Below are positions 1 to 50,472 of a DNA stretch of 50,472 nucleotides, one piece after another. Position 1 is the first letter of the stretch. Every line of letters begins with the position of its first letter. The stretch spans positions 1 through 50,472 of the forward strand of contig JACPMG010000019.1 in assembly GCA_016186095.1 (NCBI GenBank), read 5' to 3'. The notes under the pieces were generated by a model. The model did no database searches and was not told the DNA's origin. It saw only the letters and a list, made by a program, of their open reading frames with translations. This stretch comes from Candidatus Sungiibacteriota bacterium (GTDB taxonomy: Bacteria > Patescibacteriota > Minisyncoccia > Sungbacterales > HO2-52-23). The position numbers were made by a program, and so were the translations under genes.

Positions 1-181
1 ACGAGAAAAGACCTCCTCGTGGAGGCACCGGAGAGCCATGCGCGTGGATCGCTAGGTCACCGGCTTGCGCCCAGCCCATGGGCAAGCGGGCGGGCAGAGT
101 GCAAGTGGTCATGCCGACTGCGAAGTCGGCGGCGAGGAGCACCGTTGCTCCACCATTGCCTCTGTCCGTCCGCCGTAGTAA

Positions 182-205
182 AAGCCGAGCTTCACCGCTC
201 GGCTT
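182..205 (-). terminator. Hairpin just after the ftsQ stop, probable intrinsic terminator
   Basis: AAGCCGAGC-TTCACC-GCTCGGCTT (9-bp stem); on the minus strand it is followed by a T run, 8 nt past the stop codon. Confidence 0.6.
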
Positions 206-213
206 CGTCATTT

Positions 214-1023
214 TTATTTCAATCTATAGAAAGCTTTGTTCCCAAATCGCACATCAATATACTCAAGTCGCGCGCGCTTCTCTTTGATTTCTTCATCCAA
301 AACAGTTTTCAGAACCCTAAACACATTTTGAAAATCATCATCGCGGTTAAAAAATATTTTAAATCCCTCGTCCGTCTCCACTCGTATCTCACGCGGGGCT
401 TGGGAAGATAATTCGTGCACTACTGACATTATGCCAAGCGAGCGCTTTATCTCCTCGCCTAAAAATATTAGGCGCTCCATAAGCGCCGGCTCAACCGCGT
501 TTTGCCCCACTGCGGGATCCGGGGCATCACTCTTTATTTTAGTAATCAGCGACCCGGAAAAATTGGGCGCCGATTCGTACGCAAATCCGGAAGCATCTAT
601 ATAGGCGCATGAGCTCTGCCCGCAAAATATGCCAAAAAGCTTGCGCTCTTTTGCCGAAATCTTGAGCTTATCCGGGAAATCTTTTTTAATTGAAATCTGC
701 TCGATCCTTGGAAACTCTTTCTGAAGGCTTTCGGCAAGAGAAGCGGTCTCGGCCAAGAAAAAAGAACTTCGGGGAATCAGTGCCGCAAACTCGCCCTGGA
801 GCTCATGTTTTATTTTTGACGCGATCTCCTCTTGGCTCAACACTTCCAAACCAGAAAAAGAAATTTCTCGAATTTGCCACCTCGGAAAACGTAAAACGTA
901 AACCATACCGGCTATGATAACACCCAATAGGGAAAAAGCCGCCAAAACCAAAAAAAACCTCCGCATATGAAAACGTCTGCGAGGCAACCTTTCTTCCCGC
1001 GGAGTATAGATAACACGACTCAT
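214..1023 (-). CDS. ftsQ: Cell division protein FtsQ/DivIB
   Basis: N-terminal TM helix, POTRA-like region (I..I.FSG...SQEEI; FPRIEQISIKKDFPDKLKISAKER), C-terminal LEYIDVRFGNK motif. Confidence 0.85.
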   Translation of the reverse strand: MSRVIYTPREERLPRRRFHMRRFFLVLAAFSLLGVIIAGMVYVLRFPRWQIREISFSGLEVLSQEEIASKIKHELQGEFAALIPRSSFFLAETASLAESLQKEFPRIEQISIKKDFPDKLKISAKERKLFGIFCGQSSCAYIDASGFAYESAPNFSGSLITKIKSDAPDPAVGQNAVEPALMERLIFLGEEIKRSLGIMSVVHELSSQAPREIRVETDEGFKIFFNRDDDFQNVFRVLKTVLDEEIKEKRARLEYIDVRFGNKAFYRLK

Positions 1024-2168
1024 AATACGAAACGCTTTATAAGAGGGTTAATCCTGGTCAAAAACTCATACTGACTAGTCCCGATTTTTAAAGCAGGCTC
1101 ATCCGCCCCTATAAATTCTCTGCCCTGCCGTCCTACTAGAACTACCTCATCGCCAACTTTCACTTTAGAAATATCACCGATATCAACCGTCATCATATCC
1201 ATAGAGACACGGCCAAGGATTTTTGCACGCCGGCCACAAATCAATACCTCGCCCACGCTAGATAATCCCCTATCGTAACCATGCCAGTAGCCCACGGGAA
1301 GTACCGCAATCTTAGTGTCTCTTTGCACTTGTTCCGTAAGGTCATACCCCACGTACGAGCCTTTAGGTATCATCTTTACTTCGCCAACAATAGTTTTCCA
1401 AGAAAGCACCGGTTTTAAAAAAAATCCTTTAGGATGCCTAACTTTGGCTGCCCAGGAAGGCCAGTAGCCATAAAGCCCCATGCCCACGCGCACCATGTCC
1501 AGATGCGCTTCGGGAAAAAGAAGCGTTGCATCGGAAGCCGCGGCATGACGGACTAAATTCCTAAATCCCGCGCGATCAAAAATTTTTATAATTTTTTTAA
1601 ATTCCGCAAGCTGGAGTTCCGTATAGGAAGGGTGGCCCCAATCCTTGGCGGCAAAATGAGTATATATTCCGGTTAATAAATTTCGGATTTCGGACTTCGG
1701 ACTTCGGACTTTCCGAATGACTTGTCCTATGTCATTCGGAAGGAATCCTTGCCTGTGCATGCCGGTATCAATTTTTAAATGAAATTGCGGGCGATTTTTT
1801 GCTTTAGCAAGCGTCAGGAGCGATTCAAAATTAGAAACGGTAAGAATTATATTACTTTCCACGGCTTCTTTAATCCGCGAGGGCAGAGTTGAACCCAAAA
1901 CCAGAATCGGGTTTTTAATGCCCTCACGTCGGAGACGCAGAGCTTCAACTATGGAATCTACGCCGAACCATAGATAATTACCAGTTACTGGTAACTGGTA
2001 ACTTGTAAGTTGCTTCGCAACTTGCACTAAGCCGTGGCCGTAGGCATTGGATTTTATCACGGCCATCAAACGGGTTTTCTTAGGTATTATATTCAAAAAT
2101 TGCTCCGTATTGTACCGGAGCGCTTTTTTATCTATTTCTATCCAGGTACGCAGGCCCGACTGGTCCAT
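1020..2168 (-). CDS. alr: Alanine racemase
   Basis: PLP-lysine motif AVIKSNAYGHG, HLKIDTGMHRQG, GRVSMD; carries two repeat-derived in-frame inserts. Confidence 0.97.
   Translation of the reverse strand: MDQSGLRTWIEIDKKALRYNTEQFLNIIPKKTRLMAVIKSNAYGHGLVQVAKQLTSYQLPVTGNYLWFGVDSIVEALRLRREGIKNPILVLGSTLPSRIKEAVESNIILTVSNFESLLTLAKAKNRPQFHLKIDTGMHRQGFLPNDIGQVIRKVRSPKSEIRNLLTGIYTHFAAKDWGHPSYTELQLAEFKKIIKIFDRAGFRNLVRHAAASDATLLFPEAHLDMVRVGMGLYGYWPSWAAKVRHPKGFFLKPVLSWKTIVGEVKMIPKGSYVGYDLTEQVQRDTKIAVLPVGYWHGYDRGLSSVGEVLICGRRAKILGRVSMDMMTVDIGDISKVKVGDEVVLVGRQGREFIGADEPALKIGTSQYEFLTRINPLIKRFVL
1682..1716. repeat. Heptamer array (TTCGGAY)x4 inside alr, encoding KVRSPKSEIRN
   Basis: ttcggat ttcggac ttcggac ttcggac followed by the inverted unit ttccgaa. 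Confidence 0.8.
1978..2001. repeat. Palindromic GTAACTG-type repeat inside alr, encoding SYQLPVTGN
   Basis: TTACCAGTTAC-TG-GTAACTGGTAA, perfect 11-bp inverted repeat. Confidence 0.8.
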
Positions 2169-2224
2169 TGACTTTTTATAATTAAGTGATGTATTATGAC
2201 AACAAAGTTGCCGGAGGAAACAGA

Positions 2225-2755
2225 ATGCACTTTTACAAAAAGTTCCTCCCGTTGTGGAAATTTCTCGGCATTACCGCGTTATCATTTTTTATATTACAGA
2301 TAGTCTCGCTGAAATCCCTGCAAGAGAACGAAAAAATCCAATTAGTAATCCCTCACTCTGCGAAGACGTTCGTGCGGACAGTCACTACTCCTCCGCCCTT
2401 GCCGAAATTCCGGGAATTCATCCGGGACAACTACACGACGGTGGGGTTCATTGGTACGATTTCCCTTGCCCTCGAAGAAACAATTCGTTTTCAGGGTTTT
2501 GTATGGCTGGGCATTTTCCTGCTCAAAAGATCAAGGATAACTCTCCGTATAAGAAAACTTCTTTTATTACTACTGCTCTGGTTGTCTATTATTCTTTTCG
2601 TTCTTGACCATGGCGTGTTGAGTATAGCGACAGTAACGGCGATGCTCGTTTTCAACCTGACTCTTTTTTACTACGGATCGCTCCTGCAGCCGTATTTGGT
2701 ACACGCCATCTGGAATCTTCTTCAGCCGATTCTTTATAACTTCTCTAAAATCTAG
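2225..2755 (+). CDS. CPBP/PrsW-like intramembrane glutamic protease-type membrane protein
   Basis: Several TM segments with an EE..R motif (LEETIRFQG), LDHG and a HxxWN motif (HAIWN); start could also be 2186/2189. Confidence 0.6.
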   Translation: MHFYKKFLPLWKFLGITALSFFILQIVSLKSLQENEKIQLVIPHSAKTFVRTVTTPPPLPKFREFIRDNYTTVGFIGTISLALEETIRFQGFVWLGIFLLKRSRITLRIRKLLLLLLLWLSIILFVLDHGVLSIATVTAMLVFNLTLFYYGSLLQPYLVHAIWNLLQPILYNFSKI

Positions 2756-2776
2756 CCGCCCCAAGGCGGACTTTTT

Positions 2777-4093
2777 TTATCGCTCGATCATTCCCAAGCC
2801 GCCCATATGGGGCCGCAATACTTCAGGGATTTTAACCGAGCCGTCTTTTTGCTGATAATTTTCCAGGATAGCGATAATGGCACGGGAAGTGGCGATGGCC
2901 GTGCCGTTTAGGGTGTGCGCGTATTCCGTTTTCCCGTCGTTACCTCGATATTTTATTCCCAGACGCCTGGTCTGATAATCCGTCGTATTAGATGTGGAGG
3001 TCACCTCCCCCCAATCGCCCTGTCCCGCTCCTTTGGAGCGAGGCTCGCTCAACGAAGTTGAGCGGCCGGGCATCCAGGCCTCCAGATCAAATTTTCTGGC
3101 GGCCTGCGCGCCCAAATCTCCGGTACACATCTCAACCACGCGGTAAGGAATTTTCAGGCCCCGCCACATTTCTTCCTCATGCTCCAAAAGCTCCTCGTGA
3201 ATTTTGGACGAATCTTCCGGCCGGCAGTATACAAACATCTCCACTTTGGTAAATTGATGCACCCGGTAGAGACCTTTGGAATACTTTCCGTAGCTTCCTG
3301 ATTCTTGCCGGAAGCAGTGCGAATAGCCGGCATATTTATAAGGCAATTTTACCCCATCCAAAATTTCATCCGCATGAATACCTGCGAGCGGAATCTCAGC
3401 AGTAGCAATAAGTCCAAGATCTGTATTTTCTATAATGTAAGTTTGCGCCTCTGACCCGCGCGGCATATATCCCGTGCCGAGATAAAACTTGCTTCGCGCC
3501 ATATCAGGGGTTATCATCGGCGTAAATCCTTTCTTCACCAAAAAATCAAGCGCGTAGCGGACGAGCGCCAACTCTAAAAGCACTCCCTCATTTTTCAAAT
3601 AATAAAAATCGGAGCCGGAAACTTTAGCCGCGGTCTCAAAATCTATAATGTCAAGTTTAGCCGCAAGCTCCAAATGATCTTTAGGTGTGAAAGAAAATTT
3701 TGGTTTCTTACCCACCTCCCGCAAGACCACGTTATCCAGCTCGCTCTTTCCTATGGGCACTTCATCCAACGGCAAGTTAGGTATTTTATATACTAATTCG
3801 TTGAATTCTTCCTCAAGCGCCTTCAACTCAAACTCCGCATCGCCCAGTTTTGCTTTTAGTCCCTTCGCCTCCCCCATCTCACGAGACCGGGTCTCGTGAG
3901 ACTCGTGGGATGCTTTTGCTATCTTGCTAGATAACTCATTTTGCCGCGCGCGCAAGTCATCCACCTCTTTAATTTTTGCTCGCCGTTTCTCGTCTAATCC
4001 GAGCAAATACTCCAAATCAAATTCTGCACCCCTATTTTTAAGGGCTTCTTTTAACTTCTCTGGATTCTCGCGGATGAATTTAATGTCTAACAT
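2777..4093 (-). CDS. serS: Serine--tRNA ligase
   Basis: MLDIKFIREN start, LIATAEIPL, FRQESG...GLYRVHQFTKVE, HTLNGTAIA motifs. Confidence 0.98.
   Translation of the reverse strand: MLDIKFIRENPEKLKEALKNRGAEFDLEYLLGLDEKRRAKIKEVDDLRARQNELSSKIAKASHESHETRSREMGEAKGLKAKLGDAEFELKALEEEFNELVYKIPNLPLDEVPIGKSELDNVVLREVGKKPKFSFTPKDHLELAAKLDIIDFETAAKVSGSDFYYLKNEGVLLELALVRYALDFLVKKGFTPMITPDMARSKFYLGTGYMPRGSEAQTYIIENTDLGLIATAEIPLAGIHADEILDGVKLPYKYAGYSHCFRQESGSYGKYSKGLYRVHQFTKVEMFVYCRPEDSSKIHEELLEHEEEMWRGLKIPYRVVEMCTGDLGAQAARKFDLEAWMPGRSTSLSEPRSKGAGQGDWGEVTSTSNTTDYQTRRLGIKYRGNDGKTEYAHTLNGTAIATSRAIIAILENYQQKDGSVKIPEVLRPHMGGLGMIER
3026..3064. repeat. Double-hairpin palindromic insert in serS
   Basis: CGCTCC-TTT-GGAGCG, linker AGGCT, CGCTCAAC-GAA-GTTGAGCG; adds residues between conserved WMPG and WGEVTS. 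Confidence 0.8.
3875..3912. repeat. Palindromic insert in the serS coiled-coil tip (SHESHETRSREM)
   Basis: TCTCACGAGACC-G-GGTCTCGTGAGA followed by a further CTCGTGGGA unit. Confidence 0.7.
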
Positions 4094-4094
4094 A

Positions 4095-4517
4095 CTAAAA
4101 ATTGAAATATGCCTTAAATGCTTTATACTCCTCGTGGCTCATGAAGTCCTTTCTTTTAAATGGATGAGTTTTTGGATTAATCCATTCGTAACTTTCATGC
4201 TCGGATGATAACTTTACGCTTCCAGATATATATTTACTTTCATAAACGGTAAGAAAGTTCAAAACTCCACGCGAAGGAACAGGACGCCGGAATTGAAATA
4301 TAGGACGCCCGATTTTGTACTTAACAGAAGGACCCAGTTCTTCCTTTATTTCCCGTGCTAGAATCTTTATCAAAGGAATTTTGTTTTCCACGTTGTCAAT
4401 ACGTCCGCCGGGCAAATCCAAAAAGTTTCGTCTGGAAATACGCAAAAAAAGTACCCGCCCACCCTTCCGCAGTAGTAACTTCAACGCCACTTGGTACAAT
4501 GCGTAATCTCGTTTCAT
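4095..4517 (-). CDS. NUDIX hydrolase
   Basis: Nudix box LPGGRID...LAREIKEELG; LSSEHESYEWI. Confidence 0.85.
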   Translation of the reverse strand: MKRDYALYQVALKLLLRKGGRVLFLRISRRNFLDLPGGRIDNVENKIPLIKILAREIKEELGPSVKYKIGRPIFQFRRPVPSRGVLNFLTVYESKYISGSVKLSSEHESYEWINPKTHPFKRKDFMSHEEYKAFKAYFNF

Positions 4518-6046
4518 TACTTTGGTCTCATAGTCGGGAATAAAACCACCTCCCTAATATTTTTCGTATTTGTAAAAAGCATTATTAATCTATCTACGCC
4601 TATCCCAAGTCCTGCTGTAGGCGGCATGCCGTACTCCATCGCCTCCAAGTAATCCTCATCAATGCGGTGCGCTTCTTCTTCCCCGCCACCGCGCATTTTC
4701 TCCTGCTCCTCAAAACGGCTACGCTGATCAAGCGGGTCGTTTAATTCCGCAAACCCATTGGTAAGCTCTACCCCAGCAACAATAAGCTGAAAACGGCGCA
4801 CTTCAGCAGGATTTTCAGGGCGTCTTTTGGAAAGGGGCGAAATATCGATAGGGTGATTGACCACAAACGTGGGCTGAACGATATATGGCCGGCATACTTT
4901 TTTATATATTTCATCGGCAATTTTACCTTTGGATTCGTGCTTCCCAACCTCAATGCCAAGTTGCCGCGCCCGCGTGGCCAGAGAATCGCGCGTCTCACGC
5001 TCGTAATCGGTAATAAGGGCGTAGCGCGAGAGAAGGTCTTTGAAAGCAACCCGCGCAAAAGGTTTTTTGACGATAATTTTTTTACCTTCTCCGCCAGAGG
5101 CGGATCCCTGCCCGACCGGCAGGCGGGCACCTTGGGCGGAAAACTCAATTTCCTGCTTCCTGCCTGCCTGCGCAGGCAGGCCAAACATTTTGGCAAGCGA
5201 AATAAACATCTCCTCAACAAATTTCATCATATCATTTTCGTCCCAGTAGGCCGCGTAGCACTCAAGCATAGTAAACTCCGGATTATGCGTGACATCAATG
5301 CCCTCATTACGAAAGATCTTACCAATCTCATATATTTTTTCCAGTCCGCCGACCAAGAGCCGCTTCAAATAAAGTTCCGGCGCGATCCGCAAGTATAAAT
5401 CAACATCAAGGGCGTTGTGATGGGTTTGAAAGGGCTTGGCAAGAGCGCCTCCGGCAAGCGGATGCAGCATCGGAGTTTCCACCTCCAGAAATCCGTTTTT
5501 TTTAAAAAAATTCCGCAGAGTTTTAATAATCTCTGACCGCACCTCAAAACGTGTCCTTATTTCCGGGTTCATCAAAAGATCCAGGTATCTTTTACGGAAT
5601 CGCTCCTCCACGTCCTGCAATCCGTGCCATTTCTCCGGCAACGGCCGCAGGGATTTAGCCAGCATCTTCCACTCTCCTACCTCCAGCGTTTCCTCGCCTT
5701 TTTTGGTTTTAAAAAGTTTGCCCTCAACTTCAAGGAAATCGCCAATATCTATAACCTCGAGAGCAAGATCATAATTTCCCCCCAACACATCCTTTTTTAG
5801 AAAAAGCTGGATTTTGCCAGATGCGTCACGCACATCCAAAAACATAGAACCCCCATGCTCGCGCTTGGCCATAATGCGCCCCGCAATGACAACTTTCTTT
5901 TTTGATTTGGCAAAAGCAGAAAATTTCTTCAAAACCTCCGCAATGGCCAAATGCGCCCCGCTTTCAGCGGGATAGGGATCAAAGCCGCTTTTTTGCAGCT
6001 TTTCTAATTTCCTTATTCTCTCGTTGCGGATATCTTCTAAGGGCAT
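4517..6046 (-). CDS. lysS: Lysine--tRNA ligase (class II)
   Basis: LRPLPEKWHGL, YLRIAPELYLKRL, FRNEGID..HNPEFT, YGMPPTAGLGIGVDRL. Confidence 0.98.
   Translation of the reverse strand: MPLEDIRNERIRKLEKLQKSGFDPYPAESGAHLAIAEVLKKFSAFAKSKKKVVIAGRIMAKREHGGSMFLDVRDASGKIQLFLKKDVLGGNYDLALEVIDIGDFLEVEGKLFKTKKGEETLEVGEWKMLAKSLRPLPEKWHGLQDVEERFRKRYLDLLMNPEIRTRFEVRSEIIKTLRNFFKKNGFLEVETPMLHPLAGGALAKPFQTHHNALDVDLYLRIAPELYLKRLLVGGLEKIYEIGKIFRNEGIDVTHNPEFTMLECYAAYWDENDMMKFVEEMFISLAKMFGLPAQAGRKQEIEFSAQGARLPVGQGSASGGEGKKIIVKKPFARVAFKDLLSRYALITDYERETRDSLATRARQLGIEVGKHESKGKIADEIYKKVCRPYIVQPTFVVNHPIDISPLSKRRPENPAEVRRFQLIVAGVELTNGFAELNDPLDQRSRFEEQEKMRGGGEEEAHRIDEDYLEAMEYGMPPTAGLGIGVDRLIMLFTNTKNIREVVLFPTMRPK
5090..5140. 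repeat. 51-bp nested palindromic element inside lysS (SAQGARLPVGQGSASGG)
   Basis: TCCGCCAGAGGCGGATCC + CTGCCCGACCGGCAGGCGGGC + ACCTTGGGCGGA; near-identical copy at 48519-48569. Confidence 0.9.
5162..5181. repeat. 20-bp perfect palindrome inside lysS (LPAQAG)
   Basis: GCCTGCCTGCGCAGGCAGGC; a related CCTGCC-GCA-GGCAGG lies intergenic at 6134-6148. Confidence 0.85.
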
Positions 6047-6158
6047 AGCTTTATCTTATTGCACGTGGACAAAAAAGAAAAGGCGCTCTAGGAAAGGAGC
6101 AGCCGTGCGTATTTTCGAGAAAAATTGTCGAGGCCTGCCGCAGGCAGGGAACCGCGCT

Positions 6159-6611
6159 TCACCGTATCTCCGCCACTTGATATGTAATAACTCCTCCGGG
6201 AGTTTTCACCTCTACTTCATCCCCCACTTTTTTGCCCAAAAACGCTTTGCCCATTGGCGACTCATTAGAAATTTTTCCTTCTGCCGGATTGGCTTCCTCC
6301 GAACCTACAATCATATACATTTCTTCGCCGCTCTGGGATCGTACACGTACGGTGGAGCCCACCGTTACCTGATCCGTACGGTGCCCCCTGATAAGCACGG
6401 CGTTCCGCACCGTCTCCTCCAATTCGGCAATCTGCAATTCCATGAGCGATTGTTCTTCTTTGGCCTCCTGATATTCGGCATTTTCTGATAAGTCGCCCAA
6501 TGTTTTGGCATGCTCAAGTCTCGCCGCAATATCCTGGCGCTTTACGGTCTTCAGCTCCTGAAGCTCCTTCTTTAATTTTTCGAGGCCTTCCTCGGAAAGA
6601 TACTCTGACAT
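6159..6611 (-). CDS. greA: Transcription elongation factor GreA
   Basis: GDLSENAEY motif, ISNESPMGKAFLG. Confidence 0.97.
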   Translation of the reverse strand: MSEYLSEEGLEKLKKELQELKTVKRQDIAARLEHAKTLGDLSENAEYQEAKEEQSLMELQIAELEETVRNAVLIRGHRTDQVTVGSTVRVRSQSGEEMYMIVGSEEANPAEGKISNESPMGKAFLGKKVGDEVEVKTPGGVITYQVAEIR

Positions 6612-6622
6612 AGTAAAGATAA

Positions 6623-6651
6623 AGAGTAAATTAGTTCCTAAAAACTGTCAA
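6623..6651 (-). promoter_or_regulatory. Putative sigma70 promoter for greA-lysS
   Basis: TTGACA-17 nt-TACTCT on the minus strand, ending 11 nt before the greA ATG. Confidence 0.45.
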
Positions 6652-6672
6652 TATGCTTTATGCACATATGAA

Positions 6673-8592
6673 TTATTTTCTATGTTCGAAATACCATTTT
6701 AGAATTTCATTCGTAATCGGGACGGCGACCGTTGCCCCTTCACCGGCATGCTCGACCATCACGGTAATAGCGACTTCCGGATTATCCACCGGAGCAAAAG
6801 CCGTTACCCACGCATGGGGAAGTCCGGAACCCGCCTGCGCTGTGCCGGTTTTAGCCGCGGCAGAGACCGGAAGACCGGAGAGAAGTCTAGCCGTACCCGA
6901 AGTAACCGTCTTCTGCATACCCTTGATGACTTCTTTGACATTATCCTCGCTTACCATGCGCTCCCTAATAAGCTGCGGCTCCTTTTTGTCGCTCACCCCC
7001 CCATCCGCGGCCAGAACGGCATCAAGAATATAAGGCCTCCATAATTTTCCGCCGTTGGCAATAGCCGCAGTAAGAGCTGCCATCTGCAGAGGCGTCACCT
7101 TTACTCCTCCCTGTCCTATGGAAACATTATAGGTATCTCCAATACGCCAGACTGGATCCTGCGGCTCGGCTATTTTTTTTGACTCCGGGTCAGGGATAAA
7201 ACCAGCCTTCTCTCCCGGAAGATCAATGCCTAATTTTGCTCCCAAGCCGAAAGCGAGCGCGTATTTTTTAATCCGCTCAATCCCTAGGCCCTTTTGCTCC
7301 TTGAACCCGCCGCCTACCATGTAGAAATAAACATTGGCCGATTGCGCTATAGCATCATAGAAATCAACCCACCCGTGTTTCTTCCAATCAAGAAACACCG
7401 ATCTCTCGCCCGGCTTGTAAGGGTTGGGGATCTCAATGAATCCCTCATCATAAATTTTTTTTGCCGGGTCAATTATTTTTTCCTCAAGGGCCGCCGCCGC
7501 GACCAAAGGCTTGATGGTGGATCCGGAAGGGAACTCGCCGGAAATAGCCCTATTGAAAAGCGGGGCAAGAGAATTTTCCAGAACCGCCTCAAACTCTTTT
7601 CGCGAAAGAGAATTAGAAAAAATATTGCTGTCAAAACCCGGGAAACTTACCAATGTCCGTACCGATCCGTTACGCGGATCTAGTATCACCACACTTCCTC
7701 CTTTGCTCTTACCAACATAATTTTGTACCGTCTCATAGGTAACCCTCTCTAATTCGCCGTCCACGGTCAGCTTGATTTTAGAACCCTCTACGGTGTTCTG
7801 TGTAAACCGAAATCTGGTCTCTTTTCCCCGTGAGTCGATTTCAACAATTTTCTTCCCACCCACGCCTCGCAATAGGCCATCGTAAAATGCCTCGATACCG
7901 CTCTTGCCTATCGTCTCCTCAGAATTAAGATCCGGCTGCCGCTCTAAATCCTCCGGCGAAACTTTGCCTATGAATCCCAGGAGATGAGAATCAGCCAACG
8001 GTTCACGGTATATGCGCTTATAACTTTCAAAAACCTGTACTCCGGGAAAACGCTCCGGCTCAGATACTATAACCGCTACTGCGCCCCGCGGCATATCCTC
8101 CGCGAGCACGACATGTTTTGGCATTTTGCCAATATCGCCATCTACGGGGAATCCTAAATCATAAAAATACTCCCGGTCTTTACCGAGAAGCGCCCCCAAA
8201 GACGCAAGCAGTTCAGCAGGACCACCGCTTCCCTCTTTAAATTTTTCTCTGCTGAATGCCACGCCAAATGACGGCATATTTACGACCAGCGGAATATCAA
8301 AACGATCATACACCACTCCGCGCGGCGGAAAAACCGGCAATACAAAAAAACGGTTCTCTTGCGACTTTCCCAAAAAATAATCCCCCCTATGGAGCGTAAG
8401 ATCGGCCGCCGCCCAGGTGAGATACCCAACTCCGACGACAACAACCAGAAGGAAAACCGACGGGAAGAAGCGACCTATCGAACGCTCCATCTTCCCTTCA
8501 AGGTTCGAAGAAAAATGTAATTGGTCGGCCGAATCAGCAAGAATTTCATCGGGATCAAGCGGAACAACTGTTTTATTTTTGCCGAAAGCCAT
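6673..8592 (-). CDS. mrdA: Penicillin-binding protein 2 (class B transpeptidase)
   Basis: SxxK (GSTIK), SxN (SAN) and KTG motifs; PRGVVYDR and GKSGIE dimerisation-domain motifs; follows mreBCD. Confidence 0.93.
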   Translation of the reverse strand: MAFGKNKTVVPLDPDEILADSADQLHFSSNLEGKMERSIGRFFPSVFLLVVVVGVGYLTWAAADLTLHRGDYFLGKSQENRFFVLPVFPPRGVVYDRFDIPLVVNMPSFGVAFSREKFKEGSGGPAELLASLGALLGKDREYFYDLGFPVDGDIGKMPKHVVLAEDMPRGAVAVIVSEPERFPGVQVFESYKRIYREPLADSHLLGFIGKVSPEDLERQPDLNSEETIGKSGIEAFYDGLLRGVGGKKIVEIDSRGKETRFRFTQNTVEGSKIKLTVDGELERVTYETVQNYVGKSKGGSVVILDPRNGSVRTLVSFPGFDSNIFSNSLSRKEFEAVLENSLAPLFNRAISGEFPSGSTIKPLVAAAALEEKIIDPAKKIYDEGFIEIPNPYKPGERSVFLDWKKHGWVDFYDAIAQSANVYFYMVGGGFKEQKGLGIERIKKYALAFGLGAKLGIDLPGEKAGFIPDPESKKIAEPQDPVWRIGDTYNVSIGQGGVKVTPLQMAALTAAIANGGKLWRPYILDAVLAADGGVSDKKEPQLIRERMVSEDNVKEVIKGMQKTVTSGTARLLSGLPVSAAAKTGTAQAGSGLPHAWVTAFAPVDNPEVAITVMVEHAGEGATVAVPITNEILKWYFEHRK

Positions 8593-8594
8593 GC

Positions 8595-9101
8595 TTATAC
8601 CCTCTTAAATAATAAACCAAGTGCTCCGGTCAGAAAGGTAATCAAAGTTGGCAGTAAAACAGCCCATACCAACGAAGCTAAAAATACGTGACCCCAAAAT
8701 TCCCAGTAAACTGGCACAGGCAAACCGTGAACATAATCTGCCGTCCAGCCAAAAAATAAAATCAGATTAACGAATAAAATAGTGCCCATAGCAGTGCCCA
8801 CACCGCGCGTCATAAAAGACTCCGCGTGCGAAAAAATGCCCCGCAGAATTTCGGTAAAAAACGCCAAAATTATGAAAATGGCGGTGTATGTCCCGAATAC
8901 GTATAAAGATACGCTGTCCATCAACACCCCAGCCAGAATTGCCCAAAACAGCCGCCGGGATAAACCTATATTCCAGAATAAAAAAATTAGTGTGGCGCCA
9001 AAAAGCGGCGGCCGGACTTCCCATAGCGCAATCCTGCTCCCCCACGCTATTTCAATAAAGAAGGCGCCGGCTAGAAAACAAATGGCTAAAACGTATTTCA
9101 T
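8595..9101 (-). CDS. mreD: Rod shape-determining protein MreD
   Basis: Hydrophobic multi-TM protein with GVLMDS..FG motif between mreC and mrdA. Confidence 0.8.
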   Translation of the reverse strand: MKYVLAICFLAGAFFIEIAWGSRIALWEVRPPLFGATLIFLFWNIGLSRRLFWAILAGVLMDSVSLYVFGTYTAIFIILAFFTEILRGIFSHAESFMTRGVGTAMGTILFVNLILFFGWTADYVHGLPVPVYWEFWGHVFLASLVWAVLLPTLITFLTGALGLLFKRV

Positions 9102-9874
9102 GGCGCCGGATGCATGACAAATACCTGATTCAAAAATTCAGGACGGGCAATATGTATCGCCCGTACTTCATAAAAGGCAGAGGCGGACGGCGGCTTCTCC
9201 TGTACAATCTCACCTATCACAAAAGGATATCTCCCCTTAGAGGATGCGAGAAGTACAGCATCTCCGCGTCTAATTATCTCGTCCGCCGGAATCAATTCCA
9301 GCAAAAACGCATGTGACCCCAGGCCTTTGGCTAAAACCCGCAATCTGGAAGGAAGCAACTCAACTTCAATACTTTCTCCGAAGCTGGAAGCAACCACTAC
9401 TTTAGCCGATATGTCTCCCGCTTCCCGCACCGTGCCTATAAAAACGCGGTTTTCATCAATCACTAAATCTCCCTGAGAGATGCCGTCATTTCTGCCGGCG
9501 TCGAGAAGCAAGAATTCCCGTCCTGCTTCACGACCGTGAAGAAGCACACGAGCCCCCTTAAGAGTCAGTCCGGAATCTTGACGAAAGGAGAAGACCTTTT
9601 TAAGCGCTTCATTCTCCGCTTGTAATTTTTTTACCTCTACATTTTCTGTCTTGAGACGCTGATTTTCGCGAATCAAGCTATCTGCCTCTGTGCCGGTAAG
9701 CGTCTCCCTGCTGGAAATCCTGCGGACCTGATTAATGATGCCGATCAGCGGTTTTATTGCCGCAAGCGACATCGTCTGCACCCTCCGTAAGATTGCCGAG
9801 TCATTAAAAAAAATCAGCAGCCCCAAAAGGAGCGCTATGACAAGAAATAAAGTTGACTTCCCTCTCCACGCCAT
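9098..9874 (-). CDS. mreC: Rod shape-determining protein MreC
   Basis: TM anchor, coiled coil (ENQRLK...ENEALKK), LLDAGRNDGI beta domain; follows mreB. Confidence 0.9.
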   Translation of the reverse strand: MAWRGKSTLFLVIALLLGLLIFFNDSAILRRVQTMSLAAIKPLIGIINQVRRISSRETLTGTEADSLIRENQRLKTENVEVKKLQAENEALKKVFSFRQDSGLTLKGARVLLHGREAGREFLLLDAGRNDGISQGDLVIDENRVFIGTVREAGDISAKVVVASSFGESIEVELLPSRLRVLAKGLGSHAFLLELIPADEIIRRGDAVLLASSKGRYPFVIGEIVQEKPPSASAFYEVRAIHIARPEFLNQVFVMHPAP

Positions 9875-9888
9875 GAAAAAATCATAAT

Positions 9889-10941
9889 TTATGCAGGTGC
9901 TTTTTCGAAACTCGTGCTAACCAAAACTTCCCGCAACGAATCGATATCCTCCAGAATTATTCCCGTACCGCGCACTACTGCCGTCAAGGGATCTTCCGCA
10001 ACCTTGGCCGGAATTTTTGTCTCCTCGCTAATCAGATGGTCAAGTCCGCGCAGAAGCGACCCGCCGCCGACGAGCATTATGCCACGATGCATAATATCGG
10101 CGACCAGCTCCGGCGGAGTCTCCTCAACCGTAGCTTTTATCGCATTCACCAAGACATTAATCGAGTGACGAAGCGCGCGGCGGATATCAGCATCATCTAC
10201 CACAACTTCCTTAGGAAGTCCAGTCACTAAATCTCTTCCTCTCATAGTAGCCTCCATCAGATCCGGAAGCTCATAAGCCGACCCTATGGCGATTTTGATG
10301 TCCTCGGCGGTGCGCTCGCCGATCAAAAGCTTAAATTCATCACGCGCGAAGCGGATAATGTCATCATTGAATTTATCCCCCGCTACTTTAAGGGCGCGGG
10401 AGACCACTATACCGCCAAGAGAAATCACCGCAATATCCGTTGTGCCGCCGCCGATATCAACCACCATGGAGCCCACGGCCTCCTGCACGGGCAAACGTAT
10501 ACCAATAGCCGCGGCCATGGGCTGTTCCACCAGGTATACCTCCCGCGCTCCTGCGTTTTTGGCGGCATCCTCGACGGCGCGTTTCTCAACTTCCGTGACA
10601 CCCGACGGAATACCAATTACCACTCGCGGCCGCGCAAAAAGCGAAAAAGTTTCTTCGTGTACCTTTCTGATAAAGTATTTCAGCATCTCCTCGGTAACTT
10701 CAAAATCCGATACCACGCCGCCTACCAGCGGTCTTACGGCGGTAATATAAGCAGGGGTACGCCCGACCATTCTTTTAGCCTCCGCGCCTATGGCCACGAG
10801 CTGCCCGGTCTTTTGGTTTACCGCCACCACCGAAGGCTCATTAATCACAATGCCTCGTCCGCGCACATAGACGAGCGTGATGGCCGTCCCAAGATCAATC
10901 CCTACATCTTGAGAAAAATAAGCGAAGACTTTATTAAACAT
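9889..10941 (-). CDS. mreB: Rod shape-determining protein MreB
   Basis: [27 protein letters not shown] actin-fold motifs. Confidence 0.97.
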   Translation of the reverse strand: MFNKVFAYFSQDVGIDLGTAITLVYVRGRGIVINEPSVVAVNQKTGQLVAIGAEAKRMVGRTPAYITAVRPLVGGVVSDFEVTEEMLKYFIRKVHEETFSLFARPRVVIGIPSGVTEVEKRAVEDAAKNAGAREVYLVEQPMAAAIGIRLPVQEAVGSMVVDIGGGTTDIAVISLGGIVVSRALKVAGDKFNDDIIRFARDEFKLLIGERTAEDIKIAIGSAYELPDLMEATMRGRDLVTGLPKEVVVDDADIRRALRHSINVLVNAIKATVEETPPELVADIMHRGIMLVGGGSLLRGLDHLISEETKIPAKVAEDPLTAVVRGTGIILEDIDSLREVLVSTSFEKAPA

Positions 10942-10944
10942 GGG

Positions 10945-12225
10945 CTATATTACTCGTTTCAACAGTTCTTTTTCGGATATTATCTTTCCCTCCTTTTCCG
11001 ATCTTTTTTTCACTTCAATTCCGCGCGCCGCTATGGTTTTCTCTGAAACCACCGCCCTCCAGGGGGCCCCTATTAAATCCGCATCGGCAAATTTCTCGCC
11101 CGCTGATTTGTCATCGCGATCATCGTACAGGACCTCCACCCCTTTGGCAAGAAGAATTTTATAGAACTTTTCCCCGCCCACAGCAGTGGGCGAGGCTCGC
11201 CCAGCTTTGCTGGGCGGCGCTTTCTTTCCGCCATCAAGGACAATCAAGTGAACCTTAAACGGCGCCGTTGATTCCGGCCACATAATTCCCAGGCCATTGC
11301 TGTGTATTTCCACAACTGTCGCCATCAGGCGGCCAAGGCCGATACCATAGCTTCCCATAACTACTGGCTTCTTTACGCCCTTCTCATCAGAGTACAGAAG
11401 TCCCATGGGAATCGAGTATTTCGTACCAAGTTTGAAAATGTTGCCCACCTCAATGCTTTTGGCCGACTTAACCATCTCTTTACATTTTGGGCACGCATCG
11501 CCCTCCTTCATTGATGAGATTTCCCTGTTTTGGGCGTAGCGGCATTTGGAACAGTAAAATATTATATCTTCTCCTGCTTCACTAAACACCTGATATTCAT
11601 GCGTAAATTCTTTGGTAAATGCGCCTCCAGATGCTTCGGCAACATAGGCGTCAAGATCACAACGTTTGAAAATTTTTTTATAGGCCCCGTCAACAATTCG
11701 GTAAAACCGATCCAGATCTTTTTCATCTCGGTGAAAACTGTACATATCCTTCATCAAAAACTCCCGACCGCGTATCAGGCCGGATTTGGCGCGCAACTCG
11801 TCCCGGAATTTATTTTGAAATTGATAGACGTATAAAGGCAAGTCTTTATAGGACTGAATTGATCGCAACGCAATTTCTGCAAGCGCTTCTTCGTGAGTCA
11901 TGGCAAGACCAACCTCCCGACCAGAATGATCCTTAAACTGATACATAGGCTCTCGGCCAAGCTCCTCCCACCGACCTGTTTTCTCCCAACGCTCTTTGGG
12001 CTGCAATGATGTGAGCAAAAGTTCCTGGCCACCGACACTATTCATTTCTTCCCGTACAATGGCGCGTATTTTCTCAAGCACCTTCAGCCCCAACGGCAAG
12101 TAATCGTAAACCCCGGCCATAGTTTTATAGATAAAACCACCTCGCTCCAGAAGCTTGGCATTTACGGCCACCTCGTCTTTGGGCGCCTCACGCAATGTTT
12201 TTCCAAAAAGTTGAGATTGACGCAT
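10945..12225 (-). CDS. proS: Proline--tRNA ligase (short form lacking the editing domain)
   Basis: MRQSQLF start, THEE, KFRDELR...GLIRGREFLMKD, GSYGIG, GEKFADADLIG. Confidence 0.96.
   Translation of the reverse strand: MRQSQLFGKTLREAPKDEVAVNAKLLERGGFIYKTMAGVYDYLPLGLKVLEKIRAIVREEMNSVGGQELLLTSLQPKERWEKTGRWEELGREPMYQFKDHSGREVGLAMTHEEALAEIALRSIQSYKDLPLYVYQFQNKFRDELRAKSGLIRGREFLMKDMYSFHRDEKDLDRFYRIVDGAYKKIFKRCDLDAYVAEASGGAFTKEFTHEYQVFSEAGEDIIFYCSKCRYAQNREISSMKEGDACPKCKEMVKSAKSIEVGNIFKLGTKYSIPMGLLYSDEKGVKKPVVMGSYGIGLGRLMATVVEIHSNGLGIMWPESTAPFKVHLIVLDGGKKAPPSKAGRASPTAVGGEKFYKILLAKGVEVLYDDRDDKSAGEKFADADLIGAPWRAVVSEKTIAARGIEVKKRSEKEGKIISEKELLKRVI
11175..11216. repeat. Double-hairpin palindromic insert in proS (PPSKAGRASPTAVGG)
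   Basis: CGCCCAC-AGCA-GTGGGCG, linker AGGCT, CGCCCAGC-TTT-GCTGGGCG; same architecture as the serS insert at 3026-3064. Confidence 0.8.
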
Positions 12226-12323
12226 AAGACAATTGTATAAGAAATGATTTAAGCTGTGTACTTGACTATATAAATATGCTATGATCTATTATGCTGAGCT
12301 ACCGAGGATACGGGTTTCCTGAG

Positions 12324-12332
12324 ATTATAGCA
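12324..12332 (-). promoter_or_regulatory. Extended -10 promoter element upstream of proS
   Basis: TGCTATAAT on the minus strand in the intergenic region. Confidence 0.5.
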
Positions 12333-12386
12333 CAAAACGGCCACCATCAGCCGTTTCTTTAATTTAACTCCGATTCAAATATGCCA

Positions 12387-12623
12387 CTATTTCATCGCAA
12401 ACAAGTCTTCCATGCGCTTCATTCGTTTCTTCAAATCTTGAATCTCAAAAGTGTGCTGCTTCAGAATTAATTTCTCAATATTATCTACTTTTTCCTCGAC
12501 TCTTCCTAACCGCTCTCCTATTCTTCCTAGTTGTTCATCAACGTCCTTCTTCTTGGCGGTCCCGTCAAACCCACTTTTTACCATAACCGCCAAGTCGTCA
12601 ATTGTAATATCTTTCCTTGCCAT
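12387..12623 (-). CDS. Small coiled-coil hypothetical protein
   Basis: 78-aa ORF, ITIDDLAVMVKSGFD followed by heptad repeats; co-oriented with gap. Confidence 0.75.
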   Translation of the reverse strand: MARKDITIDDLAVMVKSGFDGTAKKKDVDEQLGRIGERLGRVEEKVDNIEKLILKQHTFEIQDLKKRMKRMEDLFAMK

Positions 12624-12641
12624 AGTTTGAACATATACCTC

Positions 12642-13652
12642 CTACAAGTTTCCCGCAATTCTCCTCACATGCTCCACCAATGTCGCCGTATATCCGGCCT
12701 CGTTATCGTACCAGGAATATACCGTGACCAAATCTCCGTCAACCACTTTGGTGAGAGATAGGTCCACAATGGCGCCGTAGGGTTCTCCCAAAATATCGGC
12801 AGATACAATCGGGTCTTCAGTTACTTTCAAAACCCTTGACCAGCGCGGCATCTGGCTTGCTTTGTGGAAAACATCGTTTACGGCCTCAGGGTTTGTCTTC
12901 TTCCCCGTAAGCACGGTATTTACGCTCAAAGAGCCGGAAATCGTCGGCACCCGCACGGACACGGCGTCAAAAAGGCCTTTGAGTTCCGGAATGGACTGGA
13001 TTACCGCTTCTGCCGCTCCCGTGGTGGATGGCACGATATTTACCGCCGCCGCGCGGCCCCTACGCGGGTCTTTCTCTTCCGGCCCGTCAACCAACTTTTG
13101 GGTCGCGGTATAACCATGCACCGTGACCATCTGCGCTTTTTTAACGCCAAAATTTTCGAGAAGCACGGCCATAACCGGCGCCACGGAATTGGTGGTACAG
13201 GAGGCATTGCAAGTGATAGGTCCTGCTTTTTCAAAACGATCGTCATTTACGCCGATAAGCGCGGTTGTAACGTCGCCTTTGGCAGGCGCAGTGATCACTA
13301 CCCTCTTCGCACCGGCATCCAGATGCGCCTTGGACTTATCATAAGAAGCAAACAGGCCGGTAGCTTCCACTACTAAATCTATACCTAGTTCTTTCCAGGG
13401 AAGTTTAGCCGGATCCTTCTCGGAAGAAACTTCGACTTTTTCGCCCTCGACTTTAAAATGTCCCTCCCCAGCTACGACTTCTTTTTTATACCGACCGTAT
13501 ACCGAATCGTATTTGAGGAGATATACGAGAGTTTTGACGTCGGCAAGATCATTCACGGCAACAATATCAAATCCTGGCATTCCGAATGCCCCTCGAAAGA
13601 AGGAACGTCCGATCCTGCCGAATCCATTAATTGCAATTTTTACAGATTTCAT
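12642..13652 (-). CDS. gap: Glyceraldehyde-3-phosphate dehydrogenase (type I)
   Basis: INGFGRIGR, NASCTTN, WYDNE motifs. Confidence 0.98.
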   Translation of the reverse strand: MKSVKIAINGFGRIGRSFFRGAFGMPGFDIVAVNDLADVKTLVYLLKYDSVYGRYKKEVVAGEGHFKVEGEKVEVSSEKDPAKLPWKELGIDLVVEATGLFASYDKSKAHLDAGAKRVVITAPAKGDVTTALIGVNDDRFEKAGPITCNASCTTNSVAPVMAVLLENFGVKKAQMVTVHGYTATQKLVDGPEEKDPRRGRAAAVNIVPSTTGAAEAVIQSIPELKGLFDAVSVRVPTISGSLSVNTVLTGKKTNPEAVNDVFHKASQMPRWSRVLKVTEDPIVSADILGEPYGAIVDLSLTKVVDGDLVTVYSWYDNEAGYTATLVEHVRRIAGNL

Positions 13653-13691
13653 ATACTCTTCAAGTATAACACCATTACAAGAGGCGAGTAA

Positions 13692-13901
13692 ATGCGCGCC
13701 CTACTACGGCTCCTGACGACTTCTCTTGTTATCAGCTCGGTTCTGGCGCTTCTTTTTACTTTCTCCGGAATGCCGGTCTTTTCGACACACGAATTAGCCA
13801 TCTGGCAAATCTTTTTATATCATTTCGGAAGTTTTATTTCCATATCCTTCCTTCTTGCTTCTTTATTTATGCTCAAGAAAAAATTTGAAAGGATGGGATA
13901 G
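13692..13901 (+). CDS. Small two-TM membrane protein
   Basis: 69-aa hydrophobic ORF filling the gap between gap and gdhA. Confidence 0.5.
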   Translation: MRALLRLLTTSLVISSVLALLFTFSGMPVFSTHELAIWQIFLYHFGSFISISFLLASLFMLKKKFERMG

Positions 13902-13932
13902 AAAGTTTAAATACCGCGATTACGCGGTTTTC

Positions 13933-15186
13933 TTATAATTTAGTGGCCGCTTTCGCCACTCTTTCCATCGCACGTACAAAAGAAGCTGTTCGCCAAGAGA
14001 TATTGTATTTGTTCTTAATCTCCAACACCGTCTGAAATGCTCTTACCAGCTGCTCATCAATTTTCTTTAATACATCTCCCTCGCCCCAATATTTCTGTTC
14101 CAAAGACTGCAGCCATTCAAAATACGATCCTACCACTCCTCCACCGTTCGCCAGAATATCGGGAATTATTTCCACGCCCCGCCCTACCAACATCTTCTCC
14201 GCCTCTGATACGGTGGGCCCGTTAGCCATTTCCAAAATCACTTTGGCCTTTATTCTTTCGGTATTAGCCTCGTTGATAACATTCTCCAGCGCTGCCGGGA
14301 TTAAAATATCGACTGACAGTTCCAATAACTCCTCATTGGTAAATTGTTTGCAGGTCTCTCCGTGAGAAGACACTGCATAACAACGAGGGCGCTCGATAAT
14401 GCCAGTTTTTTCTTTAACATCCAGAACTTTCGGTATATCAATTCCATCTTCCTCATACAGCGCGCCCTTGGAATCGGAGATAGCGACGACTCTAAACCCA
14501 TTGTCAAAAAGAAGTTTAGCTATATTTGAACCGACATTGCCAAAACCCTGTATCGCCACCTCTGGTGGCGAATTTCTAATTTCTAATTTCGAATTTCTAA
14601 ACTTAAGGAATTCACGAAGAATAACGAAACCGCCAAAACCCGTGGCGACTTCACGGCCGCGAGACCCGCCCTTCTCAACGGATTTCCCCGTGAATGCGGA
14701 CGGCTCCCAGTGACCAACAAGTTTTGAGTACTCATCTGTCATCCAATCCATTATCTGAGAATTAGTACCTACGTCCGGCGCCGGAACATCTTTTTGCGGG
14801 CCGATTTCCTGCCAAATCGCGCGAACATACCCTCGCGACAACTCTTCAAGCTCGCCTGCGCTCAACGCACGCGCATCAACTTTTACAGCACCCTTAGCAC
14901 CACCATAAGGCAACCCCATTAGTGATGTTTTCCAGGTCATTAAAGAGGCAAGCGCTTTTACTTCATCTAAGTTGGAGTCCGGGTGGAAACGAATACCGCC
15001 CTTGTAGAGCCCCAGTGCGTTATTGTGCTGAACACGCCAGGCCTGAAATTTTTTTGATCCTACCTGAATTTTAAATTCCAGAATTTTATCCGGTTTTTGC
15101 AGGCGCGCTAAAACATCACCTGGGACTTGAGCGATTCGCGCGGCCTCCTCAACTAGTTTTTGCGTATTTTCGAAAAAGGTTGACAT
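13933..15186 (-). CDS. gdhA: Glu/Leu/Phe/Val family (glutamate) dehydrogenase
   Basis: KGGIRFHP, GGAKG, DVPAPDVGT, QGFGNVG, EMANGP, PDILANGGGV. Confidence 0.93.
   Translation of the reverse strand: MSTFFENTQKLVEEAARIAQVPGDVLARLQKPDKILEFKIQVGSKKFQAWRVQHNNALGLYKGGIRFHPDSNLDEVKALASLMTWKTSLMGLPYGGAKGAVKVDARALSAGELEELSRGYVRAIWQEIGPQKDVPAPDVGTNSQIMDWMTDEYSKLVGHWEPSAFTGKSVEKGGSRGREVATGFGGFVILREFLKFRNSKLEIRNSPPEVAIQGFGNVGSNIAKLLFDNGFRVVAISDSKGALYEEDGIDIPKVLDVKEKTGIIERPRCYAVSSHGETCKQFTNEELLELSVDILIPAALENVINEANTERIKAKVILEMANGPTVSEAEKMLVGRGVEIIPDILANGGGVVGSYFEWLQSLEQKYWGEGDVLKKIDEQLVRAFQTVLEIKNKYNISWRTASFVRAMERVAKAATKL
14553..14598. repeat. Hairpin plus heptamer array inside gdhA (RNSKLEIRNSPPEVA)
   Basis: TCGCCACC-TCT-GGTGGCGA adjacent to (AATTTCK)x4. 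Confidence 0.75.
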
Positions 15187-15239
15187 TTAACAGTTATAAA
15201 ATCATCATAATAGTTATAAAGGGCGGGGGGGAGACGACA

Positions 15240-15545
15240 ATGCTGGATTGGTTACTGAATTATACGGAGATTTTCTGGTGGAAGATACTAACATTACTAT
15301 TATACTTGCTTTTCACTGTCGCCTTCCTATACGGCCTGTGGGCCTTTAAAAAACAAGACGCGCGTTTATATCCCAAAGATGGAAAAAAGATCTCTAAGAA
15401 TAAAACCAGACGACTCCTCAAAACGGTGGGGATAAAAATGAGAGAATCGCCTAGACAACCCCACCCTGACGGGAAACTACTTTCCAGAGAAGAAAATAGA
15501 AAATTTCTCAAAAAAATAGGCTTACCGGGAAACGGCCAGAGATAA
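15240..15545 (+). CDS. Hypothetical single-TM protein
   Basis: ATG at 15240 after a G-rich stretch; N-terminal hydrophobic segment and basic C-terminus. Confidence 0.5.
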   Translation: MLDWLLNYTEIFWWKILTLLLYLLFTVAFLYGLWAFKKQDARLYPKDGKKISKNKTRRLLKTVGIKMRESPRQPHPDGKLLSREENRKFLKKIGLPGNGQR

Positions 15546-15579
15546 ATTTGCCGCAAACTTTACGAAAAGGTTGCGGTTT

Positions 15580-16551
15580 TTACTTCTCCGTCGCGGGTGA
15601 TTGTTTTTCCCGTTTCAATAAATACGCATACGCCGCCAAGGCCGCTTTTACCGCGTCTCCGGCCGATACGTTGTTTTGCTTGTACGGATCATCAGTTATG
15701 TCCCCCGCGGCAAAAATACCCGGATGAGAGGTAGAGGCGTGCTTGGAATCAATCACCACCTGCCCCCATTTATCAAGATCCACCAAGCCCTTGACTATCT
15801 CGGAATTCGGCACCGACCCTATTTCTACAAAAACCCCGTCAAGACCCAATGTTTTTTCTTCGCCGGTTTTGATATTTTTATACTTCAAGCCTGTCACAAA
15901 TTTGTCGCCGAAAATCTCAAGAGTTTCGGAATTTAAAATAATTTCCTTAAGCTTAGGGTTCTTTTTTATCTCTTCCTGCTCTACCGGATCTCCTTTAAGA
16001 ACATCGCCCCGGTGAATTAAATATACCTCGCTCGCGTACGGAAAAAGGTCCTGTACTGCCTCAAGCCCAGCGTTTCCTCCTCCAACCACCGCAACTTTTT
16101 TTCCGGCAAAAAGCGGAGCATCGCAGGTTGAGCAATAGGCCACCCCCTTCCCGTTTAATTTATCTTCCCCCGAAACCCCCAACTTTCTCCGCCGCGCTCC
16201 TGCGGCAAGAATAATTGATTTCCCTTCGTAACTGTTCCCCTTATCGGTTTTTACTTCAAAGTCGCAAATTCTCGTACCCTGCTCGCATTTAATTGAGCGC
16301 GCTTCAACCGCTTTTTCTTCCTTTATATCCACCATCTCCGGATAGGAGCGCGCGTGCTCCTCAAATTTTTTAGCCAAATCAAAACCGGAGATATGCGGCT
16401 CCCCGATCCAATTTTGAATATCATCGGATACTATAGATTGCCCCCCGAACGATTCGGTGATAAGCAATGTTTTTAACTTTTTACGGGCGGTATAGACCGC
16501 GGCCGAAGCGCCAGCCGGTCCGCCGCCGATTATTATGACATCATATAGCAT
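15580..16551 (-). CDS. trxB: Thioredoxin reductase / AhpF-like disulfide reductase
   Basis: GGGPAG, CSTCD redox motif, GGGNAG, GIFAAGD; start moved to MLYDV. Confidence 0.9.
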   Translation of the reverse strand: MLYDVIIIGGGPAGASAAVYTARKKLKTLLITESFGGQSIVSDDIQNWIGEPHISGFDLAKKFEEHARSYPEMVDIKEEKAVEARSIKCEQGTRICDFEVKTDKGNSYEGKSIILAAGARRRKLGVSGEDKLNGKGVAYCSTCDAPLFAGKKVAVVGGGNAGLEAVQDLFPYASEVYLIHRGDVLKGDPVEQEEIKKNPKLKEIILNSETLEIFGDKFVTGLKYKNIKTGEEKTLGLDGVFVEIGSVPNSEIVKGLVDLDKWGQVVIDSKHASTSHPGIFAAGDITDDPYKQNNVSAGDAVKAALAAYAYLLKREKQSPATEK

Positions 16552-16565
16552 ATGCAACACACGTA

Positions 16566-16645
16566 TCCACAAATGATTACACTAATCCACCAATCACGAA
16601 TATACTATTCGTGGATTTGTGTGCAAATTCGTAGATTAGTGTACA
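16566..16645. repeat. Intergenic palindromic array of degenerate ACNAAT/ATTNGT units
   Basis: TTACACTAATCCAC(C/G)AATCACGAATAT matches 47373-47399 at 26/27 positions; second half is inverted. Confidence 0.75.
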
Positions 16646-16649
16646 TCAA

Positions 16650-17210
16650 TCAAGGCACAAACTCCGGTCCTTTATTTCTATAAGCCCTTATAAACTTGTC
16701 TACCCTCTCATCCGAGTACTCGGCTACGGAAAATTTATCCAAGCGATTCCAAGCAACAAGCGCAATATCCGCATCGTTTTTGGCCCGCGGCTCCACAATA
16801 ATTTTGCGTCCGTATTTGTCATAGAAGCTTTCCAGCTTTTTGCGAACTTCTTCCGAGATATCCGGTTTGTAAGAAATCCAGATCCCGCCATGCTCCAAAT
16901 TATGGATCAAGTTTTCATCATTAAGCTCTTCCTTATACACTCCCCACTCCGCGACCTGCGGACTATGCCATCCGGAAGTTGGAGGATTGGAATTATACGT
17001 ATGCGCATGCCCGGGGCCTACATGCTCCCTGCCCTGATCAGGAATTAACTGCCCCGGCAGATCTCTGTTGCGCCAACTGCTCCAGCTGATTAGGACGTAC
17101 GCCAAAACGGCAAGGAGTAATAAAACACCCACTGTCCAAAAAATAGTTTTTAATTTTCTCCTGCGGGCCGCTAAATCGCTACGCAGTTTTTTAAATTCGG
17201 CGTTAGCCAT
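16650..17210 (-). CDS. DUF3105-type membrane-anchored protein
   Basis: YNSNPPTSGWH and HNLEHGGIWISY motifs, ALVAW; N-terminal TM. Confidence 0.85.
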   Translation of the reverse strand: MANAEFKKLRSDLAARRRKLKTIFWTVGVLLLLAVLAYVLISWSSWRNRDLPGQLIPDQGREHVGPGHAHTYNSNPPTSGWHSPQVAEWGVYKEELNDENLIHNLEHGGIWISYKPDISEEVRKKLESFYDKYGRKIIVEPRAKNDADIALVAWNRLDKFSVAEYSDERVDKFIRAYRNKGPEFVP

Positions 17211-17237
17211 TCGTTTAGTATATCATCTATCCCCGCT

Positions 17238-18197
17238 TCAGGCAATCAGTCGCTTTAACTCCTCCACCATCGGTACCTCCTCCGGATCCGTGCCGTAGTG
17301 CTTGGCGGTATAGTACGCCGCCCAATCGGCCAGAGAAATTGCGGAGAAAATTTTATGCAGGCGGCTTTCGCCTTCAAGCTCTATGACCTCAACCGGCAGA
17401 CCGCGATCTTGATAAAGTTTTCCGGTTATCTCCATTCTCTTCAAAATCCGCGGGTGATCCTCGCTATCTTTCAAAAAAATGAAATAAAATTTCTCGGAAA
17501 GCGGCCGGGTAGCATCAACCACGTCAAAACTGTTCATCTCATTATGGTTGAGCTCCGGAAAGATATTATAATACGCGGGTATTTTCCCTGTTTCGTGAAA
17601 TCGCACGCGCCAATTTTTGGCAATGGCTTCGTTCCTGATTGAGGAATAAATAATAGGCACGTGGTTTCTTATTTTTTCCGCAAGGCGACGGCCCTCATTT
17701 TCATAATCTGCTGATCGCAATTCTCCGGCAAGCTTACGCGATTCTGAAAGATCGTCTTCTCTTCCCATAAGCTTAAGCGGTGCCCGGAACATATACCCCA
17801 CTGCGGAGCGCGGCTGAATCCCGGTATTGGGAATCCGCACGAAAGGGATATTATCGTTTTTGGCCATATCAAGAAGCTTTCCGCCAACGGAGACTGCGGC
17901 CAGCGGGGCTTTTTTTTCTTTAGCGACCTGGTACGCGTCAATTACTTCTTCCGTATTTCCCGAGTAGGAACTGGCGATAACCAACCGGTCGTCCTGAACC
18001 GATGGCAGGCCGTAATCCTGATGAATTAATAAATCAAGATCCGGATTTACGGCTGTGATAATATCAGCTGCCAAATGCGAGCCGCCCATTCCCACCACCA
18101 CAAACTTTTCAAACTTTTTCAAGCGCTCCTGATTTTCCACTTTCGGCTCGTACTCAAACTGCTTATTTAAATTTTTTATGGCTTCGTACATGGACAT
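17238..18197 (-). CDS. Bifunctional phosphoglucose/phosphomannose isomerase (SIS)
   Basis: GMGGS, SSYSGNTEE, QPR, PELNHNE motifs. Confidence 0.92.
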   Translation of the reverse strand: MSMYEAIKNLNKQFEYEPKVENQERLKKFEKFVVVGMGGSHLAADIITAVNPDLDLLIHQDYGLPSVQDDRLVIASSYSGNTEEVIDAYQVAKEKKAPLAAVSVGGKLLDMAKNDNIPFVRIPNTGIQPRSAVGYMFRAPLKLMGREDDLSESRKLAGELRSADYENEGRRLAEKIRNHVPIIYSSIRNEAIAKNWRVRFHETGKIPAYYNIFPELNHNEMNSFDVVDATRPLSEKFYFIFLKDSEDHPRILKRMEITGKLYQDRGLPVEVIELEGESRLHKIFSAISLADWAAYYTAKHYGTDPEEVPMVEELKRLIA

Positions 18198-18240
18198 GAT
18201 AATTTTTATATTTTTTTCCCGAACCGCAACACTATTTATA

Positions 18241-18567
18241 TCAGATCAAACTCCTTATTTCTCTCAAAACCTCGGGCGGGATCGGATCGCGCGCGGGACT
18301 TCTGCCGGGGTAGCGCCAGGCGGTGATTATTTTTAACTTTTTCTCCCCTTGAATTTTTGCGAGCATATAAAGCGCCCATATTTCCGAATAACTTTTGCCG
18401 CCTGAGGGCTGCATGCATGCCACCGCTCCTTTAAAAATACCCTCCTCGACCCTCGCGGGATGCCGAACAATTCTTCGCACTCTTGATTCCGTAAGCCGGT
18501 AATAACGCATCTTATCCCGAGAGTGATGAGTCCATAAATATTTTTCCCTCTTCGGCATCATTCTCAT
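18241..18567 (-). CDS. Hypothetical basic protein, DUF4258-like
   Basis: WTHHSRDKM..RL.E..V..IVRHP and KIITAWR pattern. Confidence 0.6.
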   Translation of the reverse strand: MRMMPKREKYLWTHHSRDKMRYYRLTESRVRRIVRHPARVEEGIFKGAVACMQPSGGKSYSEIWALYMLAKIQGEKKLKIITAWRYPGRSPARDPIPPEVLREIRSLI

Positions 18568-18595
18568 ACTTCATATTACACGCTTCTACTTTCAG

Positions 18596-18633
18596 ATTCA
18601 AATCGGTCCGATGACCATCGGACCGATTTGAAT
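18596..18633. terminator. 18-bp perfect hairpin downstream of the 18649 gene
   Basis: ATTCAAATCGGTCCGATG-AC-CATCGGACCGATTTGAAT; terminator or palindromic repeat. Confidence 0.55.
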
Positions 18634-18648
18634 TGCTTTCCAAATGAA

Positions 18649-18897
18649 TTATTGTAATTCTTTCTCGATATCCCCTAATTCTACATCGAGCCCCTCGATA
18701 TCAATCGCCTGCAAATCTTGTTCAATCGCAGCCGTACTATCTAATCCCTCGGCTGTGTCTGAGGGCGCGGGCGTATAACCGTAGTAATAGTAGTAGACGG
18801 CAAAAAGCAGGGCTACTATAGCTACCACTGCTATTACTGCCCAAACCCAAGTTTTGCTCCTGGGCGCTGGAAGCATTTGAGGTTGATTGCCATTCAT
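18649..18897 (-). CDS. Small single-TM protein with acidic C-terminal helix
   Basis: TM segment then DSTAAIEQDLQAIDIEGLD; the MCG extension in the ORF track comes from the adjacent TIR element. Confidence 0.7.
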   Translation of the reverse strand: MNGNQPQMLPAPRSKTWVWAVIAVVAIVALLFAVYYYYYGYTPAPSDTAEGLDSTAAIEQDLQAIDIEGLDVELGDIEKELQ

Positions 18898-19027
18898 CCC
18901 ACACATAACTTGTACGGGGTATGTCGTTATGCTCTATTTTCACAGAACGACAGTTGCCGAACAAGTTAATTAAGTGAATTTATCTCCCACACAATTATAT
19001 TAGATTAGTACAAGTTATGTGCGGGAT
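18896..19027. mobile_element. Miniature TIR element (MITE-like) at a gene start
   Basis: TIR ATCCCACACATAACTTGTAC / GTACAAGTTATGTGCGGGAT (19/20); direct repeat ATTCAT at 18892-18897 and 19026-19031. Confidence 0.7.
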
Positions 19028-19039
19028 TCATATACACAA

Positions 19040-19861
19040 TTATTGTGTTGCTGGCGTTGTGGTCGACACTCGCTCCCCTTCGCCCAGACCTTTGGTGGAA
19101 CTCGTTACATTCACAAGCGCTTGATGGGCTTCCTTGACCTTTTCTTTCACGCCATCCACAACCTCGCGCACTTTTTTGAAGGCCGCTTTAAAATCCGGGT
19201 CTCCTACCGCCTCGGCATATTTTGTTTTCGCATCCTCAAGCGAGCGTTCGGCAGCTGCTATTTTATCGTTGGCCTCGACAAGTTTTTGACGAAGCGCGGC
19301 CACATCACGGCCGTTTTCCTCCGCTTTGCTCAATCGTGAAGCTATCCTATCGGAAAGACTTTTTAGACGACTTAGTGCTGCCTCGAATTTTACAGCCATC
19401 TGATTAAAGAACCGCTCGATATTCTCTGCCCTCTTCTCGCCAAGCTTCTTTTTTAATTCCTCCTTTCTAGCTTGTGCCTCTTCCTTAAACTTCTCGCGCT
19501 TATCTTGCAGTTCTTGTTTTACCGCTTCCCGTTTTTGTTTTAACTCTTCACGGAAAGTTTCCTGTTTTTTCTTCAATTCTTCACGTACGGCCTGACTCCT
19601 ATTTTTCAACTCTTCGGCAGCGGCTTCTTTCTTTTCGCGCAACCCCTGTTTTAACGCATCGCCTTTTTGCTTAACTTCCTGCTTCAGCGTATCGCGTTTA
19701 TCTTTAACGTCCTGGCGCAGGGCCTCGCGCTTGTCTTGAACTTCCTGTTTAACCGCTTCTCTTTTTTCCTTTACTGCTTCGTGGAATGCGGCAAAAACTG
19801 CCAGCGGAGCCACTTGCAAAGCCAAGGATGAACCTATAATAATAGCTGTAATTTTTCTCAT
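19040..19861 (-). CDS. Secreted long coiled-coil protein with 11-residue periodicity
   Basis: Signal peptide, then repeats such as KREAVKQEVQD / KREALRQDVKD / KRDTLKQEVKQ. Confidence 0.8.
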   Translation of the reverse strand: MRKITAIIIGSSLALQVAPLAVFAAFHEAVKEKREAVKQEVQDKREALRQDVKDKRDTLKQEVKQKGDALKQGLREKKEAAAEELKNRSQAVREELKKKQETFREELKQKREAVKQELQDKREKFKEEAQARKEELKKKLGEKRAENIERFFNQMAVKFEAALSRLKSLSDRIASRLSKAEENGRDVAALRQKLVEANDKIAAAERSLEDAKTKYAEAVGDPDFKAAFKKVREVVDGVKEKVKEAHQALVNVTSSTKGLGEGERVSTTTPATQ

Positions 19862-19964
19862 ATAACTTAAATTTATTTAATAAGCAAGCCTCTAGAATAA
19901 TCCCATTCTCGCATAGCCGAAGAGCCGTGTCAAAAGCTTTTTCCCCAACCAGAGAGACAGTCTC

Positions 19965-21011
19965 TTAAAACGCCCCTATCTCTTCCCACGGCAGTCCTTT
20001 TTTTCCGAAATGCCCGTACACGGCGGTCTCTCTGTAAATCGGCCTGCGTAACCCGAGCCGCTCGATTATGGCTTCAGGCCGGAAATCAAACCTATCTGCC
20101 ACCAAACGGCTTAAATCCTTTCCTTCGCCGCTTTGGGCATAAATCATTAAAGGATCTGCCCGGCCGATGGCATAAGCGACGGAAATCAAGCACTCCTTGG
20201 CAAAACCGCCGGCCACAATATTTTTGGCGGCAAACCGCGCCATGTATGCGGCCGAGCGATCAACTTTAGTCGGGTCTTTGCCCGAAAAAGCGCCTCCGCC
20301 ATGCGGTATCAACCCTCCATAGGTATCCACCATGATCTTCCTGCCCGTGAGGCCGGTATCGGCAACAAACCCTCCAACCACGAATTTTCCGGTCGGGTTC
20401 ACCAAAATTTCTGTGTTACGCAAATCGCCAATCACAGGACCAATAAGTTTTTTTATAAGAAGTTCACGGATCTCCGTCTGATCAATGGAGTCGCTATGCT
20501 GACAAGAGACCAATACAGCTTTTATCTTTCCGCCCACAATAGTTATCTGCGCCTTACCGTCCGGGCCCAGCCAAGCGCATTCTGGATCTTTCTTGCGCAA
20601 ATGCTCAAGTCCCTGCGTTAGCTTGTGTACCAAAGCCACGGCTTTAGGCAAAAATTCAGGCGACTCGCCGGTAGCATACCCATACATAATGCCCTGATCC
20701 CCTGCTCCGCCAGCATCAACTCCCTGCGCTATATCGGGAGATTGCTGGATGATATTGGCAATAATTTTTATGTCATCGGTGTAGCCGATATCTCGATATA
20801 CGGATCGGGCGATGGCCTTAGCATCCACGCTCCCTCCAGACGTTACTTCTCCGCCGACGACCAGAAGATCGTGCGAGCCGAAGGTTTCCACGGCCACGCG
20901 TGAATATGGGTCCTTCGCAAGATAAGCGTCCAAAATCGCATCACTGATCTGATCGCATATCTTATCCGGATGCCCGGAGGTGACACTCTCTACCGTATAG
21001 GTTTGCTTCAT
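19965..21011 (-). CDS. metK: S-adenosylmethionine synthetase
   Basis: ESVTSGHPDKICD, GAGDQG, GGGAFSGKDPTKVDRS; start set at MKQTY. Confidence 0.98.
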   Translation of the reverse strand: MKQTYTVESVTSGHPDKICDQISDAILDAYLAKDPYSRVAVETFGSHDLLVVGGEVTSGGSVDAKAIARSVYRDIGYTDDIKIIANIIQQSPDIAQGVDAGGAGDQGIMYGYATGESPEFLPKAVALVHKLTQGLEHLRKKDPECAWLGPDGKAQITIVGGKIKAVLVSCQHSDSIDQTEIRELLIKKLIGPVIGDLRNTEILVNPTGKFVVGGFVADTGLTGRKIMVDTYGGLIPHGGGAFSGKDPTKVDRSAAYMARFAAKNIVAGGFAKECLISVAYAIGRADPLMIYAQSGEGKDLSRLVADRFDFRPEAIIERLGLRRPIYRETAVYGHFGKKGLPWEEIGAF

Positions 21012-21024
21012 AATAGTGGTATAC

Positions 21025-21171
21025 ACCCCGCACTAATTTTGCTCTCAAGCCCGATGCTTTAATTCATAAACTCTAATTGCCGTATCGGTGGCGGCGCGCT
21101 TCGCCCATATAGGGGTGGCCTATTCGGCCGCGCGCGCCGCAAGATTCTCAAGGGCAAAATTAGTGCTGGGT
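21025..21171. mobile_element. 147-bp miniature TIR element between the SAM riboswitch and metK
   Basis: TIR ACCCCGCACTAATTTTGC / GCAAAATTAGTGCTGGGT (17/18). Confidence 0.65.
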
Positions 21172-21259
21172 TAAATTTTTGTTACCGAATTTTTTTCGCC
21201 AATGGCTCGAAAATTTGGACAAAAAAATTAAAATTCCCTCGCAAGAAGGGCTGATAAAT

Positions 21260-21392
21260 GTATTATCTTCCCCAACTGCTTGATGGGCTGGACTTGGCAC
21301 CGTGTCAAGCTACCAGTAACCAGTTACCAGTAACTAAATCGGTTGTCGGCGGATCACAGAGCCAGTGCTCTCCCCGCGCTCTTGATAAATAC
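21260..21392 (-). ncRNA. SAM-I (S-box) riboswitch
   Basis: Minus strand reads TTATCAAGAG...GGAGAGCACTGGCTC..TGATCC..GACAACC...GGTGCCAAGTCCAGC...GAAGATAA, the SAM-I consensus, upstream of metK. Confidence 0.9.
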
Positions 21393-21545
21393 TTATGAAG
21401 TTGTTGATTCTAACTATATACTTTTTAACGCCCTGCGGTCAAGAGATGTAAATCCATACAACGCTACCCCGCTTACGGAAAACTGAACGTAAAAAGCAAA
21501 TGCCCCCCGATTGAAGTCAGGGGACACTTGTAAAAACTCCTGCTC

Positions 21546-24500
21546 TTACTGGACGTAGCAATAATTGCCCGTGCTATTCCATAGACATCCTGTATGCGAA
21601 GTACAATCGCTTTGACTTGGCCAAGAACCGCATCCTCCGCCAGTACCTCCGCTAGTATACGTAACACAGGCAGTTCCATTCCAATACTGACTAGACGAGC
21701 AGGTAGTGCTGGTAGTCGTGGTCGTATTCGCCACACAGGTACTACCATTCCAATATTGATCTGCGGAACACGCCGTACCTGTGCCTGATTGCGGATAACT
21801 CCAGCATCCACCGTTATACCAATACCATCCGGAAGAGGAACATGTGGCCGAATCATAACAACTGCTTGGAGCGCTACACGCAGAAGTGCTACCGCCTCCG
21901 CTGGTACTTGTTACGCAAGCAGTTCCGCTCCAGTATTGACCGGATGGACACGAGGTGCTTGTGCCTGATTGTGGAGAACTCCAGCACCCAGCGTTATACC
22001 AGAACCACCCGGAAGATGTGCATATTGCCGAATCATAACAGTTGCCGGGGGTGCTACATGCGGAGGTGGAGGTGGTGGGACAAGAAGAAGCGCTGGAATA
22101 ACAACTATTAACGTTAGAGCACCAATAGTACCCGGAAGAGGAGCAATCCGCGGAGTTGGTACAGCTTCCGGGAGAACTGCAAGCCGGAGCAGGTATGGCC
22201 GCGGCCGCGTAACTTACGGTAACGCTATTGGTATTGGTGCCTCCCGTACATGTCTCTCCGGCCGCGCATATCAAAAGCAGATAAGTTCCGCTTACTCCGC
22301 TCTTGAAGGGTTCGGTCGCGGAAGTATCTATGGAAGTGGTTATGCCGTCGTACGAACTAACATCAAGATTTTGTTTGACCGCGGTCTTGGCGGATGAAGT
22401 TTCGTTGGCGTAGAAATCCACGTAATAAGGATACGTGCTCACGTCGGCTCTTTTTATAGTGAGCGCTATCACCTCCCCCTTGGTGTAGCTTTGCTTATTG
22501 GGCGTCATGAAAAATCCAGGATATTTCGGAGTGGTGGTCGTAGTTGTAGTTGTGGTGGAAGTGGTGGTTGAGGAACGCATCGCTTTTACAGAGTTGGATG
22601 GCGCGGAGCAGTCGCCGGCATTACATGCCTTGACCACAAACTCCCACTCTCCGCTCGGAAGAGGATTATACGTTGTGTATGAGCCGCTTCCTCCGGAAAC
22701 TGTCGGCGTTGTGCCTTCTTGTATCCAATCGGTCGTTGCCGTTGACCTTCGCTCAATTTTATAGGATGTCTCGTTAGTGGAATTATCGGTCCAGCGCAAA
22801 GTCACATACCAGTCTGCTGAAATAGTATGACTAAGTCCCGTTGGCGCGGCCGGTACCCCCGTACCGCCTCCTGACGTGGTGCCCGACTGACAACCCGCGG
22901 TTGTCGTTGTATCCCCTTCTTTAGCGGATTTACTCATCGGACTGTCGCAATAAATACCCTTTCCGGATGAGTCGCTATACATCCAATGACAGCCAGTGCC
23001 CAGAAGCGCTATTAACGACTGACTGCAACTACCCGAAGCTGTTGTCGTTGTCGTCGACTGGCACCAACCGCCGCTTGCGGCAGTGCTCCAGGAACACCCA
23101 GAGACTGATGTACAACTTGTTTGCGATGAATAACTGCTGCAGGCAGTTCCTCCTCCGCCCCCCGTGCTGTCTGTGGCCGGACAGCTCTCCGTTTTGTAAT
23201 TCGCGCCGTTGGTAAGATAACTGGGGTAGTTGTAGTCGCATCTTCGCTCCGAATTCAACTGGCAGTATCTTTTGCCTGTTGAGTCCCAACGGCTATAAGC
23301 AAATCCGGGGCAGGAGTTGGCGTCTCCCTGATAAGTGGTTGAGGTACCGGGAGTTTCGTCGTTGTCTTCCGCGCCGTAACAGCCGGCGTCTTGCGGATAA
23401 TCAATCAGGCCATCACCGTCATTATCTTTGCCGTCAGAACACTGCGCAGTTGAAACCGTAGCCGTCCCGGAACAGTCAGGAATTCCGAAATTCTGCCAGT
23501 TTTCGGCCCGGTCGTCTCCGGCGCCTGATTTCCACGTAAATCTATTTTTAGATATAGTCTTACATTGCGCTTCAATTTTAGCGATATAATTCTGATACTC
23601 GGCATCGGTCCGGTTAAGGATGAAAGAAGTTTCTTGAAGACCATCGCTGAAATACCAAAGTTTTTTCACCCAGTTGCCCGTGGTCGGAGTTGGTACGGGA
23701 ACTGGGACGCCGTATACAATACCAAACTTCATTTCGCACTCCGTAGCAATGCCTCCGCCGCTTCCCGGAGGATTGGCCAAACACTGGGCCTTGGCACTTG
23801 AATAATCTTTGGCCACAAAACCGTTGGTAAAAGTGTACGGATAGATAATCCCGACGGGCGTTTTCTCCTGTTCACAAGCATAATAAGTCCCGCAATCCGG
23901 AGAACTATAGCTCACCACCTTTTTCTGCCCGGCCGGGCAGATGTCAATCGTGGAAAGAGCAGGACATATTTGCGGCCCGGTTTTTACGCCAATATTGTTG
24001 GCCTTCTCGCATTCGGGCATAGTGCTGAAAGTAAAAGGACTTGAGCATCCGGTGGCGCTTTCGGCCCGACATGTTTTTTTGGCAGAATCAAAGACAAAAC
24101 CGCGCCACTCGGCCTGACAGGTGTATTGCGTCTCCGGAACACACTTTCCAAAAAAGTCAATTGCGTAGTTCCCTCTGACATCAGGGTACTGACATCGGTA
24201 TCCGGACACACACTGATATTCAGACAAGCCCCCACAAACAGATTTGTCCGTAGGATGAATCTTTATTTGCTGTTGATCTTTGTACGGCTCACAGCGTGGA
24301 GTAAGATCGCACCCGCGCTTATCTTTTTCGTATACCACTTTCCCATTGGGACAGAAGTCGAACGAGGGAGCAAAAGTTGTCTGACACGCTGTCTGCCCCG
24401 GAGGCGTTGACACCGATTCAATTTTGCGCGGTACGAATTCCGAAGGAATCTCCAAAGGAAATGCCCTGCCTTCTATATTGAATACTCTGCCGTCTTGAAG

Positions 24501-26639
24501 CACACACGCTAAAGGCCCCTTCATGTATCCCTGGACAAAGAAACAATATTGGCTGAGCTCATACGGGCTATAAATCATAAAGCCGCCCTCCCGTTTTACT
24601 CCGGTCTGGACGCTTGGCTGTCCCTCAAAAAATGGAATAAAAGTGGTCGTCTGCGTCTCCGCCCTCTTTTTTCCGGATTTAAACTCTTGAGCAAACCTGA
24701 TAGCATCGCGCGCGATTTGCTCCGCGGCATTGGCCTCACCATAAGCACGGCCCACATCATTGTAGCCCAAGACCGTCTCGGCCGTATCAAGCTTTCGTTC
24801 GGCAAGCTGCAGCATCCTTTGTACCTCCTGCACCGTCGGATCAAACTTGCCGTCCTGATATGCCAAATCCAGCGGCAAGGAGTTGGCCAAATCCCTCAAA
24901 TCGTTGACGTATTTTCTCGCCTCATCAATTCTTTTACGAGCCTTGTCCGGCGACTCAAAAATCACTCTCCGGTCGTCAAAGAAATTATTTATGTTTCTTA
25001 CACTCTGGGAAGCTCCACGAAATATATTTTCCTGTTGTTTAAATTCCTCCTCAAATTTCAAAAGGCGATCCTTATCATTGATACTCTCCACCCGCGTCTG
25101 AATTCCTTTAAGCACCGCATCGCGCAATCCGTCAAAAACGCCCCGTAAAGACCTGTCCACCTCAGTCCTGAATCTTTCCATGGCCGCGGCCTCTTCCGGA
25201 TGATCTCCGGCAAGGGAGCTTAAAATTACTTCGCGCTGGTCTTTGTTTCGCGCCCGGTCAATATCGCGCTTTATCTCCTGGGCCGCCTTCTGTTTCAGCT
25301 CCTCAAAAACGCCTTTTTTGTCCTCCGGGATAAGATTTTTAATCTCATCAAGAATGGCGATGGATTTGGCATCATGGAAACGCTCCACGCCCTCTAAAAG
25401 CTTTTGTTTCTCCTCACCGGTAGTGCTCTCCAACTTTTTTACAAAATTTTGCGTAACCTCTTTTTTAACTTCGCTGACCTCGGCCAAGAATTCGGGGCGC
25501 ACGTTATTTTCCAATTCTTTAACCACGCGCACATCCTTGAGTTCCCCCTCCTTCAAGTGCTCAAAAAATTTGTCTTTCTCGGCAGCAGGAAGTTTAGACA
25601 ATCTATCTCCGGTTCTGGAAATAGTTCCTTCCTTGGCCTTGGCCACAGTCTCGCGCAATTCCTTGGACAGAGGGCGAGCCTCAAGCTCGTTTATAATTTC
25701 CAGATGCCGCAGTTCGCTTCCGCCGGTCTGACGCACGAAATCTTCAAAAAGAGCTCTCTGCCCGGGATCAAAACGCTCCAATCCATTTTGAAGCTTCAGG
25801 AACGAATTATCTTCGACAACTTTAATGGCGCCTTTGGCCTCTTTCGGCGCTTTATCTCGTACCTCTTTCAGAACTTCAAGGTTTTTGAATTGCTTAAACT
25901 CCGATCCTTTTTGTTTATCCAAGACTTCCACTAATTTTTCTGACGCCTTTTCCGGCTCAACCAAATTAAACACAGCCCCGAATGTTTCGGCATTCTTGTC
26001 TTTGGCATCTTTCACGTCCACAAAAATCTCAGACGGCAATTCCTTCTCAAGCTTCGTAATAGACTTGCCGTACTTAACCACCGAATCCATTACTTTTTGG
26101 GAAAGATCTTCCGCCTTCGCCCCTTCCACGCTCTCGGCAGCATTTTCCACTCTGGTTTTGACACGATCCAGCTCCTGCTCAAAATTATCCAAGGCATTCT
26201 TTATATCCTCCGTATCGGTACCTTCACTTTCCGCCAAAGCTTTCGCCTCCAGAAGTTTTTCTGCGGCAAACTGCATATTACGTTCCACTTTCCTAGCCGG
26301 ATCGAACGTAAAGAAGCTGGTTACGCCTCGGCGGGCGTTTTTCAAAAAATAAAAGGGGCTGGTAGGAAGCATGCCCACGCTCTGCAAGCCAAAATCTTCC
26401 GGCCTAAAATCCTCGTCGCTTTGTACTTTCTCATCAACATTGACGTCTTTTTTCGCCTCCTCCGCGGCAATAGCCGCCAAAGCCGCCGCGTAATTCCTGT
26501 CTCCCGGCCTAAATTGAGAGGTTTGGGCACGCGCGTCAGAAGCTATAAGCCCAGCTACCAACAAAAAAACCGCAGCTGCGGCCCAAATTAAAATTCGACC
26601 CCTAATAAAAGAAACCGGAAAACAAAAATTTCCACTCAT
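21546..26639 (-). CDS. Giant (1697 aa) exported mosaic protein: DUF5667-like N-domain, helical region, many Cys-rich modules, FN3
   Basis: Signal/TM, GMLPTSPFYFLK..AAEKLLEA motif, Kunitz-like CQAEWRGFVFD..C..GC..F....EC, CSDGKDNDGDGLID repeat, FN3 (PAAPTGL..LRWTDNS.NE..YKIER), C-terminal C..QYW.G..CV repeats. Confidence 0.85.
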   Translation of the reverse strand: MSGNFCFPVSFIRGRILIWAAAAVFLLVAGLIASDARAQTSQFRPGDRNYAAALAAIAAEEAKKDVNVDEKVQSDEDFRPEDFGLQSVGMLPTSPFYFLKNARRGVTSFFTFDPARKVERNMQFAAEKLLEAKALAESEGTDTEDIKNALDNFEQELDRVKTRVENAAESVEGAKAEDLSQKVMDSVVKYGKSITKLEKELPSEIFVDVKDAKDKNAETFGAVFNLVEPEKASEKLVEVLDKQKGSEFKQFKNLEVLKEVRDKAPKEAKGAIKVVEDNSFLKLQNGLERFDPGQRALFEDFVRQTGGSELRHLEIINELEARPLSKELRETVAKAKEGTISRTGDRLSKLPAAEKDKFFEHLKEGELKDVRVVKELENNVRPEFLAEVSEVKKEVTQNFVKKLESTTGEEKQKLLEGVERFHDAKSIAILDEIKNLIPEDKKGVFEELKQKAAQEIKRDIDRARNKDQREVILSSLAGDHPEEAAAMERFRTEVDRSLRGVFDGLRDAVLKGIQTRVESINDKDRLLKFEEEFKQQENIFRGASQSVRNINNFFDDRRVIFESPDKARKRIDEARKYVNDLRDLANSLPLDLAYQDGKFDPTVQEVQRMLQLAERKLDTAETVLGYNDVGRAYGEANAAEQIARDAIRFAQEFKSGKKRAETQTTTFIPFFEGQPSVQTGVKREGGFMIYSPYELSQYCFFVQGYMKGPLACVLQDGRVFNIEGRAFPLEIPSEFVPRKIESVSTPPGQTACQTTFAPSFDFCPNGKVVYEKDKRGCDLTPRCEPYKDQQQIKIHPTDKSVCGGLSEYQCVSGYRCQYPDVRGNYAIDFFGKCVPETQYTCQAEWRGFVFDSAKKTCRAESATGCSSPFTFSTMPECEKANNIGVKTGPQICPALSTIDICPAGQKKVVSYSSPDCGTYYACEQEKTPVGIIYPYTFTNGFVAKDYSSAKAQCLANPPGSGGGIATECEMKFGIVYGVPVPVPTPTTGNWVKKLWYFSDGLQETSFILNRTDAEYQNYIAKIEAQCKTISKNRFTWKSGAGDDRAENWQNFGIPDCSGTATVSTAQCSDGKDNDGDGLIDYPQDAGCYGAEDNDETPGTSTTYQGDANSCPGFAYSRWDSTGKRYCQLNSERRCDYNYPSYLTNGANYKTESCPATDSTGGGGGTACSSYSSQTSCTSVSGCSWSTAASGGWCQSTTTTTASGSCSQSLIALLGTGCHWMYSDSSGKGIYCDSPMSKSAKEGDTTTTAGCQSGTTSGGGTGVPAAPTGLSHTISADWYVTLRWTDNSTNETSYKIERRSTATTDWIQEGTTPTVSGGSGSYTTYNPLPSGEWEFVVKACNAGDCSAPSNSVKAMRSSTTTSTTTTTTTTTPKYPGFFMTPNKQSYTKGEVIALTIKRADVSTYPYYVDFYANETSSAKTAVKQNLDVSSYDGITTSIDTSATEPFKSGVSGTYLLLICAAGETCTGGTNTNSVTVSYAAAAIPAPACSSPGSCTNSADCSSSGYYWCSNVNSCYSSASSCPTTSTSACSTPGNCYDSAICTSSGWFWYNAGCWSSPQSGTSTSCPSGQYWSGTACVTSTSGGGSTSACSAPSSCYDSATCSSSGWYWYNGGCWSYPQSGTGTACSADQYWNGSTCVANTTTTTSTTCSSSQYWNGTACVTYTSGGTGGGCGSWPSQSDCTSHTGCLWNSTGNYCYVQ

Positions 26640-26751
26640 ATTTCTTAAGGTTAACCGCTATTGACTCACTGTTGTTTAGAATAGGCCGCTAACGGAAAAA
26701 CGCAATAAAGGTTATCCACAGAGCGGTAAAATAGAACGGTCAGGCATGCTC

Positions 26752-27291
26752 TTAAAGGCCAAAAGCCTCCTGAACTCGACGCCTGACCTCATTCGCTCTC
26801 ATAGGACCGCGTTTGTGAAAAACTATCATGCCCTCCTTATCTACAAAGATAGTCTCGGGCATGGAGAAACCGCCGATTGATTGGTAGAAAACATCTGAAG
26901 GGTCGAGCAGAAAAATAAATTTGTCGGTGATGCCAAGCTGGTCGGAGTATTTCTTGGCAATCTCTAATGGCTCGGTGCGGTCAATCGCTGCGATAGTAAT
27001 TTTATCCCCGAATTCTTTCTGTACCTCGGCCAAAACAAGCAGCTCTTCTTTACAAAACGGGCACCACGAAGACCAGACATTTATCAAGACCGCTTTTCCG
27101 CGAAAATCAGAAAGTTTTACTTCGCGGCCGTTATAATCCTGCAGCGCAAATCCAGGCGCCTGACGATATAAAACCGCAGTATCCGCTTGTCTGTTCCACA
27201 GTCGCAGAAAAACAAAAATAAGAACCGCCGCGACAACGATTCCTATTATGCCGTATCCTCTGCCTGGATCAGTATTATCCGCGGGAGTCAT
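26752..27291 (-). CDS. TlpA/ResA family membrane-anchored thiol-disulfide oxidoreductase
   Basis: TM, KLSDFRGK.VLINVWSSWCPFCKEE, MPETIFVD. Confidence 0.9.
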   Translation of the reverse strand: MTPADNTDPGRGYGIIGIVVAAVLIFVFLRLWNRQADTAVLYRQAPGFALQDYNGREVKLSDFRGKAVLINVWSSWCPFCKEELLVLAEVQKEFGDKITIAAIDRTEPLEIAKKYSDQLGITDKFIFLLDPSDVFYQSIGGFSMPETIFVDKEGMIVFHKRGPMRANEVRRRVQEAFGL

Positions 27292-27524
27292 TATAAGCCA
27301 AGAGTTTCTTTGAGCCGCGGCTGATCAAATCCGATGATAATTTTTCCATCGACATCAATTACGGGCACTCCCATCTGGCCGGATTTGGCGATCATTTCAT
27401 CGCGCGCTTGAGTGTCGGCAGCCACATTTTTTTCTTCGTACTCCACGCTGTTTTTGGCGAAAAACTCCTTGACCATCTTGCAATAGACGCAAGACGGAGT
27501 GGTGTATATTTTGACCTTGGGCAT
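27291..27524 (-). CDS. Glutaredoxin / NrdH-redoxin
   Basis: YTTPSCVYC, GQMGVPVI. Confidence 0.92.
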   Translation of the reverse strand: MPKVKIYTTPSCVYCKMVKEFFAKNSVEYEEKNVAADTQARDEMIAKSGQMGVPVIDVDGKIIIGFDQPRLKETLGL

Positions 27525-27532
27525 ATTTAAAT

Positions 27533-28249
27533 TTATTTATTTAGCTCCTCCTCAATTATTTTCTGAAACTGAGCAAAAGGCACCGCGCCCTGAATGAGAC
27601 GGCCGTTAACAAATGTCGCCGGGGTGCCGTTGACTCCGGCACTTCTGCCATCATCCGTATCGCGCCGCACCGCCTCAAGATACTTGTCGCTATCAAGGCA
27701 TGAACCAAACTGCGCTTCGGAAAGACCGATGGCGCGCGCAAATGCTTTTAGATTTTCTTTGGAAAAAGCCCCTTCGTTCTCCCCGCGCTGATTATTGTAA
27801 AGATAGTCGTGATACTGCCAGAATTTTCCTTGCTCGTTCGCGCACTCGGCAGCCATGGCAGCCCACTCCGACTCCGGGCCAAGAAACGCAAAATCCCGGT
27901 ACACGAATCGCGCCTTGCCCGTCTTTACGTATTGCTCAATAATTTGCGGTTCAGTCGTATGAAAGAAACGGCCGCAAAAAGGACATTGAAAATCACCGAA
28001 TTCAATAAGCGTGACCGGCGCATCCGGATTGCCAAGGTAAGGAGCACTACCCGCCAGATCAGCCGGAACTATATTTGGAGATGCGCCCACGGCCGCCGTT
28101 CCTTGGGGTACTGCCGATCGAGGTGAAGATGTGTACAAAACTGCCGCCCCTATAAGAGCTCCGGCGACAATAATGGCGCCCGGAATCAAATAGGGGTTTA
28201 CTCCTCCTCCGCGGGTCTCTATATTATTTTGCGGCTGGGTGTTTTCCAT
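27533..28249 (-). CDS. DsbA/BdbD family oxidoreductase
   Basis: TM, GNPDAPVTLIEFGDFQCPFC, GVNGTP. Confidence 0.92.
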   Translation of the reverse strand: MENTQPQNNIETRGGGVNPYLIPGAIIVAGALIGAAVLYTSSPRSAVPQGTAAVGASPNIVPADLAGSAPYLGNPDAPVTLIEFGDFQCPFCGRFFHTTEPQIIEQYVKTGKARFVYRDFAFLGPESEWAAMAAECANEQGKFWQYHDYLYNNQRGENEGAFSKENLKAFARAIGLSEAQFGSCLDSDKYLEAVRRDTDDGRSAGVNGTPATFVNGRLIQGAVPFAQFQKIIEEELNK

Positions 28250-28274
28250 AAATAAAAGGCTTCACATTATATTA

Positions 28275-29495
28275 TTAAGATATCGTATGGATGTCAAATG
28301 CCATGTCGTGGAGCGCTTCACGGTGTGGCTCGATGCTGATTCTCCCTTCAATCAATCGCGCCAAATGAGGTTTATCCTGAAAACGGTTGATGAGCACAGC
28401 GCCCTTAAGCGCCCCTTCCTTTATAAAGAGGCGTTCATACTGGTTTCTCGCCGCATCAACCCGAGCGATTGTTTCCAAACCGCCATCGCAATCTCCCAGG
28501 GCAGTAATCTGAAAGCCGAGACTGGTGATGGAATAGGTAGAAATATTTCTAAAGGGCTCCTTTTGACCCAGCATATTCAATGCGGCTCGTTTGCCCTGCA
28601 GAAACGCGCTCGTCCAATTTCCCAAAACCCTGTGCCGATCCGCGATTAGATCATAAAATTCAGCCGCGTCGCCTGCCGCAAACACTCCTTCCTGATCAGT
28701 CGCCAAAAATTCGTCAGTCCGCACGCCTTTTTCTCCAAGTGCGATCCCCGACTCTTTCAAAAATTCCATGTTGCGCTCAAGGCCGATGCCAACCGCAACG
28801 GCATCACACTTGATCTCATGCAGTGCTTTGGTCGAAATCTTTAATTTGCCGTCATCCCGCTCCGCATCCGCGACAGCATCTTCGGCTCTCACGATTATGC
28901 CGTGCCTTGCAAAATTGTCGTGTAAAATTTCGGCTCCATCCCCATCAAGCAATTTCCCAAAAAAATGCGCGTCGCGGAAAAGTAGCGTCGGCGCTGCGCC
29001 ATTGAGCACAAAGATTTCCAAAAACTCAAGACTTATAAAGGACCCGCCGATGACCAACGGCGATTTTATGTCGGTCAGAACACTTTGCAATCTATCCGCA
29101 TCGTCCAGCGTCTGCAGACGGTAAATAAATCCCCGGTCCTCTTCTTTCCCCCAAGGTTTTACCCGTCCTCCGCTGGCAATAAGCAGTTTCTCGTAACCGC
29201 TAACCGATCCTCCGGAAAACATAACCTCTTTTCTCCCGGAGTCAACAAAAGACACGCTTTCCCCAAGCAAAAGATCAATACGTTTTTTGACAAAATCATC
29301 GGCTTTACGCAAAAAAAGCTGCTCGCGGCGTATCCGTTTCTTTAAATAATGAGGAAGGAGTACGCGGGAATACAGCACGTGCGGCTCGTCAGAAATAATG
29401 CCAATGGCGGCATTCGTATCATGTTCGCGGATAGTTTCGGCCGCGGTCACCCCGGCAATCCCTCCGCCGATGATAAGGTAATCATATTTAGTCAT
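28275..29495 (-). CDS. FAD-dependent pyridine nucleotide oxidoreductase (ferredoxin/rubredoxin reductase-like)
   Basis: GGGIAG, YSR..L, IGGSFI.LE, VFAAGD, QGKRAALNM. Confidence 0.88.
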   Translation of the reverse strand: MTKYDYLIIGGGIAGVTAAETIREHDTNAAIGIISDEPHVLYSRVLLPHYLKKRIRREQLFLRKADDFVKKRIDLLLGESVSFVDSGRKEVMFSGGSVSGYEKLLIASGGRVKPWGKEEDRGFIYRLQTLDDADRLQSVLTDIKSPLVIGGSFISLEFLEIFVLNGAAPTLLFRDAHFFGKLLDGDGAEILHDNFARHGIIVRAEDAVADAERDDGKLKISTKALHEIKCDAVAVGIGLERNMEFLKESGIALGEKGVRTDEFLATDQEGVFAAGDAAEFYDLIADRHRVLGNWTSAFLQGKRAALNMLGQKEPFRNISTYSITSLGFQITALGDCDGGLETIARVDAARNQYERLFIKEGALKGAVLINRFQDKPHLARLIEGRISIEPHREALHDMAFDIHTIS

Positions 29496-29504
29496 AGCCC
29501 AAAG

Positions 29505-29777
29505 TTATTTTCGCCAGCATGAACTGCAGATGCCATCTTTTTTCTCCTGCTCGCCGTAAAGCGTCCTCCCGCATTTGGTACAGCTGATGTTTCTCGCCTG
29601 ACAACGGCCGCAAATTTTCGTCTTTTTCTCAATTGTAAGAAAAAGCGGGGCCCCGCACTTTATACATTTGGCTCCCTCCCGCGAGCGCTGGCAATCCAGG
29701 CAAAGCCCCATTTTTTTATCATTGGGGGCATAAAGAGTGCGTCCGCACTTTTGGCAACTTCTGATTTCACTCTTCAT
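29505..29777 (-). CDS. Small protein with three tandem CxxC-x14-CxxC (zinc-ribbon-like) repeats
   Basis: CQKCGRTLY..GLCLDC / CIKCGAPLF..KICGRC / CTKCGRTLY..GICSSC; start at MKSEI. Confidence 0.75.
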   Translation of the reverse strand: MKSEIRSCQKCGRTLYAPNDKKMGLCLDCQRSREGAKCIKCGAPLFLTIEKKTKICGRCQARNISCTKCGRTLYGEQEKKDGICSSCWRK

Positions 29778-29877
29778 CCCACACATAACTTTGTGCTGGT
29801 TTTACCCGGCAGTAAAGTGGTTATAAATATTTGAGATGAAATCGGGCGCGTATCTTGCCCAAGGTTATGTGTGAGAT
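29776..29877. mobile_element. Miniature TIR element (MITE-like) at a gene start
   Basis: TIR ATCCCACACATAACTTTG / CAAGGTTATGTGTGAGAT (16/18); TTCAT direct repeat; left end identical over 19 nt to the 18896 element. Confidence 0.7.
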
Positions 29878-29911
29878 TCATCATAGTTAAGTATACTATG
29901 GTACTTCCAGA

Positions 29912-29948
29912 AAAACCAAAATCCCCCGTATCGGGGGATTTTGGTTTT
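29912..29948. terminator. Intrinsic terminator (bidirectional-looking) after the CxxC-x17-CxxC gene
   Basis: AAAACCAAAATCCCCCG-TAT-CGGGGGATTTTGGTTTT perfect hairpin. Confidence 0.75.
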
Positions 29949-29957
29949 ATGAAGAGA

Positions 29958-30164
29958 TTACCTTCGGAAACCTCCGCGTCCGCCGCGATCGTCGCGTCGG
30001 GGGGCGTTTTCGCGCCAGCAATTCTTGCAGAAGACATCGCGTCCGGCAGTGGGAGGAAAAGGAACAGTGTCCTGGGCCCCGCACTTGGAACAAGTGATGT
30101 CGTAGCGGGGACGGTCATCTTGCCATCCGCCAGCTCCTCCACCTCGTTGATCTTGAAAAGCCAC
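29958..30164 (-). CDS. CxxC-x17-CxxC domain protein with RG-rich tail
   Basis: CSKCG..DTVPFPPT.GR.VFCKNC; likely GTG start at 30164 (VAFQDQ). Confidence 0.85.
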   Translation of the reverse strand: MAFQDQRGGGAGGWQDDRPRYDITCSKCGAQDTVPFPPTAGRDVFCKNCWRENAPRRDDRGGRGGFRR

Positions 30165-30275
30165 TTTACTTCGCAAAACGTGTAACGCGTAGCATATAAC
30201 GCAAGTTCTTGCGATACACGATACACGATTTGCGCTACACAATTATGAACGACCTTGCTCTTCTTAAAACTATTT

Positions 30276-30392
30276 ACCCTCCCAACTTTTTGCAGCGGAG
30301 TAACTTTTTGCCGTAGGATTTCGTATACCTTTAGCGTCTTACTCTCTATCCAAGCGTAAGCAGAAAACTCTGATGCAAAAAGTTGGGAAGGT
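30276..30392. mobile_element. 117-bp inverted-repeat element (MITE-like)
   Basis: ACCCTCCCAACTTTTTGCAGCGGAGT / ACTCTGATGCAAAAAGTTGGGAAGGT (23/26 complementary). Confidence 0.55.
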
Positions 30393-30508
30393 TCATTGGC
30401 CTTTCAACATCCACGAGAAATCGTGATATATAAGACCTTATTATGTTTTAATACTGGGCTATTTATCAAGTATAGCATAGGGAAAAGAAAATTGCAAATA
30501 TGCTCGTC

Positions 30509-30658
30509 GATGCGGTTTCCTCGCCAATATGCTTTTTCAACACGTCTTGGCCGCTCCCGCGGCGGCCTGCGCTAATAGTCGGATGCGGTTTCCGCCTTCG
30601 GCGGACCAAGCAAACCGCATCCTCCATTGTCTCAAAAGCATATTGGCTCGACCGCATC
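30509..30658 (-). repeat. Structured ~150-nt element, copy A
   Basis: Minus strand has the conserved blocks ACAATGGAGGA, GCTTGGT, GACTATTAGCG and CGTGT and the same stem layout as copies at 36764, 42576 and 45328. Confidence 0.9.
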
Positions 30659-30731
30659 TTTACTCGCTAAGACATAACCAGCCAAGAACGCCGAAATATT
30701 TTCGTAGATCAAATGCTGTCTATAGTCAATC

Positions 30732-31797
30732 TTAAAAAATCCTCACGATATCCTTATACGTCACCAAAATCATAATAAGCACCAAAAACGCAAACCCGAG
30801 GGCGTGAGCGAAATTCTCCGCGGAAGGCGCAATTCTCCGTCCTCGCACCTTCTCAATCAAAAGAAAAAGAATCCGGCCTCCGTCAAGCGCGGGAATCGGC
30901 AAAAAATTTAAAATGGCCAAGTTCACCGATAACATCCCGATAAATTGTAAAACATAAGAGAAGCCAAGGGCCATGGTATCGCGGGCAAAGAAGAAAATCC
31001 CCACCGGGCCGGATACTGCCGCGGATACCTTCCTCTCAACAAAAATATCTTTGAGCAAAATCCCAAGACCCCGCACAGTTACCTCAACACTCCCCACAAG
31101 CGTTTTCAAACTCCCAAGGCGCTAAGTAAAACGGAGCGCGTTTAACAGTCAACCGCGCAAGCGCAATGCCTAAAGGACCTTCACCCTCGGGGAAATTTGG
31201 CCTCGGCACCGCCTTTATCTCCTGAACCGCGTTTCCGCGCCGGATAAGAAGGGTAACCTCCTCCCCCCGATAGGCATCCACAAAATCCCGCACGTCTTTT
31301 TCCGACTCTATGCGAAGCGATGCTCCCTCGGCCCGCATCTCCAAAATCTTATCTCCAAATTTAAGTCCCGCCGTATCTGCCGGTGAACCGGCAAGAACGC
31401 CTATTATGGACACCGGCGCGCCGCTCCCCGCCTCGTCCTCCACCTGCGGAACTCCGATGCCCGCCCCGACGCTGAAAAAAACCCAAGCCAGCACCAGATT
31501 CATAAATACTCCCGCGGCCAAAATTATAAACCTCTGCCAAGCCGGCCGGGAAATAAAACTTTTGGGGTCCTGCTCCCCTTCCCCGTGCTCGCCGAAAATT
31601 TTCACAAAACCGCCAAAGGGGAGAAGATTGAAAGAGTAGCGGACGCCATTTTTTACTTTTGCATAAACTTTGGGAGGAAACCCAAACCCAAATTCCTCTA
31701 CTTTCACTCCCAGTTTTCGTGCCGAATAAAAATGCCCCCATTCATGTACGAGGATTAGTAAACTTATAACGATTAAAACAAGGATTAGCGTAGCCAT
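30732..31797 (-). pseudogene. rseP: Site-2 protease RseP (M50 with PDZ), split by a frameshift near 31110
   Basis: HEWGH zinc motif and PDZ in ORF 31084-31797; SGPVGI and NFLPIPALDGG in ORF 30732-31109 in another frame. Confidence 0.85.
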
Positions 31798-32519
31798 ATA
31801 AGATACTCCGCATTTCCGCTGCCGCCCCGTATCGGCGACTCCATCTGTCCCATTATTTTCCAGCCGTGCTCTTCAGCCCATTGCAGGAAATTTTCTAGAA
31901 GTCCTTCGCGCTCTTTGGTATCGCGTATAACGCCGTGTCTTAAGATTTTGGAGTCGCGCGTCTGATACTGCGGCTTAAATAGCGCGATTATATCTCCTCG
32001 GAGCTTCAAAAAATGCCTCATGTGAGGCAGGATATTTTCCAGCGGAATCAAAGATACATCCATGGTAGCAATTTCTATCGGATCAGGCAACGATTCAATA
32101 TCACGTACATCAACCCCCTCCATCACCGCGACCCGTGAGTCCTCACGAAGTTTGGGCGCCAATTTTCCGCGCGCGGTGTCAATCGCGTAAACTTTTCTGG
32201 CGCCATATTTCAGCAAAACCTCCGTGAATCCACCCGTGGCCGCGCCGATATCGGCGCAGATTTTACCGGAAACATCAATCTTAAATTTCTCCAGAGCCGC
32301 TTCGAGTTTATATGCCCCGCGGCCGACAAATTCTCTCGGGCCACGGACTTCAACCCTCGCGTCCGGATAAACCTGCTGCGCCGGAGAGGTAGCCTTCTGT
32401 CCCTCAACAAATACCCGCCCTTCGGTAACAATAATAAACGCTTCCTGCCTGTCTCTGGCCCATCCTTTTTCGATCAAAATTCCGTCCAGTCGTTTTTTTG
32501 CCTTTTTGGGATCGCCCAT
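31785..32519 (-). CDS. tlyA: TlyA family rRNA 2'-O-methyltransferase
   Basis: S4 domain (KKRLD), FVGRGAYKL, DIGAATGGFT, LFKPQY, SPIRGGSGNAEYL. Confidence 0.93.
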   Translation of the reverse strand: MGDPKKAKKRLDGILIEKGWARDRQEAFIIVTEGRVFVEGQKATSPAQQVYPDARVEVRGPREFVGRGAYKLEAALEKFKIDVSGKICADIGAATGGFTEVLLKYGARKVYAIDTARGKLAPKLREDSRVAVMEGVDVRDIESLPDPIEIATMDVSLIPLENILPHMRHFLKLRGDIIALFKPQYQTRDSKILRHGVIRDTKEREGLLENFLQWAEEHGWKIMGQMESPIRGGSGNAEYLIWLR

Positions 32520-32530
32520 GAATACCAGTT

Positions 32531-33082
32531 CTACCCGCTTTCTCCGCCTTCGTCATGTTCTGGCGGCGATTCTTCATCATCATTATCGTCTGGCTTTTCT
32601 TCTCTTCCTTTTCTTTTCTCTTCTGCCAACTCCGGCAATCGCGAAAGTATAGCTTTGTTCGAATCCAAAAAATCCGGTCCGCGCAGCTCTTCGGCAGTCG
32701 CCCAACGAAGCTCGTCATGAACTACTAAAGGTGACTGCACCCACCCAATAATTCTACATATAAAACCATGCAGACGGAACGCATTCCCATCGGGAAGGTT
32801 GACATCCGTAACGGAAAGCGTGCGGACAATTTCAACGTCCATGCCTATTTCCTCCAAAACTTCCCGGCGTAAAGCCTCTTCAGGGGACTCCCCTGCCTCA
32901 ATTCTACCTCCGATGAATGCCCATTTACCGGCATATGGTTTGTCCGGCGCCCGCTTCCCTATCAAAAATTTTCCATCCTGTTCAATTATGGCAACAGCCA
33001 CATTAACATACTCGGGCGATTCTTTGCGCTTTGAGCCCTGCTCCGGTGATATTGATGAATCTTTAGGATTTTCTGTATTCAT
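32531..33082 (-). CDS. MutT-like NUDIX hydrolase
   Basis: GKWAFIGGRIEAGESPEEALRREVLEEIG. Confidence 0.88.
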   Translation of the reverse strand: MNTENPKDSSISPEQGSKRKESPEYVNVAVAIIEQDGKFLIGKRAPDKPYAGKWAFIGGRIEAGESPEEALRREVLEEIGMDVEIVRTLSVTDVNLPDGNAFRLHGFICRIIGWVQSPLVVHDELRWATAEELRGPDFLDSNKAILSRLPELAEEKRKGREEKPDDNDDEESPPEHDEGGESG

Positions 33083-33084
33083 AA

Positions 33085-33627
33085 TTATACCGTTATTAGT
33101 TCCTTCTCTTTTATCATCCCCATCTCCTCAATTTTTTTATTTATCTCGTCCACGATCTTCTGGATTTCGTGTTTCTCGCGGAATCTTTCATCCTCGCTGA
33201 TTTCTTTAGCTTTTTCTTTCCGGTCGGTTTCCCTAAGCATATCCTCCCGCTCCCTACGCACGTGAATCCGCGCATCTTCCAGATATCTGCCCAATAATTT
33301 GGCAAGTTCTTTTCTCCGCTCCTCGGTGAGCGGAGGGATGGAGAGCCGGATCATATCTCGATCCGTAACCGGATTTAAGCCGAGAGAAGAACTCTGGATC
33401 GCCTTCTCAATAGGCTGAATAGCATTTTTGTCCCACGGCTGAATTATTAAAGACCGCGGCTCGGGGCTGGAAATAGACGCAATAGCTTTCAGCTGGGTTT
33501 TGGAACCATAATAATCAATTTCTAAATCCTCCACGAGTGCCGGGGTGGCGCGGCCGGTACGCAAACCGGCAACTTCTTGTTTAAGATGCTCAATTATTTT
33601 TTCTAATTTTTGTTTAAATTCCTGCAT
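33085..33627 (-). CDS. frr: Ribosome recycling factor
   Basis: LRTGRATP, IQPWD, PPLTEERRKEL. Confidence 0.97.
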   Translation of the reverse strand: MQEFKQKLEKIIEHLKQEVAGLRTGRATPALVEDLEIDYYGSKTQLKAIASISSPEPRSLIIQPWDKNAIQPIEKAIQSSSLGLNPVTDRDMIRLSIPPLTEERRKELAKLLGRYLEDARIHVRREREDMLRETDRKEKAKEISEDERFREKHEIQKIVDEINKKIEEMGMIKEKELITV

Positions 33628-33630
33628 ATG

Positions 33631-34806
33631 CTATCTTCCCAAAACAATGAACATTGTATCCGTCTTTAGTGGATGAATCAAAATTCTATTGATTTTTCCT
33701 TTCGTATCAATAGTTTTAACGTTCCAGTTTATTCCTCCGTCGTCGCTCCGATGAATTTGATTTAAGGCCGTGGCAAAAATGGTGGCGGAATTGCGCGGAT
33801 GCACGGCCACTGATTTTACCGGCAGAGCTTCGGGCGGGATCAAAACATCCAGCCGCTCCCAAGAAAATCCGCCGTTGGTTGAACGCAAAAGCCCGTCCTG
33901 CGATCCAATATACAAAGTAGTAAAGATATTGGGGTCGGCAACGAGCGCTTCCAACGATTTACCAAAAGCGCCTCCGGCAAAAGGATTACTAAAGCTTGGC
34001 TGAATTGAAGGGCGCCCTTCCATTTCCGCGCGCGCGTTGGCCAATCTCTGCAATCCCTCATTCAAATCCGCCCAATTCTCCCCGCCGTCAAAAGTTTTGA
34101 AAAGATTTTTTCCCGAAGTCGTGACCAATATTTCTCCGGAGAATACCGGGTTCACCAGCATCCGTGTCAAAGCCTCGCTAAACCAGCGTCTCACCCTCCA
34201 AGTCCTGCCGCCATTTCTTGTTTCGAGCACCCCGCCCTGACCGGTGGCGATAACCACGTGATTCGAATCTTGCGGATCAACATATAGATCAAACACTCCG
34301 AAGCGATTGGCGGTAACGAAATAAACTTCCCGGAAGCTCTCGCCTCCATCTCCGCTTTTTAACACTCTGCCTCTGTTATTCTGAAAAACGGCCAAGTAAA
34401 TAATCTGGGGCTGGGAACGGCTCACCGCGACTTTATAGACATCAGCGCCCGGATCAAGAACGCGCGCCTTGTCGGACACCTTCTGCCATGAGCTCCCTCC
34501 ATCTTTGCTTCTCCACAGGCCGGATCCTTTGCTGCCTATGAATAATATGTCCGAGCTCGTGGCATGAAAAGCAAAATCCAGAATTTCTCTCGGAAACCTG
34601 ATACGCCCTTCGGTAGAGTTGGCCGCGCTCGTCCAAGTAGTACCGCCATCCTGCGAGCGCAGGAGCCCCTCGCCTGCCGCGACAGCTCCTCCGCTTATGG
34701 AACCAAACTGCAAGACATTAAAACCGGCAATACTTAAAACAAACGGCAGAACCACCACCAAACCGAGGATAACGATGAGTATGATAAGAATAACTTTGAA
34801 AATCAT
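33631..34806 (-). CDS. Membrane-anchored BNR/Asp-box beta-propeller protein (YCF48-like)
   Basis: Repeated S.DGG.TW motifs and an N-terminal TM. Confidence 0.85.
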   Translation of the reverse strand: MIFKVILIILIVILGLVVVLPFVLSIAGFNVLQFGSISGGAVAAGEGLLRSQDGGTTWTSAANSTEGRIRFPREILDFAFHATSSDILFIGSKGSGLWRSKDGGSSWQKVSDKARVLDPGADVYKVAVSRSQPQIIYLAVFQNNRGRVLKSGDGGESFREVYFVTANRFGVFDLYVDPQDSNHVVIATGQGGVLETRNGGRTWRVRRWFSEALTRMLVNPVFSGEILVTTSGKNLFKTFDGGENWADLNEGLQRLANARAEMEGRPSIQPSFSNPFAGGAFGKSLEALVADPNIFTTLYIGSQDGLLRSTNGGFSWERLDVLIPPEALPVKSVAVHPRNSATIFATALNQIHRSDDGGINWNVKTIDTKGKINRILIHPLKTDTMFIVLGR

Positions 34807-35687
34807 AATTTTACGGGATCGGCAGCTAAGGCCTCAAGAAAAATTGTATCCATAGCAAGACACGGATTAACATTAGTAGTATCAAGTACCTCGGCCATAC
34901 GAATGATGGCCCGGAGCGCCCGAAATCGCGGAGCGGTCCCAGCGGCACCCGCCTTCAGAAGACCCGCTCTTACCATCCGCACTACATATTCTATCACTTT
35001 TCTACGCTCTTCATCATCGGACGCTACTTTCTCCGCTAAACTAAACGCCTGCGGAAAATCCTTGTTACGCAAGATATCGTGCACGGATCGAAGCAGTTTT
35101 TTTTGCGCGTCAAGATAAGTTTTATCCTCAAGCATCCTAATCATCGCACCGGGCCTGCCTACGGCCAAATGTAAAATTTCTTTCTGATTCTCGCTCAAAA
35201 CGCCTCTTTGGACGAGATACCCGGAGAGAACGCTGTCCGGAACCAGCGAGAACCGAATCGGCTGGGCGCGGGATAAAATAGTCTGCCCAAGCAAGTCCGG
35301 CGCGGAAGTAACCAGCAAAAAAAGAGTTTTCTCGCCCGGCTCCTCAAGAAGTTTCAAAAAAGCATCCCCGGCCTCCGGGCTTAATTTCTCCGCTTCATTT
35401 ATAATAGCAATACGCCACTCCCCCTCCGGAGCGGCCAGAGCGAACATACGTTTGAGCTCGCGAATATCCTCAATGGGTATGTCCTTGCGCTTATCTTTTT
35501 TAGAAACAAGAGTATTCTCCAGATCAAGAATAATCGGGTACGGGCATGGGAGTTTTTCCGCAATACTTTTGGCCACGCTAAGTTTTCCCACGCTCTCCGG
35601 CCCGTGAAAAAGATAGGCATGGCTAATACGCCCGTTTTTCAAAACTTTCTCCAGATATTCAATTTGCCGCTCGTGTCCGAGGATCAT
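34803..35687 (-). CDS. holB: DNA polymerase III delta' subunit
   Basis: HAYLFHGPESVGK, IEDIREL, AFLKLLEEP, TILSR. Confidence 0.9.
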   Translation of the reverse strand: MILGHERQIEYLEKVLKNGRISHAYLFHGPESVGKLSVAKSIAEKLPCPYPIILDLENTLVSKKDKRKDIPIEDIRELKRMFALAAPEGEWRIAIINEAEKLSPEAGDAFLKLLEEPGEKTLFLLVTSAPDLLGQTILSRAQPIRFSLVPDSVLSGYLVQRGVLSENQKEILHLAVGRPGAMIRMLEDKTYLDAQKKLLRSVHDILRNKDFPQAFSLAEKVASDDEERRKVIEYVVRMVRAGLLKAGAAGTAPRFRALRAIIRMAEVLDTTNVNPCLAMDTIFLEALAADPVKL

Positions 35688-35713
35688 AGATCAATGCGTG
35701 GATAAATAGAGTC

Positions 35714-36724
35714 CTATCGTTTTGACATTATGCTCCTCTTGTAAACATCAAGATGTTCCAAAGCAATCCCCGTGCCTTTGGCCACGCATAAAAGCGAATT
35801 CTCGGCAATATGCGCGGGCACGCCGGTTTCCTGAAAGACTAGCTCATCAATATTTCTCAATAAAGAACCCCCGCCGGTCATCACAATTCCTTTATCCATA
35901 ATATCCGCGGCCAGTTCCGGAGGCGTGTCGTGCAAAACTGATTTTATAGCACGCACTATTTCATCAAGCTCATCGGCGATCGCATCCGTCACTTCAGGAG
36001 AATTAATTTCAACGGTCTTGGGAAGCCCAGACATCAAGTCGCGGCCCTTAATCTCCATTTTTAATTTTTCATCGTCCACCGGCACCGCGGATCCGATCTT
36101 AATTTTAATATCCTCGGCGGTCCGGTCTCCGATGGCTAAATTATAATTTTTTTTGATGTAATCAGAAATCGCCTGGTCTAGTTTATTTCCAGCAACTTTA
36201 ACCGAGGTGGAAGCGACAATCCCGCCCAAAGAAATCACCGCCACATCCGTAGTTCCTCCTCCAATATCCACCACCATATGGCCGGAAGGTTCATTTATGG
36301 GGATACCCGCGCCGATGGCTGCGAGCACCGGCTCTTTTACCACATAGGCGGCCTTAGCTCCGGCCTGCACAGTAGCCTCAATGACCGCGCGCCTTTCGGT
36401 GGAAGTCACACCCGCGGGAACGGATACCATCACTTCCGGGCGAAACAACCTGAATTTTCCTCCGGCTTTGTTGATAAAATAACGGAGCATGGCTTCGGTA
36501 ACGCGGTAGTCGGCAATAACGCCGTCTTTCAACGGCCTGTAAGCCACAATAGTCTCCGGAGTCCTGCCGATCATCTCACGCGCCTCGTTACCCACGGCGA
36601 GCACCGTATTTTCATCGCGCGATACCGCCACCACTGACGGCTCATTAATAACCACACCCCTTTTCGGAACAAAAACAAGGGTGTTGGCGGTGCCGAGATC
36701 AATGCCTATTTTCCTTATGAACAT
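35714..36724 (-). CDS. mreB: MreB/Mbl paralogue
   Basis: [24 protein letters not shown]; start at MFIRK. Confidence 0.95.
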
Positions 36725-36763
36725 GTCCGTCCACCACCCACCAAGCAAGGCTTGAGTTTAACT

Positions 36764-36917
36764 TGTAGGCGGTCGAGACAATATGGTTTCGAGACAATGG
36801 GAGGAGCGATTTGCTTGGTTCCGCCAAAGGCGGAAAATCGCGACGACCATTAGCGAGCTCGCCGCTGGAGCGAGCGAGTCGTGTCTCGAAACCATATTGT
36901 CAAGGAAACCGCCTACA
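36764..36917 (+). repeat. Structured element, copy B
   Basis: TGTAGGCGGT/ACCGCCTACA outer stem and a 20-bp GACAATATGGTTTCGAGACA/TGTCTCGAAACCATATTGTC stem; overlaps the murA stop codon. Confidence 0.9.
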
Positions 36918-38211
36918 CTCTTTTTATATCCGCTCCCAATTCCCTCAATCTCTCATCAATCTTCTCATACCCTCTATCCACATGCTCCACTCCGGAAATC
37001 ACCGACTCTCCCTCTGCTACGAGCGCGGCGATCATATGCGCCATGCCTGCTCGTATGTCGGTCATAACAATTTCTGTTCCTTGAAGCTTTGCGGGACCGG
37101 CGATCACTGCGGTATGGCCTGAGCCCTGCCCGTGGAAACGGCACACAAATCCGCTGGGACAATCCGTCAAAACACTGATTTTAGCACCCATGCGGTTTAA
37201 GTCCCTGGTATAGCCGAAGCGATCCTCATAAATGGTCTCATGTATTATTGATTCACCACGGCCTCTGGTCAAGAGAACGGAAAATGGCTGCTGCCAATCG
37301 GTCATAAAGCCGGGGTGTGGAGACGTTTCTAAATTTAGAGCACGATACGACCCACTTCCTGAAAACCTTATACCATCGGCTTGAACCTCGTATAATCCGC
37401 CCGCCTCCTTTATTTTTTCTAAAAAAGAAATAAGATCCTGCTCCCGCGCCCCGTGGACAAAAACATCCCCGCCAGTTGCGAGAGCCGCGACGGCAAACGA
37501 TACCGCCTCATTGCGGTCCGGCATAACGCGCGCTTCAACGCCGTGAAGCTTTTCCACGCCATTGATTTCAATCAGACGTCGCTTCTCATCATGCTCTATG
37601 TCGGCACCCATCGACTTCAACATGCCGGCAAGACCAAAGATCTCAGGTTCAATCGCGGCATTGCGTATTACGGTTTTACCATGCGCAAGAACCGCAGCCA
37701 ACATCACATTCTCCGTAGCCCCTACCGACGGAAAAGGGAAATCAATATCCGCGCCGTGAATTTCTTTTGCCTGGACAAAATAAGACTCGGGCCGCCTCTC
37801 AACTTGGGCCCCCATTGATTTTAAGGCCTCCACATGAAAATTAATCGGCCGGTGGCCTATGGGACAACCTCCGGGAACAGGAACTTCGGCATACCCTTGA
37901 CGATGCAGAAGCGGCCCTAGGGCTAAAATGGGTATCCTGTTTTTGCGCGTAAGTTCCGTGAGACGCGTATTTCTAATGCTTGGCGTCACCAGTCTGCAGA
38001 TGCGCTCCTTGCCAACCGCGACCCTGCTCCCAATATGTTCACACAATTCCCGGGTAATATCGGTCTCCGCGGACAATGGGATATTCTCAATAACACACGG
38101 CTCATCGGTAAGCAAAGACGCGATCATCATCTTGGATGCCATATTTTTGGAGCCGCGTACCTCTGCCTCTCCTTTTAGCGGGCGTCCGCCCCTTATGCGA
38201 AGCTTTTCCAT
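36913..38211 (-). CDS. murA: UDP-N-acetylglucosamine 1-carboxyvinyltransferase
   Basis: GSKN, PGGCPIGHRP, SVGATEN, HPGFMTD.Q, DIRAG, DRGYE. Confidence 0.96.
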   Translation of the reverse strand: MEKLRIRGGRPLKGEAEVRGSKNMASKMMIASLLTDEPCVIENIPLSAETDITRELCEHIGSRVAVGKERICRLVTPSIRNTRLTELTRKNRIPILALGPLLHRQGYAEVPVPGGCPIGHRPINFHVEALKSMGAQVERRPESYFVQAKEIHGADIDFPFPSVGATENVMLAAVLAHGKTVIRNAAIEPEIFGLAGMLKSMGADIEHDEKRRLIEINGVEKLHGVEARVMPDRNEAVSFAVAALATGGDVFVHGAREQDLISFLEKIKEAGGLYEVQADGIRFSGSGSYRALNLETSPHPGFMTDWQQPFSVLLTRGRGESIIHETIYEDRFGYTRDLNRMGAKISVLTDCPSGFVCRFHGQGSGHTAVIAGPAKLQGTEIVMTDIRAGMAHMIAALVAEGESVISGVEHVDRGYEKIDERLRELGADIKRV

Positions 38212-38277
38212 GCGATCAATAGTACCTAAATACTCGTACTTTTCAAGACGGAAAATTTCTGATACTATTGGACATTG

Positions 38278-39369
38278 ATGACCAAATATAAACGCCGAAA
38301 AATTTTCTACCTTCTTGTGGCTGCTTTTCTTCTGGTATCGCCCCTACTTGTCGGCTATTCTTTAGGCTACACATTGGATTTCGTCCAGGGGGATATTAAA
38401 AAAACAGGCGGTATTTTTATTAAATCAAAAACTCCGCGCCTCTCGATTTTTTTGAACGGGGAGTTTGCCCGAGAAACCTCGTTGATCTCCGGCGGCGCTC
38501 TACTTACCGACGTCGCGCCCGCAACGTATCTTTTGCGCATAGAGAAGACGGATCATAACCCATGGTCCAAAACCGTTTCCGTGGTACCGGAGATAGTTAC
38601 GGAACTGCGAGATATCCTGCTTGTGCCCAGGGACATTAAGCCGGCGACCACCACACCCAAAGCGCTAGCGCCCATGCTTGCGACCACCACTTCCATAGCT
38701 TCCGAATTTAAAATTGATAAAAAAGATAATTTAACCCGCAAGGTAGGCAAAAATACTAAAGTGGTTTCGGCGGGAGTTAATTCTTTCGCGGCGCTGAATA
38801 GCGCGCTTTTCTTCGTTGACAAAAACGGGTTTCTGGCTAAATTCTCGCCCGATGAGGAGACCCTGGAGACCATTGGCAGGCCGGGATTTTATCTGACCGA
38901 CGCACCTTTGCGTTTTTTCCAGTCCCCGTCAGGAGACATCGTGATTCTTGACTCCGGCGGAGGGGTTTTTCTGCTGGATACGGAAGGCAAAATAACTACG
39001 GCCGGAGGCGACGCAACAAATATCTACTTTGATAGCGACGGGGACAAGATGCTTATACAGAAAAGGCAAAGTATTGAGGTACGGCGGTTCGCTGACAATA
39101 CCTATCAACCTTTTCAGAAAAGAGGCGCGGAGGAAACCATACTACGTCTTGACTCTCCTATTCGTGATGCGCGCTGGTTTTACCAAGATGACGCGCATAT
39201 TGTCATCCGCACCGATGACGGAATTTTTCTTACCGAACTTGACGGCCGCGGCGGCAGAAATACGGCAGAGCTGGTTTCCGGAAAAACTGACGAACTCCTC
39301 ACCGGGCCGGAGATCCCTGACACAATTTTTTTCCGCAAAGGAAAAACATGGTCTAAAATTGAATTATGA
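38278..39369 (+). CDS. Membrane-anchored PEGA-domain protein
   Basis: TM then YSLGY...KTGGIFIKS.....IFLNG..Y.LRIEK....W.K.V.V pattern and beta-rich C-terminus. Confidence 0.8.
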   Translation: MTKYKRRKIFYLLVAAFLLVSPLLVGYSLGYTLDFVQGDIKKTGGIFIKSKTPRLSIFLNGEFARETSLISGGALLTDVAPATYLLRIEKTDHNPWSKTVSVVPEIVTELRDILLVPRDIKPATTTPKALAPMLATTTSIASEFKIDKKDNLTRKVGKNTKVVSAGVNSFAALNSALFFVDKNGFLAKFSPDEETLETIGRPGFYLTDAPLRFFQSPSGDIVILDSGGGVFLLDTEGKITTAGGDATNIYFDSDGDKMLIQKRQSIEVRRFADNTYQPFQKRGAEETILRLDSPIRDARWFYQDDAHIVIRTDDGIFLTELDGRGGRNTAELVSGKTDELLTGPEIPDTIFFRKGKTWSKIEL

Positions 39370-41168
39370 TGACTAACGTTGCCCAAAGAAAAAAACCGGA
39401 TGTAAACCGCCAGAACATAACGGCCATCACGAAAGTCTATTGGAGTCACGTCAGGCGCTATCCGAAACTGACTTCGGTCGTATTTTTATTTACGGTCGCT
39501 GTACACATAGTTAGTGTTATAACACCCTTGTATTTCAAAAAGCTTTTTGATGCCATCACGTTTCCCGGAGCAAACGTTAGCGAAACCTATCCCCTTCTTA
39601 TTAACATCTTCGCTATCATCGCTCTTCTATACTCCCTGGCCTGGATCTTCCGCAGAATATCCGAGTTTGCCTTCCTCCATTTTGATGCTTTTATATTATC
39701 CGATCTATTGAATACCGCTTTTGAAAATTTACTCGGTCATTCTTATAAATTTTTTACCGACAATTTTACCGGATCGCTGGTTAGACGGGTGAACCGATTA
39801 AGCAAATCGTTTGAGGACATCGCCGATAGAATACAGGGCCAGTTGTTGCCCTTGGTTATCGTCACCACGGGTATCCTTATAGTACTTTTCAACAGGAATA
39901 CTTTATTGGGCATAATTCTTTTATCCTGGATTGTGCTTTTCGTTTTCGTATTCTATCGGGTAGCTTTATGGAAAACCAAATACGACCGCGCCAAGGCCGA
40001 AAAAGACTCGGAGGCAACCGGCGTCATATCGGACGCGCTTGCCAACGCCGTAACCATAAAGCTTTTCTCCAGACACGCGTATGAACAATCTCTTTATCAA
40101 AAAATCACCGACGCCTTGCGAGAAGCGCGGCTTATTTCCTGGAAGATAGGGGCGAGCATAGACGCCGTTCAGGGTATTTTTATGTTGCTGGCAGAATTGG
40201 CGCTATTATATATCGCCCTTAGACTGTGGAAACAAGGCGTCCTTACCGTCGGGGATTTGGTGCTTTTGCAGTTGTACGTGATCAACTTATTTGACCGCAT
40301 GTGGGAATTTGGGCGGGTGATCCGCCGTATGTATGAAAGTTGCGCCGATGCGGCGGAAATGGTGGAGATAATGAATACGCCCTATGAAATAAAAGATGCG
40401 CCTGCGGCAAAGCCCATTAAAGTAGAGCTAGGGAGTATTGAATTTCGCGATATAGAGTTTCGCTTCCACGGCACGAGAAAAGTTCTTGACAAATTCAACC
40501 TAAAAATACCGGCTGGAGAAAAAGTTGCTTTGGTGGGACCGTCGGGCGCGGGCAAAACAACCGTGGTAACTCTGTTACTGCGTTTTCACGAAGTTTATGA
40601 CGGGCAAATACTTATTGACGGGCAAAATATAGCCCGCGTGACGCAGGAGAGTCTGCGTAAGAATGTTTCTTTGGTGCCGCAGGAGCCGATTCTTTTCCAC
40701 CGCACGCTTAAAGAAAATATCCGCTATGGTAAACTCGACGCTACCGACGAGGAGGTGATGGAGGCGGCCAAACAAGCGCATTGTCACGAATTTATTATGC
40801 AGCTGCCCTACGGTTACGAGACCTACGTGGGAGAGCGCGGGATAAAACTCTCCGGCGGAGAACGCCAGCGCGTGGCCATTGCGCGGGCCATTTTGAAAAA
40901 CGCGCCCATACTGATACTTGATGAGGCGACTTCAAGTCTTGATTCCGAGTCCGAGGCGCTGATTCAGGAGGCCTTGAAAAATCTTATGCGCGGGAAAACT
41001 ACTCTAGTGATAGCGCACCGCCTCTCCACGATCATGCAGATGGATCGCATCATTGTGATCCAAAATGGCCGCATAACCGAAACCGGCACGCATCAAGAAC
41101 TCCTTCAGAAGCACGGAACTTACCAAAAACTCTGGAAGATACAGGCCGGAGGATTTGCCGCGACATAA
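39366..41168 (+). CDS. ABC transporter, fused permease/ATPase (exporter)
   Basis: TM domain, GPSGAGKT, LSGGERQR, ILDEATS, IAHRLST. Confidence 0.95.
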   Translation: MMTNVAQRKKPDVNRQNITAITKVYWSHVRRYPKLTSVVFLFTVAVHIVSVITPLYFKKLFDAITFPGANVSETYPLLINIFAIIALLYSLAWIFRRISEFAFLHFDAFILSDLLNTAFENLLGHSYKFFTDNFTGSLVRRVNRLSKSFEDIADRIQGQLLPLVIVTTGILIVLFNRNTLLGIILLSWIVLFVFVFYRVALWKTKYDRAKAEKDSEATGVISDALANAVTIKLFSRHAYEQSLYQKITDALREARLISWKIGASIDAVQGIFMLLAELALLYIALRLWKQGVLTVGDLVLLQLYVINLFDRMWEFGRVIRRMYESCADAAEMVEIMNTPYEIKDAPAAKPIKVELGSIEFRDIEFRFHGTRKVLDKFNLKIPAGEKVALVGPSGAGKTTVVTLLLRFHEVYDGQILIDGQNIARVTQESLRKNVSLVPQEPILFHRTLKENIRYGKLDATDEEVMEAAKQAHCHEFIMQLPYGYETYVGERGIKLSGGERQRVAIARAILKNAPILILDEATSSLDSESEALIQEALKNLMRGKTTLVIAHRLSTIMQMDRIIVIQNGRITETGTHQELLQKHGTYQKLWKIQAGGFAAT

Positions 41169-41205
41169 ATAAAATAACGGGGTTTGAGCCCCGCTATTTT
41201 ATTTA
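41166..41205. terminator. Bidirectional terminator between convergent ABC and rpsI genes
   Basis: TAAATAAAATA-A-CGGGG-TTTGAG-CCCCG-C-TATTTTATTTA. Confidence 0.7.
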
Positions 41206-41212
41206 CTTACAT

Positions 41213-41776
41213 TTAACGCTTCGCCCATTGCGGAGCCTTGCGCGCTTTTTTAAGACCGAACTTCTTGCGCTCTTTCATGCGAGGGTCGCGGCGCATGAAT
41301 CCGGCCCGCTTAAGGCGCTTGCGAAAATCGGCGTTGAATTTAACCAGGCATCTAGCCAGGCCGTGCCTAACCGCTTCGGCCTGGCTGTGGATTCCACCAC
41401 CGGAGACTTTCACTGATACGCGGAAACGGCCAAAAAGCTTCATTTTCTGCAAAGCATCCTCGGCTATTTTCTGAAGATCAAGAGTCGGGAAATATGTGCC
41501 GTAGGGTTTATTATTGACCATAAAATCGCCCGCCTTGGTAAAAAGACGTACGCGGGCCACAGAAGTTTTTCTCCTACCGACCGCCTCAAAATAGCGATCC
41601 GGTTTCAGAGATTTGTCCTCCTCAACATTCACAGGCAAACTCTCAGCCTCGACAGGCTCTATGATTTTCTTTGCTCTGGGCTTTTTTACCTCCTCTCCTG
41701 CCGCAGCTACTTTTACTTTTTTCTTTACCCCGCTCTTTTTCAAAAGGGCGGGGTTTACGACTTCTTTCTTGGCCAT
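41213..41776 (-). CDS. rpsI: 30S ribosomal protein S9 with N-terminal extension
   Basis: GRRKTSVARV, GGG..SQAEA.RHG, ERKKFGLKKARKAPQWAKR. Confidence 0.97.
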   Translation of the reverse strand: MAKKEVVNPALLKKSGVKKKVKVAAAGEEVKKPRAKKIIEPVEAESLPVNVEEDKSLKPDRYFEAVGRRKTSVARVRLFTKAGDFMVNNKPYGTYFPTLDLQKIAEDALQKMKLFGRFRVSVKVSGGGIHSQAEAVRHGLARCLVKFNADFRKRLKRAGFMRRDPRMKERKKFGLKKARKAPQWAKR

Positions 41777-41777
41777 A

Positions 41778-42128
41778 TTACCTTTCAGCTCTCAAAAGAA
41801 TAAGATTTTTTATATAACGCGCGCGGAGCTTGTTCTTCGGCAACATGCCCATAACCGCTTTACGCAAAACCTCGCACGAATCGCGCGCGAGGAGTTCCCG
41901 CAGTTTTTCTTCTCTAAGTCCTCCGTGGAATCCGGAGTGGCGCCGATAAAGTTTTTGCGTAAGCTTCTTTCCGCTTACCCGTATTTTATCCGTATTAGAA
42001 ATGATCACCCGGTTCGCGGTGAATTTTGCAGGATCAAAACCGGGATTGTTTTTCCCGCGCAAAAGTATTGACACTTCAGTGGCAAGCCGTCCTAGAATTT
42101 TATCGGTTGCATCAATTTTATATTCCAC
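41778..42128 (-). CDS. rplM: 50S ribosomal protein L13 (short form)
   Basis: IDA..KILGRLA, YRRHSG..GG, AVMGMLPKNKL; GTG start. Confidence 0.96.
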   Translation of the reverse strand: MEYKIDATDKILGRLATEVSILLRGKNNPGFDPAKFTANRVIISNTDKIRVSGKKLTQKLYRRHSGFHGGLREEKLRELLARDSCEVLRKAVMGMLPKNKLRARYIKNLILLRAER

Positions 42129-42129
42129 G

Positions 42130-42190
42130 AGCTTTTAGCTTTTAGCTTTTAGCTTTTAGGTCCGCTCCTAGAAGCTATAAGCTGGAAGCT
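42130..42190. repeat. Heptamer palindromic array (AGCTTTT)x4 plus inverted units, filling the rplQ-rplM spacer
   Basis: agctttt x4 ... agaagct ataagct ggaagct. Confidence 0.8.
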
Positions 42191-42536
42191 ATTTAACCAA
42201 TTCAATTATGGCCATTTTCGCTCCATCACTAATCCTTACGCCCAATTTTACAATCCTCGTATATCCGCCGGCTCGTCCGGAAAACGTCCGCCCAAGCTCC
42301 ATGATTTTTTTTACCACAGCGGGCGCAAAAAGTTTTCGAAACAATCTCCCGTTGGCAGGCGCGGGGTTCTTGGCCCGCGTAATAAACTTTTCCACGAATG
42401 GGCGCAATTCCTTGGCCTTAGCCTCCGTGGTCTTAATCCGCCCCAGCATAAAAAATGAAGAGGCCAGACTCTTCATAAGCGCGCGCCTTTGATTTCTCTC
42501 TCTTCCAAATTTTCTACCTTTCTTAAGGTGTCGCAT
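42189..42536 (-). CDS. rplQ: 50S ribosomal protein L17
   Basis: MRHLKKGRKFGR, IKTTEAKAKE, R.GGYTRI; true start at 42536. Confidence 0.97.
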   Translation of the reverse strand: MRHLKKGRKFGRERNQRRALMKSLASSFFMLGRIKTTEAKAKELRPFVEKFITRAKNPAPANGRLFRKLFAPAVVKKIMELGRTFSGRAGGYTRIVKLGVRISDGAKMAIIELVK

Positions 42537-42575
42537 ATTTATCTCCCACACTTCTAGCTTGGGAAGTTTTTTAAT

Positions 42576-42729
42576 GAGGCGGGTGGCGGCTATTTCGTCT
42601 GCAAACAATGGAGGATGAGATTTGCTAGGTTCTGCGCAAGCGCAGAAAATCTCATCCGACTATTAGCGAGGTTTACCGCTGGAGTAAACCAAGCGTGTTT
42701 GCAAACGAAATAGCCGCTGTAACCCGCTC
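42576..42729 (+). repeat. Structured element, copy C
   Basis: GCGGCTATTTCGT.TGCAAACA/TGTTTGCA.ACGAAATAGCCGC stem with conserved loops; abuts the rpoA stop. Confidence 0.9.
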
Positions 42730-43691
42730 TATTGTTTCAAAGTAATCCCAAAATTTCCCAACGCTTTTTTCACTTCCTGAATCCCTTTATCCCCCATCCC
42801 TTCAATACCGCGCAAGGTTGACTCTTTTTTACGAGAAAGTCCGCCCACGGTCTTGATACCCGCCTCTCGCAGCGCATTCAAAGTACGGCTGGAAAACTTA
42901 AGCTCATCAAGCTTAACCTTAAACGCCGACTCGTCAAGAATACCTTCTTTGTTTTCGTCCGCCGCCTTTTCTGTAATCCCCGCCGTATCGCGGAGTTTTA
43001 CCGCTGCTTCTGCAAACCCTTCGCCCAAAGCGCCAAATTGCTCGACAAGAATCTGCGCCGCTTTGGTAAATGCTTCACGCGGAGCGAGCGACCCATCCGT
43101 CTCGATGTCAAAACGTACAAGATTGTAATCTATCCTATCCCCCACGCGCATATTTTCCACCGCATAATTCACATGCCGCACCGGGGAAAACGCGGCGTCC
43201 AAGGCAATAGTCCCCACTTCTACTTTTTCTTTGGTACGGGCCTCGGCCGGAACGTAGCCGAATCCGGACTCCACAATCGCCTCCGCCTCAAACTTCGCTT
43301 TCTTTGAGGTAAGCGTTGCTATGTGAATATTAGGAGTCACCAACTCGACTTGAGATGGAATTTTAAAATCTTTGCCCTTTACTTCTTTCTCGCCGCTTGC
43401 CGAAATCGTTATGGTGAAAGGACCTTCCTCGTACAGGCGGAAACGCATCTGCTTTAAATTTAAAATCAAATCCACCATATCCTCCTTAATTCCCTCCATT
43501 GTTGAAAATTCGTGCCCCACGCCGACGATTTTTACCGCCGTCAAAGCAGCGCCCTTTATGGAGGAAAGGAGAACCCGGCGAAGACTATTGCCGATGGTCT
43601 GGCCGTAACCCGGATACAATCCTTCAATTTCAAAAACCGCGCGATTTCCTTCTTCAGATACTACCTTTGGCTTAGATGGAAGTGAGATCAT
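42729..43691 (-). CDS. rpoA: RNA polymerase alpha subunit
   Basis: GYGQTIGNSLRRVLLSS, HEFST, DAAFSPV, alpha-CTD (FSSRTLNAL); start at MISLP. Confidence 0.97.
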   Translation of the reverse strand: MISLPSKPKVVSEEGNRAVFEIEGLYPGYGQTIGNSLRRVLLSSIKGAALTAVKIVGVGHEFSTMEGIKEDMVDLILNLKQMRFRLYEEGPFTITISASGEKEVKGKDFKIPSQVELVTPNIHIATLTSKKAKFEAEAIVESGFGYVPAEARTKEKVEVGTIALDAAFSPVRHVNYAVENMRVGDRIDYNLVRFDIETDGSLAPREAFTKAAQILVEQFGALGEGFAEAAVKLRDTAGITEKAADENKEGILDESAFKVKLDELKFSSRTLNALREAGIKTVGGLSRKKESTLRGIEGMGDKGIQEVKKALGNFGITLKQ

Positions 43692-43704
43692 ACCACGCAA
43701 GACA

Positions 43705-43767
43705 TAAAATATAAGTTTTAAGATATAAGTTCAAACTGACAACTTATAACTTAAACCTTATACCTAT
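43705..43767. repeat. Heptamer palindromic array (TATAAGT-type) in the rpsD-rpoA spacer
   Basis: ataaaat ataagtt ttaagat ataagtt ... aacttat aacttaa accttat acctat. Confidence 0.6.
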
Positions 43768-43768
43768 T

Positions 43769-44389
43769 TTATCTTGAATAAAACTCTTTTATCTTTGTCA
43801 CATCGGCCGTAAGTTCGACCCCTTCCGGAAGGGGGTTGGAAACGACTGTGCCTTCCTTGCGTGAACTGTCAAGCGCAAGCCAGGCAGGTGCTTGATATTT
43901 TTTAAGCCGCTGCTCAAGTTCGCCCAAAAATCCTTTTCGGAGCGATCTTTCTTTAAACGCTATTATCTCTCCTTTTCTCACACGATAAGAAGGAATAGTA
44001 ACCGTCTTTCCGTTCACTGTTATATGACCGTAGCTCACGAGGTGTCTTGCCGATCTTCGCGATTCAGCAAACCCCAAACGAAACACTGCATTATCCAGCC
44101 GGCGCTCTAAAAACTCCAGGAAATAGGAACTAAAAACGCCCGGACGTCTGGCGGCCTCTTCAGTATAGCGCTTTACGTCTTTATCGTCAAGGCCGTATAA
44201 AAATCTGACTTTCTGCTTCTCCCGTAGAAGTCCCGCAAATTCGGAGGCTCCGCGTCTTCTTGCCTTGCCATGGACTCCGGGAGGAAAACCGCGGCGTATC
44301 AAGGCGCATTTGGGACCAGAACAACGCTCCGCTTTTAGGCCGAGTTTTTCTCCGAGACGCCGTTCTACTTTTTCTAATATTTTAGGCAT
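43769..44389 (-). CDS. rpsD: 30S ribosomal protein S4
   Basis: PPGVHG, LREKQK, LERRLDN.VFRLG, VSYGHI.VNG, EFYSR. Confidence 0.97.
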   Translation of the reverse strand: MPKILEKVERRLGEKLGLKAERCSGPKCALIRRGFPPGVHGKARRRGASEFAGLLREKQKVRFLYGLDDKDVKRYTEEAARRPGVFSSYFLEFLERRLDNAVFRLGFAESRRSARHLVSYGHITVNGKTVTIPSYRVRKGEIIAFKERSLRKGFLGELEQRLKKYQAPAWLALDSSRKEGTVVSNPLPEGVELTADVTKIKEFYSR

Positions 44390-44406
44390 AAGATAATGCA
44401 ACGTCA

Positions 44407-44847
44407 TCAGACGCGCCTCACTTTCTTCGGCCGCGGACCATTATGCGGCAGAGGAGTTATATCTTTTATGGAAGTCGTGTTGAGTCCCTGGTTGGCAAGA
44501 GCGCGAATCGCCGAATCCCTTCCCGAGCCAACCCCACTTACTAAAACAGAGACCTCTTCAAGCCCGTATTTTCTGGCTTTTTCCACAACTGTTTCAGCAA
44601 CACGGGCAGCGGCAAAAGGCGTTGCTTTCTTGGCTCCCGAAAACCCAAGCGAGCCGGCCGATGACCAAGCCACTGCATCGCCCTTCTCATCGCTAATAGT
44701 GATAATCGTATTATTATACGTCGCCTGAATATGGGCTATACCGCGCGCAATACGTTTACGTGCCTTAACTTGACGCGGCTTTACCGCGATACCTTCTTTG
44801 GCCTCACCAGCCACTTCACTTTTTTGTATGACGCGTTTTTTACCCAT
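44407..44847 (-). CDS. rpsK: 30S ribosomal protein S11
   Basis: [27 protein letters not shown]. Confidence 0.98.
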
Positions 44848-44854
44848 GATTTTT

Positions 44855-44918
44855 ACTACGAATTACGAATTGTACGAAAGTACGAATTCGTATATTCGTA
44901 AGATTCGTTATTCGTAGT
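44855..44918. repeat. Palindromic TACGAA/TTCGTA array in the rpsM-rpsK spacer
   Basis: Four TACGAA units followed by four inverted ATTCGT units. Confidence 0.8.
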
Positions 44919-45305
44919 CTACGTAGGGCTTGCCGCCGGTTTTCTCCCCGACCCCATGGTCTTTCTCACATTTCCCCTGCGCGTACGCGAATTGGTTTTA
45001 GTCCTTTGCCCCCGTACCGGAAGCCCGCGGATATGCCTTGACCCGCGATAAGTTGAAAGTTCACGCAGACGCTTAATATTCGTCATGATCTCACGGCGCA
45101 AATCCCCTTCTATTTTATGACTCTTTTCAATAATCTCACGAAGGCGATTAACCTCCTGAGCGGTCAGGTCTTTGGCGCGTTTTCCGGAATCGACTTGGGC
45201 CTGTTTTACAATTTTTCTCGAAGATGACAATCCGATCCCGTAAATATACGGAAGCGCATACTCAATTTTTTTGTTATCGGGAATGTTTATACCTGCGATA
45301 CGCAT
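44919..45305 (-). CDS. rpsM: 30S ribosomal protein S13
   Basis: [29 protein letters not shown]. Confidence 0.98.
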
Positions 45306-45327
45306 ACTTTTATTTTCCTTTTCCTAT

Positions 45328-45500
45328 ATTGCAAGCCGTTAGGTCGAACCGATATGTTTTCGAGACAATGGAGGATGCGGTTAGCATGGTTCCCGCTATA
45401 AGCGGGATAACCGCATCCGACTATTAGCGAAGTTTTGTCGCTGGACAAAACAAGCGTGTCGAGAAAACATATCGGCGAGGACACCTTAACGGCGAGCAAT
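45328..45500 (+). repeat. Structured element, copy D
   Basis: GCCGTTA/TAACGGC, CCGATATGTTTT/AAAACATATCGG, GGATGCGGTTA/TAACCGCATCC stems with conserved loops; abuts the rpmJ stop. Confidence 0.9.
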
Positions 45501-45613
45501 TACCCCTGCCTTTGTTTATGCTTCGGATTCGTACAAATAATAAATAATCGGCGTTTGCGCCGGACCAATTTACACTTTGCGCACATAGGTTTTACGGATG
45601 CTCGTACCTTCAT
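45500..45613 (-). CDS. rpmJ: 50S ribosomal protein L36 (not in the ORF track, 37 aa)
   Basis: Translates [37 protein letters not shown]. Confidence 0.98.
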
Positions 45614-45634
45614 CGTCGCTTTGCTCCTCATATG

Positions 45635-45737
45635 ATGCAAATCTACAAATTTTATGCCAATCTACCAATCACTAATAACTGGCATAAACCGATTCGCGAT
45701 TAGCAAAATTGGCATTAAATTCGCATCGGATTGGCAT
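45635..45737. repeat. Degenerate palindromic array (ATGCNAAT/ATTNGCAT units) in the infA-rpmJ spacer
   Basis: atgcaaat ctacaaat...atgccaat ctaccaat ... attggcat...attcgcat...attggcat. Confidence 0.6.
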
Positions 45738-45952
45738 CATTTAAGTCGATGCACTATCCTTCCTTTGGTCTCATCATACGGCGTCATCTCCACGCGCACT
45801 CGATCTCCGGGAAGCACCTTAATATGATGCAGGCGCATTTTCCCGGAAAGATGGGCAAGAATCTCTCTCCCATCGTCCAGCTTGGCCTTAAAAAGGGTGC
45901 CCGGAAGATTTTCGAGCACGATCCCCTCCTGGAATATGTTATTTTTCTTCAT
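45737..45952 (-). CDS. infA: Translation initiation factor IF-1
   Basis: ENLP...F...L, AHLSGKMR, PGDRVRVEMTPYD..KGRI. Confidence 0.97.
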   Translation of the reverse strand: MKKNNIFQEGIVLENLPGTLFKAKLDDGREILAHLSGKMRLHHIKVLPGDRVRVEMTPYDETKGRIVHRLK

Positions 45953-46004
45953 ATAAATCGCCTGAAAGACAGTTTACTATATCCGTATTTAAGAGTCAAT
46001 AGGG

Positions 46005-47348
46005 TCATTCCTTTCTTATAAAATGGATTTTGGCAGAGTCGCTTGGCGCGTTAAAAAGCCAAGGCGGGAAAAAGGCGACATTGAAACTCGCCAGCTCCGC
46101 CCTGCTTTTAAGAACTTCTATCATCGACCCCTCTTTCTTGCCAACCAGAAGCAGGGAAAGTTCCTCCTCCGGCACAACCGACTCTACTTTTACATCGCCC
46201 CGTATCACCATGGTGGCCCGTTTTTTGCCGTATTCGACACTTCGCGACTGATACTCCACGCGAAACGAATCTTCGATCACTTTTCTCTTCATCTCTCCTT
46301 TAAGCACAACTTCCTTGAGAAAAGTCCGCATATCTTGTTCGCGGAACATAATCGCTCTCCCGCTCGCTTCCGCTTCCACCGAAAAACTGTCTCCCCGCGT
46401 ACCGGCCCGCGGAGAAGTCACTTTGACAATTTGAATCTCGCGCAACGCGTCAATCAACAGCAATCCCGAAGGAACTTTACGCGACATCTCTTCTTTTAAT
46501 TCATCAAATGCCTGCTTGGTTACCTGCTCTTCCGCTTTTTTAATATCATCTTGGGAAACAACGCGCGCCTCACCTCTAAACCCGCCGGCAAACCCGGATT
46601 TGACGATCGCATAAAAACTGTCATATTTGGCCGTACCTTTAAAACCAGGAATGGTTAATTTAAGCTCTCCGGATAAATTGGAGTCCTCTCCGGATTTGTC
46701 GGCCATCAGTTCCGCCTCAATCGAATTGGGCACAATCTTTCCTTCTTCTATTTTCGCGCCAGGGATCAATATATTTTTGGAAAGCCGAAAAAGCATTCCT
46801 GATTCGGTCAAAAAGCGCGTCCCCTCAACAAGTGTTTGCGGAGAAGAGCTGAATTTGTTGTAAATTTCAACTTTCCCGCGGGCCTTTTCCTCTATAAATT
46901 TCTTGCCACTTGATTCAAACTCCGCCCGCGCTTTCTTGGAAAACTCAAAAGCCTCCGCCGGGATAACCTGCTGGGCAATAAGCGGACGGGAAACCGATGC
47001 GTCAAGCGCAACCGATAGGTCCTGGAACGACACGCTCTCCACGCGCGGCCTAATCACCACGGTGAGACGCGCAAATACGGTTGAGAGAAGAATCGCGATT
47101 ACCAGAACAATGACACCGCCGCTGGCCATACCCCAAAAAAGAAGCGGTCTTCGAGCTGGACGAATCTCCTCTTTAATATCGGGCGCCAGTACATCTTCTT
47201 TGCCCGACTCCCTATGAGCGGCTGCCTCCTCATCGCGAAAACGGGAGAGCCATTCTTCTCCTTTCATTCTTCCCTCCTCCGCGGCCTTGTTTGACCGCTT
47301 GGTAGGAGAGCTTCCTTTTTTTCTTATGCCGTCGGTTATTTTACTCAC
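46005..47348 (-). CDS. Membrane-anchored protein with baseplate J/gp47-like domain
   Basis: TM then KARGKVEIYN....Q.LV.GTRF...G..F......IPG, A...G...N, GF.GG pattern. Confidence 0.65.
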   Translation of the reverse strand: MSKITDGIRKKGSSPTKRSNKAAEEGRMKGEEWLSRFRDEEAAAHRESGKEDVLAPDIKEEIRPARRPLLFWGMASGGVIVLVIAILLSTVFARLTVVIRPRVESVSFQDLSVALDASVSRPLIAQQVIPAEAFEFSKKARAEFESSGKKFIEEKARGKVEIYNKFSSSPQTLVEGTRFLTESGMLFRLSKNILIPGAKIEEGKIVPNSIEAELMADKSGEDSNLSGELKLTIPGFKGTAKYDSFYAIVKSGFAGGFRGEARVVSQDDIKKAEEQVTKQAFDELKEEMSRKVPSGLLLIDALREIQIVKVTSPRAGTRGDSFSVEAEASGRAIMFREQDMRTFLKEVVLKGEMKRKVIEDSFRVEYQSRSVEYGKKRATMVIRGDVKVESVVPEEELSLLLVGKKEGSMIEVLKSRAELASFNVAFFPPWLFNAPSDSAKIHFIRKE

Positions 47349-47353
47349 GAAAA

Positions 47354-47440
47354 CACACTAATCCACTTATTTTTACACTAATCCACGAATCACGAATATG
47401 TATTGGTGGATTGGTATGAGTCATTGGTGGATTTGTGTAC
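47354..47440. repeat. Intergenic palindromic array, same family as 16566-16645
   Basis: ACACTAATCCAC x2, CACGAAT, then inverted GTGGATT units. Confidence 0.75.
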
Positions 47441-47444
47441 AGAT

Positions 47445-48659
47445 TTACCCGAATAAAGGCGCGTGATCTCTGGAATACACGATGAGTGATGCAAGCCCCG
47501 CGTCCTCCGGTCCGGTTAAAAATCCTCCTAGCGTCTCCCCTCCAAAGAAATTCTCCGCGCGCAGTATCTGTACCTCCGGCGATGACACGTATGAAAAGCC
47601 GCCTATCCAGTCCGGCTTACGCACGGCATCCGCAATCTCCGCTAAATATGCGCCCCCGCCAAAAAGCAGTACTCGCGCGGGCAAAGGCCCTGTCGCATAG
47701 AAAGAATCGAGACTGGAAAGAAACATTTTTTTCCAATGCTCCGCCTCCTCTTTTAAAAATAAGCCCAATTCGCTCTTCTTGACAACGCCTACTCCTCCTG
47801 CCGCGTACTGGCGTTTCAAGTCGTCGGCCTCGTCAAAAGAAATTGAAAGCGTTTTGGCCGTACCGCGTACGAAGTGGTGCGCCCCAAAAGGAAACGATGC
47901 GACTTGCGCTATGGCTCCGTCTTTTAAAAGAGCCAGCGCCGTTTCCTCCCCGCCAATGTCTATCAAAAAAGCATCCGCTATCCCTAGGCCTTTTGGTATG
48001 CTCTCCTGATATGTGGCGGCAAGGGGCATAAATTCTATAGGCAGTCCTCCTAGACTTTGTTTGGCAGAGGCCAAAGCCGTTCCTATTTCCCCCTGGAAAT
48101 AAAGAAGCATCGTCTGAAAACCAACCGCACCTTTAACCGGTATCTTCTCCTGCGCGCTCCGGGGAATGATACGGTATTCATTCATCAACACGCCCAATGG
48201 ATACGCAACCAGCGCGCGCCCGGAGTCATGCTTCTGCTCAAAAAGGTTTTGAAAATATATGCCGAGCTCGCGGCGCGAAACAGAATTTTTTTTAGGAAGG
48301 TTTCCGCCGACAGTCCAGGTAGCGAGCGATGTATCCGCCAAATAAGCGCCCAGGGCGATGGTGATAACGGAAGGAACCCGGCCAAGTTCTTTTAAAGTCG
48401 AAAATAAAATCTCCCGCAGTTGTGTCACCACCCGCGCGGGATCCGGCGCGGAGGAGAATTTAAAAGCCGTCTTTTTGATAATCTTGGGCTTGGGCACCGC
48501 AATGTTACCGGACATTTCTCCGCCAAAGACGGATCCCTGCCCGACCGGCAGGCGGGCGCCTCCGGCGGAAAAAACAACGGTTTTTATGGAATGCGAACCC
48601 ACATCAATAACCGCCCGGAGATTTGGACTTTCACGCCTAAATAAATCATACCAAGCCAT
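47445..48659 (-). CDS. FtsA-like actin-fold ATPase (divergent)
   Basis: IDVGSHSIK, LIDIGGEET, FPFGAHHF, A..LK..Y, LFGGGAYL. Confidence 0.75.
   Translation of the reverse strand: MAWYDLFRRESPNLRAVIDVGSHSIKTVVFSAGGARLPVGQGSVFGGEMSGNIAVPKPKIIKKTAFKFSSAPDPARVVTQLREILFSTLKELGRVPSVITIALGAYLADTSLATWTVGGNLPKKNSVSRRELGIYFQNLFEQKHDSGRALVAYPLGVLMNEYRIIPRSAQEKIPVKGAVGFQTMLLYFQGEIGTALASAKQSLGGLPIEFMPLAATYQESIPKGLGIADAFLIDIGGEETALALLKDGAIAQVASFPFGAHHFVRGTAKTLSISFDEADDLKRQYAAGGVGVVKKSELGLFLKEEAEHWKKMFLSSLDSFYATGPLPARVLLFGGGAYLAEIADAVRKPDWIGGFSYVSSPEVQILRAENFFGGETLGGFLTGPEDAGLASLIVYSRDHAPLFG
48519..48569. repeat. 51-bp nested palindromic element inside the ftsA-like gene (SAGGARLPVGQGSVFGG)
   Basis: 28-nt core CGGATCCCTGCCCGACCGGCAGGCGGGC identical to lysS 5101-5128. 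Confidence 0.9.
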
Positions 48660-48691
48660 ATATAAAGTATATCATCTAATCAGCAGTCGCT

Positions 48692-50470
48692 CTACTCCGG
48701 TGTGCTTGTCGCGATTTCCGCAGTCGTAGCCGCCCCAAAGATTTCTTTAAACCGTTCCCTAGTCACGCATACGTCATCAACGCATAATTCTTTGGTGGTA
48801 ATTTTCTCCGTCTCAATTTCTTTGACGACGAGTTTTCCGGTTTCATCTATAGACCATTTCCCGTCCATTCCTAAAATTTTGGAGACGTTCAAAATGGAGT
48901 TTCCGTTGAGGTTGAGGTCGCCGAAGAAGGTTACATTCACTTTGCCGGATTGCTGGTCAATGCTCCACGCATTCGTGGGCGGGAAAACATCGGGTGTTGA
49001 CGGAGAAACACCCGATGTTGAGGAGTCCACGCTCAAGGTACTGGAGGCGTACTTGTTCTCCAACTCCTTAATCCTCTTCTCATGGTCAAAGAGATAAAGC
49101 TGTTGCTGTTCTTGTCCTTGCCAAATTTGGGTGACAAGATTCCCAAGAGACCTTTTGGCTTCAAAGTCAGAACGGCTGATCATCCAGGGAAGGTGGCGCT
49201 CGGTTTTGGCGAATTCCTCAACTTCAGAAAGAGAGTAGAGGGATTGGCCCTTATAATATGGGTCGTCTGGTTTGGGCTGACCATCGTAGTAGATATCAAA
49301 TACCCAGTCGGCGAGAAGAGTGCCGTCGTCGTAGACGGCAACGGCATTGAGGGTGCCTGCGCCTTTGTCACCGTCAGTGGGCGAGCCAACCTGAACACCA
49401 GGGCCAATAATTACTGTGTTTGTCCACGTGATCAAACTGCCAGCAGTACTAGCGGAAGAGCGAGAGAAATAGATATATCCCTGGTTACCACTGTATGTGA
49501 AGAGCATTCTGGTTGGCTCGGTGGTTCCATCGATGCGCCTGTCATCACCGTCATTATAGACGTTGCGGCCTAAAACCATCTCGGAGCCACCAAGATACGA
49601 ATAAAGCGATCCCCTGGCACCAAGTTGGATGGCCTCTTGCGTCCATCCCGGATCCGTCGCTACATTAAGGAAGATTTGGCTATCCGCATCATCTCCCACA
49701 GAAAGTTTGGCAGCCGGCGTCGTATCATCGATGCCGACGTTGCCCGCGCTTGTAATTCGCATCCGTTCGCTAAAAGCGCCAGAAGATGCCAGCCTGAAGA
49801 CTAGGTCACCAGTAGTATCTGCTCCTGCTCTTACTGCACCGATATCTACGATAGGATTAATTACTCCTGCGTCGTCTTGGATATTGAACCCGAGTAAAGG
49901 ACCGAATCCGTCTCCCATATCAGTCGTTTTTGTGCTAAGCAGTCTTGCTGCTCTTAAGCCACCGTCCGATGTCTGCTGAGAACGCTCAAATAGCGCTACG
50001 GTGTTTACGTCAGCGTGAACCGCGTGCAATACCCCCGAGGGATTAGCCGTCCCCACCCCCACATTCCCTGAATTGCTATTGATACTCAAGAAAGGAGTGA
50101 TGGTGGTTGATGTAGAAACACTCCAGGCATTAACTAGTCCCGTAGGTATCGTCGTAGTGGAAGAACTCGCATACACCATATTAATCCCCGACAACAGGAA
50201 GTCAGCGTTGGTGTTGGTGGTTAAGGAAGCCAGGGAGAAGAGAGCTCCGGGGGTGGAGGTGCCAAGGCCTACTCTGGTATTTACGTCATCAAATACGAAG
50301 TTGGTAGCTCCTCCAAAAGCTGTTCCTCCGTTGTTGTATTGTATCTGGGCGTCTGATCCTCCGGGAGTACCTCCCACACAGTTGCCTGTGGCATCTACAA
50401 TACAGCCTGTGGTCAGGGTAATTCCATTGGCAAAGGTGGAGGTTCCTGTTCCCCAGACGTTTAAAATATC
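48692..50470 (-). CDS. C-terminal part of a large fibre-like surface protein (gene begins beyond the window)
   Basis: Frame is open to the window end (DILNVWGTGTSTFANG...); repeated GNVG.GT..P / ERMRITSAGNVGI units; DWVF...SLSEVEEF....HLPW + coiled coil, resembling an intramolecular chaperone domain. Confidence 0.75.
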   Translation of the reverse strand, partial: DILNVWGTGTSTFANGITLTTGCIVDATGNCVGGTPGGSDAQIQYNNGGTAFGGATNFVFDDVNTRVGLGTSTPGALFSLASLTTNTNADFLLSGINMVYASSSTTTIPTGLVNAWSVSTSTTITPFLSINSNSGNVGVGTANPSGVLHAVHADVNTVALFERSQQTSDGGLRAARLLSTKTTDMGDGFGPLLGFNIQDDAGVINPIVDIGAVRAGADTTGDLVFRLASSGAFSERMRITSAGNVGIDDTTPAAKLSVGDDADSQIFLNVATDPGWTQEAIQLGARGSLYSYLGGSEMVLGRNVYNDGDDRRIDGTTEPTRMLFTYSGNQGYIYFSRSSASTAGSLITWTNTVIIGPGVQVGSPTDGDKGAGTLNAVAVYDDGTLLADWVFDIYYDGQPKPDDPYYKGQSLYSLSEVEEFAKTERHLPWMISRSDFEAKRSLGNLVTQIWQGQEQQQLYLFDHEKRIKELENKYASSTLSVDSSTSGVSPSTPDVFPPTNAWSIDQQSGKVNVTFFGDLNLNGNSILNVSKILGMDGKWSIDETGKLVVKEIETEKITTKELCVDDVCVTRERFKEIFGAATTAEIATSTPE

Positions 50471-50472
50471 CT

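Follow-up and report, generated by a model that had tools for sequence, protein, structure and literature searches.

The locus described here raises the question of how two unrelated genes of one ultra-small groundwater bacterium, a Candidatus Sungiibacteriota with a genome of 680 kb, came to share nearly the same 51-base insert, read in the same frame in both. The window analysed, a stretch of 50,472 nucleotides, carries one such unit in lysS and the other in a gene for an FtsA-like protein (Table 1). The 51-base unit very probably represents two non-autonomous hairpin mobile mini-elements, one nested in the other, which reside as selfish DNA in essential genes, where they appear to be translated and tolerated.

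Two composite units in the window

The two host genes had been named in a sequence-only reading of the window, and both names hold: the LysS protein scores 624 bits on the NCBIfam lysine--tRNA ligase model, and the FtsA-like protein scores 50.5 bits on Pfam FtsA, with its predicted model matching FtsA and PilM structures at TM values of 0.57-0.69. The shared unit reported in that reading is likewise present, as the two copies are alike at 46 of 51 bases, with an identical 28-base core (5101-5128 and 48530-48557), and both lie in frame in minus-strand ORFs. Translation confirms the shared reading, which is ...FSAQGARLPVGQGSASGGE... in LysS and ...FSAGGARLPVGQGSVFGGE... in the FtsA-like protein. 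The 21-mer within the core, CTGCCCGACCGGCAGGCGGGC, occurs exactly twice in the window versus 0 occurrences expected from 100 dinucleotide shuffles, and a third nested copy is found elsewhere in the genome (contig C13:22554-22604).

Some of the original description needs qualification. The 21-mer does form a hairpin, but it is not a true palindrome, being imperfect, with a CCTGCC/GGCAGG stem that overlaps GCCCG/CGGGC. The double palindrome around it is correct as a 30-base form, but not for the second copy, the arms of which are imperfect (GACGGA). The lengths are indeed multiples of three, while the lack of stop codons, also adduced, is true but a weak argument, because in such GC-rich DNA the fixed positions are free of stops in 6/6 frames. 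A further palindrome in lysS (Table 1) shares the CCTGCC...GGCAGG type of hairpin with the inner 21-mer. When scanned for Rfam families and tRNAs, the window gave nothing more than a SAM riboswitch.

Table 1. Host genes and hairpin elements located in the window
Feature	Position	Strand	Remarks
lysS (lysine--tRNA ligase, class II)	4517..6046	-	509 aa; close orthologues mostly 485-488 aa
FtsA/PilM-type actin-fold ATPase gene	47445..48659	-	404 aa
Composite element, 51 bases, in lysS	5090..5140	.	encodes SAQGARLPVGQGSASGG, LysS residues 303-319; orthologues without insert
Outer double hairpin parts around the inner 21-mer in lysS	5090-5107 + 5129-5140	.	
Inner 21-base hairpin, CGACC variant	5108..5128	+	follows the outer element's GGATCC centre without a gap
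Second 51-base composite, in the FtsA/PilM-type gene	48519..48569	.	encodes SAGGARLPVGQGSVFGG, residues 31-47
Inner 21-base hairpin	48537..48557	+	identical to the 5108-5128 copy
Perfect 18-base palindrome CCTGCCTGCGCAGGCAGG in lysS	5163..5180	.	separate from the composite; adds GLPAQA, about residues 290-295

Empty sites and the origin of the inserts

Alignments with orthologues bear out the proposal that the unit adds an insert of 17 residues to either protein. At the LysS point, 29 family orthologues were read as DNA and none has an insert, and of 119 close homologues just two, P0007 and P0035, have a related one there. The empty site of lysS reads TTT GAA in G006 (76% identity) and in G020, and that of the FtsA-like gene reads TTT GAA in G007, with the five closest homologues of the FtsA-like protein reading VVFE without an insert. 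Both inserts are thus positioned exactly between the TTT and GAA codons, and a target duplication is absent. In the tree of LysS proteins, P0001 clusters with P0003 and P0004, neither of which has the insert (support 0.958), and P0007 and P0035 fall into other clades; the element has been gained repeatedly at this one site of LysS. Such inserts offer datable presence/absence markers for uncultivated lineages.

It is extremely improbable that the inserts are a selected peptide motif or linker produced by convergent protein evolution, or an assembly artefact, rather than mobile DNA. The encoded peptide, rich in Gly, Ser, and Ala, would make a good flexible linker, but the codons used are identical to the letter in unrelated genes and in MAGs with different phylum labels, copies are also present in tRNA genes and between genes, and orthologues exist without the insert. 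As to an artefact of assembly, the elements are found in many independent assemblies, and the junctions are supported by contigs from four sequencing runs of one study, which may include the source sample and are therefore not independent support. At the lysS site, a contig spans the insert in run X1, and in X2-X4, the k-mer assemblies of which split at the repeat core, contigs enter the repeat from both sides; an insert-free variant is absent from these runs. An assembly artefact was rejected on these grounds.

The outer double hairpin

The outer element, TCCGCCnnnGGCGGATCCGCCnnnGGCGGA, consists of two TCCGCC-NRA-GGCGGA hairpins that meet at a GGATCC centre, the stems being conserved and the loops variable (NRA/TYN). 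This genome contains 10 exact copies of the 30-base form, in genes that include those for GyrB, ArgRS, IF-2, DnaJ, and the a and alpha subunits of ATP synthase; at no more than 4 mismatches the number of copies is 20. Hairpin DNA is present in at least 15 genes of the genome (13 with Pfam-named products, together with lysS and the ftsA-like gene) despite its metabolism having mostly been shed, which bears on how streamlined such genomes really are.

Outside this genome, the outer element was found in 17 of 41 related genomes, and a reversed control gave 0 matches. Species genomes hold at least 126 exact stretches with the 24 fixed bases, a count that includes related copies, because only near-identical flanks were removed; of the 80 that were fetched, 38 carry a CPR label and 34 that of another phylum. 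Carriage by phages was rejected, as a viral contig collection yielded only 2 exact matches. Of the 80 cross-phylum copies, 23 lie deep inside long open frames, as do 7 of the 13 in this genome; copies are also found in tRNA genes and between genes. The recurrence of the same 24 fixed bases in MAGs of many phyla implies that a recognising enzyme is conserved, that transfer is frequent, or both; the literature searched describes neither.

The inner hairpin and its nesting

The comparison of nested and simple forms, together with the genome-wide count, supports the nested arrangement seen in the sequence-only reading. The 30-base form exists without the inner unit, and the 21-base unit is found alone in related genomes; the 51-base unit is therefore a nested composite with one defined insertion point. 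Among 62 genomes of the order, 13 carry the inner element, and 15 of the 20 copies listed, with stand-alone ones counted at no more than 1 mismatch to the 21-mer, lie outside any double hairpin, in other genes. Where inner copies fall into ORFs longer than 250 aa, 9 of 11 read ARLPDGQ. Nesting beside the GGATCC centre recurs: the 80 metagenome loci retrieved with a pattern of the centre plus the inner unit include 67 full composites. In the proposed mechanism, the GC-rich inner hairpin would be mobile also by itself and would tend to land beside a resident GGATCC centre. That the inner unit can nest in place in a resident outer element is seen at L218, an N-terminal extension of rpsI, where a simple and a nested copy with identical loops are adjacent, and at L216 and L230, where an orthologous outer element (with the same GGTGGA change) carries the inner unit on opposite sides.

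For the three copies in this genome, it is quite possible, if on balance somewhat doubtful, that an already nested 51-base composite was transposed as one unit, in place of three separate insertions of the 21-mer. All three inner copies are nested and none stands alone, so that the composite may have been moved whole in this genome; all three are of the rarer CGACC variant, which occurs at only 4 of 80 metagenome loci, composites are common across many different genes, and the composite RNA folds as a single long hairpin (-34.5 and -38.5 kcal/mol). The two copies in the window, however, differ at 5 of 30 outer positions versus 0 of 21 inner positions, a difference that is not significant taken alone; the pattern suggests that the inner units are younger than the outer elements around them, which had already diverged. 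Transposition as a unit also has to be set against the in-place nesting seen at L218 and at L216 versus L230, and against P0007, in whose LysS another inner unit (LPAQAG) occupies this point in a double hairpin.

Target site, reading frame, and probable effect on the proteins

The outer element is found at TTY|RAA, and its insertion is without target duplication, as is evident at single loci with both intact and interrupted tRNA copies, where the difference is exactly 30 bases. In the flanks, T is present at position -2 in 84% of half-sites, and TTT in 105 of 286 half-sites versus a background of 3.7%. The mechanism proposed for the nested mini-elements is that the outer one inserts precisely between TTY and RAA, a target present in T loops and anticodon loops of tRNAs and at Phe-Glu or Phe-Lys codon pairs in genes. 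This site specificity, the span of MAGs labelled as many phyla, and the nuclease cassettes in tRNA genes bounded by outer-element variants, which are described below, go beyond the sequence-only reading.

Copies inside genes mostly read SAxGGSAxGG, and in three sets of coding copies phase 0 is used by 21 of 23, 18 of 21, and 7 of 7. Against a null of one-third, the bias gives p = 1e-8; against a null that takes the phase of the target into account, the values are 2.7e-4, 3.9e-3, and 0.017. The frame bias is partly an effect of the TTY|RAA target, the junction of 56% of such sites in long ORFs here being already at a codon boundary. Both elements are multiples of three in length, and in the usual phase they code for residues that are small and flexible. 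It thus appears that copies located in surface loops of essential proteins are translated and do no serious harm. The tolerated copies would represent selfish DNA and not a host function.

The predicted models place the inserts of LysS and of the FtsA-like protein in low-confidence loops. In the FtsA-like model, residues 36-52 are the only segment with pLDDT below 50, and in LysS the insert site coincides with a break in the alignment to the solved chain 3a74; the LysS model is moderate (pLDDT 72.1, with several other low-confidence regions) and supports only that the inserts are not confidently folded. The 17-residue insert is presumably kept in both proteins. Removal of the insert from the message, or its skipping in translation as in mitochondrial bypass elements, which would leave the proteins unaltered, is very unlikely. 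The high stability of the hairpins in the mRNA (z -3.7 and -4.2) speaks for it, but lengths are multiples of three without exception, the excess of phase 0 persists when the target-phase null is applied, and older copies, e.g. that of P0035, drift like ordinary coding sequence. The inserts change protein lengths and disrupt profile alignments.

Candidate partner enzymes

Five GIY-YIG ORFs of 78-94 aa are present in this genome (Pfam PF01541 at 40.8-59.5 bits). The closest solved relatives of the nuclease are the UPF0213 proteins 1ywl and 1zg2, followed by SLX1; in NCBIfam, 4/5 of the proteins have no match, and the fifth gives a sub-threshold match to a group I intron endonuclease (22.5 bits, cut-off 56). 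Small GIY-YIG cassettes that sit in tRNA loops and are bounded by double-hairpin variants were found at 5 of 48 loci examined in the order, and one of the five genes of this genome (C32) is flanked on both sides by the double hairpin. The small GIY-YIG nuclease is therefore the best candidate partner of the element, and the mover is tentatively suggested, with some doubt, to be a single-domain enzyme of this kind that would recognise the hairpin in single-stranded DNA, on the model of the Ssn nucleases. GIY-YIG enzymes are DNA cutters, and we know of no basis for an insertion step carried out by them. Y1/RAYT transposases were rejected as partners, because different hairpins (TACCGGACT.AGTCCGGTA, TGGACGCTCCGCGTCCA, and ACGAGGCCGGGCCTCGT) border the three Y1_Tnp loci of this genome.

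The distribution of the nuclease genes has to be considered together with a spread of the elements that would need no dedicated enzyme, in which host replication and repair act on the hairpins by template switching or gene conversion, with the GIY-YIG cassettes as just another preferred landing place. Such a spread is unlikely, but several observations agree with it or speak against the nuclease as partner. A GIY-YIG gene lies within 450 bases of only 2 of 80 exact simple copies, 0 of 80 composites, and 0 of 20 inner loci, versus 1 of 30 control LysS loci, which is no enrichment, and across genomes the number of GIY-YIG genes does not track that of the elements. Double-hairpin flanks were found at 0 of 18 further GIY-YIG loci (G031, G027, G034, G021, G039, and G006), and G031 and G027, in which the element is most abundant, are thus without a flanked nuclease gene. 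In these same two genomes, 8 of 8 copies (G027) and 9 of the 11 listed (G031) are perfect palindromes with differing loop bases, as if made or corrected by fold-back. Against the enzyme-free spread, the same 24 fixed bases recur together with a defined TTY|RAA target across MAGs with the labels of many phyla, which points to sequence-specific recognition, and precise insertion into unrelated, non-homologous sites would be hard to achieve by repair alone.

Relation to known repeat families

The element behaves like Rickettsia palindromic elements (RPEs), REPs, and mitochondrial GC clusters and is a member of none of these. The cyanobacterial small dispersed repeats, reportedly palindromes of 21-27 bases that nest within each other, as described by Elhai et al. 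in 2008, are alike in size and nesting but differ in sequence and host. Double-hairpin elements of fungi are also said to have been reported, by Paquin et al. in 2000. A classical MITE was rejected, since the whole element is an inverted repeat but no duplication is present in the filled versus empty sites of lysS, the ftsA-like gene, and two tRNA loci.

The GC clusters of fungal mitochondria (Wu and Hao 2015, PMC4478555) have AG or ACT flanking repeats and are mostly intergenic, occasionally lying in var1/rps3. They resemble the present element in being small GC-rich palindromes that conserve their stems, vary in their loops, and merge into composites, but they are organellar and have flanking repeats, whereas here the genome is bacterial and there is no duplication. 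REPs and REPINs (PMC3116915 and PMC3733652) are short GC-rich imperfect palindromes, dispersed, mainly extragenic, and associated with RAYT (Y1) genes, with tags on the REPs. Shared with them are the short GC-rich palindromes, often in doublets, and their dispersed, non-autonomous nature; by contrast, the copies of the present element are often intragenic and in frame, their ends show neither a GTAG nor a CGTC tag, and the genome's own three Y1 (RAYT) genes are not flanked by these repeats.

The resemblance to RPEs in behaviour, at a much smaller size, was already part of the sequence-only reading and stands. RPEs are units of about 150 bp described in Rickettsia (Ogata et al. 2000, 2002, cited through PMC10969869). 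Like the present element, they are palindromic repeats that lie in frame in unrelated housekeeping genes of a reduced genome and add a conserved peptide, one that appears to suit the fold of the protein. RPEs are set apart by their size of about 100-150 bp, as opposed to 30, 21, or 51 bases, and the present element by the same sequence in MAGs of many phyla, TTY|RAA targeting without duplication, and nesting. The literature search gave no paper on such elements in Patescibacteria, nor one linking RPEs with GIY-YIG genes.

In the Ssn system, a GIY-YIG gene is bounded by SRM/NTS hairpins of 20-50 bases that are also dispersed genome-wide, and the Ssn protein is of the cd10448 clade and cuts single-stranded DNA at the hairpin (Chenal et al. 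2025, PMC11893778). It is alike in having a small single-domain GIY-YIG gene, roughly 80-100 aa in Ssn and 78-94 aa here, which in this case is hairpin-bounded at some loci, and dispersed hairpins in which the stems matter and the loops do not. Here, cassettes lie in tRNA loops, stand-alone copies lie inside genes, and only 5/48 nuclease loci are flanked; a term search of the Ssn paper gave 0 occurrences of "tRNA" and of "intragenic". Of 13 copies, 0 fit the search motif published for the SRM, which has 1 match in the genome versus 1-9 in 10 shuffles.

A broader reading, rather improbable, takes both hairpins as recognition sites of small GIY-YIG nucleases within one multi-phylum hairpin-plus-nuclease mobile system, of which RPEs and the Ssn/SRM repeats would be local faces. 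Its home would be the TTC|GAA and TT|AA loops of tRNA genes, from which stand-alone hairpins would spill into Phe-Glu and Phe-Lys codon pairs and steadily add loops to essential proteins, also in genomes of the smallest size. If the GIY-YIG partner is true, each hairpin variant would mark a new single-strand-specific cutter, a kind of enzyme sought as a tool. According to PMC11893778, loop identity is not needed for cleavage by Ssn, and the conserved stems and variable loops of the present element fit such loop-independent cleavage.

In-Frame Insertions in lysS and an FtsA-like Gene

Contig C8 of a 32-contig, 680-kb genome (G000) makes up the window in full and carries two 51-base units, each lying within a minus-strand gene. 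Judged by the names of close LysS homologues, the genome belongs to Candidatus Sungbacteria, a lineage of the Parcubacteria/CPR. The sequence-only reading had described these as one unit with an identical 28-nt core in two unrelated genes, and the comparison confirms it: 46 of 51 positions agree, the core is identical, and the window has two copies of the 21-mer CTGCCCGACCGGCAGGCGGGC, versus 0 in 100 shuffles. The peptides read from the units are SAQGARLPVGQGSASGG (LysS residues 303-319) and SAGGARLPVGQGSVFGG (residues 31-47 of the FtsA-like protein). As to the hosts, the assignment of lysS is upheld; the ftsA-like gene has a Pfam FtsA match, and the predicted structure of its product (pLDDT 86.8) fits chains of FtsA and of PilM to a similar degree. 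The genome has a third nested copy at C13:22554-22604, in the open frame directly upstream of a ribosomal protein L23 domain.

Features of the window discussed here
Feature	Position	Strand	Remark
51-base unit	5090-5140		in-frame composite inside lysS
Core of this unit	5101-5128		28 bases
Second 51-base unit	48519-48569		in-frame composite inside the actin-fold ATPase gene
Core of second unit	48530-48557		28 bases
lysS	4517-6046	-	624 bits, NCBIfam lysine--tRNA ligase
Actin-fold ATPase gene (FtsA-like)	47445-48659	-	Pfam FtsA match
Palindrome in lysS	5163-5180		18 bases
Intergenic single hairpins	6134-6148; 30591-30605; 36820-36834
SAM riboswitch aptamer	21260-21391	-	Rfam RF00162, 57.2 bits

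The close homologues of LysS are mostly 485-488 aa long and read ...F-G-KKQ-EIE-F-E-GKK... in this region. Only two of 119 homologues (P0007 and P0035) carry a related insert at this point, and at the DNA level the element is absent from lysS in 29 of 29 orthologues of the same family. The empty site is TTT GAA in G006, the genome with the closest orthologue (76% identity), and in G020, and the filled one is TTT-[51 bases]-GAA. The five closest homologues of the FtsA-like protein (56-66% identity in the search table) read VVFE without an insert, and the equivalent place in G007 is again TTT GAA. The 17-aa insert anticipated for both proteins is thus borne out by orthologues, and the comparison of filled and empty sites identifies both units as insertions; since these sequences fit a single placement of the insert, there is no target-site duplication. 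On the predicted structures, residues 36-52, a loop between two strands, are the sole stretch of the FtsA-like model with pLDDT under 50. LysS loses its alignment with the solved chain 3a74 over residues 285-330, and its model is of low confidence at 291-298 and 301-319, as it also is in other regions.

An assembly artefact is countered by four groundwater runs of one study (X1-X4), which may include the source sample: a contig of X1 spans the lysS site, contigs of X2-X4 enter the repeat core from both sides, and an insert-less form of the site was found among the contigs of none of them. The k-mer contigs of X2-X4 stop inside the repeat core (window 5098-5128), with loose ends leading to the ftsA-like flank; the repeat fragments assemblies.

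An Outer and an Inner Element

Sequence comparison resolves the 51-base unit into two elements, outer and inner, each of which exists alone. Without the inner unit, the outer 30-base double hairpin is TCCGCCnnnGGCGGATCCGCCnnnGGCGGA. The genome-wide count proposed earlier gave 10 exact simple copies (20 at ≤4 mismatches) and 3 nested ones in G000. Among the genes that host the outer element are those of GyrB, an HhH-GPD glycosylase, a class-V aminotransferase, ArgRS, IF-2, a sigma factor, an M17 peptidase, an Mfd-like helicase, a CCA/poly(A) polymerase, DnaJ, and ATP synthase a and alpha, and it is also present at the end of the L4 gene. At ≤1 mismatch the outer element occurs in 17 of 41 related genomes, covering all five sampled families, with 0 matches to the reversed sequence in any of the 41. 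A scan of one genome per species returned at least 126 stretches with the exact element; 80 of these comprise, by label, 38 from CPR lineages, 34 from other phyla (including Gammaproteobacteria 9, Omnitrophota 6, Kiritimatiellae 4 and Ignavibacteriota 3, two of the last on contigs over 1.6 Mb) and 8 without a label.

In the order, 13 of 62 genomes have the inner 21-mer at ≤1 mismatch, the CGTCC variant being the usual form. Double-hairpin arms are lacking around 15 of the 20 copies listed, the remainder being the three of G000, one in G022, and one (L028) surrounded by other GC-rich hairpins. Nine of 11 copies in open frames over 250 aa read ARLPDGQ. In a metagenome scan, 118 stretches held the centre-plus-21-mer pattern, and 67 of the 80 examined were full composites at ≤3 mismatches, in many different genes; the pattern demanded GGATCC on the left and therefore favours nested copies.

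Target, Symmetry, and Reading Frame

A pool of 143 non-redundant copies gives 286 half-sites, in which the triplet just outside the element has T in first (62%), T in second (84%) and T (62%) or C (24%) in third place; TTT stands at 105 of the half-sites versus a genome background of 3.7%. The left loop follows NRA and the right one TYN, so that each strand begins with the same hairpin, TCCGCC-NRA-GGCGGA; fully symmetric loops occur in only 15 of the 143. Perfect palindromes make up 8 of 8 copies in G027 and 9 of 11 listed in G031. Across this genus, almost every copy is a perfect palindrome of 30 bases, with loop triplets AGA/TCT, GAA/TTC, GGA/TCC, ATA/TAT and AAA/TTT, and it looks as if symmetry there is created or restored at every copying, loops elsewhere being mostly asymmetric. 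At the mRNA level each of the two window copies forms one long hairpin, with energies of -34.5 and -38.5 kcal/mol (z -3.7 and -4.2).

The suspected frame bias was scored for copies flanked on both sides by at least 60 open codons, and the frame TCC GCC ... (SAxGGSAxGG) is in excess in all three sets: 21 of 23 cross-phylum simple copies (p 1e-8 against a 1/3 null, 2.7e-4 against a target-phase null), 18 of 21 composites (1e-6 and 3.9e-3) and 7 of 7 copies of G000 (5e-4 and 0.017). Much of this follows from the target itself: TGA or TAA would result wherever a TTY|RAA junction fell after the first base of a codon, and in long ORFs of G000 56% of the TTY|RAA sites have their junction between codons to begin with. 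From the residual excess, the multiple-of-three lengths, and old copies drifting as coding sequence, translation appears the likeliest fate of the insert.

Nesting and Repeated Gain

It is conceivable, if somewhat doubtful, that the composite moved as one unit within G000, where all three inner copies are nested and carry the rarer CGACC variant. Against this, the copies in the window show 5 differences over 30 outer positions and 0 over 21 inner ones, which, the numbers being small, hints that inner units are younger than outer elements. Further, the N-terminal extension of a ribosomal protein S9 (L218) holds adjacent simple and nested copies with identical outer loops (TGA and TTT), differing by the 21-mer, and two loci with common flanks and a derived outer-arm change, GGTGGA (L216 and L230), have the inner unit on opposite sides of the centre in opposite orientation. 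The LysS P0007 has a double hairpin at the same site with another inner unit (LPAQAG) at the same point. In a midpoint-rooted FastTree phylogeny of 120 LysS sequences, with the variable region masked, the G000 protein groups with the insert-free P0003 and P0004 (support 0.958), and P0007 and P0035 are placed in clades other than this one (support 0.68-0.70 at deeper nodes). The pattern suggests three or more gains at a single codon junction, the alternative being numerous precise losses.

Candidate Mobilizing Enzymes

The three Y1-transposase genes of G000 were rejected as movers, each being flanked by its own, different hairpin. These RAYT-like loci (L006, L007 and L008, on contigs C1, C4 and C28) have perfect flanking hairpins, one of them also repeated inside the ORF, and appear to represent separate REP-like families in one small genome.

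A small GIY-YIG nuclease is a candidate mover. Such genes are present in 53 of the 62 genomes, and G000 has five. Two direct copies of GGTTC-[TCAGCCAAAGGCTGATTCGCCTCCGGCGAA]-GAATCC on C32 enclose one of the five together with an intact tRNA-Asn gene; this sequence is a variant double hairpin whose position is precisely the T loop of another, broken tRNA-Asn-like gene. Within the broken gene there are also a CCTGCC...GGCAGG hairpin and, in the anticodon loop, a decayed double hairpin. The broken gene (C32:46520-47090; L003 1220-1800) has three hairpin insertions, after the D arm and in the anticodon and T loops, and the cassette splitting it, with an 80-aa GIY-YIG gene, is bounded by 41-base direct repeats. 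Double hairpins of the same type bound 5 of the first 30 GIY-YIG loci examined, in tRNA loops, as insertions of exactly 30 bases between TT and AA or TTC and GAA. It has to be noted that 18 of 18 further loci, including those of the two element-richest genomes, lack double-hairpin flanks, that only 2 of 80 stand-alone copies have a GIY-YIG gene within 450 bases, which is not above controls, that the published SRM motif does not match the element, and that the closest solved structures to the nuclease are UPF0213 proteins. This evidence against the link is substantial, and the link is therefore a lead rather than a result.

Relation to Known Elements

The bounded cassettes mirror the hairpin-gene-hairpin layout of the Ssn nucleases, which, according to PMC11893778, cut single-stranded DNA at their own hairpin without needing the loop sequence; the unmatched SRM motif sets the element apart. 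The likeness in behavior to Rickettsia palindromic elements, drawn by the sequence-only reading, stands (PMC10969869), and mitochondrial GC clusters also keep stems, vary loops and merge (PMC4478555); size, target and host range, and probably sequence, differ from both. RPE, REP/RAYT, SRM and classical MITE each have at least one defining feature that the element lacks. The literature searched contains no paper on such elements in Patescibacteria; the supplements of the Ssn paper, with their lists of genomes rich in its repeats, might bear on this.

Other Hairpins in lysS and between Genes

The lysS gene has a second, independent insertion: where orthologues read F-G-K-K, the perfect palindrome CCTGCCTGCGCAGGCAGG places GLPAQA between F and G. 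Another copy, identical in sequence, is at C26:12603-12620, and LPAQAG-type inserts also occur in the LysS of P0007 and P0025. Intergenic single hairpins of the same kinds are CCTGCCGCAGGCAGG upstream of lysS and the half-elements TCCGCCTTCGGCGGA and TCCGCCAAAGGCGGA, the hairpin at 30591 lying inside a larger inverted repeat (about 30580-30625). In relatives (L304 of G006 and L306 of G008; proteins P0010, P0028 and P0037) the same LysS loop holds other, unrelated palindromic inserts, SDLDRSYRGPTSRH and VGNSQLGNSVSNLETEFPSS; as these are inverted repeats at the DNA level, the loop is a hot spot for several hairpin families.

Follow-up and report, generated by a model that had tools for sequence, protein, structure and literature searches.

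The four structured elements in the window (the whole stretch of DNA analysed, 50,472 nt) belong to a large, old, undescribed family of dispersed intergenic elements, hosted by Parcubacteria-type CPR bacteria (Parcubacteria group, Sungbacteria), which are tiny groundwater bacteria. Each element is approximately 150–170 nt in length and consists of a long outer hairpin (P0/P1/P2) capped by a tight three-way junction, from which two arms extend. No match to Rfam was obtained, whether the whole window was scanned with gathering thresholds or positions 30000–46000 with a cut-off of E ≤ 10, in keeping with the original prediction that no named family applied. The copies and their parts are collected in Table 1; the positions and strands first assigned to A (30509–30658, minus), B (36764–36917, plus), C (42576–42729, plus) and D (45328–45500, plus) were correct, and in copy D an outer layer, GCAAGCC/GGCGAGC, extends to 45329–45499.

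Table 1. Positions of the four copies, the parts of copy B and the adjoining stop codons (window coordinates)
Feature	Position	Strand	Details
Copy A	30502..30667	-	core 30509-30658 plus outer GCGAGT/ACGAGC layer with tandem G.A; 162.6 bits
Copy B	36764..36917	+	147.1 bits
Copy C	42576..42729	+	159.5 bits
Copy D	45329..45499	+	core 45338-45490 plus outer TTGCAAGCC/GGCGAGCAA layer; 140.3 bits
Copy B, P1 5' strand (GTAGGCGGT)	36765..36773	+	partner 36908-36916
Copy B, conserved asymmetric internal loop, 5' side CGA	36774..36776	+	with AAGGAA 36902-36907, giving the GGTCGAG / CGAGGNAACC motif
Copy B, P2 5' strand, 19 nt	36777..36795	+	partner 36883-36901
Copy B, arm P3	36796..36851	+	AATGG...CCATT, inner stem, bulge, apical hairpin
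Copy B, P3 7-nt bulge GCTTGGT	36813-36819	+	
Copy B, P3 apical hairpin	36820-36834	+	
Copy B, arm P4	36853..36882	+	GCG/CGT base with near-invariant G.U, 6-bp stem, 7-nt loop
Copy B, P4 loop CGCTGGA, 7 nt	36863-36869	+	
murA-family gene stop codon TAG	36913..36915	-	within copy B P1 3' strand
rpoA stop codon TAG	42729..42731	-	contacts copy C 3' end
rpmJ (L36) stop codon TAA	45500..45502	-	contacts copy D 3' end

Fold and structured strand

The alignment, RNAalifold and single-sequence folds all contained the architecture read from the sequence: an outer stem, a long stem ending ACA/TGT and a three-way junction; an ATGG...C(T/C)AT arm with a 7-nt GC(T/A)(T/A)GGT bulge and an apical palindrome; and a TAGCG linker with a second hairpin whose loop is CGC(T/G)GGA. 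Within the outer hairpin, tandem G.A pairs mark an asymmetric loop that is conserved (GGUCGAG / CGAGGNAACC), and the two arms present the conserved motifs GCNNGGU (bulge) and CGCNGGA (loop) unpaired. The CGA / (G/A)AGGAA internal loop was found in copies A, B and D, with GGC / GCTGTA instead in copy C; a few copies exchange the tandem G.A of the GGTCGAG / CGAGGNAACC motif for Watson-Crick pairs (variants CGC/GCG and GGC/GCT). The compensatory stems quoted in the original prediction were accurate, as were the change from G.U (ATGG/CTAT) to G-C (ATGG/CCAT) in B and the correspondence of tandem G.A pairs in A and D to Watson-Crick pairs in B. Apical loops were mostly 3–4 nt, neither GNRA nor UUCG, with 49 triloops among 100 loops (97 segments).

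The nhmmer E-values for the four copies were 1e-45, and across the eight canonical copies in this genome minimum free energies (MFE) ranged from -76 to -91 kcal/mol. Selection on the fold, as had been proposed, was evident from very strong covariation in two alignments, both of them fitted to the model so that structure is somewhat favoured. In the first, comprising 43 model hits drawn from the window plus 35 loci, 93.3% of cells were paired, compared with 34.9–48.7% when partners were slid by 1–3 columns; both-sided changes were present at 52 of 56 pairs, and 0 of 500 shuffles matched any of five measures. The P2 helix (helix 3) had both-sided changes at 18 of its 19 pairs. A second alignment (88 hits from two congeneric genomes) gave 91.9% pairing, both-sided changes at 54/56 pairs and again 0/500 shuffles.

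A single functional strand was indicated, in agreement with the original prediction, since folding energy and both kinds of non-canonical pair (G.U and tandem G.A) all picked the same one. In 38 copies, 102 G.U/U.G pairs (47 of them supplied by two special pairs) were counted against 22 A.C/C.A, together with 67 G.A/A.G; a second set gave 118 G.U to 54 A.C once those two pairs were excluded. The model strand had a lower MFE than its complement in 36/38 copies (mean difference 6.3 kcal/mol), and the complement fold was also very stable (mean approximately -75 kcal/mol).

Distribution and position beside stop codons

The 680-kb genome carries eight canonical copies, one copy with an insertion and one divergent copy. 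Using a covariance model, the family was detected in 32 of 61 related genomes, with 0–40 matches each; at the level of the class 22 of 151 genomes gave matches, as did two genomes elsewhere in the phylum. A second, shorter family has the same outer hairpin and loop and a different inner part, and copies D, E and A are mosaic.

Between the congeneric genomes G017 and G028, 43 elements could be placed by both of their flanks in the opposite genome, and for 22 of these no counterpart was detected there. The search for empty sites that had been suggested yielded a clean one in this pair, the element lying exactly between a TGA stop and the Shine-Dalgarno sequence of the next gene. Six orthologous pairs were 80–92% identical while their flanks were 64–88% identical, i.e., equal or higher, and several orthologous sites carried copies only 58–70% alike, which were taken as replaced copies. 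Most paralogues were only 60–80% alike. Elements present in just one of the two genomes had no close paralogue (the best being 72–86% alike), and thus look like old copies lost from the other genome rather than new insertions. The proposal of a mobile element stood only in part: it is favoured by the range of 0–40 copies and by presence/absence at congeneric orthologous sites, and is opposed by the failure to find an ORF-bearing copy or an enzyme, by the age of most paralogues and by the conservation of orthologues.

Copies B, C and D were antisense to the surrounding genes and copy A was the only one in the window sense to its neighbours, as originally described. Copy B lies between mreB (35714–36748, minus) and a murA/EPSP-synthase-family gene (36913–38211, minus), copy C between rplQ (42189–42608, minus) and rpoA (42729–43700, minus), and copy D between rpsM (44919–45305, minus) and rpmJ (stop 45500–45502, minus), each antisense to both. 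Copy A is placed about 70 nt after the stop (30732) of a peptidase M50 ORF and makes no contact with an opposite-strand stop codon.

In most copies the 3' end of the folded strand contacts the stop codon of an opposite-strand gene. This contact, absent from the original prediction, was the most informative feature seen. In a one-hit-per-genome set, 27 of 31 further copies, or 30/34 with B, C and D, had an opposite-strand ORF of at least 46 aa with its stop at -10 to +34 nt from the element's 3' end; in two high-copy genomes 32/68 copies had such a stop at the 3' end and only 4/68 had the 5' end beside a same-strand stop. Within convergent spacers the 3' end was ≤11 nt from a stop in 20/28 copies and the 5' end ≤21 nt in 5/28 (table count). 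The rule was kept in four of five hits from distant genomes, two of which lie outside the class. Convergent spacers were enriched and divergent ones depleted as a trend only (36/10/2 observed vs 35.0/6.8/6.2 expected, p = 0.11).

Ordinary core genes are the ones touched (rpoA, rpmJ, rplL, secY, class II RNR, groEL, murA-like, PBP, GtrA and others), and the folded strand is usually antisense to them; about one quarter of copies have the reverse arrangement. The earlier view that the element is no simple mRNA leader was borne out. The same pairing of gene and element was met in different genera: 3/30 genomes of the family have a copy at the rpoA site, RNR C-termini are touched in genomes G000 and G021, and GtrA in G000 and G001. 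The C-termini of touched genes were not A-rich (mean 4.2 vs 3.7, p = 0.18). Many other hairpins lie right behind the same stop codon in relatives, so that hairpins are the usual occupants of this niche.

Enzymes, transcription signals and related systems

Longer copies carrying an ORF (HUH/IS200-IS605, IS110 or reverse transcriptase), which the original prediction had suggested looking for, were not found. TnpB, IS110 transposase and IS630-type DDE (DDE_3) were each detected in 0/5 genomes; reverse transcriptase was detected in 3/5, this genome not among them. Y1_Tnp-like (HUH) genes were uncorrelated with the element, occurring in 25 of the 32 genomes that have it and in 21 of the 29 that do not, and none were found in G017, which has 37 copies. 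In this genome the Y1-like genes have unrelated ~20-nt hairpins at their own flanks and do not adjoin the element. Neither a conserved terminal sequence nor a clear target duplication was found, one site permitting a possible TT.

In 55 anchored copies no conserved promoter was detected (information ≤0.36 bit at -80 to -5, no TANNNT peak), and a sigma-70-like site just upstream was found for 0/4 window copies. No terminator-like U-tract was found, and 0/35 terminator-like sites coincided with the base of a copy's fold; a T-run followed on the sense strand in approximately 10/32 junctions (read by eye). The Rho RNA-binding domain was found in 0/5 genomes, including one assembled as a complete single contig, with the control search positive in 9/14 known genomes.

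Among known systems, the element resembles REP/BIME/REPIN sequences in being dispersed, extragenic and folded on one strand with pairing kept by compensatory changes, in its place at gene 3' ends and in copy numbers that differ greatly between relatives; Y1_Tnp-like genes with short flanking hairpins, as in REP/RAYT, do exist in this genome. REPs are described as hairpins of ~20–40 nt with a GT(A/G)G head, the RAYT gene lying between two inverted REPs (PMC2817692). In contrast, the present element measures 150–170 nt, has a three-way junction and conserved loops with no conserved head sequence, and neither adjoins nor co-occurs with Y1-like genes. ERIC/IRU, Neisseria Correia and Bacillus bcr1 elements are intergenic repeats of ~100–170 nt which form long hairpins in transcripts, are often near stop codons, exert orientation-dependent effects on neighbouring mRNAs, and have conserved inverted repeats at their termini as well as target duplications, TA for example. 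In the present family the outer stem covaries rather than being conserved, no target duplication was established, no matching transposase family was found and a conserved three-way junction makes up the inner part.

In integron attC sites structure is conserved over sequence, the folded strand is antisense to the adjacent gene and unpaired bases mark the strand. The element differs from these in lacking cassette arrays, its neighbours being core genes (rpoA, rpmJ, secY, rplL) over many contigs, and in conserving internal loops and a junction in place of R/L boxes at the base. The guide or scaffold RNAs of IS200/IS605-type and IS110 elements (omega/reRNA, bridge RNA, HEARO) are likewise structured and multicopy, measure ~150–180 nt and adjoin a variable flank; unlike them, the element was accompanied by neither TnpB nor IS110 transposase in the five genomes, matched neither HEARO nor IS605-orfB in Rfam, has ends that pair together, and showed no variable unpaired guide loop.

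Competing explanations

The explanation we prefer, tentatively and at somewhat less than even probability, is a host-kept REP/ERIC-like structured repeat, which selection would retain at the 3' ends of genes in CPR bacteria without Rho and which would act as an RNA whose effect depends on orientation. It is rather unlikely that the element moves instead as folded single-stranded DNA, as a non-autonomous mobile element in the manner of REPIN/RAYT, an IS200/IS605 derivative or integron attC, in which event the conserved hairpin and mismatch loop would be the site for a structure-specific enzyme, and orientation and position would reflect the insertion sites tolerated in a very compact genome. 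Copy numbers of 0–40 among 61 relatives, the 22/43 mapped elements without a counterpart, the clean empty site and the replaced copies (58–70% alike) would suit such movement, but elements found in a single genome look like old losses (best paralogue 72–86%) and orthologues are at least as conserved as their coding flanks. The shorter family with the same outer hairpin would be expected if that hairpin were needed for propagation, and the D/E/A mosaic and the 3–4 nt non-GNRA/UUCG apical loops point the same way; no enzyme was found, though (TnpB, IS110 and DDE_3, 0/5 genomes each), the Y1_Tnp-like genes were uncorrelated with the element and not found in G017 with its 37 copies, and conserved termini and a clear target duplication were lacking. 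Tandem G.A pairs in a CGAG context are stable in DNA and RNA alike, and in attC, too, the bottom strand runs antisense to the cassette gene, beside its stop codon. By our own count from a GC-skew table, the folded strand of G017 lay on the leading-strand template in 24/37 copies, a bias opposite to the lagging-strand-template use of IS200-type elements.

Stand-alone non-coding RNA genes, each copy giving a stable ~160-nt RNA that binds a protein or another RNA, are improbable. Speculative partners are ribosomes (via GGAGG/GAGG motifs), tRNA 3' ends (via GGU/GGA motifs) or, for a cis-antisense RNA, the mRNA 3' end of the touched gene; contact with the stop codon is unexplained by this proposal except in the last case. 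It would account for the strand-specific fold, the invariant unpaired motifs, the near-invariant junction G.U, the tandem G.A motifs, the equal retention of loop motifs in sense and antisense copies (similar model scores), the conserved orthologues, and the spread over many families of the class and two genomes elsewhere in the phylum. Nevertheless, no conserved promoter was found at any fixed distance and no terminator signal, several copies leave only 14–38 nt between their 5' end and the start of the next gene, and 0–40 copies with absence from 29/61 relatives would be unusual for an essential trans-acting RNA. More doubtful again is that the complement is the working molecule, a REP-like hairpin at the mRNA 3' end by which the upstream message would be stabilised or ended, the folded-strand call being misleading. 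The element starts 0–10 nt past the upstream gene's stop codon in most copies, the same place is taken by other hairpins in relatives, and the complement is itself very stable (mean ~ -75 kcal/mol); the sites include those after rplL, rpmJ, groEL and secY, which in E. coli are classical operon ends or attenuator sites. On that strand, however, G.U pairs become A.C mismatches (102 vs 22; 118 vs 54 in the second set) and the conserved tandem G.A become U.C/C.U mismatches, an asymmetry opposite to that which strand-biased deamination would probably give; in 36/38 copies the complement folds less stably, a U-tract is lacking after most copies and about one quarter are reversed.

Under the preferred reading of a host-kept repeat, the active form would be RNA rather than single-stranded DNA, and the element would act at gene ends, according to its orientation, in organisms in which Rho was not found. 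The better fold would arise on antisense or convergent transcripts, where it may serve as a barrier or form a stable end, while the weaker complement in operon mRNA would permit read-through of rpoA-rplQ, rpmJ-rpsM and similar pairs; the conserved loops may be read by a protein. As to how new copies arise, the element would be copied only rarely into spacers behind stop codons and then kept by purifying selection. Against this reading, multiplication of a 160-nt element without a recognisable enzyme stays unaccounted for, neither a conserved promoter nor a U-tract was found, and convergent enrichment is only a trend; a barrier alone, moreover, needs neither strict stop-codon contact nor elaborate conserved loops. 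For copies lying sense to both neighbours the G.U:A.C ratio was 30:7, and for antisense copies it was 47:28; this difference hints at action at the RNA level, but it is marginal and the copies are non-independent.

Copies, fold and structured strand

The genome to which the window belongs (G000; 680 kb in 32 contigs, 92% complete, the window being contig C8) was searched with nhmmer and with R1, a covariance model built from eight copies and a hand-checked structure. The latter was supplied because RNAalifold, run on 10 copies aligned with MAFFT, gave a consensus in which the apical hairpin was wrongly paired. Eight canonical copies were recovered at 140–164 bits. Four are the stretches of the window named in the original prediction (A to D), which alignment and folding showed to be real and to fold as claimed; the others lie on four further contigs (see table). 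The copy on C32 carries a 60-nt insertion within one arm, that on C13 is divergent (40 bits with R1), and two short relatives occur on C6 and C9.

The eight canonical copies each fold alone into the same shape at −76 to −91 kcal/mol. Helix P1 has 5–9 bp. In about 12 of 42 copies, judged by eye, it is enclosed by a further, optional layer, P0, where GCGAGC faces GCGAGC around a tandem G.A at the centre. Between P1 and P2 lies the asymmetric internal loop GGUCGAG / CGAGGNAACC; P2 has about 19 bp and in some copies further tandem G.A pairs, and a tight three-way junction lies above P2. Arm P3 bears the 7-nt bulge GCNNGGU and a variable apical hairpin, while in arm P4 the basal G.U is nearly invariant and the 7-nt loop reads CGCNGGA. 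The k-turn consensus consists of a C-stem and a 3-nt bulge followed by G.A and A.G, read 5' to 3' on the bulged strand. By inspection, covariation in the GGUCGAG / CGAGGNAACC loop (CGA/GAG to CGC/GCG and GGC/GCU) fits tandem G.A with a C-G pair and then a 3-nt bulge, an order of parts that is the reverse of the standard k-turn.

The fold is more than chance. The first alignment combined the hits of the model in the window and at 35 loci, 43 in all; 93.3% of its pair cells held standard pairs, compared with 34.9–48.7% when the partners were slid by 1–3 columns; 52 of 56 pairs changed on both sides, and none of 500 shuffles reached any of these measures. The congeneric high-copy genomes G017 and G028 together supplied 88 hits for a second alignment, which gave 91.9% pairing, 54/56 pairs and 0/500 shuffles. 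Both alignments were fitted to the model, which favours the structure somewhat.

The modelled strand was taken as the structurally selected one because of its excess of G.U pairs, its lower folding energy and its tandem G.A motifs, in agreement with the functional strand proposed originally. Among 38 strong copies G.U/U.G filled 102 cells versus 22 for A.C/C.A (G.A/A.G, 67); two special pairs supplied 47 of the 102, leaving 55 versus 22. The modelled strand was stabler than its complement in 36/38 copies, by a mean of 6.3 kcal/mol, and the tandem G.A motifs become U.C/C.U mismatches when read on the complement. The G.U:A.C ratio was 30:7 in copies sense to both neighbours and 47:28 in antisense copies, a difference that hints weakly at selection on the transcribed strand, whichever of the two that is.

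Spurious ORFs of 56–70 aa arise from the copies on both strands. A small conserved ORF inside the element was ruled out, since frames differ among copies and the stems change by compensation. Copies D and E (the latter on C18) are about 97% alike inside and differ in P1 on both strands, and the 5' outer part of E is that of copy A; this mosaic suggests recombination between copies.

A second, shorter family of about 95 nt was observed in the same genome. It has the same outer hairpin and GGTCGAG/CGAGGNAACC loop, but its inner hairpin is another one and varies much less among copies. An opposite-strand stop codon is touched by three of the seven copies, with gaps of 0, 5 and 5 nt.

Coordinates of element copies and other features (window positions are on C8)
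Feature	Contig	Position	Strand	Remark
Copy A	C8	30509-30658	-	
Copy B	C8	36764-36917	+	touches stop of murA-family gene, 36913-36915
Copy C	C8	42576-42729	+	touches stop of rpoA, 42729-42731
Copy D	C8	45329-45499	+	touches stop of rpmJ, 45500-45502
Copy E	C18	22128-22287	-	
Canonical copy	C29	15673-15841	+	
Canonical copy	C11	6765-6923	+	
Canonical copy	C15	884-1043	+	
Short family	C6	12131-12228	+	
Short family	C9	38726-38823	+	
Short family	C15	27795-27892	-	
Short family	C18	18661-18758	-	
Short family	C29	5991-6088	-	
Short family	C2	~20494-20591	-	
Short family	C25	~5936-6033	+	
Spurious ORFs	C8	30466-30670; 45224-45499		56-70 aa
SAM riboswitch RF00162	C8	21260-21391	-	57.2 bits; gathering score 44.4
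Alpha-operon leader RF00140, weak	C8	45276-45312	-	24.9 bits, E = 0.03; below gathering score
Peptidase M50 (RseP-like) gene	C8	30732-31797	-	split into ORFs 31084-31797 and 30732-31109
Y1_Tnp gene	C1	~8.2-8.9 kb	-	
Y1_Tnp gene	C4	~4.7-5.0 kb	+	
Y1_Tnp gene	C28	~12.0-12.8 kb	+	

Position against stop codons

The main new result is the location of the element against stop codons. With one best hit taken per genome, the gene downstream of the element lay on the opposite strand in 34/42 copies. A dedicated search for ORFs ending at the 3' end of the element (touched genes) found an opposite-strand ORF of at least 46 aa, with its stop −10 to +34 nt from the model end and mostly within 5 nt, for 27/31 copies; together with B, C and D, such a stop was touched in 30/34. 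Copy A and the C29 copy are exceptions. Among copies of at least 50 bits in G017 and G028 an opposite-strand stop was touched in 32/68, the 5' end was near a same-strand stop in 4/68, and the 3' end was beside a same-strand start codon in 5/68. Genes in the relatives were simple ORF calls, and these context counts therefore carry some error. The rule was kept in 4/5 hits from distant genomes.

The polarity is the element's own property, because it holds in convergent spacers, where a ribosome-binding site is needed on neither side: there the 3' end lay within 11 nt of a stop in 20/28 cases and the 5' end within 21 nt in 5/28. Essential operons are no exception, the same polarity being seen at their rpoA-rplQ and rpmJ-rpsM junctions. 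P1 or P0 may include the stop codon, as happens in copy B and at locus L017, where the last two codons form P0. Depletion from divergent spacers was a trend only.

The touched genes are ordinary core genes, among them rpoA, rpmJ, rplL, secY, class II ribonucleotide reductase, groEL, a murA-like gene, PBP2, GtrA, a class II aminoacyl-tRNA synthetase and RpiB. All three stop codons occur in them. TAG ends 16 of 40 touched genes (G000, G017 and G028), where a crude control based on ORFs predicts 8.1 (p = 0.004); p-values here are rough, given the dependence among copies of one genome and of related genomes. The orientation of the element in G017 agrees less closely with GC skew (24:13) than with the genes. 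Every touched gene of G017 is co-directional with replication, and effects of the replication strand and of the gene are therefore inseparable in that genome.

Distribution and turnover

The covariance model matched in 32 of 61 relatives from the family and order (0 to 40 matches per genome), in 22 of 151 genomes of a class-wide sample, spread over many families, and in 5 of 151 of a phylum-wide sample, two of them outside the class. The exact motif pattern occurred in 58 stretches among 185,579 species genomes, 45 of which were titled Parcubacteria group, Sungbacteria/Sungiibacteriota, Patescibacteria, Peregrinibacteria or 'Saccharibacteria'-labelled MAGs. Ten motif stretches were re-tested with the model and the three CPR ones matched. 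Thirteen stretches bore non-CPR titles, and the four of them that were re-tested (Lysinibacillus, Blastopirellula, Acidiferrales, Lustribacter) did not match, nor did the three found in viral contigs. No published description of the element was found in the literature searched.

A search of sequencing runs for the element sequence returned five DNA runs, all groundwater or freshwater metagenomes, and no RNA run. Logan assembly contigs of four of these runs break at the copies over 30000-46100, and some joints skip from conserved gene ends across the spacers. The short sides of such joints measure 22–39 nt at 85% likeness, so that most likely they come from other organisms in the samples, and no excision was inferred from them.

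Of the 30 genomes examined in the family, three carry the element between rpoA and rplQ; the other 27 have 0–225 nt of unrelated sequence at this site, often other hairpins. An origin of P1 from the target was ruled out at the empty rpoA site of the relative G006, where the last 30 coding nt are identical and the P1 sequence is missing. Spacers behind stops in relatives (L038-L066, rpoA-rplQ) held many unrelated hairpin or tandem-like repeats, and one G017 repeat recurred at two spacer sites (C7, about 325–331 kb).

Gain and loss were followed between G017 and G028 (88 model hits) in a comparison that covered about 70% of the former and 90% of the latter. Both flanks could be mapped in the other genome for 43 elements, with a counterpart for 21 and none detected for 22. 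One filled/empty pair was clean: G028 reads TGA-TTA-Shine-Dalgarno with nothing between, and in G017 the element exactly separates the TGA stop from the TTA that precedes the Shine-Dalgarno sequence of the next gene. From this one pair a 2-nt TT duplication is possible and not provable. At most other polymorphic sites a stretch of about the same length but unrelated sequence filled the spacer. Elements that G017 or G028 alone possessed had no close paralogue (the best were 72–86% alike), and paralogues were mostly 60–80% alike, with just three pairs at 93–98%. There were 13 orthologous filled pairs; six were 80–92% identical, at least as much as their flanks, and others were only 50–70% alike, meaning that the site holds a different copy. 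From these comparisons and the mosaic of copies D, E and A, the family is thus old, of slow turnover, recombining, and constrained once settled.

Known classes and possible modes of action

At the gathering threshold of Rfam 15 the whole window gave only the SAM riboswitch and no match at the copies. At E<=10 over 30000-46000, none of 12 weak matches overlapped the core of a copy, the nearest ending at 45312, before copy D. The original remark that the element was not recognised as a named family thus agrees with Rfam within these ranges. That it is no simple mRNA leader was likewise borne out: copies sense to both neighbours numbered only 3/42 and 13/68 (the latter in G017 and G028), and a 5' leader, riboswitch or T-box was rejected.

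The REP head is given in the relevant passages of PMC2817692 as GT(A/G)G followed by a short GC-rich imperfect palindrome. The element has 150–170 nt and a three-way junction, and its 5' flank and start, which outside the GGTCGAG motif reach at most 0.36 bit of information, show no conserved head, so that REP/REPIN was rejected. The same passages place the cognate gene of a RAYT-mobilised repeat between two inverted copies of the repeat (PMC2817692); on either side of the three Y1_Tnp-like genes of G000 (C1, C4 and C28) lie different hairpins of about 20 nt, and their contigs carry no element. A link to HUH or IS200/IS605 enzymes, raised at the outset, was not sustained: among the 32 genomes with the element 25 have Y1_Tnp, as do 21 of the 29 that lack it. 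Conserved terminal inverted repeats of the MITE kind were excluded, as all 8 P1 pairs and 18–19 of the 19 P2 pairs change on both sides. Parent transposases of the DDE_3 (IS630-type) and DEDD IS110 families were each found in 0/5 genomes, as was the TnpB/IscB domain PF07282; with the last result, and with element ends that pair with each other, an IS200/IS605 derivative or TnpB/IscB guide RNA was rejected. The longer ORF-bearing copies that had been envisaged did not appear, the longest variants (206–235 nt) being too short for an ORF. RVT_1 occurred in 3/5 genomes and in neither G000 (10 copies) nor G028 (40 copies, 72% complete), which speaks against a retron, group II intron or SINE-like RNA. 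With outer stems that covary, with TnpB, IS110 and IS630-type DDE not found in five genomes and RT not found in G000, and with Y1_Tnp uncorrelated with its presence, the element does not fit any of the classical types: MITE, REP, IS200/IS605 derivative, guide RNA or retroelement RNA. Integron attC sites form cassette arrays near an integrase, whereas the copies lie on eight contigs beside core genes; attC also has its folded strand antisense to the gene and next to the stop, as the element does in 30/34 and 32/68 copies, a likeness of geometry only. We file the element as a dispersed structured intergenic repeat, a known kind, of which it is an unusual member: it is built around a three-way junction, is conserved across the class and keeps a fixed antisense polarity towards stops.

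What the element does, RNA as its active form and the route by which it is copied are inferences from these patterns, and plainly no single model fits everything. We tentatively favour a host-retained structured repeat of the REP/ERIC kind that would act as RNA at gene ends. It occupies the spacer behind stop codons, a place taken in relatives by other hairpins. Its better fold would form on antisense and convergent transcripts, and the weaker complement would lie in operon mRNAs that need read-through (rpoA-rplQ, rpmJ-rpsM). Hairpins may carry more of the ending or containing of transcripts here, because the RNA-binding domain of Rho (PF07497) was not found in any of five genomes (G000, G006, G012, G017 and G021, one a complete single contig) with a search that was positive in 9 of 14 known control genomes. 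Orthologous copies in G017 and G028 show a conservation similar to that of coding sequence.

A single-stranded-DNA mobile element read by a structure-specific enzyme is the rather unlikely alternative to which the shorter family lends some weight, with its shared outer hairpin and loop and different inner part; a role on the lagging-strand template fits poorly, since the folded strand is on the leading-strand template in 24 of 37 G017 copies. A stand-alone non-coding RNA family appears improbable: 55 copies anchored on GGTCGAG showed at most 0.36 bit upstream and no −10-like peak of a fixed promoter, and a scan upstream of the window copies found no conserved −10 or −35 element. Still more improbable is a pure mRNA 3'-end hairpin, for which the call of the modelled strand would have to be wrong. 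At the junctions, read on the mRNA strand, about 10 of 32 copies are followed by a T-run. An intrinsic terminator is a hairpin with a U-tract, whereas in a scan no terminator-like site coincided with the base of a copy, and neither T-enrichment of the flank on the folded strand nor a U-tract from the touched C-terminus was detected (p = 0.18); for lack of a U-tract a canonical terminator was rejected.

On a bolder and rather unlikely reading, the element could be a strand-specific gene-end module of Rho-less CPR bacteria, a three-way-junction RNA or single-stranded DNA read by an unknown factor. That factor would read the GCNNGGU and CGCNGGA loops and the G.A-rich internal loop, and the module would be placed with fixed polarity against stop codons. 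It might stop or process antisense and convergent transcription with no U-tract, or might copy itself to new gene ends in a structure-guided manner without the known transposase families.

CPR/Patescibacteria have the most compact bacterial genomes and, to our knowledge, almost nothing is known of their non-coding elements, transcription termination and mobile DNA. Here a fold of about 160 nt, with 54/56 pairs changing on both sides, reaches up to 40 copies in a megabase or less with no recognisable promoter, terminator or transposase beside it. If it acts on transcripts, it would show how organisms without detected Rho delimit genes; if it is mobile, it would point to structure-guided copying by an unrecognised route. 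It is a ready candidate for a new Rfam entry and a marker for annotation in CPR genomes, where it breaks assemblies and gives spurious ORFs across its copies.

Several other features were recorded. The Y1_Tnp (IS200/RAYT-like) genes of G000 encode 215–237 aa, one being truncated, and each has its own hairpin of about 20 nt on both sides, a layout like that of a REP/RAYT unit. Of the 61 relatives, 46 have genes of this type. The SAM riboswitch of the window exceeds its gathering score, and the weak match to the alpha-operon ribosome-binding-site leader sits at the start of rpsM, beside copy D. The peptidase M50 gene is split into two ORFs, probably by an assembly or strain frameshift, because two additional bases follow 31110 in the contigs of each of the four DNA runs.
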